Origin: Centroscyllium fabricii
Taxonomy: Eukaryota
DNA length: 64,000 bases
Direction: 5' to 3'
Assembly: GCA_051313645.2 (NCBI GenBank)
Contig: JBNRSN020000003.1
Location: 178,746,001 to 178,810,000 of the forward strand
In this document: positions 1 through 64,000 of the stretch, piece by piece
How positions within the stretch are numbered: the stretch's first letter is position 1
Layout of the letters: each line of letters begins with the position of its first letter
The notes under the pieces: model-generated
Seen by the model: the letters and a program-made list of their open reading frames with translations, nothing else
What the model was told of the DNA's origin: nothing
The model's database searches: none
Program-made: the position numbers and the translations under genes

Positions 1-3000
1 TGCTACAGCATCATGGGAAAGGTTGGTTTAGGATTTCGACACCAAATGTAAATTCAGACAACTAGCCAAACAGCGGGATGCAGAATGCGCACAAAGAGCA
101 GGATGATCTCTTTAGAAACGCAGTGAAAGAATGAGAAAACAGATTCCAGCAGGGCTTGGGTTCTGATGTAGTACTGGGACATAGTACTGGAAGGCTGCGG
201 ATTTAAATGAGTTGTCCCGACAGGTTTGGGTGTTGTATCTGGGCGGTAACAAGCAATAATTACAACAATTAAAGAAATATACAGTACAACGCACAGAGAC
301 TTAACTACTGCATCTGTGGTGTATTACTTCCCCCACCCCCTACCTTTACACTGAGAGCAGAGGCCTAAATAAGGATTTGATGAAATGCTTCACCTGTCAG
401 TGCAAATCCACTTAGTCAATATTCAGCGCTAAATGTGCCATATGTGAAAGCTTCAGGAGAAGGTTGAAAAAATTGAAATACACCCCTTGATAAAGCTAAA
501 CCAGTACAAGCACATCTGCTTCAATTAGAGGACTCAAATTAGATAAAATACAGCTATCAAGATGTTTACAAGACAAACCTGTTCTCTTTGAGGAAACACC
601 TCCTTTGCACCACAATGCACAAACAAGAATTGGATCTTGCAGCATCCTGCTCACTGGCAGTATAGATTTTTTGTTCAAAATCAACTTATCCTAAACCAAA
701 AAGGTAGTTTCATTTAAAAGGGTTTAATTGCTTCCAGTCTATTTGATAAAGAATAAACTGTTGTAGAAATACAGAGAGATTCAATGATATAATTCTAGAT
801 CTGTTCTTTTACATTAAATACTTTTTGGAAGTTAAATACAAACAAACACTGAGTTTTTAACCATACTTCAAGTTCAGCAACACTCATAGGAACACAGAAT
901 AAACAGACATTGAAACGGCAGGAGGAAGACAAGGAGTAATATGGTCTCAAATTCTCCAGTTACCAAAGGGCCACGAAGCATCCTGTTCCTTACTGAACAA
1001 AGCAATTTTTTTTTAAGTTAAAAGGCATCAGAGCTCATTTTAATTTGCACATTACAGTATAGCAATGGCAAAATAAATACCTATCTAGAGTGTATGCTAT
1101 ATTGTCTGTTTTCCAGTGACTAACTTATAGTTTCTATATACATTTTAATATTTTTATTATAGCTTTTTCACAGAGAACATAAAGGTTCCATTTCTAAATC
1201 AGCATTTAAACATTGTCCAGTGCTAGAAAAATTGAACAATTTAGCCAAAACCTAAAACAGATACAATTCACATCTCCCGCTAAACCTACAAATGAAACTG
1301 CAATCCTGACATGTGACCCCAGAGAAATGCATCACCCCTCCCCTCACGAATTTGCTTTCAGCTCTCAAAAAATGATACAAACAGCCCTATTGTCAGCCAA
1401 TCCACGTTTAATCCATGCATTAATGTCTGAATAGTTTTACAACCCTTCATTCAAATGCAAAGGCTTTGTTCAACTTGCCAAGACCATTTAGTTTGGATTA
1501 AAGGGAAAAAAGCAACAGACACACTGTACTAAAAACCATCACAGACACAAAGCAGCCTTTGGTATTACTGCTGTCCTTCTCCTTTAATACCCTTTAGTGG
1601 CAAATTATCGCTTGGCCTGATCTTCTGTTCTTCACTAACAAAGGTTATCCAATTTGAAGATCTCGCCCCAGTTAATGTTCCAAGCTGCTGAATTAAAATG
1701 CTGGTTCAAGCATCTATTTAACCTGCTGAATACGCTTTTTGAGAACATTTTTCACAATGCTTAAATTGAGTTTCCTTTAAAAATAGGATTTGTGCGTTTC
1801 AGCTGGTCAAAAGCACACACGCACAGTGCTTCATTCTAGTGTTTTCATTCCCCACACAAAAAAGTCTCAGTGTGGAAGAAAGCCTGGTTTAAAAAAAAGA
1901 AAGAAAATGTACAACCTACCACAGCATACATTTCTAAAGATCTCAAGTAATTCCATCATGTTTTTAGGAAACACAGAACTTGTCCATTTGGCAAACTGAA
2001 ATACCATAAATCATGTATTTTGTTAACTTAATACAGTTAAATGATAGTGAACAGTTGGCTTTGACATTTTAACAGATTACTATCCTTGTACTTGAAAACT
2101 TGACAGCTTTTATTTTACTTATGGAGTCGAACTCTGTACAGATACTCTCAGCCTTTGGCTTTCTATAGGGATTGGAGAGCTCGTGTTTGACAGGCTTTAT
2201 CTAAGCTCAAGGACGAGCTTTATGCTTAGCTGGCTGCAAGATTTGATTACACAGATGGATTTCCTATCTCACTTCCATGTTACTTCATTTTGGATCCTGT
2301 GTTCAACTAGAACTTTGCAATTTCTTCCATCAGGGTCATTTCTGCGACTTACAAGTAACAGATTCCGCTGATAGGGAAAACATACAATATGGAAAAAGAT
2401 CAAATTTGAAACTCTAATCATTCCCTATTGTTTATATAAATAAGCCCATAAATGTTGCCATAAATGTTGGTTACTAGTGAAAACCTTTAAACAAAAACAT
2501 TCTTTCAAAAACAGGAAACTCCAAATCTTCCCAGATCAAATATTTCTAATGGGCGTAAACTGTAGTCATTGTACTGAGAGTGGGTGTCATCTGAAGTTCC
2601 TTTACGGAATTATTTTTGCTTTTTGAAAAACACACAAGGGTGTGGATGACGAACTGACCTGCAATCTCTTTTTCAAAGTGATCAGCCTACCACAGGAAAA
2701 TATGGCTTAGTAATCTTTCCTAAAATGATCTACGATAAATTGGAATTAAGAATGTTATTGCTGTGGTTTGACATCCATATGAAAACACACCATTATGCTT
2801 CTAATTATCTTGACCCACATGGGAAAAGCAGGAATGTATTATGCGTTAATGATCACAACTAGAAGTCCTGCCTTTTCTTTTGCAAGGAACAGGGAAGATC
2901 CTCCCTGCAGCTTCACTATTAACATGTCTGTTTCCTGTCAGCCCACTCAGAGATAATGTCATTTATCTCGGAGAGGCACAAGACCAGTCATTAGCCTCAA

Positions 3001-3224
3001 TAAAAAGACCTCGAACAAAGAACAGTGATTGCTATCCATTGCTCAGAGGCTGCAGCCAAAAAACTCATTTCTTTGGGGAAAGGGGGCGTGGAGACACTGA
3101 ACTGAATACTATTTGCGCACACACCAAGCAGAAGCAAGTTTCTCCTAATGAATGTTGATTATTGTATATGATTCAGGTAACCACCAGCCCGAAACACTTT
3201 AACAGTCAATAGAATTTAATTTTA

Positions 3225-3420
3225 AACAGGAATAGAAAATGCAGGAAACACTCAGCAGATCAGTCAACATTGGTGGAGAAAACAGACCAGTCAGCGTTCT
3301 GATGAAGGGTCCGTTCGAACCAGAAACATTCATTTGTCTGTTCTCTCCACAGATGCTAAGTGTTTCCAGCATTGTTTCTGTTTTTGTTTAAGATTTTCAA
3401 CATCTGCAGTTTTGTTGCTT
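3225..3420. mobile_element. Degenerate inverted Penelope-type terminal-repeat fragment (second family) with a hammerhead-like core
   Basis: Imperfect inverted arms (AAACAGGAATAGAAAATGCAGGAAACACTCAGCAG ... CACAGATGCTAAGTGTTTCCAGCATTGTTTCTGTTT) flank CTGATGAAGGGTC..GAACCAGAAAC. A related piece lies at 59095-59190. Confidence 0.5.
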
Positions 3421-3484
3421 TTTATTTTGAGTTTAATTTTTCTGGTTAATTTAAATTTTCATGACAAAGATCGATAGGATTTTT

Positions 3485-3610
3485 TAGGTAAGTCTATCAA
3501 GGGATGTGGAGTAAAGGTGTGTAAATGGAATTATAGAGTTGAGGTACAGATTGGCCATGATGTAATTGAATGGTAGAACGGACTAAATGGCCTACTCCTG
3601 TTCCTATATT
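3485..3610 (+). mobile_element. CR1 LINE 3' tail fragment
   Basis: ATCAAGGGA..GGCCATGAT..TTGAATGG..AATGGCCTACTCCTGTTCCTAT matches the CR1 3' ends at 57.8-57.95 kb. Confidence 0.7.
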
Positions 3611-4111
3611 TTAGCAAATCTGAGAATAATTTTCAAAATGACTGAACGGCACTTCAGATTTTGATTATATAAATGAAAGCTTATCGCTGGGAAAAGAGGT
3701 TTATGCTGTGCAACATCCCCATCAACAATCTTCTGCAAGAAGCTCAACGACTTCTATCTCTTTAATTGCTGTCATGTGTACTTTGGTACCTAGAACTCAG
3801 TGAGGAGGCCCGTTCAGAACACACACACATCAAAGCAATCTGCTAAGTGCTGGCTAGCTTTCAGATTAATCCTCCCTGTTCTTATTTCAACTTTATACAA
3901 GAAACTCCTTTTTCAAGGCCAAAGGCACATGTCAGATTCTATATTCACAATACTTGGATGGATCTATTCTAATAACTCAGAAAGTCTATAGTATTTAAAG
4001 AACACACAAATATTTAATCTCCTAGGAGGCTCATGTGATTTGCTTTCTCCTAACCGTCCTTTTAAATTTGTTACTAAAAACTTACAGCTACAATTTTGAT
4101 TAATGAAAGAA

Positions 4112-4212
4112 CTTCCATTTGTAGAGTTTTTAATGACCTCAGGGGATCCCAAAGCACGTCACAACCAATTAAATACTTTGAACTGTAGTCATTGTTGTAA
4201 TGTAGGGAAATC
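4112..4212 (-). mobile_element. Deu-SINE (SacSINE1-type) 3' fragment
   Basis: Reverse complement of the TTTCCTACATT..GACTACAC..AAAGTA..ATTGG..GCTTTG..tail segment also seen at 25.89-25.99 kb. Confidence 0.55.
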
Positions 4213-7200
4213 AATATTAAGGCACAAATATTAAACTCATAAAAGAGTTTTACAATAAAGTTTGATAATAACTTGTTCTAGTCTGATGTCCGTCTGAAGC
4301 TATGTCCATTAATATTACTTTTTTTTAAAGAATTTTAGTGGCCTTTAGAAGCATACAGTCTTGTGAATGAAATTAGAAATCCAGCTCATTAGCAGGAAAA
4401 ATTCAATAGCAACTCTGGTCTCACAGATCTTGGGAGGTCACTACAAGTTCGTCCAGAAAGTTCTCAGCAGTCAAAGGGCACCAGCTCATTCACCCACTCT
4501 GAAAGAGTTCTGGTCACACTATTCAAAGTTACAAAGCATTAAGTAGACTGAAGAGTTTTTTGTTCTACAGGACTCGTGCTAGTTTGTGGTACCATTCACC
4601 AGCCAAATCTCTTCTTGCAGAGTTTTGAGTCAGCTTTTTAAACCACTCACATTCAAACAAATCTGCCTTTTGTTTTCTTCATTAATGACTGCTTACCATT
4701 TACAGTCTTTTGCTACAGACTGTAACAGACAAATAAGAGCAGCAGACAAAGAACAGGAAGGTATATATATGTTTCCATTCAACTAATCAGCAGGAACAAA
4801 AACAAGCACAAAGACCCAGTAGAAAATGGGTTTCTGGCTGCAACTTATTTTCAATACCATTCCTTTCTATTTATTGGTCTAATGTGACAGAAAGTCGTTG
4901 CTAGCATTAATGGTAAGTCAAGTCATTTGTGGACGCAATTCTCAGCTGTGAAATGTATCACTGCATCACTTTCAAGAGGTGACAAATTCCTCCCTGAGAT
5001 ATTAACAGGCCTTATGAGGACTCTCAAGCCTGCACTCGCTGCATGTTTTCTGCAGTCAACTCTTGTTCCCAGTTAGAAAACTATAGCGTGGAGTGTAAAA
5101 TACTGGATTAGCTGTCCAGTTGTGCTCTATATTCCAGTACTGTACTTTATCAATTAAATCAATTAATCCAGTTGGTGATTGCTCACATCATTAATGTCCT
5201 ACTTTGAGCCAATCAAATGTATAATTCTATTCCATTAACTGGATAAACAAAATTGTAAAATCTTATTTGATACTGGTGAAGGATTGGGTGTTGACAAGAC
5301 TTTGTTAGGTAATCCTATATTGGAAGGATTTTGCAAACTTCTAGGAGTGGTTATTGGTCTTGCCAAGTCTACTTAAGTCAGACATGTTAGTAACAGCTAA
5401 ACCACAAAAATGGGCTACATAGAAATAGCACAAACAACTCAAAATTATAGGCTGCTTTTTACTTGAGCCATACATGTAGGGAGTGGCAGGTTTTACAACA
5501 TACTTGTGGTTTTCTGCATAAAAGACAGGCAGAAACAGAGTCACAAAAATAATTAGTTTTAATAGGCTCCAATTTATCATGTTTTACATGACTAACTGCA
5601 GCAAACGAATAGAATAAACAGGCCAAGAATAGACCTGCAAACACACTGCAGAGATTAAACAATGACTACAACTCTTGAGGATTTACCTTGTACCTTTAGC
5701 AACCTGCTACTCAAACAAGTACAGTTGGACACATTTGTCTTCAACCTCATTTAAACCAGACAACTGTATAAATATTTCACAGCTTGTTACAACATGGTTT
5801 AACAAAAAGTGCCTTCACCTTTCAAATAAATAACAAGTACAAGACACAAGTGTATACATTAATACTATGGGCTCCATATCAGGTACAATTTCATTTCCTT
5901 CAAACCATATACAGGTACTGTGTATGCTGAAGGTTTAAATCTGAATGATCTCTGGTGCAGTCAACAGGAAAACAGGCTGTGCTAGAATGATTAGAGTCTG
6001 CTTGTCAATTATATCTGGGAAGAATCAAGACAAGCCAGCAGCAGTACCATACTGGACATTTTTCTGTATGACTCACTGACTGAATATCAGCAGGCACTGT
6101 TTTTGTACACATACATTCTTGATGGTTTTGTAGAATAGACACATTAAAACAGTTTCCCCAGGAGACTATTTGAGGTATAAATAAGGAAGAAATAGGAGTA
6201 GTGAAACCACACCACTCTAATCTCTGTTGCCATGCCACCTGCCTCTAGGATTTGAAAACGTACAGATTGCCTGCTAAACAAAACTGTTGAATCTGAACAT
6301 TTGGCTAAAAGATTTAAAAAGCTCGGGTGCAGGGAGCAATGCCTTCTGCATTCCGCACAGCCAGTGAATCCAATCAAATGGTCTTGAAACTTTAACCACA
6401 CCATTGTGAAGAACAGATTAGAGCAAGTTATCTTGATATTTAAAGCAGATTAAAACGGCTCCTAATTTGCAGTCTGCTGGAGACCAAGGTAAAACGATTT
6501 GATTGGGGAGTTGTCAAGCATGTCAAACAGTTTGCCAATCTCTTCATTCCAAATCTGTTTGGATTCCCTTCTCATGACTAATAGACTATGGAACATTAGC
6601 CTCTGCACCTTACTGTTTAAATCTTTATTAACATCTCAATGTCTCCTTGAAACTGTTTCCCCGGCAATAAAATTAATCAAATAAAATACCATCTTCCAAG
6701 CCAACCAATCTTGCTGCTGTCTAAAGTTTCCAACAATAGTATCAGCAGAAATGCAAAGGTCACCACCTCAACAAGCTGGGAATTCACTTTACTCTATTAT
6801 ACACTGGAACAAAATCCTCTCCAACTCTACTGACCACTTCCATTGCAAGGAATCAATTTATTGAGTTGAATGGGAAGGGAAAGGTTGAAAATTGGATCAC
6901 AAGGTGCTGGACAAACTATATTAAAAGGAAGTAATTACTCTGGAAGGACTAATTTTATTCACGTTTTCTTCACCTAAAACGATGTAGAGCACAAAAACTT
7001 CACTGTGCACATCAACACAAAGCAGTTTTAAACACTGTCTGAGCATTGATCTAAACATTCTGTGATTCTCATTAACTTGTAGGATTTTTTTTAGGAATAG
7101 TAAGGACCTTGTTTCACAGACTAGCACCCACAATAATCGGCAAGCTTCTTAAAATGGCACAATTCCTCTGACCCCCATAATTATCCAACAATGGGGCAGT

Positions 7201-7907
7201 GCCTCCTGCGAAACTCCATAGTCTTTGGATAATTACCAACATACCAGAAGGCTGGTTGCACACTAACAATGGAAGGCAAGGGCAAACTTCCCTTTCACAC
7301 TGGATCGACAAAATAGGGATCATTGGCCCGGACTGATGTTAATAAAATACCAGGCACCACATCGCCCATCGCTGCATTCCTAAAAGGCAAGACCAGTGCA
7401 GCTTTTCTGAAGGCGTTTAGTGTCGTATTTGATTACAAAGCACCTCCCCCACCCTTTAGGTAAACAGGAGTGATTACAATAACCTCATTTCTCTCCAGCT
7501 GCGGGTTTTTATTCCATTGTGTGTGTGTATGATCATAACACCAGCCTGTTACTTAACAAAAATAAGCGAAAATGTTGAGTTTTCTCTCTTATTCGAGCGC
7601 TCTAACGCCATATCATATATAGTACTGTATTTGCAGAAATGAATGATTATAATTCGCGCGTTGTTAGTGACAGTTGTCAACAGTTAAGCAGTACGACCAC
7701 AACCCCTTTTATTACCATCAACTCCAGGTTATCATTGAGGTGTGTTCAAATGAAGGCAGTAAAGTATTGCCCTGATATGTAAAAGGCACTATCATTGCTC
7801 TTGCATTACTCACCTCAATGCATCATTCACTTCATCACAAGTATGCATGAAATAACCCCCCCACCACCCCCACAAACCAACAACAAACAAAACAAAATAC
7901 GAGTTAC

Positions 7908-8840
7908 CTTTTCGGATTTCAATTTCTTGACGGGTCGGGCACTGTCCTCGTCATGATCTCCGTCCTCTTTCTTCACCACAATAGGGTTGCTTAATATTCC
8001 TGACTCCAGAGTACTTTTAATGTCCTGGATGCGGGACGCGGGCTCCCCGGCGCCTCCGCCGCAGTGGAAGGAGCTGCTGCCGCCCTTGGGGCCGAAGTTA
8101 AAGAGATGAGCGGCCGCTGTCACCGGGCAAGTGGCCGGTGCCGACATCGGGGGCTGGCCCGGGTGCACCCCCACATCGTGCTTATTACTATCCTTACGGG
8201 ATCTGGCAGCCTCTTTATCCCGCTTCGAGCCTCCCCTGCCCGAGCTCTTGCCCGGTTTCTCCTCTTTGCTTTTAGTGCAATTGCCAATCGTGTTGTTATT
8301 GTTAATATTATTGTTATTATTGCAACTACTGTTGTTGCTGCCGCTGCTGCTAACTGTTTGACCCAGGGCTGAATTCATGCCAGAAACCTCTCCAGGGCGC
8401 CCTTGGACCTCCTGCCTCTTGCCAGCACTGCTAATTTCAGGAATCCCATACAGTGAGGCAGAGGAGAGAGATTTATTAGCATCCTTGGAAGTTTTGCTTC
8501 TTTTCACTTTGGATTTGCCAGTCTCCTTGTGGGAATTACCTTGGGGAGGCTGGACGGAAGAGGAGGTGAATTTGAGGCTATCAGAAAGGGCTGCTGCTAC
8601 ATTAGCACCACTTGGAGCCAAACCCCCGCAGTCCTTGGTGCTGCTGGTTGCAATGGTGTTATTACTGGTGGTGTTGCTCGAACTATTCATCTCCAATTTC
8701 TGCCTGTCTTTCTCCAAATCGGCGTCCAAATCGATGATCAGATTCCCCACTCCAATTTCCCAGTCATCGCCACTATCGTAAGTATCAACCGCGTTTGAAT
8801 CAACACCTTTACTAGTAGCAATGGAACTGTTCACTGACAT
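7908..8840 (-). CDS. ZNF608: ZNF608 first coding exon (311 codons, phase-0 donor); the gene continues left beyond the window
   Basis: The translation contains [93 protein letters not shown] and KKLKSEK, matching the ZNF608 N-terminus as I recall it. The exon ends at AAG|GTAACT (7908/7907). The ORF tail down to 7827 is intron read-through. Confidence 0.93.
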
Positions 8841-8938
8841 CCTGAAGATGTGATCTCTTGGATAAAAATTGGATGAACTTCACTGCTTTGGGTCTGGGAG
8901 GACATTCGCTTCTTCGCCACGTGTTTCACCCCTCTCAT
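8831..8938 (-). other. 35-codon upstream ORF overlapping the ZNF608 start codon out of frame
   Basis: ATG at 8938 (second in-frame ATG at 8905) encodes [35 protein letters not shown]. Its stop TGA (8833-8831) lies just downstream of the main ATG. Confidence 0.55.
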
Positions 8939-9017
8939 ATGTTTATTTTATATTTTATATTTATATATTTCCCTTATTTTCGAGTCACACGATCCACACA
9001 CACGAATAAATTACTTC
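8841..9017 (-). other. ZNF608: 5'UTR part of the ZNF608 coding exon, bounded by a splice acceptor
   Basis: The minus strand reads TTATTAGTTTTATCTTTTTACAG|GAAG (AG at 9019-9018), a strong polypyrimidine acceptor. Candidate upstream donors are AAG|GTAAGA (~9463) and ATG|GTAAGC (~10235). Confidence 0.6.
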
Positions 9018-11099
9018 CTGTAAAAAGATAAAACTAATAAATCGGTTGTTGGGTAACGCCAACATGTTTCTTCTTTTTTTTTCCTTTTTGCATGTAGATC
9101 TGATTTGAACTTTCCAATATTAAAAATAAAAATCCCGATTACATGGTTTTTAAAAATAGGTCTTTTAGAGAATCGCCCGTTTCATTGTTGACCTTTGTAA
9201 TTTCCCACCGACCCAAATGATAGACGACAACAAAAAAACTCGGACTTGAAATTTTCTTTGAGAAACATTAACAGATGAAAAAGTTATCATAGTGCAAAAA
9301 GAGACGCGTTTAAAGATTGCTGGAAATGAATCACCACTCGTTCGCGCTCCATGAGCTCTGCACCAAGGTGGCCTCAGTGACCGCAAATGAGGTTGTTTGA
9401 CAAAGATCAGTGTAACCATTCAAAGTCTGAAAAGCATGCATCATGGGTAGCAACAACTCTTACCTTTAAATCATTCATTTAAACATCTCTTCCCCGCATT
9501 ACGACCCCCCCCAAAAAAAAAATCTGCAACATTTCTCCATACATCATGCACCCTGCACAAGTTGTGTTATTATAAATGTAATCCGAAATGGAAGAAACAT
9601 TCTAAACCTCATCGCCAAGTAAATGTTTCACTTCTATACCCTCCTCCTCCTCTTTCTCCTGGCACTCAGATCGGATTCCTATCCTTTTCCCAGCAAACGA
9701 CAAATATTTTAAAGTCCACACACGCGGCCCGACCAACAACAAAAAAAAATTGCATGGGAATATATATTTAATTAAAAGAACTGTACACGGGTCCAAAAAT
9801 AAAATCATATAAAGTTTTCAAACTTAACATTCCGCCTTAACCGGACACTTTTGGAAACATCATGATCAGTAAATAATTATGTCATAAAGAGAGAGAAAAA
9901 AACCAGAAAGCAAAAACTACTGGCGTCTGGTTGAAACAAGACAGAATGTGCTAACCCTGAGATAAATTAGTGAAAGAAAAAAAAATAGCAGAAACCTGGA
10001 CTGGATTACACATTTTGTCCGGACGTGGCACCATCGTCTCTCAAAACAGTGTCAAACACACAAATTAAGCGGGGAAACGACGCCAGTCAATCATGTGGTA
10101 ATTTCATAATCGACAGTTTCAAATACAACAAAACAAGGACAGGGGGGAAAGGGGGGAGGAGGGGGGGGGAGAAAAGGAAGATATCTTGTACAACTAGGAC
10201 CGGTTTGTTGCAAACGTTGACGATTGTCTGCTTACCATTTTCTGTCATCTTGTACTCGGATTAGGAGCTACACAGTTTAATTAGCTGGCGTTTAGAGCTA
10301 AAAGCTGTAATGAATTGTTGATGGATTTGAAGGGGGAGGTTGCAACAACCAACCATCTAAAAGCAGCTATTTTGTTACAGTTCGAGCTTTAATCACGTGA
10401 ATCCAAGATTCCCTGTAGCTTGACGTGAGAACAAAAATCGGTGACAGGCGTATCAGAAAACTGATCTTGCTTTAGGAAAAAATAGGGTAAAACTTGAAGA
10501 CTGCAATTTAGAATGGGGGTGGGGGACCTCTTTGTGGGCTGTTATGGTCTGGGTTAGATTAAACCAGATATTTAGAACACGCCGCATGTTCTTTTCATAT
10601 TAGCAAGAAAAGCAGGGGAGGGGGCAGCATTCGTGATCGACAGTCTAACTGCTTATTAAAGTCAACTTCAGCAACATTTGCCGCTATTTACAAGCTCAAG
10701 TTAGCACGATAAGTGTCACGAGGGACTAATAGCCAAAATAGAAGCATGTTAGATTTGGTTTCCTCTTTTAAAAATCGTGGAAGTAAAATAAATAATGAAA
10801 CGGCACCGGATACAACTTTTAAATCAGCAAAGTGAATCAAAACTATATAATATTCAATGATAGCCCGATTTTATCCAAAACTCGGGATTGGGGGGTAAAA
10901 TAAAATAAAAACTTTGGAAACCGCTCACTTCTCTTGCCAAAAATGCGATCCCTGGTGTGATTGATAAAACTTTACACTCATTATTATACAATATACTTAC
11001 GATCAGTACTGGCTCGGTTTTGCCCTGGTCTTCGTGTGATATGAAATGCATTTTTGTTTTGTTTTAAATCAAATCTTGTACTAGTGTGACTGCCTGTCC

Positions 11100-11620
11100 T
11101 TCCCCCTCTGCCTATGTGTCGGTGTGTTTTGCTGGGTGCATTGGCTAATATATTCTCAGTGTGTGTCTATCGGTGTGTTTTGCTGGGTGCTGGCTTGTCC
11201 TCACAGTGTGTGTGTGTGTTTTGCACTGTCTCTCTCTCTCTCTCTCTCTCACTCTCTGCTCCAGACCCGGCTCCGCTCCTTTGTTTCCCAGCCATTCGCC
11301 CCGCAGCCACTCAGAGCGCAGCTTTTATGAAACTCAGCCCAACCATTGGCTGCGCGTTTTCCCATCTGTGTGTGTGCGAGAGAGAGAGAGAGGAGCTGGG
11401 CTTCCAACGCAAGAGTCAAATCAGCCCCTGTGTGAAAGGAGCTTCCAGCAGAGCCAGCACCAGAGCATTCAACTCCCAGCAGTAGAGCGTTTAGCTAGCA
11501 TAGCCAACAAAATCAGCTACTTTCACCCTTCATCGACACAGCCCTCGCCAGCCAGCACAGCTTGAACCAAGCACCCAGCTGCACCAGCTCCAAGTATTTC
11601 GCTCGCAGCACCCAGTGCAT
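11100..11620. promoter_or_regulatory. Probable ZNF608 promoter / upstream TSS region
   Basis: CpG-enriched, with (TG)n, (TC)n and (GA)n microsatellites and a reverse CCAAT box inside the near-palindrome GCCCAACCATTGGC (~11337-11350). It is TE-free and lies 2-2.5 kb 5' of the coding exon. The TSS position is inferred. Confidence 0.45.
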
Positions 11621-11647
11621 AAAACAAATGGTTACAATGACTTTCTC

Positions 11648-11843
11648 CTTCATCCAGAACACGACTGCAGAGCGCACATATTTAGATTGACTTCGCCCTT
11701 CATCCAGAACGCTTAGGTCATGGGATTTGGATTTACAGTAAAATATATCCTCCATCCAGATCATTTATATCACGCCTATTTAAAGTTAAAGCAATCTGTT
11801 CTTCATCCAGAACATTTTGAATTACTTTCCTATTCATCCAGAT
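11648..11843. repeat. Array of five CTTCATCCAGAAC-like motifs with unique spacers
   Basis: CATCCAGA cores at 11651, 11701, 11753, 11804 and 11835; three are the exact 13-mer CTTCATCCAGAAC. Confidence 0.8.
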
Positions 11844-12309
11844 AAATTCAGGTTGCAAACAATATTTAGAATAACAGTCTTTTGTTTTAGCACCTCAACC
11901 AAAACAATACCTCACACAATTTTACTGAATATTACACTCTTAAACGTTGGACAATCGGAAACAGGATCACCATTCCTTGTACATAACTGGACACATTTTG
12001 AAATGACTTATTTCTCTAGAACATTTTGAATGCATGACAGATGGAAACATTAACTTTACTTTGTAGTGGAATCATTTCCCTCTATGGCGTTATGTGTTGT
12101 CCCTAAATTTAAAAATGTAAGAATTTTTACTGCTTCCGATATATTTTAAATGTTCAAAAGTTGGGAAAATGCAAGAATTATGTGCACCCAAACACCAAAG
12201 TAAAGGGGGAAGGTATCTTTGACCTGTGTCCCTTTAGCCAACCCTTGGAGAGCAGAGTGACTGACATTGAATCCAAAACAGAGGTTAAAAGCATCCCCAT
12301 GTTAAAGGT

Positions 12310-12447
12310 AAGAAGTCACACAACACCAGCTTATATAGTCCAACAGTTTTATTTGAAATCACAAGCTTTCGGAGCGTTGCTCCTTCGTCAGGTGTTGTGT
12401 GACTTCTTACATTTGTCCACCCCAGTCCAACACCGGCACCTCCACAT
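12310..12447 (+). mobile_element. Penelope-type pLTR insertion (short inverted arm plus tail) with an intact hammerhead motif
   Basis: TSD CATGTTAAAGGT (12298-12309 / 12448-12459). The inverted arm reads CACCTGACGAAGGAGCAACGCTCCGAAAGCTTGTG on the minus strand. Tail TTTGTCCACCCCAGTCCAACACCGGCACCTCCACAT. Confidence 0.75.
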
Positions 12448-12619
12448 CATGTTAAAGGTGCGCGGCTTGTTTCTCGTGTTTCATTACCTCAGGCCAGGTG
12501 GGTTAGATATTAAGAAAGGGTGTTAGAAACAATTTACTGCACTCCTTAAAATAAGGTTTGCTGTGTCTCTTTGTAATATCTCATTTCTGTCAATATTTAT
12601 TTTTGTGTGCCAGTATTTA

Positions 12620-13400
12620 TAATATGTCCACGTATGTATGGCGAGTGTGTCTGTTTGCATTTGTGGATTTGACTGCACGTGCCCCTTGTGTATATGTATA
12701 GAGAATGGCTGTGTGTCTGCTGTGTCTCTGAATGATGCATTAGCTGTGGAGTTTATGTTTGTGCATGCATCGTTTATCATATCTGTGCCCTGTTATGTAT
12801 ATGCATTTTTATTTATGTATATGTATAATTGTGTCTTGGTGCGTCTCTGTCTCTGTGTGGTTTATGATTTGAGTGGAGTATATGTGTCTGGCGTTTCTCT
12901 GTGTGGTGGGTGACTTGTATGGTTTATGTATGTTTGTCTCTTTACGATGTGACTTGGATGCGTTTACATTTCTATGTGGTGCATGTGCGTTTGTACATGT
13001 GTGTATGTTGTGTATTGATGCATGCAAATGCGTTTCTCATATTTCTATGTGTTTTGTTTTGTTTTTTTCTCTACCAATGGGCACATGCTTGTCGCCTTTC
13101 GGTACTTCGTATAAGTGCCTATCCTTCAATGGCACAAAGGACAATCCACCAAGCCAGTGCAGCTGGAAATCAAATCTGGAATTATTCTGGTTTGTATATC
13201 TCGGCTACTCTCAGGTTTAATCAGCAGAGTCATGTGTTATATGTGTGCCTGGTGTGCTCAGTCTGTGTTGTGTGTGTGTTGTGTGTGTGCATCTCTGCAG
13301 TATGTAATCTGTCTGCGGTGTGGTATGTGCGTGCATATGTGGCAAGTGAACTGTATGTAGTATGGTGTTTATCTGACGACAGTCTGTGTGGTTTTTTCCT
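12620..13400. repeat. TG-rich low-complexity tract
   Basis: Degenerate (TG)n/(TATG)n runs that explain the Cys/Val-rich spurious ORFs here. Confidence 0.7.
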
Positions 13401-15082
13401 CTCCGCTATTTGCCCTTGCCCTACGTGCTCCCTCCCCCACCCGATTTGTTAGACAACACATCAAGAGACAATATTTGCAGAGCAAACGTTTGCTGGAGTA
13501 CGGACCAGGCAAGAAGGGCCTGCACAACAATCAATGTTCCCCATATATATACAGATGTAAGTTTGGGGGCAGGGTGTGCGGAGGGTGCACTTGTACTCAA
13601 ATATCATCTCGTGTTCGCAGCGATCGCCGAATGCCAGCTGGTCTTTCGCCGAAGCGCAACCTGCATGCTTCATTCACATTGTACTCTGAACACATTCTGC
13701 AGAGGTCGTCGCCACTGTTTTCGTAATAGCGTCTTTTCGTTGTGTGTGTGTGTGGTTGATAACAATGTTTCTGTTTGGACATGTTGAGCGTGTTTTATTT
13801 TGAGCCCGTGGCAGTGCATTGAGCAGCGATCATTTCCTCATCCTTCCACTGAGCGTTTCTGCTGCAGAAGGCGGCCGAGTGGGGGATGGGTCCAGGCAAA
13901 GCTCTCACAATAACCTCGCCAGCGTCCGGAAAACCACATTAAAATATGTTTAACATTGAGCCATTGGTGTTTTCTGTTAATAAATCATTCTTATTTGTAC
14001 TGATTCATGTAAGTATCTTGCTAAAACAAAACCCTTTGAAGAGGGAATGTCTCACCCATTAAAATGATTTAAAAAATAAAGTTTTAATATGCGTCTAGCC
14101 AATGAATTGCAATCTATGGTGCACATCGTGATTGATTTATTAAAAATAAAGAGCTGGTCAAGGGAGAGCATGCTGATGGGGCACGTTATCATACGTCGTA
14201 AATCAGTTTTTTTCTCTTATCAGATTATAAACACAGACAATAATGATGTGAGGGAAAGGCTTAGGCTCACAGTTTAATTAGGCACAGATCCCTTTGTTGA
14301 CCTGCTTTGTAATACAAAAATAATAGAATAAACCAGAATGTGTAAAACATTCTTATCAGCAGTTTAGTTTTCTCTCCCCCACCCAAAATAAGAATAGATG
14401 CAGTTTACGTAGACTAATAGGTACACAGATTTGCCGATCACTCATTGCAATCATTTTCAAATATTACGTCTATACATGTCGCTTTTAACATCATCCAGTT
14501 TTATGCAACAAAGTACCAGAAATATATGGCCGCGATTTTTTTGTTTGTTTAACTGTTCGCATGCGAGGGAACATAAATCATTCTTAATGGTATTGATTCT
14601 TGAAAGATAGTAGTTTCTTATTTGTCCTTTAATTTATGTCTTCACAGGATAATTTATGTGCCACAAACGTTTTTGTGGCTTTACTTCTGTCGCTGCATGT
14701 GTGTACACAGACGCACACAGATATATCACATATGATGTAAACATAGATTGCAATCATATTATGAAGAGTTATAGAACGTTATAGTACAAAAACATGCCAT
14801 CCCATCCATCAAATCTACACCTGGATTTTACTCCAGATGAGTCACCTAGTATACTCTCAATTTCCATTTGCTCATTCCCCACATCCTTTAATATTAATTT
14901 ATTTCTTAATCAGCTATTTCCCTTAATTTATTAATACTCTTTCAACAATAATTTGTGTCAGACAATTCCACATTAGAACCACCCTCTGTGTAAAGAATTT
15001 AGTTTCTAATCTCCCCTGTAAAGTATCACATTATCGACTCCCATTTGCCTGTCTTCTGGGTTTGAGTGAGCTCCGCAACACC

Positions 15083-15376
15083 TAATAATAATAATAATTC
15101 AACTTTATTGTCATTATACAATGTACAAGTACATGAATAACGAAATGTGATCTTGCAAGCTCCCAGGAGTCCAGCAAAGCCGCTGCGTCTGTGTGCGCCG
15201 CCATTCCATCTTTCCATCATTCTGACAATCTTCAGCCAACCGCCCCTCCCCGGGGCTCCTTTCGTGACCTTCTGCACCTGGTATTCCCTGATGGTCACCC
15301 ATCCAAGTACTAACCAGGCCTGGCTCTGCTTAGCTTCCAAGCCTTAGCCAGTGACCCTGTCCCTAGTCCCAGGAAC
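15083..15376 (-). mobile_element. 5S rRNA-derived SINE (SINE3-like) with Rex1/Babar-type 3' tail, copy 1
   Basis: The minus strand contains GGAAGCTAAGCAGAGCCAGGCCTGGTTAGTACTTGGATGGGTGACCATCAGGGAATACCAGGTGC (5S internal control region) and ends AATGACAATAAAGTTGAA(TTA)n. Confidence 0.8.
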
Positions 15377-15429
15377 CTGCCAGAAGTAAACCTGGAGATC
15401 CTGACTCTCCACCCTCATGAATTCATTGT

Positions 15430-16038
15430 GTAAGAAGTCACACAACACCAGATTATAGTCCAACAATTTTATTTTAAATCACAAGCTTTCCGAGCTTTTG
15501 CCCCTTCGTCGGGTGAAAGAGAGAGACTGACTTAAAGAGCGCACATATGTGATGATGGGAGAAATCCGATATCTCCCACATCTCACCTCAGTAGAGATAG
15601 ACACACAAAGGCTTATTAACATATTTTAAGTGTTTCATTTAAACATAGCATATAGAGAGATAACAATGTGGTCTCTCCAGTTGTTTCACATCACACCTCA
15701 GCTGAGGGACATGATGTCCCTCAGCTGAGGTGTGATGTGAAACAACTGGAGAGACCACATTGTTATCTCTCTCTATATATGTTATGTTTAAATGAAACAC
15801 TTAAAATATGTTAATAAGCCTTTGTGTGTCTATCTCTACTGAGGCGAGATGTGGGAGATATCGGATTTCTCCCATCATCACATATGTGCGTTCTTTAAGT
15901 CAGTCTCTCTCTTTCACCTGACGAAGGGGCAAAAGCGCCGAAAGCTTGTGATTTAAAATAAAACTGTTGGACTATAATCTGGTGTTGTGTGACTTCTTGC
16001 ATTTGTCCACCCCAGTCCAACACCGGCACCTCCACATT
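15430..16038 (+). mobile_element. Penelope-type inverted pLTR pair (~570-bp hairpin) plus 3' tail, with a hammerhead motif in each arm
   Basis: Arms 15430-15712 and 15714-~16000 are near-perfect reverse complements around a single G (GGGACAT-G-ATGTCCC). TSD ATGAATTCATTGT (15417-15429 / 16039-16051). Confidence 0.85.
15914..15951 (+). ncRNA. Minimal type I hammerhead ribozyme motif
   Basis: TCAC-CTGACGA-A-GGGGC-AAAA-GCGCC-GAAA-GC-TT-GTGA shows stem I TCAC/GTGA, the CUGANGA core, stem II, GAAA and a palindromic AAGCTT helix-III region. This copy has one stem II mismatch. Confidence 0.7.
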
Positions 16039-17627
16039 ATGAATTCATTGTACCAGCAAAATGGCTCTGGGGTTTTAGTCTATGAACCAAAGTGTCCAAG
16101 ACAACATAAAATGGCTTCAGGCCCAAATATATTTTTTCCTGATTTATACTCAAATACTGTATTGCATATCTTACAGCAGTTGAAATTCCAAGTTAATGGA
16201 CTCGACTGCGTTCAACAACCAGATTTGTGCACCAGAGGGGTGACTCAGTAATCTGGTGTCCTCAGCGACACTCACATTGAGCGCACCTTGGGAAACAATT
16301 AATTCCTTTGCCACTTTGTCAATTGGTTCAATGTAATTGAAACAAAAATCCCATTCAGTTCTCATAAACAGCTGTTGACTGATGTTACCGGAAATATTTT
16401 TTATTAAACATTACTGTCTTCTGAACCTGTAAATAAAAAAATATATAACTTGTCTTATTTTTATGTATTGCTGCTTTGCATATTAATTTTAAATGTGACA
16501 GTCTATAATAGTGTAATGATTTAGAAAATATGAAGAAAATAATACTTTCCTTTGAGGTTTTTATCATCTTTGTTTTCAATACATTTTCTGTTGTATTTTA
16601 AACATGTTTATTTTTAAAATTCAGTTTAAAATTAATATTTTATTTTGCATTCCTATCTTTCTTGGACTACAGTAGATTCTGGAAAAAGTGGCAATAGGCT
16701 TACTCAAATTTCAGTTTTGAGGAAGATCTTTCACACCCCAAAGCTACATTTACAGGCTCTGAAGCAGTTTGATTTGAAGCCAGCCAGTGTAAATGCTATT
16801 TGAATCGCACATCTCTTCACTGCAGTACAACTCCAACTACATATTAGATTGTAAATGCATATTGCCCGCAAGTGCTGTCTGAACCCGGTGACACACCACA
16901 TGGTGCAATAAACCAGATACTTTTTCTTTCCGTTTCTGCGTTTTCCTTCTCAGTATCAGCATTCAACATGTCCAGTTATACTCTTATGCAACCAAATGCA
17001 GAATAAAGCTGACTTTACTCTGCCCCAATAATGCTTTGACCCAATCATCGAAAATCATCCTCTGCTTTACCCCTGTGAATTTTTAGCAATCATCTTTTAT
17101 GATTTCTCTTGGCATTTTAATGTCAATTTGTCCTGAATTGTGACCAGTTTATATTGTAGAGCTGCCCACTAGAAATCAAGAAGAGAGTGACCAAACTCTA
17201 TTCCCATAGGACCCTTGCTGCTGGCAGGCAGAGATTTGTATCTTACCAATCTGAGCTGGATTTAAATATAGGTTGCAGAGATGGAAAGACATCATGCTAA
17301 CCAACTAAAACACTTATTCTCCACGCACTTGTAAAGCTACAGGAGGAACAACAACTTGTACTGATATCGTGCCTTTCATGTGACAAACATTCCAAGGCAT
17401 TTTACAGGAGATCAAGGGATACTAAGCAGGAAATGGGAGAGCAATTAGGGGAGGTGACTGACAGAAGATATGGTTGAAGAGGTATGTTTTGAGGAGGCTT
17501 TTGAAATGGGGAGGTTTAGGAAGAGAGTTCCAGAATGCAGGGCGTGGTCCCTGGAGACACTGGCACTGATAGTAGAGGGAGGAGAGGACATACCATTGAT
17601 GAGTCAGAAGAACAGAGGATGCATAAT

Positions 17628-17962
17628 AGATGGCATGGTGGCATAGTGGTTAGCACTGTTGCCTCACAGCACTAGAGACCCGGGTTCAAATCCAGCCTCA
17701 GGTACTATCTGTGTGGAGTTTGCACATTCTCTCTGTGTCTGCGTGGGTTTCCTCCGGGTGCTCCGGTTTCCTCCCACAGTCCAAAGATGTGCGGGTTAGG
17801 TTGATTGGCCAGGATAAATTGACCCTTAGTGTTAGGATGATTGAATATGTGGGGTTACGGGGACAGGGTGGGATATGTGTCGGTGCAGGCTCGAGAGGGA
17901 TGTGGGGACAAGGGAGGGACGGGGTACTGGGTTTGGATTATCAGCCATGATCTCATTGAATG
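17628..17962 (+). mobile_element. tRNA-derived V-SINE (HE1-like), 3'-truncated
   Basis: A box TGGCATAGTGGTT, B box GGTTCAAATCC, V-domain TGTGTGGAGTTTGCACATTCTC..TCCGGTTTCCTCCCACAGTCCAAAGA, followed by the start of a CR1-like tail. Confidence 0.85.
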
Positions 17963-20122
17963 GACGTCGAGAATGACGTCATCAGGCCGCGCGGTGCTTG
18001 GCAGGCGCAATTGGGCAGCACCCACCGTTTTGCCCCTGGGCATTGCCCATGCCAGCTTTCCCCGGCCGAACCAGCAGCGCTCGAACGCTGCTTAAATGGA
18101 AGTGCGACGGTCGACCATTTTTATTGCTGGCTGACCGCCAGCAGCTTCCCCCTCAGCCTCTCCCGGCCTCCCCTGCTGCTCCCCTGGCAGGGTGAGGCCT
18201 CCATCAACTGAGCCCGGCACTTCCCCTGACTGCCGGGCTCGTTCTCCGCTTCCCGGTCCCTCGGCGGCCCCGCGGGGCTCTGGCCGCAGCCACGCTAGGC
18301 CCCTCCCCTTTAATGGGGGAGGAAGCCTGCCTTTCAATTCAATTCCATTTTTTATTGTCATTGCAGTATAATAGTACAATACAATGAAACGCAGACTCGC
18401 CGCTCCCGAGAGTAGTGCAAATAAGTTACCTAGCATGGGTTGCATACAAAAAAGTGCATTTCAAGTGTTTTTTTCAAATGGAGTTTTTTTGTTAGAGTTC
18501 AGGAGGCTGACAGCCCTGGGGAAGAAGCTGTTCTTAAATCTAGTCGTGCGGGTGCGAATTGATCTGTAGCGTCTCCCGGAGGGCAGGGGGGCGAACAGAC
18601 TATGGCTGGGGTGTGTGGGGTCTTTAATAATGTTCAGAGACCTCCATAGGCAGCGTTTCAGGTAGGTGCTTTCAATTGATGGTAGCTGGGTGCCGGTGAT
18701 TCGTTGGGCAGTTTTGACTACCCGCTGCAGGGCCTTCCGGTCCAAGATGGTGCAGTTTCCATACCAGACTGTGATGCAGCTTGTCAGTATGCTTTCGATT
18801 GTGCAGCGGTAGAAGTTGCTGAGGATGCCGGCTGTCAGCTTGGCTTTTTTGAGCTTCCTTAGGAAGTACAGGCGCCGTTGGGCCTTCTTGATCAGAGAGG
18901 AGGTATTTAGTGACCAGGAGAGGTCTTCCGAGATGTGGACCCCGAGGAACTTGAAGCTGGACACCCTTTCCACCTCAGCCCCTTCGATGAAGATGGGGGG
19001 GTGTCTTCCGCCTTTAGTCTTCCGGAAGGCCACCATGATCTCCTTGGTTTTCTTGGTGTTTAGTGCCAGATTGTTGTCGGCACACCATCCCACAAGGCAC
19101 TGAATCTCATCCCTGTAGGCTGACTCATCGCTGTTGGTGATCTGGCCAACCACCGTGGTGTTGTCCGCAAACTTGATGATCTTGTTGGAGAAGTGAACAG
19201 CCACACAGTCGTGGGTAAAGAGGGAATAGAGGAGGGGGCTCAGCACACAGCCTTGTGGGGCCCCTGTGTTCAGGGTAAGGGGGGGTGGGGAGGTGAGGTT
19301 GCCTAACTTCACAGACTGGTCTGTTGGTTAGGAAGTCCAGGGTCCAGTTGCAGAGGGAGGTGTTCAGGCCAAGGGTGAGGAGTTTGGTCGACAACTTGCT
19401 GGGGACGATAGTGTTGAATGCTGAGCTGTAGTCTATGAACAGCATTCTGATATAGGTTTCTTTGCTATCCAGGTGGTTTAGTGCAGAGTGAAGAGCCGTT
19501 GTGATTGCATCTTCCGTTGATCTGTTTCCTCTATAGGCGAACTGGCATTGGTCGAGGGCGGCGGGGACGCTGGCTTTGATGTGGGCCAGGACCAGCCACT
19601 CAAAACACTTCATGATTATGGGTGTGAGTGCGACAGGGCGGTAGTCGTTCAGGCACGTCACAGCCATTTTCTTGGGCACAGGGATGATGGTGGCGGTCTT
19701 GAAGCAGGTAGGGACAGCTGCCTTAGCCAGTGACAGGTTGAAGATGTCGGTGAAGACCTCAGCCAGTTGGTCGGCACAGTCTTTGAGTGCCCGGCCAGGG
19801 ATGCCGTCAGGACCCGCGGCCTTCCGTGCGTTCACTCCACGTAGAGCACCTCTTACGTCGGAGGAGGACAGTATTAGTAAGTGGTCGTCCGGAGATGGCG
19901 AGACTTTGGTGCGGGCTGCCGCTGCGGCCTCACTCACGCAGCGCTGCCCCAACACATGGATATTCGGCCGCCTCGCACCAAAAGCGAGGCGGCCCACCCG
20001 ATTCACCGCCCACCCCCCATAATGGGCGATGTGGGCCAATATCGGCATTTTTAGTGCCAGTGAAAAATAGCGCATTGCCCGGGTCAGCTCCACAAAATGT
20101 GTGCTGACCAATTTCTCCCCCA
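17963..20122. repeat. GC-rich interspersed repeat (ending AATTTCTCCCCC) split by the Rex1 insertion
   Basis: GC-rich non-coding blocks at 17963-18332 and ~19920-20122 flank the LINE. The terminus resembles those of the GC-rich TIR elements at 48.5, 51.8 and 59.8 kb. Confidence 0.4.
18333..19920 (-). mobile_element. Rex1/Babar-clade LINE, 5'-truncated, RT frameshifted near 19315
   Basis: [61 protein letters not shown](N)TT, PSGRRYRSIRTRTTRFKNSFFPRA; tail AATGACAATAAA..(TTGAA)n. Confidence 0.9.
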
Positions 20123-20224
20123 TAATACTGGGGAGAGGGAATTCCAAGGATAGATAGCATGATTTAGAGCAGGATAAAATGGGCATCAATGTTCTGGATG
20201 AGTTGCCGATTAAGTACGGTAGAA

Positions 20225-20485
20225 TTTGGGAACCTAGTGAGGAAAATCAAGCCTTGAAATGATGAAGGCATGGATGAGTGCTTCAGTGGAGGTGGACATG
20301 CAATGGGGATGAAGGCAGATGATATTTTGCAGATCTAAGTCTACAGTCTTGATAAGAGACTGGATGTGAGGTTTTAAGCTCTGCTCGTGGTCGAGCAGGA
20401 TTTCAAGGTTGTGCACTATCAGGTTCAGCCTGAGAAGCAATCCGGGAGGAGGAATGGAATCAATGACTAAGGAGTCAAACATGAT
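20225..20485 (-). mobile_element. L2 LINE fragment
   Basis: [35 protein letters not shown] is an L2 ORF2 C-terminal motif. Confidence 0.65.
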
Positions 20486-20956
20486 TAATTCAACACTGGC
20501 AAGATAGAATCAGAGAAAATGATAACATTATTTCCATTCCTTAATTACTAAGTCTTAGCTGTCTTTTCACTCAGCACATGAGATAGCTAGCTGTAATGTG
20601 GTCGCTAACTGTTACGCAGTAAGTAACCAATACTAAAGAATGTCACCTGACACCAATCTTTTAATTCAGATTTATTTGCAGCTCTTTAATCACCATGCAT
20701 TTCACACCTTGCTCATTATACTTGCTAAACTGCACTCAGAGTTTCTGCAAATCCAGTTGAGGAGTTGCACCTATGGAGTTCGATAATCCCTATTCATTTC
20801 ACACCCTGCATTTATATAGCGTCTTTCACATAGTAAAACACCATGCACAGGTGAATTGTATAAGGTATGAAATACATGGGGATTAAGCTGCTGCACATCA
20901 GCGAGGATAAGAAGATTGGTGTCACTTGGATTTAGTACAGCGTATTGATAAACCTC

Positions 20957-22935
20957 TTCTCTCTCTCTCTCTCTTAGGCAGTCCCTTGGAACCGAGGATG
21001 ACTTGCTTCCACATTAAAAATGAGTTTGCAGGTGACTGATGAGTCCAATGTGGGGCCTACAGTCTCTGTCACAGGTGGGGCAGACGGTGGTTAAAGGGGC
21101 GAGTGGGTGTTTTTTTTGGGTTGATCTGTGCTCCTTGTACTGCCTGCGCTTGGCTTCCGCTTGCTCCCGACGAAGAGACTCGAGGTGTTCGGCGCCTTCC
21201 CAGATGCTTCAAGTTCAAGTTCAATTTTATTGTCACATGTACTAAATACAATCTAGACAGCAAAATGTTTACTGCGATCCGAACGCACTGCGCAACAACC
21301 GCGCAACAAGGACATTAAGCTGCCCAGCAAGCACGGAGCCCGCAAGACGTCAGCCATTCTCCTGCGCCATCATCGTGGGTCCCATTCCTGCTCCGGCTAC
21401 TCAGTTTGGTGTTAATTGTCCTCTACCGCTCCATTAACCTGTTCTGCTGCTGTTTCTTCCGTTGTTTCTCATGACTTGACTCCTTTCGGCCCGACACCAT
21501 GCCGGCTCCCCCGAATCCATGGAGCTCCGAACTCCAGGAGCAGCGTCCTAAGGCCTGAGGCCTAGCTCTCTTCCAGACGCTTCTCCATTTTGTGTGGTCT
21601 TGGGCCAGAGATTCCCAGGTGTTGGTGGGGATGTTACACTTTTGCAAGGAGGCTTTGAGGGTGTCTTTGAAGCATTTCCTCTCCCCACCTGGGGCTCTCT
21701 TGCTATGCTGGAGCTCCAAGTAGAGCACTTGTTTTGGGAGTCTCGTATTGGGCATGCGGACAATGTGACCCCTCCATCTGAGCTGATTGAGCGTGGTCAA
21801 AGATTCGATGCTGGGGATGTTGGCCTGAGCAAGAACACTGACGTTGGTGCGCCTATCCTGCCAATGGATTTGCAAGAGCTTGCGGAGGCAGCATTGGTGA
21901 TACCTCTCCAGTACTTTGAGGTGCCCGCTGCACATGGTCCATGTCTCTGAGGCATACAGCAGGGCGGGTATCACTGCTGCTCTGTAGACCATGAACTTCG
22001 TGCCAGGTTTGAGGTTCTGGTCTTCAAACACTCTGTTCCTCAGGTGACCGAAGGCTGCACTGGCACACTGAAGGCAGTGTTGGACTTTGTCTCCTACGTC
22101 TGCCCTTGTTGACAGTAGGCTCCCAAGGTATGGAAAGTGGTCCATGTTATCCAAGGTCTTGTTGTGGATTTTGATAATTGGGGGCAGTAATGTGTGGCGG
22201 GGGCAGGTTGATAGAGGAACTTTGTCTTACAGATGTTTAGTGTAAGGCCTATGCTCTCCTACGCTTCGGTGAAGGTGTTGAGGATGGTTTGGAGTTTGAC
22301 CTCCAAGTGAGCGCAGACGCAAGCGTCATCTGCATTCTGTAATTCGACGACAGAGGATGGGATGACCTTGGATCTGGACTGGAGACAACGGAGGTTGAAC
22401 AGTTTGTCGTTTGTTCTGTAAATTAGCTGCACTCCAGCGGGGAGCTAACTGAGGGTGAGATGGAGCATTGCAGCAAGAAAGATCGAGAAGAGCGTTGGTG
22501 GGATGACACAGCCTTGCTTGACCCCGGTTCAAACGTGAATTGGGTCTGTGGTGGAACCGTTGGTTAGGATCACGGCTTGTATGTCATCGTTGAGCAGGTG
22601 GAGGATAGTGACAAACTTTTGAGGGAAGCCGAATTTGAGGAGGAAACTCCATAATCCCTCACGGTTGACAGTGGCGAAGGCCTTTGTGAGATCAAAGAAG
22701 GCCATGTACAGCAGTTGGTGCTGTTCCCTGCATTTCTCTTGGAATTGATGTGCAGTGAGGATCATGTCCATTGTGCCTCTGAGTGGGCAGAATCCGCATT
22801 GTGACTCTGGGAGGAGCTCTTCGGTCACTGGGAGAAAGTGATTGAGGAGGATTCTTGCGATGACTTTCCCTGTGGCAGACAGCAGGGAAACTCATCTGTA
22901 ATTACCGCAATCGGATTTGTCACCTTTCTTGAATA
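20957..22935 (-). mobile_element. RTE-clade LINE (degenerate RT and 3' end), interrupted at 21209-21555
   Basis: LLPESQCGF..GTMDMI..EKCREQHQLLYMAFFDLTKAF, FPYLGSLLS, LYASETWT, RLPKQVLY; (GA)n tail. Confidence 0.85.
21209..21555 (-). mobile_element. Non-coding retroposon with Rex1-type tail inserted in the RTE
   Basis: Tail ..TAGTACATGTGACAATAAAATTG(AACTTG)n; the body resembles 47797-~48200. Confidence 0.55.
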
Positions 22936-23244
22936 TCAGTGATAAACCAATTATTGGTTCAAAGGCAATTACAATTGGAAACTGGATGGGGATGGAAAAT
23001 GTAGCAAGGGAAAAATCAGCAGTGTGTGCTAAATTTCACATAAATTCCATGGCTGTGGAACTGCAGAGCACTCGAGGTCCTCCTGATTGTAAAATTCTCT
23101 AAAATATGTGGACCAATAGTAGCCCTCACCCACCTCACCTCCCAATACCAATGTAAACAATCAATAGAATTGTCCCAATCCAGCAAGATCTGCTTATGTG
23201 GATCCAGAGCAAGGAGTACGTCTTCTTAGAAACATAGAAACATA

Positions 23245-24060
23245 GACAGTCCCTCGGAACCGAGGATCACTTGCTTCCACATTAAAAATGAGTTTGCAAG
23301 TGACTGATGATGTAATGGGTGTAGGTTGGGCCCAAATGCAATACACCGAAACAGCAGATGTAGAAGTATACTTTATTTATGAGCAGTAGAAGACACTGGT
23401 AACAGTGGGTCAATATATAGGCAGAAAGTTCACGGAGGCAACAAGTCCAAAACAGAGGTCAGGCAGAAGAGAATTCAAATACCAAAAACAGATCCATTCC
23501 GGGTAGTCAGTCCACGAAAGCAACAAATCCAAATGGGGTCAGGCAGAAGAGAATCCAAATTCCAAAAACAGATCAATACCGGGTAGTCAGTCCACGAAAG
23601 CGACAAGTCCAAATGGGGTCAGGCAGAAGAGAGTCCACAGTCAAGAAAGTAGGTCAGTATCTTGAACAGGCAGGATCAGAGAGCTAAGAACAAACACAGG
23701 TTACCTCAGTCAGAAAGCACAAAAACAATCTGGCAACCAATGGGTAGAAAACAGGGGTTTAAATACAGCTCCTGATTGTCACTGGTGACTCTGGACTGTT
23801 AAATCATGTGCGAGCAGTAGAGCTAACAAGGTGGTTGCCAAGCAGAGCTAATAAGGTAGTTGCCAGTTAAAGAGGAAGAGCCAACCTATGACAGATGAGT
23901 CCAATGCGGGACCTATAGTCGCTGTCACAGGTGGGGCAGACGGTGGTTAAAGGGATGGGTGGGTGGGGTGCTTGGGTTGACGTGCGCTCCTTGCGCTTGG
24001 CTTCCGCTTGCTCCAGGTGAAGAGACTCAAGGTGTTCGGCGCCTTCCCGGATGCTTCTCC
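23245..24060 (-). mobile_element. RTE 3' end fragment carrying a solo LTR
   Basis: The sequence matches 20975-21205 (CAGTCCC..GGAACCGAGGAT..ACTTGCTTCCACATTAAAAATGAG; CPTC..RSRIGL) and is split at GATGA. Confidence 0.8.
23311..23893 (-). mobile_element. Solo LTR related to the chromovirus LTRs at 40801 and 45825
   Basis: TGTAA..TGACA ends, 5-bp TSD GATGA, shared segments GTAGGTTGGGCCCAAATGCAATACACCGAAA and CCAACCTATGACA, internal ~78-bp tandem repeats. Confidence 0.9.
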
Positions 24061-24984
24061 GAGCAAGTACTAGGAGCAAGTACTGCACAAGTATTAGCAG
24101 ATAAATAGAAGCATTACTTTGATGTTGACTGGTGTGAACAGCATTTGAAAATCACTTCTCCTGCCCTGAAGCATTCTGTCCAACCTGTACAATGCAAAGT
24201 GGCAATGTAAATGATAGGTGCATTATACCATTGTGCCTTAATAAAATTAATTATTCAGTAGCTTTTTTCACCTTTCCACTTTCTTTTTCATTACACTGCT
24301 TATTGAATTTATTGGAATATGATGAGACAGTGAATTAAGATTTGAAACAGCCTCTGTATGTCAAGCTTAGTTTGAATAAAGTTGAGGAACGGCTACCTCA
24401 GTTCTGGCAACAACCAGAAATTGAGGTTTACTCCAAATTCACAGGTTAGCCAACAATAATTTGCCTTTAAGTATTGTTCCACGCATCAGAAAGATGTATC
24501 AACATGCTTCACCGAACAGAGAAGAACATAAGCACCGAGCAGGAGAACAGGCGGAAAGAAATTAGGGATTAGGCTGACAAAGTGGATGAAATGTTTTTAA
24601 AGCGCTTTTGAAAATAGGAAGGGAAGAGATAGGGTAGAGGAATTCTGGAAGAGAGTTCCAAAGTGCATGAGTTGAAGTTGGAGCAAAACAGATGGGAAAC
24701 CAAGATAAAGGGTACAAGCCGGCACCCAGTGGTCAATAACAACAACTTGCATTCATATAATGCCTTTAACAGCAAATTGCATTTATATAGCGTCTTTAAT
24801 GTAGTAAAACTTGGGGTCAGATCGGCCATGTGATCTCCTGGACCAGTTTTCGATCGCCTAGATGGGTCGGAGAGGAATTTTCCTGATTTTTCTTTCTCCA
24901 AAATTGGCTACTGTTTTTTTTAATCTGGTTTTTCACCTCTCCCAGGTGATCACATTGGTCTGGGCGGGGTGGAGAGTAAAAATA

Positions 24985-25095
24985 AAATTGAGGTTAGGAT
25001 CAGATCAGCCATGATCTTGTTGAATGGCGGAGCAGGCTCGAGGGGCCGATTGGCCTACTCCTGCTCCTATTTCTTATGTTCTTATGTTCTTATGT
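24985..25095 (+). mobile_element. CR1 3' tail
   Basis: GATCAGCCATGATC..GAATGGCGGAGCAGGCTCGAGGGGCCGA..CCTACTCCTGCTCC followed by (TTCTTATG)n. Confidence 0.75.
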
Positions 25096-25200
25096 CATCC
25101 AAAGCTTGGCTGCCCGTGTCCTAACTCGCACCAAGTCCTGTTCACCCATCACCTCTGACCTATATTGACTTCCGGTTAAGCAATGCCTCAAGTTTAAAAT

Positions 25201-25451
25201 TAGAAACATAGAAACATAGAAGATAGGAGCAGGAGTAGGCCATTCGGCCCTTCGAGCCTGCTCTGCCATTCAATGAGATCATGGCTGATCATCCAAACCC
25301 AGCACCCCGCCCCTGCCCTCTCCCCACATCCCTATCGAGCCTGCACCGACACATATCCCACCCTATCCCCGTAACCCCACATATTCAATCGCCCTAACAC
25401 TAAGGGTCAATTTATCAAGGCCAATCAACCTAACCTGCACATCTTTGGACT
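25201..25451 (-). mobile_element. HE1-like SINE, 3' part
   Basis: Reverse complement of the 3' half of the SINE at 59221-59620, with a (TTTCTATG)n tail. Confidence 0.8.
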
Positions 25452-25577
25452 CATCCATGTTTTCAAATCCCTCCATGGCCTCGCCCTTCCCAATCTCTGT
25501 AATCTCCTCCAGCTCCGCAACCACTCACCCCACCCCGAGATATCTGCGCCCCTCTAATTCTGCCACCTTGTCAGCTG

Positions 25578-26000
25578 TGGCTTGGGGGTTCAAGTCTCAC
25601 TCCAGAGACTTGAGCACTAGAATTTAGGCTGACACTCTAGTGCAGTGCTGAAGGAGTGCTGCATTGTCAGAGGTGCCATCTTTTGGATGAGACGGTAAAC
25701 CTACTGCATTTAATCTGCCCTCTCAGGTAAAAGTTCCCATAGCACTATTTCAAACAACAGCAAGGGAGCTATCACCGGTGTTCTGGACAATAGTTATCCC
25801 TCAATCAACATCACTTAAAGCAGATTATCTGCTCATTATCACATTGCTGTTTGTGGGAGCTTGCTGTGTGCAAATTGGCTGCCGCGTTTCCTACATTATG
25901 ACAGTGACTACACTTCCAAAGGTACTTCATTGGCTGTAAAGTGCTTTGAGACGACCAGTGGATGTGAAAGGCACTATATAAATGCAAGTCTTTCTTTCTT
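25578..26000 (+). mobile_element. Deu-domain SINE (SacSINE1/AmnSINE1-type) nested in an L2 3' end (~25095-26285)
   Basis: B box GGTTCAAGTC, conserved ATCACATTGCTGTTTGTGGGAGCTTGCTGTGTGCAAATTGGCTGCCGCGTTTCCTACATT, tail GCACTATATAAATGCAAG(TCTT)n. Confidence 0.75.
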
Positions 26001-26787
26001 TAGCATCCCTGATTATAATTGCTCAAGCATTGGTTGCTGTGCCTTCAGCTGCCTAGGCCCTAATCTCTGGAATTCCCTCCCTAAACCTCTACGCCTCTCT
26101 ACCTCTCTTTCCTCCCTTAAGACGCTCCTTTAAACTTACCTCTTTGACCAATCATCTGCCCTAATTTCTCCTTATGTGGCTCAGTGTCAAATCATTTCTT
26201 GTAACATTCCTGTGAAGCGCCTTGGGACGTTTTACTATTTTAAAGACACTATTTAAATACAAGTTGTTGTTGTTATTGTTGTTGTAAAATGTCCCAAGGC
26301 ACTTAAATAGGTGTCATGTAGGAGAAAGCTGTGGAGGTCAATTATTGTGAAACCGATTCAAAGGGGCAAATGGAGCTAGTGTAGTCTAGCAAGAATCTGG
26401 TGATGGAAGTGAAGAACTTTAAGTGGAATGCAAAGGCTAGCCGCAAGAACATTGAAGAAGTCAAGCCTCAAAGTGATAAAGGCATTGATCAGAGTCTCTC
26501 CAGAGTGAGGGGAAGAGGTAGACGTGCTATAAGGTGATGGTTTGTAGGTGGAAGAAGGCAGTTTTGGTGATGGAATAGATGTGGGGAAGGAAACTCAGCT
26601 GTGATCAAATAATGCCTCAACGTTGCACACTACTGCATTTAGCCTGGCATGGCAATCAAGGAAGTTGATGGAGTTAAGAGGGAAGGCACGTCGGAGCTGA
26701 TGGGGGCCAAAAAAGGATGGCTTCAGTTTTTCTCGACATTGAGTTGGGGGACCCTCCTGCTTACAAATCTGCTTTTTTCTGTCATAT

Positions 26788-29700
26788 TGTAGCGCCGGCA
26801 GGCCTAGGAACCACACGTGAGCCAGAGCTAGAGAGAACACAGCTTTAATCAACTAGTACAAAACAAGAAAGAGAGTGATCCACTCGAGACAGGCATATTT
26901 AAACGGTCCCGCGGTTGGTGACGTTATCGCGTCGGCCGACGTGATGACGTCGTCGCGTCACCCGGATGAGCGGGGCTTTGCTCCGCGGAGTCCCCGTGGT
27001 GGATTCGATGTCCCAGTGGGCGTACCGCGACACAGCTCCCCCCAGAATCCGTCCGGGAGAAATAGTGACAGTGTCTATGTATGCCGTTGGGGTGGCCGGA
27101 TGATGCGGCCGGACTGTGTTGCTAGTAGCCTCTGGTTCTGCGGTGGAGTGTGGGCGGGTTTTGTTGCGGGAGGGCGACCGCGTTGCGGTGGTTGTGCGGG
27201 GACCGTAGTCTCGCCCGCTATCACGTGTGCCGGCTTGAGCCGGTCTATTGTTACCGTGTCAGTCCTGTTACCCATTTGTAATTCGAAAGCTTTCGCTCCC
27301 ACCCGAAGCACTCTATAGGGGCCATCGTAAGGTGGCTGTAGTGGAGATCAGTGTCCGTCGCGCCGGACGAACACGAATTTAGCATTTTTAATGTTGTCCG
27401 GCACCCGAGCTGCCGGCTCTCCGTGCCGGGCCACTGGTAGTGGCTGGAAAGCTCGTGCCGGGTTAGCAAAATCTTTTAAATACTGGTCGGCTGACCAGGG
27501 AGCGTTGGGCTCAGCCAGGAACTCGCCCGGCACCGTTAAAGTTTGGCCGTAGACGAGCTCCGCTGCCGACGCGTTGAGGTCTTCTTTGACTGCCGAGCGC
27601 AGCCCGAGGAGGACCCATGGAAGGCGGTCGGTCCACGATGCGTCTTTTAGCGTGGCCCGTAGTGATGCCTTCATAGAGCGGTGGAACCGTTCGCATAGGC
27701 CGTTCGCCTGTGGGTGGTATGCGGTGGTTCGGTGTAGCGTTACCCCGAGGTCGCGGGCGATGGCCGCCCATAATGCCGACGTAAACTGGGGTCCTCTGTC
27801 GGAGGTGATGTCTGTGGGCACGCCAAATCGGGCGACCCAGGTGGCGATGAACGCCCTGGCCAAGTCCGTGGTGCCGGTGGCGGTGAGGGGGACTGCTTCT
27901 GGCCAGCGAGTGTTGCGGTCGACCATGGTCATTAGGTGCGTGTGGCCCCGGGATGGCGGTAGTGGCCCGACGAGATCGATGTGGACATGGTCAAAACGCC
28001 TGGCCGGTACTTTAAAATTTTCCAGCGGTGCCCTGATGTGCTTATGCACTTTGGAGCGCTGCCAGGCTATGCAGGAGCTGGCCCAGGCGTGGACGTCCTT
28101 GCGCAGGCCGCGCCATACGAAACGGGCCGATATTAACATAATGGACGCGCGGGCGCCGGGGTGGGACAGGTCATGGAGGGTCCTAAAGATATGTTGCCTC
28201 CAAGCGTGGGGCACGATGGGCCTGGGTTGCGGTAACAATACGTCGCAGCAGACGACGGTTGCAGCGGGGCCGTGCACGATATTGGCCAAGTGGAGGCCGG
28301 GGAGGTTAGTTGCTGCGTTGAGTAGGTCGGGGTCGGCCAGCTGGTCAGCGGCCAGCTGGGCGTAATCGACCGCCATTTGGGCGGCGTTAATGGTGGGGCG
28401 TGAGAGGCAGTCAGCGACCACGTTGTCGCGGCCGGAAATATGCTGGATGTCGGTTGTAAATTCCGACACGGCCGCGAGTTGGCGCTGCTGCCTGGCCGAC
28501 CAGGGTTCAGCGACCTTAGCCATCGCAAATGTGAGTGGCTTATGGTCGCTGAAGGCTGTAAAGTGGCGGCCCTCCAAGAGGAAACGAAAATGTCGCACCG
28601 CCAGATGGAGAGCCAGCAGCTCCCTATCAAAGGCGCTGTATTTAACCTCTGGGTGCTGGAGTTGCCGGCTGAAAAAGGTCAAGGGCTGCCACGAGTTGCC
28701 GGTCCACTGCTCAAATACGGCCCCGACCGCGTGGTCGGAGGCGTCGGTTGTGAGGGCTACTCTGTCGTTGGGCCTAGGGTGGGCTAGGAGGGTGGCGTTA
28801 GCCAGGGCGGTTTTAGTTGCGGTAAAGGCGGTGGCGGCTTCGGCCGTCCACTCGACCGCAGCCTTATTGGACTGCCCGCAGGTGGCCTGGTATAAGGGGG
28901 CCATGAGAGCGGCTGCTCCCGGGATAAAGCGGTTATAAAAATTAACCATCCCCAGAAATTCCTGCAGCCCGTTAATGGAGTGCGGGCGGGGGTATTCTTG
29001 TACCGCCTGCACCTTAGAGGGCAGGGGTATGGCCCCTGTTTGGGAAATGCGGTGGCCGAGGAAGTCAATGGTATCGAGGCCGAATTTACATTTGGTAGGG
29101 CTTAAGATAAGGCCGTGTTCGGTAAGGCATTGGAACAGGGTCCTGAGGTGCAGGAGGTGTTCCTGGGGGGAGGTGCTGGCCACGAGGATGTCGTCTAAGT
29201 AGACGAAGATGAACTTCAAGTCCCGTAGGACCGAGTCCATGAGGCGCTGGAAGGCCTGGGCTGCGTTTTTAAGGCCAAAGGGCATCCTAAGGAACTCGAA
29301 GAGTCCGAAGGGAGTAATGACGGCCGTTTTAGGAATGTCCGCCGGGTGCACCAGAACCTGGTGGTAGCCACGCACCAGGTCGATCTTAGAAAAGATCGTA
29401 CAACCCGCTAATCTGGCGGAAAAATCCTGGATGTGGGGTACGGGGTACCTATCCGGGGTAGTGGCGTTGTTAAGGCGGCGGTAGTCGCCGCAGGGGCGCC
29501 AGCCTCCGTCGGGCTTGGGGGCTATGTGGAGCGGAGAGGACCAGGGGCTGCTGGAGCGGCGGATTATACCGAGTTGTTCCATAGTGCGGAACTCGGCGCA
29601 GGCGATCTCCTGCTTGGCCGGGTCGAGCCTACGGGCGTGGGCATGGACGGGAGGGCCTGTGGTAGTTATAAAATGTTCCACCCCGTGTTTGGCCTTGCGG

Positions 29701-31234
29701 GCGGTGAACGTGCGGTTTGTTAGGGCAGGGAACTCTGCCAGGAGCGTGCCGTAGGCATCGGAGTCCCTGGAGCGGCATTGGGCTGCCGCGTGGGCCAGGA
29801 GTGCGGGCCCTGTGGAGCATGGGATGGTCGTCATGGTGTTTATATTTACCAAGCGGCGCCGAGTTACATCGACCAGTAGGCTGTAGGCGCAGAGGAAGTC
29901 TGCCCCGAGGAGGGGAGAAGTGACCTGGGCCGTTACAAAATCCCAGGTGTACGCGTGGCTTGCAAGGGTTATGGTTAGCTTGCGGGTGCCGTACGTTTTT
30001 ATATTAGAGCCGTTGGCTGCCGCTAGTGGCGGGCCCCGGATACCTCGTTTGGTTTCTGCAGGGGAGGCTGGCACGATGCTGTGCTGCGCGCCTGTGTCGC
30101 AGAGGAACCTGAGGCCTGTACCGCTGTCTGTGGCAAAGAGCAGTGCTCCTGTGTGGCCTACAGACATGGTGGGGGATGAGTTGGGCCGTGGCTTGAACGC
30201 GCATGGCTGGACGCAGAGGTGCGCTTTGTGTTCGAACCGCGTGTGGTAATAGCACCAGCCGGTGCTAGAGGGACGCGGTTGTCTGGGTGGGCGCGGGGCC
30301 CTGGGTTCAGGCGTAAAGTTGTGCCTGGGGGGTGATTGGCTGCGCTCTACCGATGCGGAGTTAGGGTCGCACGTGGTTGAGCGGGTGCGCTGCGCCTCCA
30401 TGAGCCTGTCGGCCTCCTCTCCGAGCTCGTCATCGGTCCGGTGGCCAAGGGCCGCCAAGGCCGGTTTGATGGCGCGGGGCAGTTTAAGGAGGAAGACAGT
30501 GCGGAAGAGGGAGGCTGAGTTGGGTGTAAGCGCTTGCAACTGACCTAAGAGGTCCGATGGGTCTGCGTCCCCGAGTTCAGGGAGGTCGAGGAGTTGGCAG
30601 TCGCGCTCAAATTGGGAGGGGGTAAATTTTTTGATTATCGCGGCCTTAAGCGTTTCATACCTGCCTGCGCTGGGCACGCGCTGTATTTTTGACCACATCC
30701 GATCAATCGTCGTCTGTGGTAGGGCTGTGAACACCAGGTCGTAGCGGTCGTCCCCGTGGATGCCATGTGTGCGGCAGCTGGCCTCGATACAGATGAACCA
30801 GGCCGCTGGCCGTTGCTCCCAGAACTCGGGTAGAGTCAATCCACGTCCGGCGTTCTGTCCAGCTCCCTGCTTTCGTGGAGCTTGGTTTCTTGGGTTTACC
30901 GTGTTCTCTGATAAAAGTCTTTGTCTGGTGGTTCCAGATCCCGCGGCAGCTTTTCTTCTCTGGAAGTCGTTCCAGTTCGGGGTCACCACTGTAGCACCGG
31001 CAGGCCTAGGAACCACACGTGAGCCAGAGCTAGAGAGAACACAGCTTTAATCAACTAGTACAAAACAAGAAAGAGAGTGAACCACTCGAGACAGGCATAT
31101 TTAAACGGTCCCGCGGTTGGTGACGTCATCGCGTCGGCCGACGTGATGACGTCGTCGTGTCACCCGGATGAGTGGGGCTTTGCTCCGCAGAGTCCCCATG
31201 GCGGATTTGATGTCCCAGTGGGCGTACCGCCACA
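26788..31234 (-). mobile_element. Full-length Gypsy LTR retrotransposon (4.45 kb) with tRNA-Trp PBS
   Basis: 245-bp LTRs at 26788-27032 and 30990-31234 (TG..CA, about 10 differences), TSD ATAT, PBS TGGTGACCCCGA, PPT GGGGGGAG. Confidence 0.95.
27075..30990 (-). pseudogene. Gypsy gag-pol polyprotein with one premature stop at 27348
   Basis: LPEFW gag, CYYH..HLC, LCDTGA protease, YLDD RT, TDAS RNase [21 protein letters not shown] integrase. The frame continues past TGA into PYDGPY..IDRLKPAH. Confidence 0.9.
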
Positions 31235-32299
31235 ATATGCCATTTTCTCCTCCAAGCAGAGAAGCAGTATTGAAATGCTGGAAGTATCAGGAGCACATAA
31301 TGGAACATCCACTTGCTGATTCCACAGCTCATCATGGACATGAGTACAAGAACATGCATTATGCCGCTTGATTTTATTAGAAGGACTTCTTGGATGAACT
31401 CCTTTTAAGCTGTCAGTGTAGCAAGAGCTTCAGGTAGAATTGCAGCTGTAATTTGTGTCATGTTGCAGAATGGAAATGCATGGACAGCACTCAAAAGGTA
31501 GTCTGGGTGGGAGGAAAGACCGTGGCATGTATATTTTGTCCATCTACTTGGTATAAGTCTTATCATATATGATCATGCCAAGTCAGCAAAGTTTTCCCTT
31601 TATGGAGCCAGGTCCTGTATTGTCATTTGGGGTTACCTTCTCCCAGGCATTGCAGACTTCTTTCCTGTGGGATGGGTCCCTGGAGTGTTAAATAAGGTAA
31701 CTCTCCTGTGCTTCACTTCTTTCGGCAACGCCTCTACTGCTGCATTAGGAAACCTAATGAGTGTTCTGAAATACCCCTGCACAAGTGTAGCAAAACACAC
31801 TCCTCTTTTTGCAACTATACAATGCTCTTTTTTAAGTTAAAGGATAAATGTTCCTTTTCCTCACTCATGGTACAGAACTGCACCCATTGGGAGCGCCTAT
31901 TTGGAAACTGCATGACGGCAGTGTGCTGGGGCAACATCAGGGCCACACAATTGCATGGGGCCCAAAGTGGATCCAATGATAGAAAAAATAATTTTAGGGC
32001 CCAAAACCCAAACTTGGCATAAGGCCCCTGCAAGTCAGAAGCCACCGCTGGCAGTGTGTGCTTTTCTATCTAAAAATTAATTAACAGAAAATCACAGGCT
32101 ACAGGAGTGCAATTTTCTTGAAATGTGCTCTCATCGGGCATTTCCCCACCCCAGTAGCACTAAAGCGGAAAGTTTACCCTTCCATGGGAATTGGGGAAAA
32201 CTGGCTGGAGTCATACCCAACACAAAGGAAGATGGTTGTGGTTGTTCGACGCCAATCATCTCAGCCCCCGGGCAGTGTCCTAGGCCCACATTGTTCTCT

Positions 32300-32404
32300 C
32301 TCCGAAAGCTTGTGATTTCAAATAAAACTGTTGGACTATAACCTGGTGTTGTGTGACTTCTTACAATTGTCCACCCCAGTCCAACACCGGCACCTCCGCA
32401 TCAT
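32300..32404 (+). mobile_element. Penelope-type pLTR 3' fragment plus tail
   Basis: CTCCGAAAGCTTGTGATTTCAAATAAAACTGTTGGACTATAACCTGGTGTTGTGTGAC..CACCTCCGCATCATG. Confidence 0.75.
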
Positions 32405-32480
32405 GATATAACCAAAGATGGCTAGGAAAACAAACACCCTACTTGAAGTGTCTTTAATTTACATGTTGTAAATATGATAC

Positions 32481-34090
32481 TGTGGGAGGCTACGGTCTCC
32501 CGCGTAAAGAAATAGTCAACACAGCGAGCTACAATAAATAGGTCTTTACTCCAACTCTCAATACAGCACTGAATTTGTAAAGCCTGTGAACCTGTGATGA
32601 CTCACGGGTTGGTCACCTGCTGGAACCTGATTGGCTTTCCTTCTCTCAGCAGCAGGCAAGTCTGAACATGCCTTATTCCTCTCAGCTTGAAACTGTCTTG
32701 CGGGGGATGGGGAATACAGCAGTTAAAAGGAGATTATACAGGTTTATCTGCATACACACAGTGCTTCCCCAATGTGGCAATGCATACGCCCCCCCCCTAT
32801 AATCCTCGTTAACTATAAAAGTCAGTCTCTGCGGAGGTTTGACCAAGCGGCCGTAGTGGCTGTAGTAGTCACCTGGTGTGTGAGGAGGGCTGTCTGGGAG
32901 GTCGGCTGGTTGGTTTGTTGGCTGGTCTGGTGGCTGGTCTGCCGGTGGGCTGGTTGGATGGGCTGCCGGCGAAGGTGGGGCGGCAGCCGGAAAGTAAGGT
33001 TCTGGCATGTCTTGGTCCTCTTGTGGGGCCGCCGCCAATGCGGGAGGTCTGCCCCACTGTGGGGGAAGAGCCGGTCGAACCGGGAAGCTGAGGCCCAGGT
33101 GGGCCGGTTTGAGGCGGTCTACTGAAATAAGGTCCGGCTTCCTGCCGACGTTGATAAGAAAAGCTTTGTCCCCCGTCTCCAATACTGGGAAAGGGCTGGT
33201 GTATGGTGCCTGCAGTGGGCCTCTGTGCGCATCCCAGTGCATGAAGACGAACTCTGCATGTCGTAAGTCTCGAGGCACGTAGGACGGCTGTGGGCCGTGT
33301 TGCGAAGTGGGCACTGGACGGAATTGCTGGGCCGCGTCCTGGTGCAGGGAAAGCTGTCTGGCAGCTGACCATGGCTCCATTGTCAGGGAGAGGAAGTTGC
33401 CGAGGCCTGGTAGTGAGAGAAGCCTGCGGACCCTCTCCTCCCTGGACAGGCCGTAAGCCTGCAGCAAGCGGCCCTTAATGGTTGAGTACTTGCCGGTCTG
33501 TGGTGGGTTCCCCAGCAGGTCGAGAATTTCGGCGGCGGTGGAGCTTGCTAGTGCTGAGACTACGTGGAGGTACCTTTCTTCATCGTCTTGAACCCTGCGA
33601 AGGGTGAATTGGGCCTCCGTGTGTGCAAACCAAGCTGGTGCTTGGTGTTCCCAGAAGGTGGGGAGCTTCAAGGACGCGGCGCCGGCCGACATCGGGCTGC
33701 TGCTGGTTGCCATTGGGTCGTTGCTGGCCTCTGTAGGGCTGCATGAGTCAGGGGCGCCGGCCGCCGACATTCAGGGTCACCAATGTGGGAGGCTATGGTC
33801 TCCCGCGTAAAGAAATAGTCAACACAGCGAGCTACGAGAAATAGGTCTTTACTCCAACTCTCAATACAGTACTGAATTCGTAAAGCCTGCGAACCTGTGA
33901 TGACTCACGGGTTGGTCACCTGCTGGAACCTGATTGGCTTTCCTTCTCTCAGCAGCAGGCAAGTCTGAACATGCCTTATTCCTCTCAGCTTGCAACTGTC
34001 TTGCAGGGGGAGGGGAATACAGCAGTTAAAAGGGGATTATACAGGTTTATCTACATACACACAGTGCTTCCACAATGTGGCAATGCCACA
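32481..34090 (-). mobile_element. Non-autonomous mini-Gypsy (1.6 kb, internal deletion)
   Basis: ~305-bp LTRs at 32481-~32784 and 33784-34090, TSD ATAC, PBS TGGTGACCCTGA, PPT AGGGGGGGG. The ORF joins a gag N-terminus (LKLPTFW..AWF) to an integrase tail (VDRLKPAH). Confidence 0.9.
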
Positions 34091-35067
34091 ATACCAAGAG
34101 AACATTTTGAAGATATGACTTCAATAGATGCACCAAGCAATCACATGGTTTTTGTATTGAACTTGGAACACCACGGAGACAGGAGTCTGTGGTTCTAACC
34201 AATTAAGGTGGTTTTAGAATTGAATGGATGACCTTCGATAAGAATGGCATCAAAGAGATAAATCTGTAATAACAATTTTCTATGATAAATTTTTGGAACA
34301 CCTAAAGGTAGAGACATAATTCAGCAGCTAAATTGACAATAATAATAGAAAAATATCAACAGCAAGATGACTAGGGTAAATTAGCTTACATCAGCAGAAA
34401 ACTTCAAAGCATATACCACTATAAAAGGTATAAAATAGAGCTTTTCAAACAGACCGTCAGAAGTCACTGGAAAGGGACAAAGCGATTCTCTCAACTTCAG
34501 AGGCACGCTCTGTAAGTTTTTAATTCTGAGTCTCAGGGATCAAGGTACTTTGAATTTGATTTTGGTGGTTATTCTGGATTAGAATTAAGCATAAGAAATG
34601 TATAAATGTAACAAAGTTAAGATTTGAGAATAAGGATCTCTGAGGATAAGAAATGTAAGCTATATATTTTTGAACTGTTAACGTTGTGAAGGACTCACAA
34701 GCTGTTACTGTATGTCGGCTTTTAAATAAATCGATATATTTTTAGAATTGTCTCATGTAGTATTTCTGTATCAAACTCACAAACTCAATTTCTGTACACT
34801 CTTGAGGAGTTGCAGAATTCTGGTGGGTATTCCAGACCCTCATAATATCTGGAAGGTTACAGTCTAGCTAAACTTATTAAAAGTGCTGTCCGGAGAATGG
34901 TAACATCTTCACATCATTCCTTTCCTTTAGGAGAGATAGTCTGAACCTTTAGACCCAATTAAGCATCTTATAGAATTTAGCTGTCTTTAACTTTAGTGGA
35001 AGGCGAACGTCAGGGGAATACGCTTGATCTGGGGTAGCCCGAAAAGGGCTAGGACTAGTAATTATCC

Positions 35068-35510
35068 CTTCAAAGGCACAAGTCAGGAGTGTGATGGAAT
35101 ACTCTCCACTTGCCTGGATGAGTGCATCTCCAACAACACTCAAGAAACTCAACACCATCCAGGACAAAGCTGCCCGCTTGATTGGCACCCCATCCACCAC
35201 CTTAAACATTCACTCCCTCCACCACCGATGCACCGTGGCTGCAGTGTGTACCATCCATAATACGCACTGCAGCAACTCATCAAGGTTTCTTCAACAGCAC
35301 CTCCCAAACCTGCAACCTCTACCACCTAGAAGGACAAGGGCAGCAGGTGCATGGGAACACCACTGCCTCCAAGTTCTGCTCCAAGTCGCACACCATCCTG
35401 ACTTGGAAATATATCTCCATTCCTTCATCGTCCCTGGGCCAAAATTCTGGAACTCCATACCTAACAGCACTATGGGAGTACCTTCACCAAACAGACTGCA
35501 GCGATTGAAG
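35068..35510 (+). mobile_element. CR1/L2-group LINE ORF2 C-terminal fragment
   Basis: KAQVRSVMEYSPLAW..IQDKAARLI..SLHHR..FWNSIP; a piece of the same family lies at ~32200-32290. Confidence 0.7.
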
Positions 35511-35559
35511 AATTTACATAAAGAGCAAGAGGATAACTAAAGAAAGAGGAGGACCTATC

Positions 35560-38500
35560 TGTTAAGTCTGGGGTGTCCAGACTTAATAACTTAGTCGGAG
35601 TCAGGAGGTAATCAACAAAGTAGGTGTTTAATCTATGGGAGAGAATTAAGACCTGGCTCAAAAGGCAACTGCCAACCGAACTAACATTCTAGAACACTGC
35701 AGAGAACACAGGAGTTACTGGTATTCCAAATAGGTGTTGGATTCCCTTAAAGGGGCCATACACCACAATCCTCCCCCTTTAAATCCCTTAGCGTTATACA
35801 AGGTATGAAAGCTAAGGGGGAGGTTACAACAACAATATAACTATCGTTAATAGAGAACATATATACATATATATCAATTCTTAATGTACATTATGTAGCA
35901 TGCACCCCAAAATAAACCACGTCACATTTCCTCAATCAACCTGTGCGGTTGCCGAGTCACCCGGTCGGAGCGACGTAGTTCAGGTGCAGGTACAGGCTGC
36001 GATTGTTGAGCAGCAATTCTAGATGAACGCCTGACCTCACTAGGCGGCGAGGGCCGAGGTACTACCGTTGGGGACTCAGGTACCAGGAAATCCGGAGTTA
36101 ACGGCTCGACCATCTCCGTAGGCAGTTCCAAGACTTGTTCCTTTGCAGGACTTGACACCGGTAAAAATGTCGTGGGCGGATGCACTGGCGTTGCTAATGA
36201 CTGATCACGAGAGTACGACATCTCCTCACGGCTCACATGTTCCGGAGGACTAGCTAATGGTTCCTGAAGCTGCGGGGAGCCCACCAGCTGGTCCACGTGG
36301 CGGCGAATTACTCCTTCGTTGGTGTCAATCGCATACATCAATGGTCCTTGCTTTGCCGCGACGACTCCAGATCGCCATTTCTGGTCACGGTAGTCCCGAG
36401 CAAGAACCTGATCACCCACATTAAAACTGCGCACAGTCTTTGGGGACAAATGTTGAAAAACCCTTTTATCCACCTCACGCTTCAGGTCTGGTCTCAATAA
36501 GTCAAGCCTGGAGCCCAGTCGTCTGTTAAAAAAGACCATTGCTGGGGACTGACCCGTTACTGTATGCGTAGCATTCCTGTAACTAAACAGAAAATTGTCC
36601 AATCTATGCTGCAGGGGCAAGTTCTCTAACCGCGAAGCTTTCAAGGACTTTTTGAATGACTGCACAAATCGCTCTGCCAATCCATTTGTGGCAGGGTGGT
36701 AAGGGGCCGAAGTGTAGTGCTTGATGCCATTTCCTTTCAAAAATCTCTTGAACTCCTCGGACACAAACTGGGGACCATTGTCCGAACACAATTGTTCCGG
36801 AAGACCATACCTGGCGAAAATTGTCCTCAAAACCACGATTGTTTTCTGCGCCGTAGTCGAAGACATTTTAATCACTTCCGGCCATTTGGAGTGCGCGTCA
36901 ACTACCACCAGAAACATGGATTCCTGAAACGGGCCAGCAAAATCCACATGAATCCTTTTCCATGGTGCCGACGGCCACTCCCACGGATGTACCGGAACCA
37001 CCGGTGGTGAATTCTGTACCAGCTGACAACCTTGGCAGTACTTGGTCAGCTCCTCAATCTGCCCATCTATTCCAGGCCACCACACAGAGGCACGTGCTAA
37101 GCTCTTCATTTTGGTGCATCCGAGATGCCCTATGTGTAATTCTTTCAAAATTACTTTTTGTAACTTCACTGGGATGACCACCCTGGATCCGCACATTAAG
37201 GTTCCCAGACAAGTAGACAGTTGTTCCCTCCTGGCAAAATACTGAGCCAGTCGTGGATCATTCCGAGCCGGCCAACCCTTTACTGTGGCATCATACACCA
37301 GTGATAACACTGGGTCATTTCTGGTTTCCCTCTCAATGTCCCTGTTGGTCACCGGCAAGGCTTCTACAATAGACGTATGGAAAAGGTCCGCAGCATCCAA
37401 TACGGTATCTTTACCTTTTACTGGCAGCGGAAGTCGTGACAAGCTGTCTGCGTTGGCGTGTTGTTTGGTCCCTCTGTATTGTATGTCGTACTGGTGCGCA
37501 CCCAGGAACAAAGACCACCTCTGCAATCGTTGCGCCGTCATCATTGGAACTGCCTTGTTTGGGTTAAAAATGGCAACCAAAGGTTGATGATCGGTTATCA
37601 GAGTAAATTTTTGTCCATATAGATAGTGATGAAATTTTTTTATGCCCCACACCAGGCTCAGGGCCTCCCGATCAATCTGTGCATAGTTCTTTTCAGCCGA
37701 CGTTAGTGATCTGGACGCAAACGCAATAGGTCGTTCGGCCCCTCCCGGAAACTGGTGAGAGAGCACCGCTCCAATGCCATAAGGCGATGCATCACAGGCC
37801 AGTTTAATTGGAATTGTAGGATCGAAATGTGCCAATATTTTCTCGGAAGTGATCAACCTTTTACTCTCCGCAAATGCCTTAACGCATTCTGGGGACCATT
37901 TCCAAGGAACCCCAGTCCTCAAGAGGTTATTTAGAGGGTGCAGAATAGTAGACAGGTTCGGTAAGAACTTGTGGTAATAATTAATCAGTCCTAGGTACGA
38001 GCGCAGCTTTGAAACAGTTTCCGGTGCCGGTGCATTTACTACAGCCTCCACTTTCTCTGGTGACTTATGCAACCCGGTCCTATCAATGATGTGGCCACAA
38101 TATGATAGCTTCTCCTGAAAAAATTCACATTTGTCCTTATTGGCCCTTAATCCATATTGTTTCAATCGCTGTAAAACTCGTTCCAGATTGTCCAAATGAT
38201 CCGTTTCTGTTCTTCCTGTGATCAAGATGTCGTCTAGGTAGCATTGGGTGCCCGGAATTCCTTGCAACACCTGCTCCATGGCTCTTTGCCAAATTGCCGG
38301 AGCAGATGCAATCCCAAATATCAACCTATTGTAGCGGTATAGACCCCTGTGTGTGTTGATTGTAAGAAATTGTCTGGAATCCACATCGACCTCCATCTGT
38401 AGGTACGCCTGTGCCAGATCAATCTTCGAAAAACGTTGTCCACCTGCTAAGGACGCAAAAATGTCTTCAATCTTTGGCAACGGATATTGTACTATTCGCA

Positions 38501-40544
38501 ACACCGGGTTTACCGTTACCTTGAAGTCACCACAAATTCTGACCTTTTGATGCGCCCCTGGACTGTCAGCAATCATCTTCTTCATGACTGGTACAATGGG
38601 AGTAGCCCAATTACTCCATTCTACCTTGGAAAGTACCCCTTGTTGCTCCAGATTGTCCAACTCGGCCTCTACCGCCGCTCTGATGGCAAAAGGCACCGGT
38701 CTGGGTTTAAAGAATTTGGGAGAAGCTCCTTCCTGAATGGATACAGACGCAGTCAGTCCTTCCAGCTTCCCCAGCCCAGGCAAAAAAACCTCAGGTACTT
38801 TCTCCAGTACTTTAGCCACTCTGTCTTTTAGCTGTTTACTGGGTTTCTCCTCAGTCCTGCTTATCAGGTGAATGCCTGACCAATCGAATTGAAGTCTCCT
38901 GGCCCATTCCCTGCCCAACAATGGACGCCCACCTTCCGTTAGTACATAGATGTACAACTCCTTGAATGTGGTGCCTTTATACTTCACGGACACTTCAATT
39001 TTTCCTTTCGGCTTAATTTTCTGGCCAGTGTATGTCTTTAAGCTGAGTCCCGTCTTTAGCAGTGGTTTTCTTGAAAAGTACTCATGGTATTCTTTTTCAT
39101 TTATTACCGTCAACGCCGATCCCGTGTCTAGTTCCAATTTTAGTGAAATACCAGAGATGGATAGGGTAACCCAGATAGCATCACGGTCTCCACTCCCTTG
39201 GACCGACTGTATATGCAAACATTTCAACTTTTCTTCCCCGCCGGACTCTTCATTCTCACTGGAACTTTCTTTATTAAACTCGTAGACCCTCTTGGTCTCA
39301 GACTTAAAAGCACTTGCTTTCTTGGCTGTCTTCTTTTCGGAATCAGTAGCTTTGCAGACTTTTGCCATGTGTCCCATTTTACCACAGTTTCTGCAACTTT
39401 TGTCCTTGAACCAGCAATTCTGGTGATGATGGGATGTCTTCCCACAACGGAAACATCTTACTCTGGTTAACATCCTATGTGTATCCAGTTCCATATCCTT
39501 TTTCTGGATCACCGCCGCGCCCTTCTGCGCCGCTTCGAACGAGATAGCCATCTTTATAGCCTTTTCTAATCCTAGCTCGCTTTCGGCCAGTAGCTTTTGT
39601 TGGAGCTCCTCGCTTTGAAGTCCGCACACAAACCTGTCACGTATGGCTTGGTTTAAAAATTCTTCAAACCTACAGAACACCGTCAGCTTCCTGAGTTCCG
39701 ATAAAAATTGCGCCACCGATTCACCCGGTCTCTGATCTCTTCTATAGAACGCGAACCGTTCGGGCAAAAACAATGGAGCAGGGTTCAAATGCTCCTTTAG
39801 CTTATCGGATATCTGCTGAAATGATGCTTCTGTTGGCTTATTTGGGTACAGGAGGTTCTTTAATAAGCCGTACGTCTTTGTACCCATTACGTTTAACAAG
39901 TTTGCGGCCTTTTTTTCTTCTGTGACCTCATTCACTACACAGTATACATTAAATCTCTCAACGTACGTGTCCCAGTCTTCTAATTCGCCGTCAAATACCG
40001 ACATATTACCTCTTTTTGACATTTTTCTTGCCTTCTCACCGTTTTTAACACTGCGTCGAGGAAAAAGCAAAATGGCGCTTCCTGCCCTTCAATTAGGGCT
40101 GGGAAAAGGTTCCGCTGCCTTAATCCTCTACAGCGCCCTTTTCCCGGACTGAACCTCTCTCCCTGACCTTGAAGGTACCCTCAGTACAGGGCACCGACAC
40201 TCACCGACCTGCTTTACTTTGCTCGACCTCGCACCACCGTCCAATCTCTGAGGGTGCGGGGAGCAATTTGATGTCGTTGTTTTCTTTATTTCCCAACTCC
40301 TCTCAGCGCCCGCTGCTCTTCTTGCCTTCTGGGTCCTTTACCTTCGTCGCCACTGTTAAGTCTGGGGTGTCCAGGAGTCAGGAGGTAATCAACAAAGTAG
40401 GTGTTTAATCTATGGGAGAGAATTAAGACCTGGCTCAAAAGGCAACTGCCAACCGAACTAACATTCTAGAACACTGCAGAGAACACAGGAGTTACTGGTA
40501 TTCCAAATAGGTGTTGGATTCCCTTAAAGGGGCCATACACCACA
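35560..40544 (-). mobile_element. Full-length Mag-type Gypsy LTR retrotransposon inserted in a CR1
   Basis: LTRs at 35560-35767 and 40354-40544, TSD CTATC, PBS TGGCGACGAAGG (tRNA-Ser-like), PPT AAAGGGGGAGGA. Confidence 0.95.
35922..40022 (-). CDS. Intact Gypsy gag-pol polyprotein (~1366 aa)
   Basis: Two CCHC knuckles (CFRCGKTSHHHQNC, CRNCGKMGHMAKVC), LDTGS protease, YLDD RT, CDAS RNase H, HHCC and HVDFAGP/SDNGPQF/AERFV integrase; no stops. First ATG at 40022. Confidence 0.92.
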   Translation of the reverse strand: MSKRGNMSVFDGELEDWDTYVERFNVYCVVNEVTEEKKAANLLNVMGTKTYGLLKNLLYPNKPTEASFQQISDKLKEHLNPAPLFLPERFAFYRRDQRPGESVAQFLSELRKLTVFCRFEEFLNQAIRDRFVCGLQSEELQQKLLAESELGLEKAIKMAISFEAAQKGAAVIQKKDMELDTHRMLTRVRCFRCGKTSHHHQNCWFKDKSCRNCGKMGHMAKVCKATDSEKKTAKKASAFKSETKRVYEFNKESSSENEESGGEEKLKCLHIQSVQGSGDRDAIWVTLSISGISLKLELDTGSALTVINEKEYHEYFSRKPLLKTGLSLKTYTGQKIKPKGKIEVSVKYKGTTFKELYIYVLTEGGRPLLGREWARRLQFDWSGIHLISRTEEKPSKQLKDRVAKVLEKVPEVFLPGLGKLEGLTASVSIQEGASPKFFKPRPVPFAIRAAVEAELDNLEQQGVLSKVEWSNWATPIVPVMKKMIADSPGAHQKVRICGDFKVTVNPVLRIVQYPLPKIEDIFASLAGGQRFSKIDLAQAYLQMEVDVDSRQFLTINTHRGLYRYNRLIFGIASAPAIWQRAMEQVLQGIPGTQCYLDDILITGRTETDHLDNLERVLQRLKQYGLRANKDKCEFFQEKLSYCGHIIDRTGLHKSPEKVEAVVNAPAPETVSKLRSYLGLINYYHKFLPNLSTILHPLNNLLRTGVPWKWSPECVKAFAESKRLITSEKILAHFDPTIPIKLACDASPYGIGAVLSHQFPGGAERPIAFASRSLTSAEKNYAQIDREALSLVWGIKKFHHYLYGQKFTLITDHQPLVAIFNPNKAVPMMTAQRLQRWSLFLGAHQYDIQYRGTKQHANADSLSRLPLPVKGKDTVLDAADLFHTSIVEALPVTNRDIERETRNDPVLSLVYDATVKGWPARNDPRLAQYFARREQLSTCLGTLMCGSRVVIPVKLQKVILKELHIGHLGCTKMKSLARASVWWPGIDGQIEELTKYCQGCQLVQNSPPVVPVHPWEWPSAPWKRIHVDFAGPFQESMFLVVVDAHSKWPEVIKMSSTTAQKTIVVLRTIFARYGLPEQLCSDNGPQFVSEEFKRFLKGNGIKHYTSAPYHPATNGLAERFVQSFKKSLKASRLENLPLQHRLDNFLFSYRNATHTVTGQSPAMVFFNRRLGSRLDLLRPDLKREVDKRVFQHLSPKTVRSFNVGDQVLARDYRDQKWRSGVVAAKQGPLMYAIDTNEGVIRRHVDQLVGSPQLQEPLASPPEHVSREEMSYSRDQSLATPVHPPTTFLPVSSPAKEQVLELPTEMVEPLTPDFLVPESPTVVPRPSPPSEVRRSSRIAAQQSQPVPAPELRRSDRVTRQPHRLIEEM

Positions 40545-40800
40545 CTATCAGAGACCAAAAAGGTAACCTGTGTGTGGAGGCGGAAGATGTGGGTATGGTT
40601 CTCAATGAATACTTTGCATCTGTCTTCACAAAAGAGAGGGACGATACAGACAATGTAATTGAGGAGGAGTGTGAAATATTAGATGAGATAAACATAAGAG
40701 GAAGTATGAAGGGATATAGCATCTTTGAAAGTAGATAAACCACCAGGCCGGGGTGAAATGTATCCCAGGTTGATAAGAGAAGCAAGGGAGGAAAGAGCAG

Positions 40801-43800
40801 TGTAACGGTTGTAGGTTGGGCCCAAATGCAATACACCGAAAACATGCGTAGAAGTAAACTCCTTTATTTTCTGAGCAGTCAAAAGATATGGGAAACAGTA
40901 GGTCAATAATGGCAGAAAGTTCACGGAGGCAACAAGTCCAAAACAGAGTTCAGGCAGGAGAGAATCCAAATTCAGAAACAGTAATATTCCGGGTAGTCCG
41001 TCCACGGGAGCGACAAATCCAAAAACAGAGTTCAAGCAGAAGAGAATCCAAATTTCCGGTAAGCAGGTCAGTATCACGAACAGACAGGATCAGAGAGCTA
41101 GGAACTAAACACAGGTATCACAGTCAGAAGAATTAACGATCTGGCAACCTCATGGTGAAAAGTGGGAGCTTATATACAGCTCTAGATACTACTGGTTAAT
41201 CTGGGCTGTCCAATCAGGTGCATGCAGTAGTTAACGAGGTGCTGACCAGTTTAAAGGAGAAGAGCCCACCTAGGAGTTAAAGGGGAATCCAACCTATGAC
41301 AGAACCCCCCCCTTCAAGGGACGACTCCTGACATCTCAAACCCCAAATGCCGGAATCGGGTGGGCGGAGGGGTGCGGAGGAGGGACTAACATTCCTCGGG
41401 GCCCTCATCCACGTCCATCTCATCACAAGAATGAAAGGAATTCTCATCATCAGAAGATTGTACCTCCTCGTTCAGGGTTTCCAGAGAATGCACGGAACCG
41501 GACCCTTGCCCAGACTCCACAGGGGGCGCAGTCCTCCTACTCGGCTGGTCGGGATGCTTCTTGTGGAAGTCGGCCATAAGCTGAGGATCCACTATGTGGC
41601 GAGCAGGAACCCAGGACCTCTCTTCTGGACCATACCCCTCCCAGTCCACCAGGTACTGAAGTCCTCTCCCTCGACGACGGGAGCGAAGTAGGCGACGAAC
41701 AGTGTAGACCAACCCACCGTCGAGCATACGAGGAGGCGGAGGGGGCGTGGCAACAGGCACCAAAGCACTCTCACGTGCTGGTTTGATTCGTGACACATGA
41801 AACGTGGGATGAACCCGCATGGATCGAGGAAGCTTGAGTCTCACTGCCGCTGGGTTGATGATCTTCTGGATCTCGAAGGGCCCGATAAAACGGGGAGCAA
41901 GCTTCTTCGACTCCACCTGGAGAGGCAGGTCCTTAGTGGAGAGCCACACCTTCTGCCCAGCCTGATATTTAGGAGCCTCCGAGCGACGACGGTTGGCAGC
42001 AGCCGAGTAGCGATCCGCCGAGCGAAGCAACGAAGTCCGAGCCTGGTCCCATGTCCGGCGACAACGATGAATAAATGCCTGGACGGACGGACAGGAAACC
42101 TCCCTCTCCAGGTCCGGAAACAATGGGGGCTGGAATCCATAGGCGCACTGGAACGGGGAGAGTCCGGTGGCGGAACTGGTCAGAGTGTTGTGAGCGTACT
42201 CTACCCACAGGAGTAGCTGGGACCAGGAAGAGGGATTCTGGGAGACCATACATCGGAGAGCCCTCTCCATCTCCTGATTCATACGTTCAGACTGCCCGTT
42301 GGACTGCGGATGAAAACCCGACGACAGACTGACTGTGGCCCCGATCAGACTGCAGAACTCCCTCCAGAATACTGACGTAAACTGAGGACCCCGATCAGAG
42401 ACTACATCTACAGGAAGCCCATGAAGCCGGAAAACATGTTGCAGCATAAGTTCAGCTGTCTCCTTCGCTGAGGGCAGTTTAGGCAGAGGTATGAAGTGGG
42501 CCATCTTGCTGAATCGGTCCACCACTGTCAGGATCGTGGTTAGTCCCTTGGATGGAGGCAGACCAGTAACAAAGTCCAAGGATATGTGGGACCAAGGACG
42601 ATGTGGTATCGGCAGAGGTTGCAGAAGGCCAGCGGGAGCCCGATGAGACGGCTTGAGTTGGTTGCAGACCGAGCAGGCGTTGACAAACTCCCGGGTGTCT
42701 TCTTCCAGCGTATCCCACCAGAACCTCCGCAGTATAACCTCCTTGGTCCTTTGAGCCCCCGGATGGCAGGAAAGCTTGGAAGCATGGGCCCACAGGAGAA
42801 CCTCAGGTCGAAGGTTCGTGGGAACGAATAGACGGTCGGGAGGACAACCGCTGGGTCCAGCCTGATCCTCCACGGCTGATCTCACCCTCTCCTCGATCTC
42901 CCACTTAACAGCAGCAATAAGAGAAGGAGCTGGAAGGATGAGGTCAGATCCAGGAGCGGAACCCTCCTCCTTCTGGAACTGGCGGGACAGAGCATCAGGC
43001 TTGACATTGCGAGAACCAGGCCTGTAGGAGAGGGTGAAGTTGAAACGGGTAAAGAAGAGGGACCACCTAGCCTGCCGTGAATTCAGCCTCTTGGCCGTGC
43101 GAATGTATTCAAGATTTTTGTGGTCTGTCCAGACTAGGAATGGCAGCTTGGTCCCCTCTAGCCAATGGCGCCACTCCTCCAATGCCATTTTGACCGCCAG
43201 TAACTCCCGGTTCCCGATGTCATAGTTCATCTCAGCCAAGGACAGGCGTTTGGAAAAATAGGCACAGGGATGTAGCTTTTGGTCGGAAGCCGAATGTTGG
43301 GACAGAATAGCCCCCACTCCAACATCTGATGCGTCCACCTCTACCACGAACTGCTGATCCGGATCAGGCACCTGGAGAATGGGAGCAGAGGTAAACCGGG
43401 ACCTGAGACCTCGAAAAGCCTCCTCCGCTGCAGAAGACCACAGGAATGGCACCTTAGAGGAGGTAAGAGCCGATAACGGGGCCGCTACCGTGCTGTAGCT
43501 GCGAATGAACCGTCGATAGAAATTAGCGAATCCCAGAAACCGCTGTAGCTGTTTACGTGTCTCTGGAATAGGCCATGACGCGACAGCTGACACCTTCTCT
43601 GGATCCATCTGCACGCTCCCCTGCGCAATGATGTACCCCAAGAAAGAAACGGTAGTGACGTGAAACTCACACTTCTCCGCCTTCACAAATAATGAGTTCT
43701 CGAGAAGCCGTTGCAGGACAGTCTGGACATGGTGAACATGCTCCTCACGAGACTTAGAAAAGATTAAAATGTCGTCCATGTACACGAACACAAACCAGTT

Positions 43801-46325
43801 CAGCATGTCTCGTAATATGTCATTAACCAAGGCTTGGAATACCGCCGGGGCGTTGGTTAACCCGAACGGCATTACGAGGTATTCATAATGTCCAGAGGGT
43901 GTGTTGAAAGCAGTCTTCCATTCATCGCCCTCTCGGATCCGGACCAGATGATAGGCGTTACGAAGGTCCAGCTTAGTAAAGATGGTCGCCCCCTGTAGCA
44001 ACTCAAAAGCAGAAGAGATGAGAGGAAGAGGATACTGGTTCTTTATTGTGATGTCATTAAGTCCCCTGTAGTCGATGCATGGTCGCAGCGACCCGTCCTT
44101 CTTACCCACAAAAAAGAATCCAGCCCCAGCAGGTGATGAAGAGGAACGGATGATCCCCGCCGCCATAGAGTCACTGATGTACGTTTCCATGGCCTCCCTC
44201 TCAGGTGCAGACAAGGAATACAGACGTCCCTTGGGTGGGGAAGAACCTGGCAGCAGATCAATGACGCAGTCATAGGGGCGATGTGGAGGCAGAGACGTGG
44301 CTCTAGCCTTGCTGAATACCTCCCTAAAATCGTGGTATTCAGTGGGAACCACCGAAAGATCTGAGGCGGGAAGAGGTGTTAATGGCTGTCGGAAGATGGT
44401 AGCCTGTTTCAGACAGGCCTGGTGACAGGAGGAACTCCACCCCACAATAGCTCCCGTGTTCCAGTCAATGTGGGGGTTGTGGCGCCGAAGCCAAGTGTGT
44501 CCCAGAATCAAAGGAAGCCGAGGTGATCTCAGGATATGAAATTGAATACTTTCAGGATGATTACCAGACATAAGCATGTGAACCGGTGAGGTCTGATGTG
44601 TCACCGTTCCTAGGAGGTGACCGTCGAGGGCGTTGGCAGGAACCGGCTTCGGCAGTGGAACCCGGTCAATCTCCAGCTGTGTGACAAGATCCTCATCAAT
44701 AATGTTGACGTCGGCTCCAGAGTCAATAAAGGTGATGAGAGTCTGGGATCCCCTGGGAAGAAGAAGTCTGGCCTGGCACAAGGGTCGTGGATTGGGAGAG
44801 AGTCTTGTAGGAGTTCGACTCACCAGTACGACTCCATCTACTGGTGAGCCCGGACCCTTTGCTGGGCATTGGGAAACAAAATGGCCGGCCTGGCCGCAGT
44901 ACAAACAGAGATTCCCCTGGCGACATCGTTCATGCTCCACCAATGAGAGACTGGTGCGACCCAACTGCATTGGTTCGGGACCCACTGGCTGTGACCCTGC
45001 TGTCGCAGTAGACCTGGGCGCCACGAATATCTCTTGGGACCGTTTCGGAGGAGGTCGACCAGTCGTTCCCAGTCGTCTCTCACGTCAATGCGCCTGGATA
45101 CGGAGATAGATCCTGGTGGCAAGACTAATTAGTTCATCCAGGGTGGAAGGAAGATCATAGGAGACCAGTTCATCCTTGATGTACTCAGCAAGCCCATGAA
45201 GAAAAACGTCACATAACGCAGCAGAGTTCCAATCACTCTGCCGAGCTCTGATTCGGAAGTCTATGGAATAATCGGCCACTGTCTGATTAACCTGGCTCAG
45301 ATTCATGAGTCCCCGAGCTGCTTCAGAGCCGTAGGTCACCATGCCGAACACCTTTCTTAATTCGATGGCGAACCTCTGGAAGGAAGAGCAAGCCATAGTC
45401 TCTCTCTCCCACTCGGCGGTTCCCCAGAGACGAGCCCTTCCTGTAAGGTGGTTAATAGCAAAGGCTACCTTTGCCGCCTCATTGGCAAAGGTGTGGGGCT
45501 GCAATGAAAAAAAAATGGAACAGTTTGTGAGAAAGGGATTGCATTCCCCAGGTTCACCGGCATAACGCTCCGGGACCCCGACCCGGGGTTCCGGTGTGAG
45601 GCCCTGTGGGTGAGGCATTGATGCCGACACCGATACTGGAGCAAAAACTGGTGGTGGTGGAATCCCTTCCGCGTCCTTAGCTGTTTGTTGGATCAGGGCG
45701 GTGGTTAGCTGCTCCAATTGAGTGAATAACTTCCCCAAGGCCTGCCCCTGGTGCCTTAGGGCGCACTCGGCCTGTGCAAGACGATTCGGTGTGTCTGCTG
45801 GGTCCATTTCTGGCCAGATCATTCTGTAACGGTTGTAGGTTGGGCCCAAATGCAATACACCGAAAACATGCGTAGAAGTAAACTCCTTTATTTTCTGAGC
45901 AGTCAAAAGATATGGGAAACAGTAGGTCAATAATGGCAGAAAGTTCACGGAGACAACAAGTCCAAAACAGAGTTCAGGCAGGAGAGAATCCAAATTCAGA
46001 AACAGTAATATTCCGGGTAGTCCGCCCACGGGAGCGACAAATCCAAAAACAGAGTTCAAGCAGAAGAGAATCCAAATTTCCGGTAAGCAGGTCAGTATCA
46101 CGAACAGACAGGATCAGAGAGCTAGGAACTAAACACAGGTATCACAGTCAGAAGAATTAACGATCTGGCAACCTCATGGTGAAAAGTGGGAGCTTATATA
46201 CAGCTCTAGATACTACTGGTTAATCTGGGCTGTCCAATCAGGTGCATGCAGTAGTTAACGAGGTGCTGACCAGTTTAAAGGAGAAGAGCCCACCTAGGAG
46301 TTAAAGGGGAATCCAACCTATGACA
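40801..46325 (-). mobile_element. Full-length Tf1/sushi-group chromovirus (Gypsy)
   Basis: 501-bp LTRs at 40801-41301 and 45825-46325 (2 differences seen), TSD AGCAG, PPT GAAGGGGGGGG, no tRNA PBS. Confidence 0.95.
41386..45807 (-). pseudogene. Chromovirus gag-pol in a single frame, with one TGA at 45085-45087
   Basis: MDPAD..PERYAG gag, [25 protein letters not shown] protease, YMDD RT, RNase H, integrase with GPF motif, chromodomain [16 protein letters not shown]. Confidence 0.9.
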
Positions 46326-46679
46326 AGCAGAGGCTCTGACCATCATTTTCCAATCATCTCTGGCTACAGGTGTTGTGCCAGAGGACTGGAGGACTGCTAA
46401 TTTTGTAACATTGTTTAAAAAGGGAGAAAGGGCTAGACCGAGTAATTACAGGCCAGTCAGCCTAACCTCGGAGGTGGGCAAATTATTGAAAAAAGTTCTG
46501 AGGGATTGTATTAATCGTCATTTAGAAAGACACAGACAGTCAGCATGGATTTGTTTAGGGAAGGTCGTGTCTGACTAACTTGATTGAAAATTTGAGGAGA
46601 TAACAAGGAGGGTCGATGAGTGCAGTGCGTTCAATGTAGTCTACATGGATTTTAGCAAGGCTGTTGACAAGGTCTCACA

Positions 46680-46969
46680 TAATAATAATAATAATAATAA
46701 TAAAACCTTATTGTCATTATACAATGTACAAGTACATGAACAACGAAATGTGATCTTGCAAGCTCCCAAGAGTCCAGCAAAGCCGCTGTGTCTGTGCGCG
46801 CCGCCATTCCATCTTTCCATCATTCCGACAATCTTCAGCCAACCGCCCCTCCCCTGGGTTCTTTTCATGACCTTCTGCACCTGGTATTCCCCCATCCAAG
46901 TACTAACCAGGCCTGGCTCTGCTTAGCTTCCAAACCTTAGCCAGTGACCCTGTCCCTAGTCCCAGGAAC
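46680..46969 (-). mobile_element. 5S rRNA-derived SINE with Rex1-type tail, copy 2
   Basis: Closely similar to 15083-15376 with the same 5' end GTTCCTGGGACTAGGG; 10-bp deletion directly after GGATGGG. Confidence 0.8.
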
Positions 46970-47276
46970 AGGGCAAATTATTGCAGACTGGTCAGAAAAG
47001 TAAAAACCCATGGGATCCAAGGGAAAGTGGCAAGTTGGTCCAAAATTGGCTCAGTGGCAGGAAGCAAAGGGTAATGGTCAACGGGTGTTTCTGTGACTGG
47101 AAGGCTGTTTCCAGTGGGGTCCCACAGGGCTCAGTACTAGGTCTTTTAGTGGTATATACCAATGATTTAGACTTCAATGTAGGGGGCATGACTAAGAAGT
47201 GCAGCAAATTTAAAGGGCAGCTTATCAAAAAATAAAAATTAGAGGGAACATTGTCCCTGATCCAGAAGATTTGAGC

Positions 47277-47620
47277 CATAATGTGGAGGTGCCGGTGTTG
47301 GACTGGGGTGGACAAATGCAAGAAGTCACACAACACCAGATTATAGTCCAACAGTTTTATTTTAAATCACAAGCTTTCGGAGCTTTTGCCCCTTCGTCAG
47401 GTGAAAGAGAGAGACTGACTTAAAGAACGCACATATGTGATGATGGGAGAAATCCGATATCTCCCACATCTCACCTCAGCAGAGATAGACACACGAAGGC
47501 TTATTAACATATTTTAAGTGTTTCATTTATACATAGCATATATAGAGAGAGATAACAATGTGGTCTCTCCAGCTGTTTCACATCTCAGCTGAGGGACATC
47601 AAAGCAATCAAAGGTGTTCC
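47277..47620 (-). mobile_element. Penelope-type pLTR plus tail, single arm, intact hammerhead motif (~47367-47404)
   Basis: Same sequence as the 15.4-16.0 kb arms. The minus strand reads TCACCTGACGAAGGGGCAAAAGCTCCGAAAGCTTGTGA. Confidence 0.8.
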
Positions 47621-47796
47621 AACATATCAACATATGATCTCAGGCTGGCTTGGAGTTCTACTGCCATTTCTTTGTGCTGACTCTTTATAGACACATTCGG
47701 GGAGCTTTTATCACATGACCTCCAACCACCCCATCCAATTAAATAGCCTCCCCCATCTCAAATATTTTTACAACTAATAAACAAAAGTGTTCAAAG

Positions 47797-48400
47797 AAAT
47801 CAAATCAAATTATTTGTTACATGTACTAGAATACAACAAGCAATCTAGACAGTAAAATGCTTATTTTACAAGCCGAATGCACCGCACGTCCAGAGCCCGT
47901 AAGAAGGCAGCCACCTCACCAGCGCCATCATCATAGGTTCTGTTCCCGCACCGCTCCGGCCTCTCCTGCACTCAAAGTTCTTTTTCTTATTTCTTATTGT
48001 TCTTATTTTAAGTCCATCTTCCTGCTCCACAGTCCCCCGAATTCTCCTCCCGAACTCCTGGGCTCCGGGAAACACGTCCGAAGGCCAGGGGCCTACCTCT
48101 CGCCCCAACGCCCTGCCTGGTCCCTCCGAGCTCCAAAATCCAGGAGCCATGGCCGGAGGCCTGGGGCCTACCTCTCGGCCCGCCATGTCAGCGTCACTGA
48201 ACTCTTAGCTCCCAGCTCACCCCCGAGCGAGCGACTTTCCACATCTTCCATCTTGCCGTCCATGCCATCTGACATTCTGACTGGGCTCTCTCCCGGCATT
48301 CTACATGGCGGATGGAGCCCGATTTGGGGATTTAAGCTTCCCGCCAATGTTCGCTCACCTCCATGGTGGCTGGTACCGGAACCACTGATAAACAGAATTG
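47797..48400 (-). mobile_element. Non-coding retroposon with Rex1-like tail, related to 21209-21555
   Basis: Shares ACATGTACTA..AATACAA..CAATCTAGACAG.AAAATG..CCGAA.GCAC.GC..GAGCCCG.AAGA.G.CAGCCA..GCGCCATCATC; (ATTTG)n tail. The far boundary is uncertain. Confidence 0.5.
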
Positions 48401-48468
48401 TTTATATTCCTCCGATGAGTTTCCCCCCAGGTTGCATGCAGCAGTGTCAAGAATCTTTAATGTATGAA

Positions 48469-49261
48469 GGGAAAAATTTGGTATCGCCTATTTTGGTGCG
48501 CTAATATCGGCAGGGCGCAAAGTTCAGCGCCCGACGCTAATTATTGCCTCTGACAGCAAAATTCGTCTCTATCGCCCGTGGAGGTATTTTGAGCGCTAAA
48601 TCAGACGCTACACACCTCTCTTAAGGCGCAAACGTCAGGGAGCGAGGCGCTACTTCAGAATGCTATCAAAGCTCAGGCGATGTCAATTACCTTGGAAGCC
48701 CGACAGACTGGTGCCATCCAGTTTCTAAAGGGGAGGGGCCATCTTGCTGGCCAGCCACTCCTTGCTCATTGCAGCCTTGAATCTCGTCCTGGAGAGATCT
48801 CAAAAGTAATTGTGTTGGACGCACTAATGGATAGGCCCAGGGAAAGAGCTCAGTGCTTAAGAATCTCAAAAGTGGTATTGAGGGCCAAAACTCATTAGGA
48901 CAGCGTTAAAACCAAAAATTTTGCAAACAAGAAAAGGCAGGAAGTGCTCGCCTTTAAATAGCGCTCCCCAGCCCCCTCCTGACTTGAAAATGTTCCCCTC
49001 TACCTGTTGTTCCTAGCAGCAAGCGCTAAGGCAGCGGGCACGACTCAATATCCGGTCTGGGGCGCTACCGGGATATTGCACACTTGACTGACGTCACGAT
49101 CTGCGGTTGCAGGAGATCGTGGATGTAGTTTTTAGCACCGCCGCTAAACGACTGGTCAATTTTGCGAGCGGTGCTAAAAATCGCCATGCTTGGGCTCTAA
49201 GTTCCTAGTGCCCCCCAGGAGGCGCTAACGGGAGGCGCAAACCAATCAAATTCTGGCCCCC
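48469..49261. mobile_element. GC-rich MITE-like repeat with imperfect TIRs
   Basis: GGGAAAAATTTGGT..CGCC at the left end and GGCGCAAACCAATCAAATTCTGGCCCC at the right; many GGCGCTA/TAGCGC motifs. Confidence 0.45.
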
Positions 49262-51094
49262 GAAGAGTCTACGACAATCCTGGGAGGTTAGCACACCTAC
49301 CTGTGCCTGCTTTGCTGATGGTGCTATCTGACTCTCCTTGCACTCAATCGCTAACACAGACGCTGATGCCAGTTTATCCATTTATCCACGTCTTTGAGCC
49401 AAATACGGTTACGGAATAAAAACATATATATTATGATTGGTGCTTAGGCAAGCCTGAGGTTTCCGGACTCTCTCGGCTCTGCAGATTGGGTCTTGCAGCA
49501 ACTCAGGTTGCGCCTTTAACACAAATCCAGTTGCACCTTTGATGCAGAGGCAGTTTGCATTTGTAATATCCTCCAGATATAATAATGCAGCTAACTGATC
49601 TTCGCCGAATGACTTCATTGAGAAAATATCAAAATCATTTCATTCTGGATGGTTGTTTTGAATAAATAACATTCAAAAAAGTTATGCATTTCTTTGTAAT
49701 TTTAATTAGAATAAGAACTACACAACACAAGAATTTAACCCAAAGAGAAATTTAAGATTAATTGATAATGGGTATAATCTTGTCCAAAAACTGAGTGCAT
49801 ATAAAACCTGTCAAGACTTGTCAGATCACATGAAGAGCAACCGCTGTGTAAAATTTACCCTCAAGTGCTCCATTTTTGCTCACCAGACTGTGGTTAATGC
49901 TTGTTTTGTCCTGACTCTAGGTTTATTAATTGCTCATTTTTTTAATTGAGATAAATGGTACAGTACATCCAGTTTTAACAACTTTCCATACATCAGTAGT
50001 TTTACAAACGTCTTCTTGAATCCCCTGATTATTTCTCTAGTCAAAAACTATTCTGATATTTATACTTAATAGGACACATCTGCAAGTTAGTTCCCATTTT
50101 GTGGTTGGAGCAGTAGAGAATAATTAAATTATTATATATGTGAATACTTATAAAGTATAAGTAGTTTGTCGCTTAAATCTGGGATTCTCCCCTAGAGCTC
50201 TGACATTTCATGCATCATTGAAGTCTGATTTTATCCCACTCCACCATGCTTTTTATATTAATATGGCAATAACTTTGTTTTATACACTTCCAAAAAACGA
50301 GAAAAAAATATTCGACGCAGATACAGTAGTCATAGTTCATGAAGGGGTACTGTTATTATAAAATCATAAACTCAGCAACTTCTTATGAATTTTTGATAAG
50401 CATTGAGCTTAAAGGACCTAATTAACTTTGAAAATGCATCACCTTCAGGAGAAAAACAATTCTGTTTGTTTCTAAACTTGATGCAATTATGTAAATTATA
50501 TTGAAAACATTAAAGGTGATTCTCCCTCCATATAAAATCTCCGACCCACATTTGTGGCCACCCCCATGACATTATAGATCATCTCCTGTGGCTTCTCAAT
50601 TCAATCAAGGCTATTTCCAACCATTCCCATATATATCACCACGCAGACCCCACAATCTGACTTCAATCCCACTTCTTTCAGCACCACCCTATGGAAACAA
50701 CTCATCTTCAGTTACTTACAACTGCACTTTCAAACTCCCAACTAGAAACATAGAAACATAGAAGACAGGAGCAGGAGTAGGCTATTCGGCCCCTCGAGCC
50801 TGCTCCGCCATTCAATGTGATCATGGCTGATCATTCAAATTAAGTACCCTGTCCCTGCTTTCTCCCCATACCCCTTGATCCCTTTAGCCTTAAGAAATAT
50901 AGCCAACTCCTTCTTGAGTATATTTAATGAATTGGCTTCCACTGCCTTCTGTGGCAGAGAATTCCACAGGTTCACCACTCTCTGGGTGAAGAAATTCCTC
51001 CTCATCTCAGTCCTAAATGGCTTACCGCTTATCTTTATACTGTGACCCCTGGTTCTGGACACACCCACCATTGGGAACATCCTTCCTGCATCTA

Positions 51095-51193
51095 TGCCAA
51101 AAAGTCACACAACACCAGGTTTAAAGTCCAACCTGGTGTTGTGTGACTTTTTGCATTTGTCCACCCCAGTCCAACACCGGCACCTCCGCATTA
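51095..51193 (+). mobile_element. Very short Penelope-type inverted pLTR plus tail
   Basis: Hairpin AAAAAGTCACACAACACCAGGTT..AACCTGGTGTTGTGTGACTTTTT followed by the tail; TSD TTCCTGCATCTA. Confidence 0.75.
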
Positions 51194-51798
51194 TTCCTGC
51201 ATCTAGTCTGTCCAGTCCTGTTAGAATTTTATAAGTTTCAATGAGATCCCCTCTCGTTCTTCTATACTCCGGTGAGTACAAGCCCAATCGACCCAATCTC
51301 TCCTCATACGTCATTCCTGCCATCCCAGGTATCAGCCTGCTGAATCTTCATTGTACTTCTTCCATGGCAAGATCATCCTTCTTCAGATAAGGCAAACAAA
51401 ACTGCACACAATACTCAAGCTGTGGTCTCACAGGCCCTGTACAACTGCAGCAAAACATCCTTGTTCCTGTACTCAAACCCTCTCGCTACGAAGGCCAGCA
51501 TACCATTTGCCTTCTTGACCGCCTGCTGCACCTGCATGCTTACCTTCAGTGACTGGTGCACAAGGACGCCAGGTCTCGTTGCACTTCCTCTTCTCCCAAT
51601 CTATTCCCATTCAGATAATAATCTGCCTTCTTGTTTTTGCCACCAAAGTGGATAACCTCGCATTTATCCAAGTTATATTGCATATGCCATGCTTCTGCCC
51701 AATCACCCGACTTGTCCAAATCATACTGAAGTTTCTCGGCATCCTCCTTACAGCACACATGCCCACCCAGCTTTGTATCATCTGCAAACTTGGAGATA

Positions 51799-52565
51799 TT
51801 GGCCCAGAAATTCAGGTTGGAGGCTTGCCGCGTGTGCAAGCCTCCAACCTGCACTTACCTTGCACGCCGGCCGTCGAGCTGTGGGCCCGGCTCGAATTCC
51901 GATCCGGGGCCTGCTTCAACTGCCGGCGCGCTGTGCTCGCGCATTGCAGCGGCACAGATAGTGTGATGGGCCCTCTGGGATCACGTGGGCCATGGAGAGC
52001 CAATCGGAGCAGTGAATGTTCTATTCATAAGTTTGACAGGAAGAGCTGTGAAAACTATGAAAACTACAAGCACCAAAACATCACTGAAACATCAAATACA
52101 TTTTTTTTTAAATCACATTTTTTAAATTACTATAAATTACATTAAATAACAATTTTAAACAATAATTTTAATTTTTGAAATATTTTATTATTTTTCCTAA
52201 TGGGGTTAAAAATAAACTTACCTTTCTTTAAAGTTTTTAAAAATAATAAACCTGTGGAAATTTTTTTTTAATTTGAATTAATTCAGCATTTACCTTGTTA
52301 AAAGCAGGCCTTATGGCTTGCTTTTTTCGTTTCTAACTTTTTCTTACTTACCCGGACAGAAAATCCTGTAAAAAAAGCGCAAGTGCAATGCGTATATGCT
52401 GCCGCTCCCACGCACGTGTGTCACTTCATAACCCCTTAGTTCGGGGAACGGACGTGCTGGTTTCCCGCGCATGCGCAGTGCATGCAGGAAACTGGCACTT
52501 TGCAATGGCCTACGGGTGAGTACTCCGCCCATACTCATGCGTTCAGAGGTCAATTTCTGGGCCAA
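51799..52565. mobile_element. MITE with perfect 14-bp TIRs and TA TSD
   Basis: TA-TTGGCCCAGAAATT ... AATTTCTGGGCCAA-TA interrupts the CR1. GC-rich arms surround an AT-rich core. Confidence 0.8.
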
Positions 52566-53042
52566 TACATCTAGTTCCCTCGTCCAGATCATTAATATAT
52601 ATTGTGAATAGCTGGGTCCCAAGGACCGATCCCTGCGGTACTCCACTAGTCACTGCCTGCCGCTCGGAAATAGCGTCGTTTATTCCAACTCTTTGCTTTC
52701 GGTCTGCAAACCAGTTCTCTATCCAAGTCAATACCTTACCCCCAATCCAATGTGCCTTAATTTTACGCTAATCTGTTATGTGGGACCTTATCGAAGGCCT
52801 TTTGAAAGTCGAAGTACACCACATCCACTGGTTCTCCCTTATCTATTCTATCAGTTACATCGTCAAAAAATTCCAGTAGATTAGTCAAGCACAATTTACC
52901 TTTTGTTATTCCATGTTGACTTTGTCCGATCCGGCCACTGTTTTCCAAGTACTCTGCTATTACACCTTTTATAGTGGACTCCAGCATTTTCCCCACTACC
53001 GATGTCAGGCTTACCAGTCTGTAATTTCCCGTTTTCACTCTA

Positions 53043-53396
53043 CAGGTTGAGCTTTGTTAATCCGGTATGGTCGGGCCAGCACTGTGCCAAATTTGTGAAA
53101 TCGCTGAATGATTGAAGCTTTGGCGGCACATGCGCAGACCATTCAAAATGGCCACCGTGAAATTTTGAATGGTCTGCGCATGCATTCGCCGAAGCATCAA
53201 TCGTTCAGGGAGGCCCGGGCATGCGCAGCCAAGTGCGGCGGCCATGTTGCGCATGCACAGACCAGTCGGGGAGGCCCGGGCATGTGCAGCCATGCGCGGT
53301 GGCCATTTTGCGCATGCGCAGGGCAGTCGGGGAAATCTTTGCCGGACGTCTGAAGCTGCCGGTTTTTCGGGTGCCGGATTAACGGTGCCCAACCTG
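53043..53396. mobile_element. Tigger/pogo-like MITE
   Basis: TA-CAGGTTG..TTAATCCGG ... CCGGATTAA..CAACCTG-TA, inserted in the CR1. Confidence 0.75.
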
Positions 53397-54142
53397 TACC
53401 ACCTCTTTTGAACAGAGTGGTAACATTAGCTACCCTCCAATCCATGGGTACTATTCCAGAGTCTATTGAATTTTGGAAGATGACCAGCAATGCATCCACT
53501 ATTTCTAGGGCCACTTTCTTAAGTATCCTAGGATGTAGATTATCAGGCCCTGGGGATTTATCAGCCTTCAATCCCGTCAATGTTTCTAACACTATTTCCC
53601 TACAAATACTAATTTCAATCAATTCCTTCCTTTCATTAGACCCCATGTTCCCCGACATCTCGTAGAATCATAGAATCCCTACAGTGCAGACAGAGGCCAT
53701 TTTGGCCCATCAAGCCTGCACTGACACATATCCCACCCTATCCCCATAACCCCAATCTCTGGGAGGTTGTTTGTGTCCTCCATTGTGAAGGCAGAACCAA
53801 TGTATGTATTTAAATGGTCTGCCATTTCGTTGTTCTGCATTATAAATTCCCCTGATTCTGACTGCAATGGACCTATGCTTGACTTCACCAATCTTTTTCT
53901 CTTCACATATCTATAAAAGCTTTTACAGTCAGTTTTTATGTTCCCTGCAAGCTTACTCTCATACTCTATTTCCCCCCTCTTAATTAATCCCTTTGTCCTC
54001 CTTTGTTGAATCCTATGTAACCTTTGGGCCTCCTTTGCCATTATAACTCTGCAGCTGAGATTGTTCAACCACTCACTCACCTCTTAAAGCTTTGTCCCCA
54101 GCAAAACCTTCACTATCACCCATCCCTGTCATTTCCTCAGGT

Positions 54143-54395
54143 ATAGAAACATAGAAACTAGGAGCAGGAGTAGGCCATTCGGCCCTTCGAGCCTGTTCCG
54201 CCATTCAATGAGATCATGGCTGATCATCCAAACCCAGGACCCCGTCCCTGCCTTGTCCCCATATCCCTCTCGAGCCTGCACCGACACATACCCCACCCTA
54301 TCCCTGTAACCCCACATATTCAATCCCCCTAACACTAAAGGTCAATTTATCGTGGCCAATCAACCTAACTTCCTATCATGGCCAATCAACCTAAG
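54143..54395 (-). mobile_element. HE1-like SINE, 3' part (another short SINE piece at 53663-53755)
   Basis: Reverse complement of the 3' half of 59221-59620. Confidence 0.8.
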
Positions 54396-55209
54396 TATGG
54401 TACCAACTTCCATTCCCTCAAGTCCAAGGGGTACAAACTTGAGTGTACCTAACAAATAACTAGCTTAGCCATCCATCACCAGGACTGTCTGGACTATATC
54501 AAGCTCTACTGGGCCACACTTTCCTCTACCTAAACTATCTCGTACTTCAGGATCATCATGGAAGGCAAAGATAATCCCAGGCTCATTTCCTCTACTACTT
54601 CGACTGCTTCCTTAAACCCCTCATCTTTGCCTCTCTGTCCTCACCTTTAAAACAAATGTGAAAAGCTGATGGAATTTTTCATCAGCACGATTGAGAGCAT
54701 TTGTTCAGCTGCCTCTGCTGCCATCCAATTCCTTGCCCCCCCAAGTCAACCCCTCCAGCTCCCTCCTGCTCTAGCCCTGAACATCAGTATAGTTTCTGCC
54801 CAATCTCCACCTGTCCTGTCCCATCTCTAGTTCCTTTGGTTCCATTCCCACTGAACTCCTGACCACTCAACTTCTGTTCCTAGCTCCCATGCTAGCTCAA
54901 TGTAAATGGTTCTCTCTCATCAGGCACTGTCTCCTTCCATTTCAAAATCCTTGACCCCTCTGTCCTTGATAACTACTGCTCCATCTGAGTGTTGTGTAAT
55001 GAGGGAGGACTAATTAGCAATCTTGTGGTGAGAGACCCCTTGGGGAAGAGTGACCATAGTATGGTGGAGTTCTACATTAGGATGGAGAAGGAAACAGCTG
55101 ATTCAGAGACCATGGTCCAAAACTTAAATAAGGGCAACTTTGAAGGCATGAGGCGTGAATTGGCTAGGTTAGATAGGCAAACGATATTTAACAATGGCAG
55201 ACATTTGGA

Positions 55210-55342
55210 CATAATGTGGAGGTGCCGGTGTTGGACTGGGGTGGACAAATGCAAGAAGTCACACAATACCAGATTATAGTCCAACGGTTTTATTTTAAAT
55301 CACAAGCTTTCGGAGCTTCTGCCCCTTCGTCAGGTGAAAGAG
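55210..55342 (-). mobile_element. Penelope-type pLTR fragment plus tail, intact hammerhead motif
   Basis: TSD AGACATTTGGA. The minus strand reads TCACCTGACGAAGGGGCAGAAGCTCCGAAAGCTTGTGA. Confidence 0.8.
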
Positions 55343-55458
55343 AGACATTTGGAGATCACATGGATGAACTGCAACAATTGTACATCGCTGTCTGGCGTAA
55401 AAATAAAAAAGGGAAGGTGGCTCAACCATGGCTAACAAGGGAAATCAGGGATAGTATT

Positions 55459-55687
55459 TGATGTGACAAAAGCGACTTACACATCAAATACTTTAAGCAA
55501 AGCTTTAATCAGCTATTTACAGAGTTGAGAGTTTTAACATATTTACATAGGGAAGCATCATCTCAGACTGAATAGCAGCAGAATTTATACTACTACACAG
55601 GACGTGACATGTACAGGAAATGATGTCACTGGAAGTTCATAAGCAGAGTTCATCCGACTTCCTGCCGGAAGTCTCAATATCATTACA
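55459..55687. mobile_element. Solo LTR (229 bp)
   Basis: TG..CA ends and 5-bp TSD GTATT; it cleanly interrupts the CR1 frame. Confidence 0.7.
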
Positions 55688-57021
55688 GTATTAAAGCCAA
55701 GGAAGTGGCATACAAATTGACCAGAAGTAGCAGCAAACCCGGGGACTGGGAGAAATTTAAAACTCAGTAGAGGAGGACGAAGGGTTTGATTAAGGCAGGG
55801 AAAATAGAATATGAAAGGAAGCTTGCAGAGAACATTAAAGCTGACTGCAAAAGCTTCTATAGATATGTAAAGAGAAAGAGGTTAGTAAAAACAAACGTAG
55901 GTCCCCTGCAGTCAGAATCAGGGGAAGTCATAATGGGGAACAAAGAAATGGCAGATCAATTGAACAAGTACTTTGGTTCGGTATTTACTAATGAGGACAC
56001 AAACAACCTTCCGGACATAAAAGGGGTCAGAGGGCCTAGTAAAAAGGAGGAGCGGAGGGAAATCCTTATTAGTCGGGAAAATGTGTTGGGGAAATTGATG
56101 GGACTGAAGGCTGATAAATCCCCAGGGCCTGATGGTCTGCATCCCAGAGTACTTAAAGAGGTGGCCTTGGAAATAGTGGATGCATTGACGATCATTTTCC
56201 AACATTCCATAGACTCTGGATCAGTTCCGATGGAGTGGAGGGTGGCTAATGTAACCCCACTTTTTAAAAAAGGAGTGAGGGAGAAAACGGAATTACAGAC
56301 CGGTCAGCCTGACATCAGTAGTGGGCAAAATGATGGAATCAATTATTAAGGATGTCATAGCAGACCATTTGGAAAGTGGTGACATGATAGGTCCAAGTCA
56401 GCATGGATTTGTGAAAGGGAAATCATGCTTGACAAATCTTCTGGAATTTTTTGAGGATGTTTCCAATAGAATAGACAAGGGAGAACCAGTGGATGTGGTG
56501 TACTTAGACTTTCAGAAGGCTTTTGACAAGGTCTCACACAAGAGATTGGTGTGCAAAGTTAAAGCACATGGGATTGGGGGTAATGTGTTGACGTGGATTG
56601 AGAACTGGTTGGCACACAGGAAACCAAGAGTAGGAGTAAATGGGTACTTTTCAGAATGGCAGGCAGTGACCAGTGGGGTACCGCAAGTTTCGGTGCTGGG
56701 GCCCCAGCTGTTTACATTATATATTAATGATTTGGACGAAGGGATTAAATGCTGTATCTCTAAATTTGTGGATTACACTAAATTGGGAGGCAGTGTGAGC
56801 TGTGAGGAGGATGCTAAGAGGCTACAGAGTGACTTGGACAGGTTAGGTGAATGGGCAAATATATGGCAGATGAAGTACAATGTGGATAAATGTGAGGTTA
56901 TCCACTTTGGTGGTAAAAATAGAAAGACAGGCTATTATCTGAATGATGACAGATTAGGGAAAGGGGAGGTGCAACGAGACCTGGGTGTCATGGTACATCA
57001 GTCACTGAAGGTGGAAATGCA

Positions 57022-57952
57022 GATGACACTAAGCTGGGAGGGCGTGTGTGCTGCAAGGACGATACCAGGAAGCTCCAGGATGATTTAGACAGGTTGGGCG
57101 AGTGGGCCGAGACATGGCAGATGCAGTATAATGTGGATAAATGCGAGGTTATCCACTTTGGGGGCAAAAACAGAAATGCCGACTATTATCTGAATGGCAA
57201 TAGATTGGGAGAAGGGGAAGCACAACGAGACCTGGGTGTTCTTGTGCACCAGTCACTGAAGGTGAGCATGCAGGTGCAGCAGGCGGTTAAGAAGGCAAAT
57301 AGTATGTTAGCCTTCATAGCAAAAGGGTTTGAGTACAGGAACAGGGAGGTCTTGCTGCAGTTGTACAGGGCCTTGGTGAGACCACACCTTGAGTACTGTG
57401 TGCAATTTTGGTCTCCTTATCTAAGGAAGGACGTTCTTGCCATGGAGGGAGTGCAGAGAAGATTCACCAGGCTGATACCTGGGATGGCAGGATTGATGTA
57501 TGAGGAGAGATTGGGTAGACTGGGTTTGTACTCTCTGTAGTTTAGAAGATTGAGAGGGGATCTCATCGAAACGTATAAAATTCTAACTGGTCTGGACAAA
57601 CTTGTTGCAGGAAGAATGTTCCTGATGGTTGGAGAGTCCAGAACCAGGGGTCATAGTCTAATGATAAGGGGTAACTCATTTAGGACAGAGATGAGGAGGA
57701 ATTTCTTCACCCAGAGAGTGGTGAACCTGTGGAATTCTCTGCCACAGAGGGCGGTGGAGGCTAGTTCATTGAATATATTCAAGAAGGAGCTGGATGTATT
57801 TCTTAATGCTGGAGGGATCAAGGGATATGGGGAGAAGGCAGGGACAGGGTACTGAGTTTGGATGATCAGCCATGATCTCATTGAATGGCGGAGCAGGCTC
57901 GAGGGGCCGAATGGCCTACTCCTGCTCCTATCTTCTATGTTTCTATGTTTCT
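57022..57952 (+). mobile_element. Second, 5'-truncated CR1 inserted inside the first CR1
   Basis: The host reads ..GGAAATGCAG | GTACAGCAGGCAG... The insert restarts at ADDTKLG and ends with its own (TTTCTATG)n tail. Confidence 0.85.
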
Positions 57953-58460
57953 AGGTACAGCAGGCAGTTAAGAAAGCAAATGGCATTTTGGCCTACATAG
58001 CGAGGGGATTTGAGTACAGGAGTAGGGAGGTGTTGCTACAGTTGTACAGGGCCTTGGTGAGGCCACACTTGGAGTATTGTGTGCAGTTTTGGTCTCCTAA
58101 CTTGAGGAAGGACATTCTTGCTATTGAGGGAGTGCAGCGAAGGTTTACTAGATTGATTCCCGGGATGGCCGGACTGACATATCAAGAAAGACTGGATCAA
58201 CTGAACTTGTACTCTCCGGAGTTCAGAAGAATGAGGGGGGGTCTCATAGAAACGTTTAAAATACTGACGGGTTTAGACAGGTTAGATGCGGGCAGAATGT
58301 TCCCATTGTTGGGGAAGTCCAGAACCAGGGGTCACAGACTAAGGATAAGGGGTAAGCCATTTAGGACCGACATGAGGAGAAACTTCTTCACCCAGAGAGT
58401 GGTGAACCAGTGTAATTCTCTACCACAGAATGTTGTTGAGGCCAATTCACTAAATATATT

Positions 58461-58570
58461 CTTCGGATCAATTTAACTTCACTTTGCCTGAGGAAGGAGC
58501 AGCGCTCCAAAAGCTTGTGATTTAAAATAAAACTGTTGGACTATAACCTGGTGTTGTGTGACTTCTTACA
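58461..58570 (+). mobile_element. Penelope-type pLTR fragment, tail-less, with a mutated hammerhead core
   Basis: CCTGAGGAAGGAGCAGCGCTCCAAAAGCTTGTG (GAAA changed to AAAA); short repeat ATATTC at both junctions. Confidence 0.7.
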
Positions 58571-59220
58571 TATTCAAAAGGGAGTTAGATGTAATACTTA
58601 CAACTAGGGGGATCAAGGGATATGGCGAGAAAGCAGGAATGGGGTACTGATGTAGCATGTTCAGCCATGAACGTATTGAATGGCGGTGCAGGCTCGAAGG
58701 GCCGAATGGTGTACTCCTGCACCTATTTTTTATGTTTCTATGTTTCTATCTCCAACTTCCCTTTAGCAGAAAGTCTGTGAAGATGTTGTTGGTTTGTGCA
58801 CATCTCTTCAGCAACTCCTTTTTTGAATCCCTCCCACATCAACAAAATGGCCCTAACAAAAGTTACAAGGAACACTGTCTGTGTGTGACTGTGATGCATT
58901 ATCTCTCCTCATCCTCCCCAGTTGCTCTGCAGCCATTGACAGTGAACCACACTACCTAGCCTCCATTGTATAGCATCATGGGACTAGCCTCACTTAGTTC
59001 AACTCTTACCTATTTCAATCACAGACAGAGCATCTCTAGCAATGGATATTTTCCCCATCCCTGCACCATGATCTCTAAAGGATCCATTGTTGATAATAAA
59101 AATAGAAAGTGCTGGAAATCCTCAGGTCAGGCAGCATCTGTGGAGAGAGAAACAGAGTTAATGTTTCAGATCAATGACCTTTCTTCATAACTGCATATTC
59201 TTCTCTTCCTCATTCCTAAA

Positions 59221-59620
59221 GGGCGGCACGGTGGCATAGTGGTTAGCACTGTTGTCTCACAGCACTGGAGACCCGGGTTCAAATCCAGCCTCAGGTACTA
59301 TCTGTGTGGAGTTTGCACATTCTCCCCGTGTCTGCGTGGGTTTCCTCCGGATGCTCCGGTTTCCTCCCACAGTCTAAAGATGTGCGGGTTAGGTTGATTG
59401 GCCATTGACCCTTAGTATTAGGGGGATTGAATATGTGGGGTTACGGGAATAGGGTGGGATATGTGTCGGTGCAGGCTCAATAGGGATCGAGCGATATAGG
59501 GACAAGGTAGGGACGGGGTACTGGGTTTGGATGATCAGCCATGATCTCATTGAATGGCGGAGCAGGCTTGAAGGGCCGAATGGCCTACTCCTGCTCCTAT
59601 CTTCTATGTTTCTATGTTTC
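59221..59620 (+). mobile_element. Full-length tRNA-derived V-SINE (HE1-like)
   Basis: GGGCGGCACGGTGGCATAGTGGTTAGCAC head, B box, V-domain, CR1-derived tail ending (TTTCTATG)n. Confidence 0.9.
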
Positions 59621-59790
59621 ATCTACATACAGCCCTTGGTGACATCATCAGCAGACATAGGGTAAGTTTTCACATGTATGCTGCTGACATGCAGTTCTAC
59701 CTTTTCATCACCTTTCACTGCCTCTGTGCTGTTAGACTGCTTGTCCAACATTTAGTCTTGAAAAAGTCTTAACTCCCTCCAGCTGAACAT

Positions 59791-60593
59791 GGGGGGGGGG
59801 GGGATTTTTCTCGAGCTTTGATGGCGTGTTTCCGGCGGGGCGGGGCTTAAAATCCCAAAACCGGGGGGGTCCTGACCCCTCCTGCTGGATCCCTGCCACT
59901 TTGCAGTTTTCAGCCAGCGTGTCTAACTGGCGCAAATCTTTCCCACCCGCCACTGGCGCGGTTGATCTTTGTGCTCATTAGGGGCCCTTAATTGCCATGG
60001 GTACTCCCATTTTAAGGGCCCCTCGCGATTTTTGAGCCACCCATACCCCGCAATCCTGAAACCCCGCCAGTGAAACCTAGCAGGATCACAGTCGGCTTGA
60101 TCACTTTCGCCTTCAAGGCATTGAAGGACCTGTAGTAGAATGCCTTCAACACCCTGGAGGTGTAAGTGACTCCCTTGTCTGAAGAGCAGCTGTGGAGAAA
60201 ACCATCCTGAAACGTACCTGACAGATGAATGGAAATGCTTCACAGAGAGACGGCCCGTAACTGTGAGCTTTCCAGCGAGTCTTTAGACCTGTCACTCAAC
60301 CCACTTGGTCTTTGAGATTGGTTGCACTCCATTGTGATGTCACAATGCACTGTTTCGATAGAAACTAACAACACACAGTCCTTACCTCTGTCAATCAAAC
60401 CTTTGGCTGTCAGCTGCAGCTCTGCTGTTTTCTGACTGGAATCAGTCAATTGGCAGGGGCTCTAACACGTGGATAATTAATTGGCCAACTAAGCCAAAAT
60501 TGTGTGGGGCTCCCAGGCCCTTGAACATTTGTGTCAGAAACCTGATCCACCCAAAACCCACCAGCTTTCCACACCTTTGCCAAAATCCCCCCC
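59791..60593. mobile_element. GC-rich MITE-like element inside an L2 fragment
   Basis: TIR-like ends GGGGGGATTTT ... AAAATCCCCCC with L2-like sequence on both sides. Confidence 0.5.
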
Positions 60594-61085
60594 TAAGTCA
60601 TTGTCCTCTGCCCTTGTCACAAATTCTGCTCCTTCAACACTGACTCCATTCCCCACCCTGGCTACTATCTCAGGCTGAACTAAATTTTGCAGAAACCAGG
60701 CTCTTCACAACATTGGCATCCTATTCGACCCCAAGCTGAGTTTCCGACCCATGTCCTTTCCATCAAAAAACCACCTGATCCCACCTCAGCTTATCTGCTG
60801 CTGAAGCCCTCCTACATGCCTTTATCGCATCCAGACTTGATGGGCAGGATTTTCATTGTGCCATGGAGTCGGGATTGGAGGCATGGGGGGGGGATTAAAA
60901 TCCCCAAATGAGGGGTCCAGACCCCATCCCGCACCCAAACCCGCCTCCATGCCAGTTTCAAAGGAGGTGGGTACCCGCCCCGCACTGGGACCTGCCTACC
61001 CGAGGCGGGAAGCGATTAGTGCCAATTAACTGCCTGTTAACAGATAGTTAACAAACTGATTTTAGCCTAATCCCTATTTTATAGG

Positions 61086-61364
61086 TGTGGTAACCATAAT
61101 GTTATGTATACCACTGCATTCTTGTTGCCAATAATTGGCTGTGTATATGTGATACACAGCCCTGTAATACTGCCGGGAGCCAGGTCAGCCACACCTCTAA
61201 CTCCTCCCCCAGATGAGGCCTTTATAGGTGGAGACTGACTGAGGCTCCCTCATTCCTGCTTAGATGTTCGTTCGGAGGGTAGCTCCTAAGTAAGTGATTA
61301 AAAGCCTATAGTTACGGTAACTACTCGTTGAATCTTTTAATCTGAAAATATTGACGATACGTCA
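61086..61364 (+). mobile_element. Solo LTR (279 bp)
   Basis: TGTGG..GTCA ends, 5-bp TSD ATAGG, internal TTTATA and ATTAAA. Confidence 0.7.
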
Positions 61365-61739
61365 ATAGGTTGAAGTTTGGGATTCCTGATGGCTCTAAAC
61401 CACGCCAAGTTAGAGGAGTCGGGCCATCGGGTTGAAGGACTTGGAGGGGTCGAGATGTCGGTGTTCAGGTGAGTGATGTGTGCATGACTGCAAAGGTAAG
61501 TGTGTTTGGTGTGTGTAAAGTGATTAAAGAAGTTTTACTTACCTATTCTTACCTTTTCAGCCTTCCTTCCTTTAGGTCTCGGTAGTCCCTCATCTCACCG
61601 GCACAGAAAGCAGAATGGCTGCGAACTGTCAAAAGTGACAGCCTGCAGCTTTCTGTGCAGAAGAGATTTCTAACTGAGTCTGTGGAGATGGACTCATGTT
61701 AGAAGTGAGACTGTCAGTGTTTGACAGCTTCAAACAAAT

Positions 61740-62650
61740 GAAGTGTCAAACTGCACAATATGCTAGAAATATCAAGTAAGCAATCATGCAGAACCACTAA
61801 AGCCACACCCAGCACCAGACAGACCTTACCAGAAGGTAGGCACTGACCTATTTGTATGTCAAGGGAAGGACTATCTTGTAGTCACAGTCTATTACTCCCT
61901 GTATCCAGAGGTGTGTAGACTGTACACCACCACTGCAGATGCTGTGATAACATGTATGAAAGCCATATTCTCCAGACATGGCGTGGCAAACGAGGTCTTC
62001 ACAGACAATGGACCCCAGTTTTGCAATTCAAGTTTCCGACACTTTGCCAAAGAGTGGGACTTTGTCCACACAATGTCAAGTCCTCATTTTCCGCAGTCCA
62101 ATGGACTGGTGGAAAAATCGGTACAGACAGTGAAAAGACTGATGTACAAGGCAAAAGACAGTGGAACTGACTTCTGCCAGAGCATGCTAGTATACTGCAC
62201 AATGCCGCTTGAGTGTGGTATGTCGCCAGCCCAACTCCTTAAGGGACGTAGGCTAAGATCAAACCTACCCATCCCGGAGAACCTCCTGAAAACAAAAGAG
62301 GGGTAGAAAGTGAGTAAGTTCAAAGAACAACAGAAAGTAAAGCAAAAGTACTACTTTGACAGAGAAACACAAAACCTACCTGAACTCCACACTGGTGACC
62401 AAGTAAGGCTCAAAGACAAAACAAACATATGTACTCAGAAGGGAACTGTCCTTAAGGAAGTCCAACCAAGATCATACACCATTCAGACAGATGAAGGTGC
62501 TGTTCTTCGAAGAAATCATTGAGATCTTCTCATGGGACCAGCTGAGAAGACATCATCTGAGGCAACAACTCAGATTCAAGGACAATCAATCAGGAGATCA
62601 TAAAGACACGTAAAACCTCCTGAGAGACTCAAAGAGCAAATTTAAAGACT
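61740..62650 (+). pseudogene. Degenerate Gypsy integrase fragment
   Basis: PYQKVGTDLF, IFSRHGV..VFTDNGPQF, SSPHFPQSNGLVEKSVQTVK, SPAQLL.GRRLRS, PRSYTI. Confidence 0.8.
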
Positions 62651-62714
62651 CTTGTTATAGAATGAAGTAGTGCTATCTTATTCACTCTTCAAGTTCTAGT
62701 GTATGTATATATTT

Positions 62715-62853
62715 CAAGCATTGTCTGCATACTGTAATTCGATGACAGAGGATGGAACAACCTTGGATTTGGACTGGAGGTGACAGAGGTTGAACTGTTT
62801 CCCGTTTGTTCTGTAAATTAGCTGCACTCCAGTGGGGAGCTTACTGAGGGTGA
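62715..62853 (-). mobile_element. RTE fragment
   Basis: KLPTGVQLIYRTNGKQFNL..IELQYAD matches 22325-22458. Confidence 0.75.
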
Positions 62854-62867
62854 GAAGTAAATGGTTA

Positions 62868-63892
62868 TGATGTAATTGCCAATACAATGACATGGTTGCA
62901 GGGTAACCAAAGCTGGGAACTGAATGTTCCAGGGTACTCAACATTTAGGAAGGACAGGCAAAAAGGAAAAGGAGGTGGCGTGGTGCTGTTAATAAGGGAT
63001 GAGATCAGTACTGTACAGATAAAAGATCTTGGCTTGGCAGATCATGATGTAGAACTAGTATCAGTTTGGGTGGAGCTAAGAAAAAGCAAAGGGAGGAAAA
63101 CATTGGTGGGACTTGTGTACAGGCCACCAAACAGTTATCGTAATGTAGGGCACAATATCAATCAATAAATTAGAAGTGAATGTAATGAGGGCAATACGGT
63201 AATCATGGGGGACCTTAATCTACATATTGACTGGGCAAATCAAATTACCACTAATGGTGTGGAGGATGAATTCTTGGAATGCATGAGAGATGGTTTCCTA
63301 GATCAGTATGTGGAGGAACCAACCAGGGAGCAGGCTATTCTGGATCTGGTACTGTGAAATGAGAAAGGGCTAATCAATAATCTTGTGGTAAAGGGACCTT
63401 TAGGGACAAGTGACCAGAATATGATTGAATTTTACATTAAGTTTGAGAGTGATATAGTCCAATCTGAAACCAAGGCCTTCAATCTAAACACAGGAAAATA
63501 TAAGGGATTGAGGGATAAGTTGGCCATGGTAGATTGGGAGATTACACTATAAGGTACGAAGGTGGACATACAATGGCTAACATTCAAGGAAATAATGCAT
63601 AATTTGCAACAAACATATATTCCTCTAAGGCATAAAAACCCAAAAGGAAAAGTGATGCAACCATGGCTAACAGAAGAAATTAAAGCTAGTAATAAGTCAA
63701 AGGAGGAAGCTTATAAAGCTGCCAGTCAAAGCGGTCAGCCGGATGATTGGGATCTTTTTAGAAATCAGCATAGGGGTACCAAGAAATTGATAAAGAAAGG
63801 AAAAATGGAATATGAGCACAAACTAGCGAAAATATAAAAACGGATTGTAAAAGCTTCTATAGGTATGTGAAAAGGAAAAGACTGGTGAAGGT
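62868..63892 (+). mobile_element. CR1 ORF2 endonuclease-region fragment
   Basis: FRKDRQKGKGGGV, VWVEL, VYRPPNS, MGD.N, EPTREQAILDL, PWLT.EIK. Confidence 0.85.
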
Positions 63893-64000
63893 AAATTCAA
63901 TTCAATTGAATTGAATTGAATTGAATTGAATTCAAGTTTTATTGTCATTGCAGAGTACTAGTACAATACAACGAGACGAAGACTCGACGCTCCCGAGAGT
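63893..64000 (-). mobile_element. Rex1/Babar LINE 3' end, running off the window
   Basis: (AATTG)n then TTTATTGTCATTGCAG..AGTACAATACAA..GACTCG..GCTCCCGAGAGT, matching 18333-18412. Confidence 0.8.

Follow-up and report, generated by a model that had tools for sequence, protein, structure and literature searches.

Hammerhead-bearing insertions in a 64-kb stretch of DNA, probably of a cartilaginous fish, are likely short retrocopies of a Penelope-like pseudo-LTR

Introduction

Several vertebrate genomes each contain thousands of the hammerhead ribozymes of Penelope-like elements (PLEs) (PMC4209133). The published form of these ribozymes has a CUGANGA core with one extra base, a G10.1-C11.1 pair, the GAAA segment, a short stem I, a loopless helix III reduced to a two-base palindrome, and flanks that are U-rich upstream and AU-rich downstream; they occur mainly as single truncated copies, and pairs are also seen in which the members lie on different strands at a distance of 100-700 bp (PMC4209133). 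The copies described here share all of these features. They differ in that cartilaginous fish are absent from the 56 rows of the published alignment (Fig. S3 of PMC4209133), in a stem II of 5 bp, which lies at the short end of the published range, and in having no attached open reading frame (ORF) within 64 kb.

The insertions of Penelope elements have a recognisable anatomy, which is also seen here. In the rotifer Adineta vaga there are head-to-head inverted pseudo-LTRs (pLTRs), junction palindromes, a tail at one end, target-site duplications and solo pLTRs (PMC3846280), and the inverted terminal repeats, one-end tail and duplications are described for both Adineta vaga and Drosophila virilis Penelope (PMC3846280, PMC2377424, PMC8557442). 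The tails measure 30-40 bp and lie between two start sites of the reverse transcriptase (RT) (PMC11167929, PMC8557442). In the Poseidon element PAc of Anolis (Frangieh et al. 2024, PMC11167929) two classes of 3′ end match two RT start sites and the ribozyme is copied uncut.

Here the hammerhead motifs in a 64-kb stretch of DNA, referred to throughout as the window, are compared with these systems. A published cartilaginous-fish example was not found in the literature; the supplements of bioRxiv 10.64898/2026.07.22.740005 may list the repeat family.

Results

Hammerhead motifs

A descriptor for minimal type I hammerheads gave three matches in the window (12391, 47400 and 55333, all on the minus strand) and none in each of 200 dinucleotide shuffles of the 64 kb, showing that the motif proposed in an earlier, sequence-only reading is real. 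When one mismatch in stem II was tolerated there were four matches, against a shuffle mean of 0.025. A loose core pattern was not above chance (11 matches with 6.2 expected, and at least 11 in 6 of 100 shuffles). A scan with Rfam models returned 14 weak matches over the window at E<=10, hammerhead being absent among them; the miRNA-family matches at 15670-15756 merely reflect the palindrome present there.

The coordinates given earlier were correct at all seven places (Table 1), as were the four loop sequences (AAAA, AGAA, AAC, AGC) and the AAGCTT palindrome, while the proposed consensus fits three of the six near-complete copies and fails in the other three. The core and stems I and II are intact in three copies and carry breaking changes in three others; the three intact ones are all found on the minus strand, where the two nearest are 7.9 kb apart.

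In line with the earlier reading, the motif is a PLE-type minimal type I hammerhead with helix III reduced to a palindrome, and it conforms to the consensus described for PLEs (PMC4209133). The extra A between positions 9 and 10.1 is present in six of six copies, the G10.1-C11.1 pair in five of six and the palindromic G15.2-C16.2 pair in seven of seven; the flanks are U-rich upstream and AU-rich downstream. Furthermore, in Fig. S3 the motifs of a turtle and of Philodina have an identical G-C-U-U end, and the lamprey Poseidon motif has an identical stem I (PMC4209133). The predicted cleavage after GAAAGCUU is correct by standard numbering. The description of this UU site as unusual has to be given up; U17 is found in 24 of the 56 rows of Fig. 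S3, counted by eye (PMC4209133), and a turtle has the same GCUU end.

Table 1. Hammerhead motifs and repeat insertions, with predicted cleavage positions and target-site duplications
Feature	Position	Strand	Description	Predicted cut or target-site duplication
Minimal hammerhead, core intact	12359-12394	-	5-bp stem II, A-U form, 3-nt loop; stem I just 3 bp	cut between 12363 and 12362
Hammerhead motif, broken	15479-15516	-	U4>C, C11.1>G	
Hammerhead motif, core intact	15914-15951	+	stem II with a G.G mismatch (GCGCC as its 3′ arm)	
Hammerhead remnant	32300	+	begins at motif position 23 of 38; 5′ part missing	
Minimal hammerhead, intact	47367-47404	-	G.U form, AAAA loop	cut between 47371 and 47370
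Minimal hammerhead, intact	55300-55337	-	G.U form, AGAA loop	cut between 55304 and 55303
Hammerhead motif, broken	58487-58520	+	G12>A; 5′ arm of stem I absent	
Insertion 1, inverted pair	12310-12451	both	untailed arm 12310-12394(-), ribozyme-less tailed arm 12388-12451(+); joined via a short common word	12 bp, 12298-12309 and 12448-12459
Insertion 2, 612-bp head-to-head palindrome	15430-16041	both	untailed arm 15430-15712(-), tailed arm 15713-16041(+); centre G 15713	13 bp, 15417-15429 and 16039-16051
Insertion 3	32300-32405	+	5′ truncation inside stem II; 3′ end tailed	sought, none found
Insertion 4, 325-nt unit	47277-47601	-	~195 nt upstream of ribozyme; tailed 3′ end with terminal ATG	sought, none found
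Insertion 5, ribozyme-less	51095-51194	both	untailed arm 51098-51132(-), tailed arm 51130-51194(+)	12 bp, 51083-51094 and 51194-51205
Insertion 6	55210-55345	-	truncated ~8 nt upstream of ribozyme; 3′ end tailed	11 bp, 55199-55209 and 55343-55353
Insertion 7	58462-58569	+	25 nt of unassigned origin, then broken hammerhead, untailed end	6 bp, 58456-58461 and 58570-58575

A longer repeat and its seven insertions

The motif sits within a longer repeat of up to 325 nt, represented by ten arms in seven insertions. All the hammerhead copies are embedded in this one short repeat; they are a part of it and do not form a separate ribozyme family. The longer repeat had been overlooked in the earlier reading, as had insertion 5 and, in all, three arms that lack the ribozyme (one in insertion 1 and both in insertion 5).

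Insertions 5 and 7 each interrupt a CR1-like LINE, insertion 7 splitting it cleanly, and in both cases excision of the insert restores the LINE. Among the named relatives of a CR1-type RT in the window, those of Hypanus sabinus (72%) and Callorhinchus milii (69%) rank ahead of those from turtles and birds (47-61%), which makes a cartilaginous fish the probable host. Segmental duplication of the loci at 15 and 47 kb was considered and rejected, as their common parts are the repeat and a SINE only, in separate pieces.

Target-site duplications of 11-13 bp flank four of the seven insertions; one further insertion has a duplication of 6 bp, which is weak alone (13% by chance), and two have none. 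At random junction pairs, duplications of at least 11 bp arose in 0.07% of 3000 trials. The 3′ ends fall into two classes, six of the ten arms ending at unit position 126-128 and four at 85-88; the ~40 nt between these two sites constitute the tail, so defined that six arms are tailed and four untailed. Three of the seven insertions are inverted head-to-head and each of these has one tailed and one untailed end, an arrangement with a chance of ~11% by itself.

The 5′ edges vary among insertions. Nevertheless, insertion 4 shares its starting point to within 1-2 nt with each arm of insertion 2, ~195 nt upstream of the ribozyme, and the flanks differ. The predicted cut site is crossed by seven arms, is not reached by three and is the starting point of none of the ten; uncut RNA therefore served as the template for copying. 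This agrees with work in vitro in which unprocessed RNA was the chief template (PMC11167929).

Stem II variation and decay

Stem II had been described as varying in a manner that preserves pairing. Its variation amounts to one one-sided change, giving G.U in three rows, A-U in two and an unpaired position in one, and none of the nine base pairs is changed on both sides among the six rows, which are few and closely similar sequences, so that no compensatory change is seen among them. Two stem II changes that break pairing had gone unmentioned. Private changes are no rarer in the structure (4 of 197 structural cells) than elsewhere (18 of 1194; Fisher p=0.54), in a count that leaves out unit positions 84-92 at the short-end junction. 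Because compensatory pairs are lacking and private changes are no rarer at structural positions, selection on stem II is not supported. The copies here appear passive and to be decaying neutrally. They are young, being 88-98% identical to the reference copy and decaying evenly.

Predicted folding

Cleavage is slower at U17, and a rate for a CUU site was not found in the accessible text of the literature. In a nearest-neighbour model, which omits tertiary, Mg2+ and protein effects, the active dimer is not the preferred state: it is predicted at -19.9 kcal/mol, whereas two monomers reach -22.4 and a fold in which A14 pairs with U17 reaches -22.5. Within the 325-nt unit the predicted probability of stem I is 0.004. 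The 3′ stem-loop and the upstream region fold little better than shuffles (z -0.57 and -1.81), and the 612-bp palindrome of insertion 2 would form a long hairpin.

Search for a linked ORF or relatives

In agreement with the statement that the window holds no Penelope ORF, no GIY-YIG domain was detected by Pfam in 289 of its frames. These comprised 284 of the 302 frames of at least 55 aa outside the LTR-element blocks and, from the 138 frames within those blocks, the five main ORFs; the other 18 frames outside the blocks overlap the host exon or the LINE ORF at 18.5-20.2 kb. In the 195 nt upstream of the ribozyme there is no open frame of at least 55 aa, and therefore no ORF end is shown there. 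The translated tail, a weak query of 30-40 aa that is perhaps never translated, gave no candidate against longer proteins and no match among 1.84 billion representatives at E<=0.001. DNA relatives of the repeat were absent from phages and plasmids, and a 25-mer of it had no match in bacterial and archaeal genomes. An 18-mer had 76 loci in prokaryote-centred collections; these were rejected as chance because none extends beyond 29 nt or matches the window elsewhere.

Discussion

The seven insertions are most likely short retrocopies of a PLE pLTR in a cartilaginous fish. Their ends are read in this way because they combine target-site duplication, a tail and head-to-head inversion. Against this reading, a direct link of the repeat to a PLE ORF was not found, two insertions have no duplication, the window tail of ~40 nt lies at the top of the published 30-40 bp range, and the predicted folding is unfavourable to an active dimer. 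There are differences in detail from the described systems. Duplications in the rotifer Penelope are of 8-10 bp whereas those in the window reach 11-13 bp (PMC3846280), and insertion 2 consists entirely of a 612-bp palindrome with no sequence between its arms, unlike the Adineta vaga and Drosophila virilis elements as described. In PAc the ORF begins inside stem II, with an RT start ~111-118 nt into the ORF (PMC11167929), whereas the tailed end here halts at an ATG ~90 nt past the ribozyme; this terminal ATG may be a start codon.

In the mechanism we propose, the GIY-YIG endonuclease of the element would nick both target strands ~6-13 bp apart, and its reverse transcriptase would start at either of two internal RNA sites ~40 nt apart and copy through the uncut ribozyme, usually dropping off within 25-135 nt. 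Priming of both strands, one from each start site, would leave two arms inverted head-to-head, one of them tailed and the other untailed, and the 325-nt unit would arise when the enzyme reached the 5′ end of the RNA. The hammerhead of the source element would cut precursor RNA in tandem form after GAAAGCUU; this cleavage would be weak and would require a dimer or the aid of the element's protein.

It is possible, though on the whole rather doubtful, that a fuller reading applies with all of its parts together. Cartilaginous fishes would then carry a PLE-dependent short element of ~325 nt, running from a fixed and probably capped transcription start through the minimal hammerhead to the tail, and the insertions would record a Penelope RT dimer at work in vivo. 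The two target strands would always be primed at different RNA sites, giving the tailed and untailed ends; where both copies reached the 5′ end of the RNA they would be fused into a perfect 600-bp palindrome, and the cap, copied along with the RNA, would account for the single G of the common 5′ edge.

Alternatively, the 325-nt unit could be a dedicated element of the SINE-like, non-autonomous sort, which has source genes of its own and a fixed 5′ end, borrows the PLE enzyme and retains the pLTR signals only. The common 5′ start of insertion 4 and the two arms of insertion 2 between differing flanks, the failure of any copy to reach an ORF and the described ability of PLE pLTRs to act in trans (PMC3846280) are all consistent with such an element. 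However, a full PLE also predicts a fixed 5′ edge: since its transcription begins within the pLTR (PMC2377424) and its RT starts internally near the ORF start (PMC11167929), it could yield a solo unit of fixed length, and the shared edge is seen in just two independent insertions. We consider a dedicated element unlikely. It is very unlikely that the insertions are monomers of a non-LTR retrozyme spreading via self-cleaved circular RNA, a possibility raised when they were first called retrozyme-like. The animal non-LTR retrozymes are similarly non-coding, ~300 nt long and equipped with a type I hammerhead, with a probable PLE ancestry (PMC7229834; bioRxiv 10.64898/2026.07.22.740005); an origin from pLTRs has been proposed, and the 325-nt unit falls within their size range of 170-400 nt (PMC7229834) and near the average of 363 bp in one chondrichthyan tested (bioRxiv 10.64898/2026.07.22.740005). 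Retrozymes, though, form head-to-tail arrays of at least two units and circular RNA (PMC7229834; bioRxiv 10.64898/2026.07.22.740005), whereas the window copies are dispersed, truncated or inverted. Among the ten arms mapped there is no head-to-tail copy, and the motif lies in no tandem array of the window, so these are not retrozymes on that count; no arm starts or ends at the cleavage site, circular permutation is absent, and the two fixed 3′ ends and the inversions are marks of PLE insertion. Furthermore, the motif here is minimal, whereas classical retrozymes have canonical type I motifs (PMC7229834).

It is highly improbable that the host has kept some copies to serve the neighbouring ZNF608-like gene, whether as ribozymes with a regulatory role or as a source of hairpin RNA (siRNA). 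The three intact motifs do share the minus strand with the ZNF608-like exon at ~7.9-8.8 kb, and the large palindrome would fold as a long hairpin, but three on one strand are expected one time in four by chance and the copies are young and evenly decaying. Least credible of all is that the likeness to a hammerhead arose by chance inside another repeat that was never a ribozyme. Rfam shows no hammerhead, covariation is absent among the window copies and these are not independent, so that there is a single origin to explain; against this stand the lack of descriptor matches in the shuffled sequences and the position-by-position agreement with the PLE consensus (PMC4209133), within a repeat bearing PLE-type ends.

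As probable PLE pLTR retrocopies, the window copies add a probable cartilaginous-fish example to the known PLE hammerheads, most likely in the form of ordinary leftover ends. A density of seven insertions in 64 kb implies that the family is very large. Its main use would be mechanistic, as the clean duplications, the inversions and the two fixed 3′ ends suit genome-wide tests: the ends of copies across the genome could tell whether priming on the two target strands takes place at different RNA sites and whether RNA that has cleaved itself ever serves as a template, and such a genome-wide count of ends would bear on what PLE hammerheads do.

The hammerhead motif and its copies

Three copies of the full minimal type I hammerhead descriptor were recovered in the window, against none in 200 dinucleotide shuffles. 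The loose pattern CTGANGA..GAAA was not enriched there (11 matches, 6.2 expected), and the Rfam models did not detect the motif in the window. All seven places reported in a sequence-only reading were found again. BLAST and nhmmer searches of the window delineate one repeat with ten arms (copies of the repeat) in seven insertions; what that reading overlooked were three arms without a ribozyme. In standard numbering, we take the motif to comprise a stem I 5' arm TCAC, CTGACGA as C3-A9, one extra A, a 5-bp stem II, G12 A13 A14 A15.1, G15.2 C16.2, U16.1, U17 and a stem I 3' arm GTGA. At the predicted cut the triplet is CUU, which satisfies the NUH rule as given in PMC3884650.

The UU cleavage site had been regarded as unusual, and it is in fact ordinary: of the 56 rows of PMC4209133 Fig. 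S3, tallied by eye from machine-read PDF text, 24 have U at position 17, 25 have C, 6 have A and 1 has G. Exactly this G-C-U-U end is shared by the Philodina PLE (Penelope-like element) row and that of the painted turtle, and cartilaginous fish are absent from the 56 rows. The family traits described in the same source are an extra base after A9, a G10.1-C11.1 pair and a 15.2-16.2 palindrome.

Variation in stem II had also been read as preserving pairing. This is not borne out in a six-row alignment, where none of nine pairs is changed on both sides and the sole tolerated change is one G.U/A-U position, dividing two subfamilies. Private substitutions occupy 4 of 197 cells at ribozyme structural positions and 18 of 1194 in the rest of the repeat (p=0.54). 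The pattern is that of neutral decay in dead copies, with no sign of selection among them; the sample is too small to bear on selection in source elements.

Coordinates of hammerhead motifs and surrounding features in the window
Feature	Position	Strand	Detail
Motif	12359	-	intact
Motif	47367	-	intact
Motif	55300	-	intact
Motif	15479	-	broken; U4 and C11.1 lost
Motif	15914	+	G.G mismatch in stem II
Motif	58487	+	broken; G12 and stem I 5' arm lost
Motif	32300	+	partial; begins inside stem II
ZNF608-like gene, open frame resembling first coding exon	7830-8879	-	nearest atlas cluster 'zinc finger protein 608-like', score 0.95
LTR retrotransposon blocks (four)	26788-31234, 32481-34083, 35597-40544, 40801-46124	- (all ORFs)	RT, RNase H, integrase or gag domains
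LINE ORF fragments	18464-20246, 21426-22891	- (both)	RVT_1, one with ALKBH8_N
SINE-like element, 295 nt, two copies	15083-15376, 46686-46969	- (both)	92% identical; partial 5S rRNA segment, (ATT)n tail
CR1-like LINE copies, related	50742-54009, 55764-59625	-, +	arms 75-90% complementary
80-bp tandem repeat, 2.6 copies	23427-23637		related to LTR at 40801-41100; probably older solo LTR of same family
GC-rich hairpin and 61-bp repeat	53109-53333		inserted in CR1-like fragment; possibly small non-autonomous DNA element

Anatomy of the insertions

With position 1 set at the start of stem I, the 3' ends of six of the ten arms lie at 126-128, on or just short of an ATG (the long class), and those of the other four at 85-88 (the short class). 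Direct duplications of 11-13 bp frame four of the seven insertions; a duplication of at least 11 bp occurs in 0.07% of random junction pairs. Insertion 7 (58462..58569) has a 6-bp duplication and cleanly splits a LINE, and at two of the seven insertions no target-site duplication was found. Insertion 7 opens at its 5' junction with 25 nt (58462-58486), probably a template switch or filler, whose first bases adjoining the core allow four pairs of stem I, including two G.U pairs, to form again.

Three of the seven insertions are inverted head to head, and in each of them one outward end is long and the other short. The inversions at 12 and 51 kb have their arms joined via 3-4 shared bases, and that at 15 kb (insertion 2) is a 612-bp palindrome centred on a single G at 15713, its arms differing once, at a position variable across the family. 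The predicted cut site is crossed by seven of the ten arms, three end short of it and none starts there. Four arm 5' edges lie near the ribozyme (-7, +2, +4 and +23), where reverse transcription may stall.

The same marks are described for PLE insertions: PMC8557442 gives 5' truncation, inverted pseudo-LTRs (pLTRs) and a tail of 30-40 bp at one of the ends, and PMC3846280 gives solo pLTRs, palindromic junctions and duplications of 8-10 bp; opposite-strand hammerhead pairs spaced 100-700 bp are noted in PMC4209133. The non-LTR retrozymes described in PMC7229834 and bioRxiv 10.64898/2026.07.22.740005, the latter reporting them in one chondrichthyan, are head-to-tail units with circular RNA, whereas the copies in the window have neither tandem units nor cleavage-defined arm ends, and the earlier suggestion of retrozyme-like units is therefore not upheld.

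Possible mechanism and activity

In the in vitro work on Anolis PAc in PMC11167929, the protein acts on both strands of the target, nicking and extending them, reverse transcription begins at two internal RNA sites bounding the tail, and uncut RNA is the template, the hammerhead cleaving only when protein is present. If this scheme were transferred to the present insertions, both strands would be extended, with reverse transcription starting at two internal RNA sites, which would account for the inversions as well as for the long and short classes of 3' end; copying of uncut RNA would likewise explain why arms cross the cut site or end short of it and never start there. Alternatively, the inversions could have arisen by fold-back self-priming, the route preferred in PMC3846280. 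The single difference between the 15-kb arms is a weak hint of two templates.

A 5' edge around 195 nt upstream of the motif is common to insertion 4 (a 325-nt unit) and the two arms of insertion 2. This edge fits a full PLE whose reverse transcription ran to the RNA 5' end: PLE transcription starts inside the pLTR according to PMC2377424 and, with reverse transcription starting near the ORF start, a full-length run would therefore leave a solo unit of fixed length. It also fits a short non-autonomous family. No GIY-YIG domain was found in the 289 frames examined in the window, protein searches with the translated tail found no protein relative, and searches of prokaryote-centred collections found no DNA relatives, matches there being due to chance.

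In folding of the intact 38-mers, stems I and II form the best monomer structure. Two monomers (-22.4 kcal/mol) and the form with an A14-U17 pair (-22.5) are both more stable than the active double hammerhead (-19.9), and the ribozyme fold is rare within the 325-nt unit. Other PLE minimal motifs have low, helper-dependent activity in PMC4209133; by analogy and from the folding, any activity here would likely be of the same kind.

Surrounding sequence

The window is transposon-dense vertebrate DNA, with four LTR-retrotransposon blocks and several LINE fragments. Long ORFs are present in three of the LTR blocks (1232, 1388 and 342+1232 aa, with a chromodomain in the last); the LTR stretches of these three are 96-100% identical, and the blocks are therefore young. 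The block at 32.5-34.1 kb has a gag-like ORF only. For the LINE RT at 56279-57085, the top named relatives are from the stingray Hypanus sabinus (72% identity) and elephant shark (69%), with turtles and birds behind, which makes a cartilaginous fish the probable host. Self-repeats are absent from the first 8 kb, and at the opposite end of the window repeat density climbs to 46%. Between 18 and 46 kb, LINE fragments and LTR elements form a minus-strand series, a bias that could reflect a region resembling a piRNA cluster or else selection in the neighbourhood of the host gene. The CR1-like copies have repeated 3' ends near 57950, 58750 and 59620. Each SINE-like copy lies on the same side of one long ribozyme-bearing insertion, about 50 and 310 bp off with unrelated intervening sequence; the post hoc chance of this arrangement is about 1 in 200 to 1 in 2000.

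Identity of the repeat

Repeat databases hold chondrichthyan Penelope families. No description of this repeat was found in a search of published papers, and the supplements of bioRxiv 10.64898/2026.07.22.740005 may include the family. Judged by its sequence, the repeat is PLE-end-like in every feature testable, formal PLE membership requiring a link to an ORF. The PLE-type minimal hammerhead is real, and is carried in dispersed, partly decayed pseudo-LTR copies.

Follow-up and report, generated by a model that had tools for sequence, protein, structure and literature searches.

The palindrome at 15417-16051 of the window, that is, of the whole 64,000-nucleotide stretch of DNA analysed here, is probably a dead, 5'-truncated insertion of a high-copy Penelope-like element (PLE), its palindromic form coming from two nick-primed cDNAs joined head to head at integration. 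That the insertion belongs to a PLE family is very probable, judging from its sequence anatomy: an inverted copy, an optional tail, a short duplication, a minimal hammerhead and a high copy number. Once this identity is granted, dual priming becomes a quite likely origin of the mirror arm. The insertion is real and of an ordinary, already known type, and it gives one mechanistic lead that can be tested. The locus itself is of little weight, as one of thousands of repeat fragments, without sign of function.

Anatomy of the palindrome and of its family

As originally predicted, a single-base-loop palindrome of about 570 bp is present. Its left arm, 283 nt at 15430-15712, mirrors its right arm, 287 nt at 15714-16000, as a reverse complement about the centre G15713, with 8 substitutions and one 4-nt indel over 287 columns and a perfect core of 59 nt on each side of the centre. 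The predicted unpaired tail of about 37 nt and the 13-bp target-site duplication were also found. The unmirrored tail (16001-16038) is 38 nt long, or 41 nt when the ATG common to tail and duplication is included, and the identical 13-mer (100%) stands at 15417-15429 and 16039-16051; a shared word of at least 13 letters occurred in 3 of 5000 random flank pairs from the window. At the junction, the antisense reading runs up to 15712 and the sense reading from 15712 on, leaving one shared letter, and G15713 is the family's own sense base. The features are as follows.

15417..15429, no strand: target-site duplication, left copy, 13 bp (chance-controlled repeat match)
15430..15712, minus strand: inverted, tail-less, 5'-truncated copy of the element's 3' end, 283 nt
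15479..15516, minus strand: minimal type I hammerhead of the left arm, with U4>C in the core and G.G closing stem II, predicted dead
15712..15713, no strand: head-to-head junction (upstream family sequence from copy D and contigs)
15714..16000, plus strand: direct 5'-truncated copy, 287 nt
15914..15951, plus strand: minimal type I hammerhead of the right arm, with intact core and a private G.G in stem II
16001..16041, plus strand: PLE-type tail, on a single arm only, its final 3 nt (ATG) common to the duplication
16039..16051, no strand: target-site duplication, right copy, where organism C contig alignments start exactly

The window holds six further copies of the family, and three of the seven copies (focal, B and E) are head to head.

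12298..12461, plus strand: copy B, inverted tail-less arm of 87 nt, direct 20 nt and tail; 12-bp duplication
32300..32408, plus strand: copy C, direct, tailed; no duplication found
47277..47630, minus strand: copy D, direct, tailed, with intact hammerhead motif; no duplication found
51085..51206, plus strand: copy E, inverted tail-less arm of about 37 nt, direct 25 nt and tail; 12-bp duplication
55210..55345, minus strand: copy F, direct, tailed, with intact hammerhead motif; 11-bp duplication
58487..58570, plus strand: copy G, direct, tail-less, ending at the same pre-tail boundary; 6-nt duplication

The duplications measure 13, 12, 12 and 11 bp in four of the seven copies, and two copies have none. 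The 6-bp duplication of copy G is at chance level, since such a 6-mer was seen in 1061 of 5000 random flank pairs. Inner ends vary between copies and 3' ends are fixed. All four tail-less ends (focal left arm, B, E and G) lie within about 2 nt of one boundary, and the tails of all six tailed copies end at, or at most 3 nt from, one point. The tail is thus an optional stretch of 38-41 nt on one end only, and two fixed 3' ends are seen both in the window and in public contigs.

Tails end at ATG, which continues as GCT in copy D and as GCTAC in some contigs. This tail-tip ATG may be where a missing ORF starts, an arrangement that would be unlike that of the Anolis element. Separately, the target letters just before the duplication resemble the last bases of the tail in the focal copy (15407-15419) and in copy B (12290-12301). 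This likeness, noted by eye in two copies and without a statistic, hints that the target end pairs with the template during priming. Two older self-inverted stretches, at 24992-25299 (71%) and 53101-53211 (80%), are unrelated to the PLE-like family.

We then turned to public contigs. Four contig runs of organism A (two samples of one study, possibly the source of the assembly) contain 0.90-0.92 of the words sampled from 13800-17400. Contigs of 4 of the 20 listed runs were compared with 15645-17000, a stretch that includes 68 nt of the left arm. In runs X1 and X2, 45,767 and 39,064 contig records matched. Dividing the summed depth by the unique-flank depth and by 31 (for overlapping words) gave a rough copy floor of about 1,400-3,000 for the inner part and more than 30,000 for the 3' part, the depth sums themselves not being copy numbers. 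Loose ends with unlike flanks were found behind 16037 in 399 contigs of X1 and 380 of X2. In run X13, from organism C, 70 loose ends lie behind 15997 and 34, 32 and 22 behind 16037, 16041 and 16042, and these pile-ups indicate two fixed 3' ends.

At the other end, 38 and 36 contigs have family sequence that goes on beyond the centre on its 5' side; their agreement of 0.75 and 0.76 is with the sequence upstream of copy D, and copy D itself extends 5' past the position matching the focal centre. The centre is therefore a truncation point. We had considered it as a fixed 5' end of the element, the copy D match starting at the same base, and rejected this because copy D and the 38 and 36 contigs extend upstream.

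Both samples have a 1641-nt contig over 16017-17000, which departs from the window at 0 and 3 letters; this difference between samples places the tail, duplication and flank on two haplotypes. It holds 22-25 tail letters, below the 31-letter bridging rule, and among the contig pieces listed none bridges tail and flank by that rule and none crosses the centre. In the contigs the tail is also found joined to itself. Joints from 16037 to 16007 with 9-nt linkers have a depth of 41-89, several times that of single-copy sequence, and each organism A run has 9 contigs in which 16005 and 16041 are joined on opposite strands. These self-joints (tail interval 16005-16041) may stem from tandem repeats derived from the tail, or from insertions lying tail to tail at other places in the genome.

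The original prediction had recognised the hallmarks of PLEs, an inverted pLTR plus tail and pLTR hammerheads. The anatomy and the high-copy family agree with it, but the arms are truncated pLTR ends and not whole pLTRs, as the family extends 5' of the centre. According to PMC8557442 and PMC3846280, inverted truncated copies, a one-end tail of 30-40 nt, short duplications and junction palindromes are PLE features. A palindrome of this kind had been called unusual, which finds no support: besides the three head-to-head copies in the window, at least nine further junctions occur in contigs, and PLE junction palindromes have been published (PMC3846280). For the human genome, PMC7999016 gives 718 near-perfect spacer-less palindromes longer than 200 bp.

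Across all 148 window frames of at least 85 aa, there was no GIY-YIG domain among the best five Pfam families per frame, and the Pfam reverse transcriptase (RT) matches belong to frames of LTR and LINE type that lie apart from the family copies. An ORF with RT and GIY-YIG would not be expected in a truncated copy. Scans with the tail pattern gave 0 matches in viral and 0 in prokaryote genomes. The metagenome scans gave 0 and 1 match, and the match, L001, was common only at a 21-mer and was taken as chance.

Origin of the inverted arm

How PLEs form inverted structures and tails is described as still undefined in PMC8557442. In the mechanism that we propose, the endonuclease of the element would nick both strands about 10-13 bp apart; one nick would prime reverse transcription at the tail-end start site and the other at the pre-tail start site. 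Both cDNAs would stop near the same template position, one RNA (or RNAs sharing a 5' end) being copied twice. The cDNA ends would then be joined via 1-4 shared letters, and the joined arms would afterwards decay neutrally. For the Anolis PLE, PMC11167929 reports that the purified protein cleaves and extends both target strands, that reverse transcription starts at two sites bracketing the tail, and that the protein is a predicted dimer, with the hammerhead dispensable in vitro.

The same PLE insertion could instead have gained its mirror arm by self-priming (fold-back) of one strand or antisense RNA, which we consider unlikely, though well ahead of the readings discussed further below. Self-priming has been proposed for PLE junction palindromes (PMC3846280); it adds a resolution at the tail boundary and a trimming of the tip. 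The number of letters shared at the junction is 1 in the focal copy, 4 in copy B and 3 in copy E, and the overlaps of B and E could be snap-back stems. However, in B (87 versus 20 nt) and in E (37 versus 25 nt) the arm without a tail exceeds the other in length, so fold-back of the tailed cDNA is impossible there without a later deletion. At the focal centre, the snap-back loop would have only 0-1 nt, the centre is the family's sense G, and a hairpin with a paired 3' end was predicted for 0 of the 8 cDNA end lengths folded. Moreover, the pre-tail boundary also ends plain direct copies, both copy G and the 70 X13 contigs; it thus acts as a start site, and the resolution step is unneeded.

At least nine junctions at other loci came from contig joints whose start lies in the compared stretch of the left arm and which allow a head-to-head reading, 8 among the 15 joints listed and 1 among the 12 listed in another contig table. 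Among the joints listed, the offset between the two arm ends is at most 40 nt in 7 of 9 junctions and exactly 0 in one. Against a uniform start, this coupling has a P of about 0.0006, a rough value that comes from a simple null and from the listed joints only. There is thus some indication that the two arm ends are coupled; central deletion of longer palindromes would look alike. The coupling fits one RNA copied twice, and it fits the self-priming of PMC3846280 equally well.

Several points count against the main reading. The near-symmetric junctions and the microhomologies of B and E fit self-priming or a later central deletion equally, and the polymorphic difference at 15999/15431 could mean two different templates. 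In addition, the RT and GIY-YIG ORF is unlinked, and copies C and D are without a duplication. In a literature search on twin priming with Penelope, no title was on the PLE mechanism; most subscription papers lay outside its scope.

Taking the dual-priming reading one step further, we tentatively suggest a paired integration of PLEs, in which a protein dimer, both target nicks and two internal start sites would have one RNA copied twice and so yield a palindrome; at present we would not call this probable. If it were true, genome data alone could settle the origin of PLE inverted structures. The family would have thousands of coupled-looking head-to-head junctions, and each insertion would from the outset be a hairpin template directed at the family from which it comes. 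Dual priming and self-priming can be told apart by outer ends that are fixed and inner ends that are coupled, and a genome-wide junction count can test this.

Hammerheads, age and genomic setting

The original prediction placed a hammerhead in each arm, with different lesions, and motif parsing bore this out. Each arm can be parsed as a 4-bp stem I, the core, an extra A, a 5-bp stem II, GAAA, and a palindromic AGCU that replaces stem III. In the left arm, the core has C for U4, and stem II is closed by a G.G. In the right arm, the core is intact and a G.G lies inside stem II, through a private change at 15937. The motif was parsed in all six copies or arms examined and is intact in copies D and F. 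None of the 15 Rfam matches at E<=1 is to a hammerhead family, so the call rests on motif parsing with the features listed in PMC4209133. The Rfam matches to miRNA families were all below gathering scores and reflect the hairpin. Folds of single hammerheads were no better than shuffles (z -0.9 to +0.7, four copies of the focal subfamily), and a 3' stem-loop joining pre-tail and tail was weak (z -0.99).

Two subfamilies differ at linked positions, B, C and G versus the focal copy, D and F, and these positions include a stem II pair that is A-U versus G.U, a covariation in stem II between the subfamilies. In organism C contigs, the type of B, C and G predominates.

In the folded transcript, the pairing probability of hammerhead stem II was 0.0 on both strands, and the long duplex predicted for the transcript would exclude the hammerhead fold. 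According to PMC4209133, such minimal hammerheads need a second sense copy. Because of this need and because one of the cores is mutated, ribozyme activity at the focal locus is unlikely. We regard the hammerheads as pLTR passengers, predicted not to work here.

We next considered the age of the insertion. The orthologous flank of organism C aligns exactly from 16039, with none aligning into the tail, in both of its runs. Its contigs have 25 and 335 unaligned letters before 16039, and 335 letters counted back from the left duplication lead to 15082, the end of the neighbouring 5S-like repeat. The related organism C thus appears to have an empty site, the upstream letters of its alignments not being displayed. 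Its runs give no cover at 15645-15874, where absence from contigs is not proof of absence. The flank diverges from organism C by 3.6-4.1%, and the arms diverge from each other by 2.8% (95% interval 1.2-5.5%), which is not significantly different. By this sequence comparison, insertion after the split from organism C is compatible with the data.

The two arms differ from each other at 8 of 283 positions, and from the unlinked copy D at 7 of 282 and 9 of 278. The right arm has 3 private changes, where the other letter makes up 97-99.9% of the family depth. The left arm has 4 private changes relative to copy D, plus the deletion. The remaining arm difference, 15999/15431, is a polymorphic position in the family. 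We found no compensatory change in the arms and no sign of gene conversion or of selection keeping the hairpin; being no more alike than either is to copy D, the arms show no trace of the hairpin being maintained. A palindrome of 283 bp without a spacer can last long enough for about 1.4% change per arm.

The palindrome had been described as lying about 4 kb upstream of the ZNF608 promoter. An exon-like ORF at 7827-8879 on the minus strand has 'zinc finger protein 608-like' as its first Atlas match (0.93, of low recognition value), with ZNF609 clusters next (0.91). Going by the first match, the host is a chordate. By eye, a CCAAT/TATA-like site near 11.3 kb is a putative promoter, and the insertion lies about 4 kb upstream of it. 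The ZNF608-like ORF and the distance thus stood, but the promoter is only putative. Just upstream of it on the minus strand, at 11640-11770, a short motif, TTCTGGATG followed by purines, is repeated about five times.

That the locus now serves as a transcribed source of hairpin RNA (siRNA or editing) against the family, or as a cis-regulator of the ZNF608-like gene, is very improbable. In its favour, the transcript from either strand is predicted to form some 295 bp of duplex (-519 kcal/mol), the family offers thousands of targets, and both samples have the junction of tail and flank, on two flank haplotypes. However, the arms resemble each other no more than unlinked copies do and have no compensatory change, the insertion is apparently absent from organism C, and the neighbouring 5S-like repeat, a sub-threshold Rfam match on the minus strand, faces away. 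The ideas of endo-siRNA and of ZNF608 gene control find no support.

This 5S-like repeat is about 300 bp long and present in two copies, 92% identical, at 15083-15392 and 46686-46969. It has a TAA-repeat end, and its head is 5S rRNA-like (Rfam 30.6 bits, below gathering); it is likely a 5S-derived SINE. Each copy lies within about 300 bp of a copy of the PLE-like family. The window also contains three stop-free LTR-retrotransposon pol frames of 1232-1388 codons (27351-31046, 35925-40088 and 41389-46113) with RT, RNase H and integrase by Pfam. Direct repeats of LTR retrotransposons are 96% (26788/30990) and 99.6% (40801/45825) identical. These near-identical repeats point to recent insertions upstream of the ZNF608-like gene.

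Alternative identities and known relatives

It is highly improbable that the insertion is a MITE or fold-back DNA transposon, or a tandem retrozyme monomer, and not a PLE fragment. Long inverted arms with a duplication would suit such elements, no coding partner was found in the window frames, and type I hammerheads also occur in retrozymes (bioRxiv 10.64898/2026.07.22.740005). Four of the seven window copies, however, are without an inverted arm, one end of the insertion has a non-mirrored tail, 3' ends are fixed but 5' ends and junctions are not, and duplication length varies from 11 to 13, all of which speaks against a MITE; against a retrozyme, no head-to-tail tandem hammerhead units were found at the focal locus. 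Equally improbable is an assembly or fold-back artefact of a single-copy insertion: no contig among those listed runs across the centre and most of the left arm lies outside the compared stretch, but the duplication closes both sides, the inverted arm shares its end boundary with B, E and G, and the independent private changes on both arms (3 on the right, 4 and the deletion on the left) argue against it.

Among known systems, we compared the insertion with Pen2a and other endonuclease-containing PLEs of Adineta vaga (PMC3846280; scheme in PMC8557442), which share its 5' truncation, inverted 5'-adjacent copy and one-end tail of 30-40 nt, and also a duplication of 8-13 bp, a head-to-head junction palindrome and microhomology at junctions (PMC3846280). 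Unlike in the Pen2a-type PLEs of that paper, there is no ORF between the repeats here, so that the whole insertion is a palindrome. The mirror spans 283 nt per arm with a 1-nt centre, whereas the junction palindromes given in PMC3846280 are 18 and 38 bp.

Poseidon of Anolis carolinensis (PAc, PMC11167929) likewise has two fixed ends bracketing the tail, an AT-rich target and a hammerhead about 50-90 nt upstream of the ends. In PAc, however, hammerhead stem II is where the ORF starts, and this ORF includes the tail, whereas here the only ATG near the end is the 3' tip of the tail; PAc is likened here by description and not by sequence.

The minimal (dimeric) type I hammerheads of metazoan PLEs, as described in PMC4209133, include those of Schistosoma with a stem II of 7-8 bp, versus 5 bp here. 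Pairs of hammerheads on opposite strands, 100-700 bp apart, are noted in the same paper. Compared with its hammerheads, the two focal ones carry lesions and point in opposite directions, which precludes a cis dimer. Finally, non-LTR retrozymes are non-coding and PLE-related and carry a type I hammerhead, as here, but they are head-to-tail tandems, whereas this element is head-to-head and dispersed (bioRxiv 10.64898/2026.07.22.740005).
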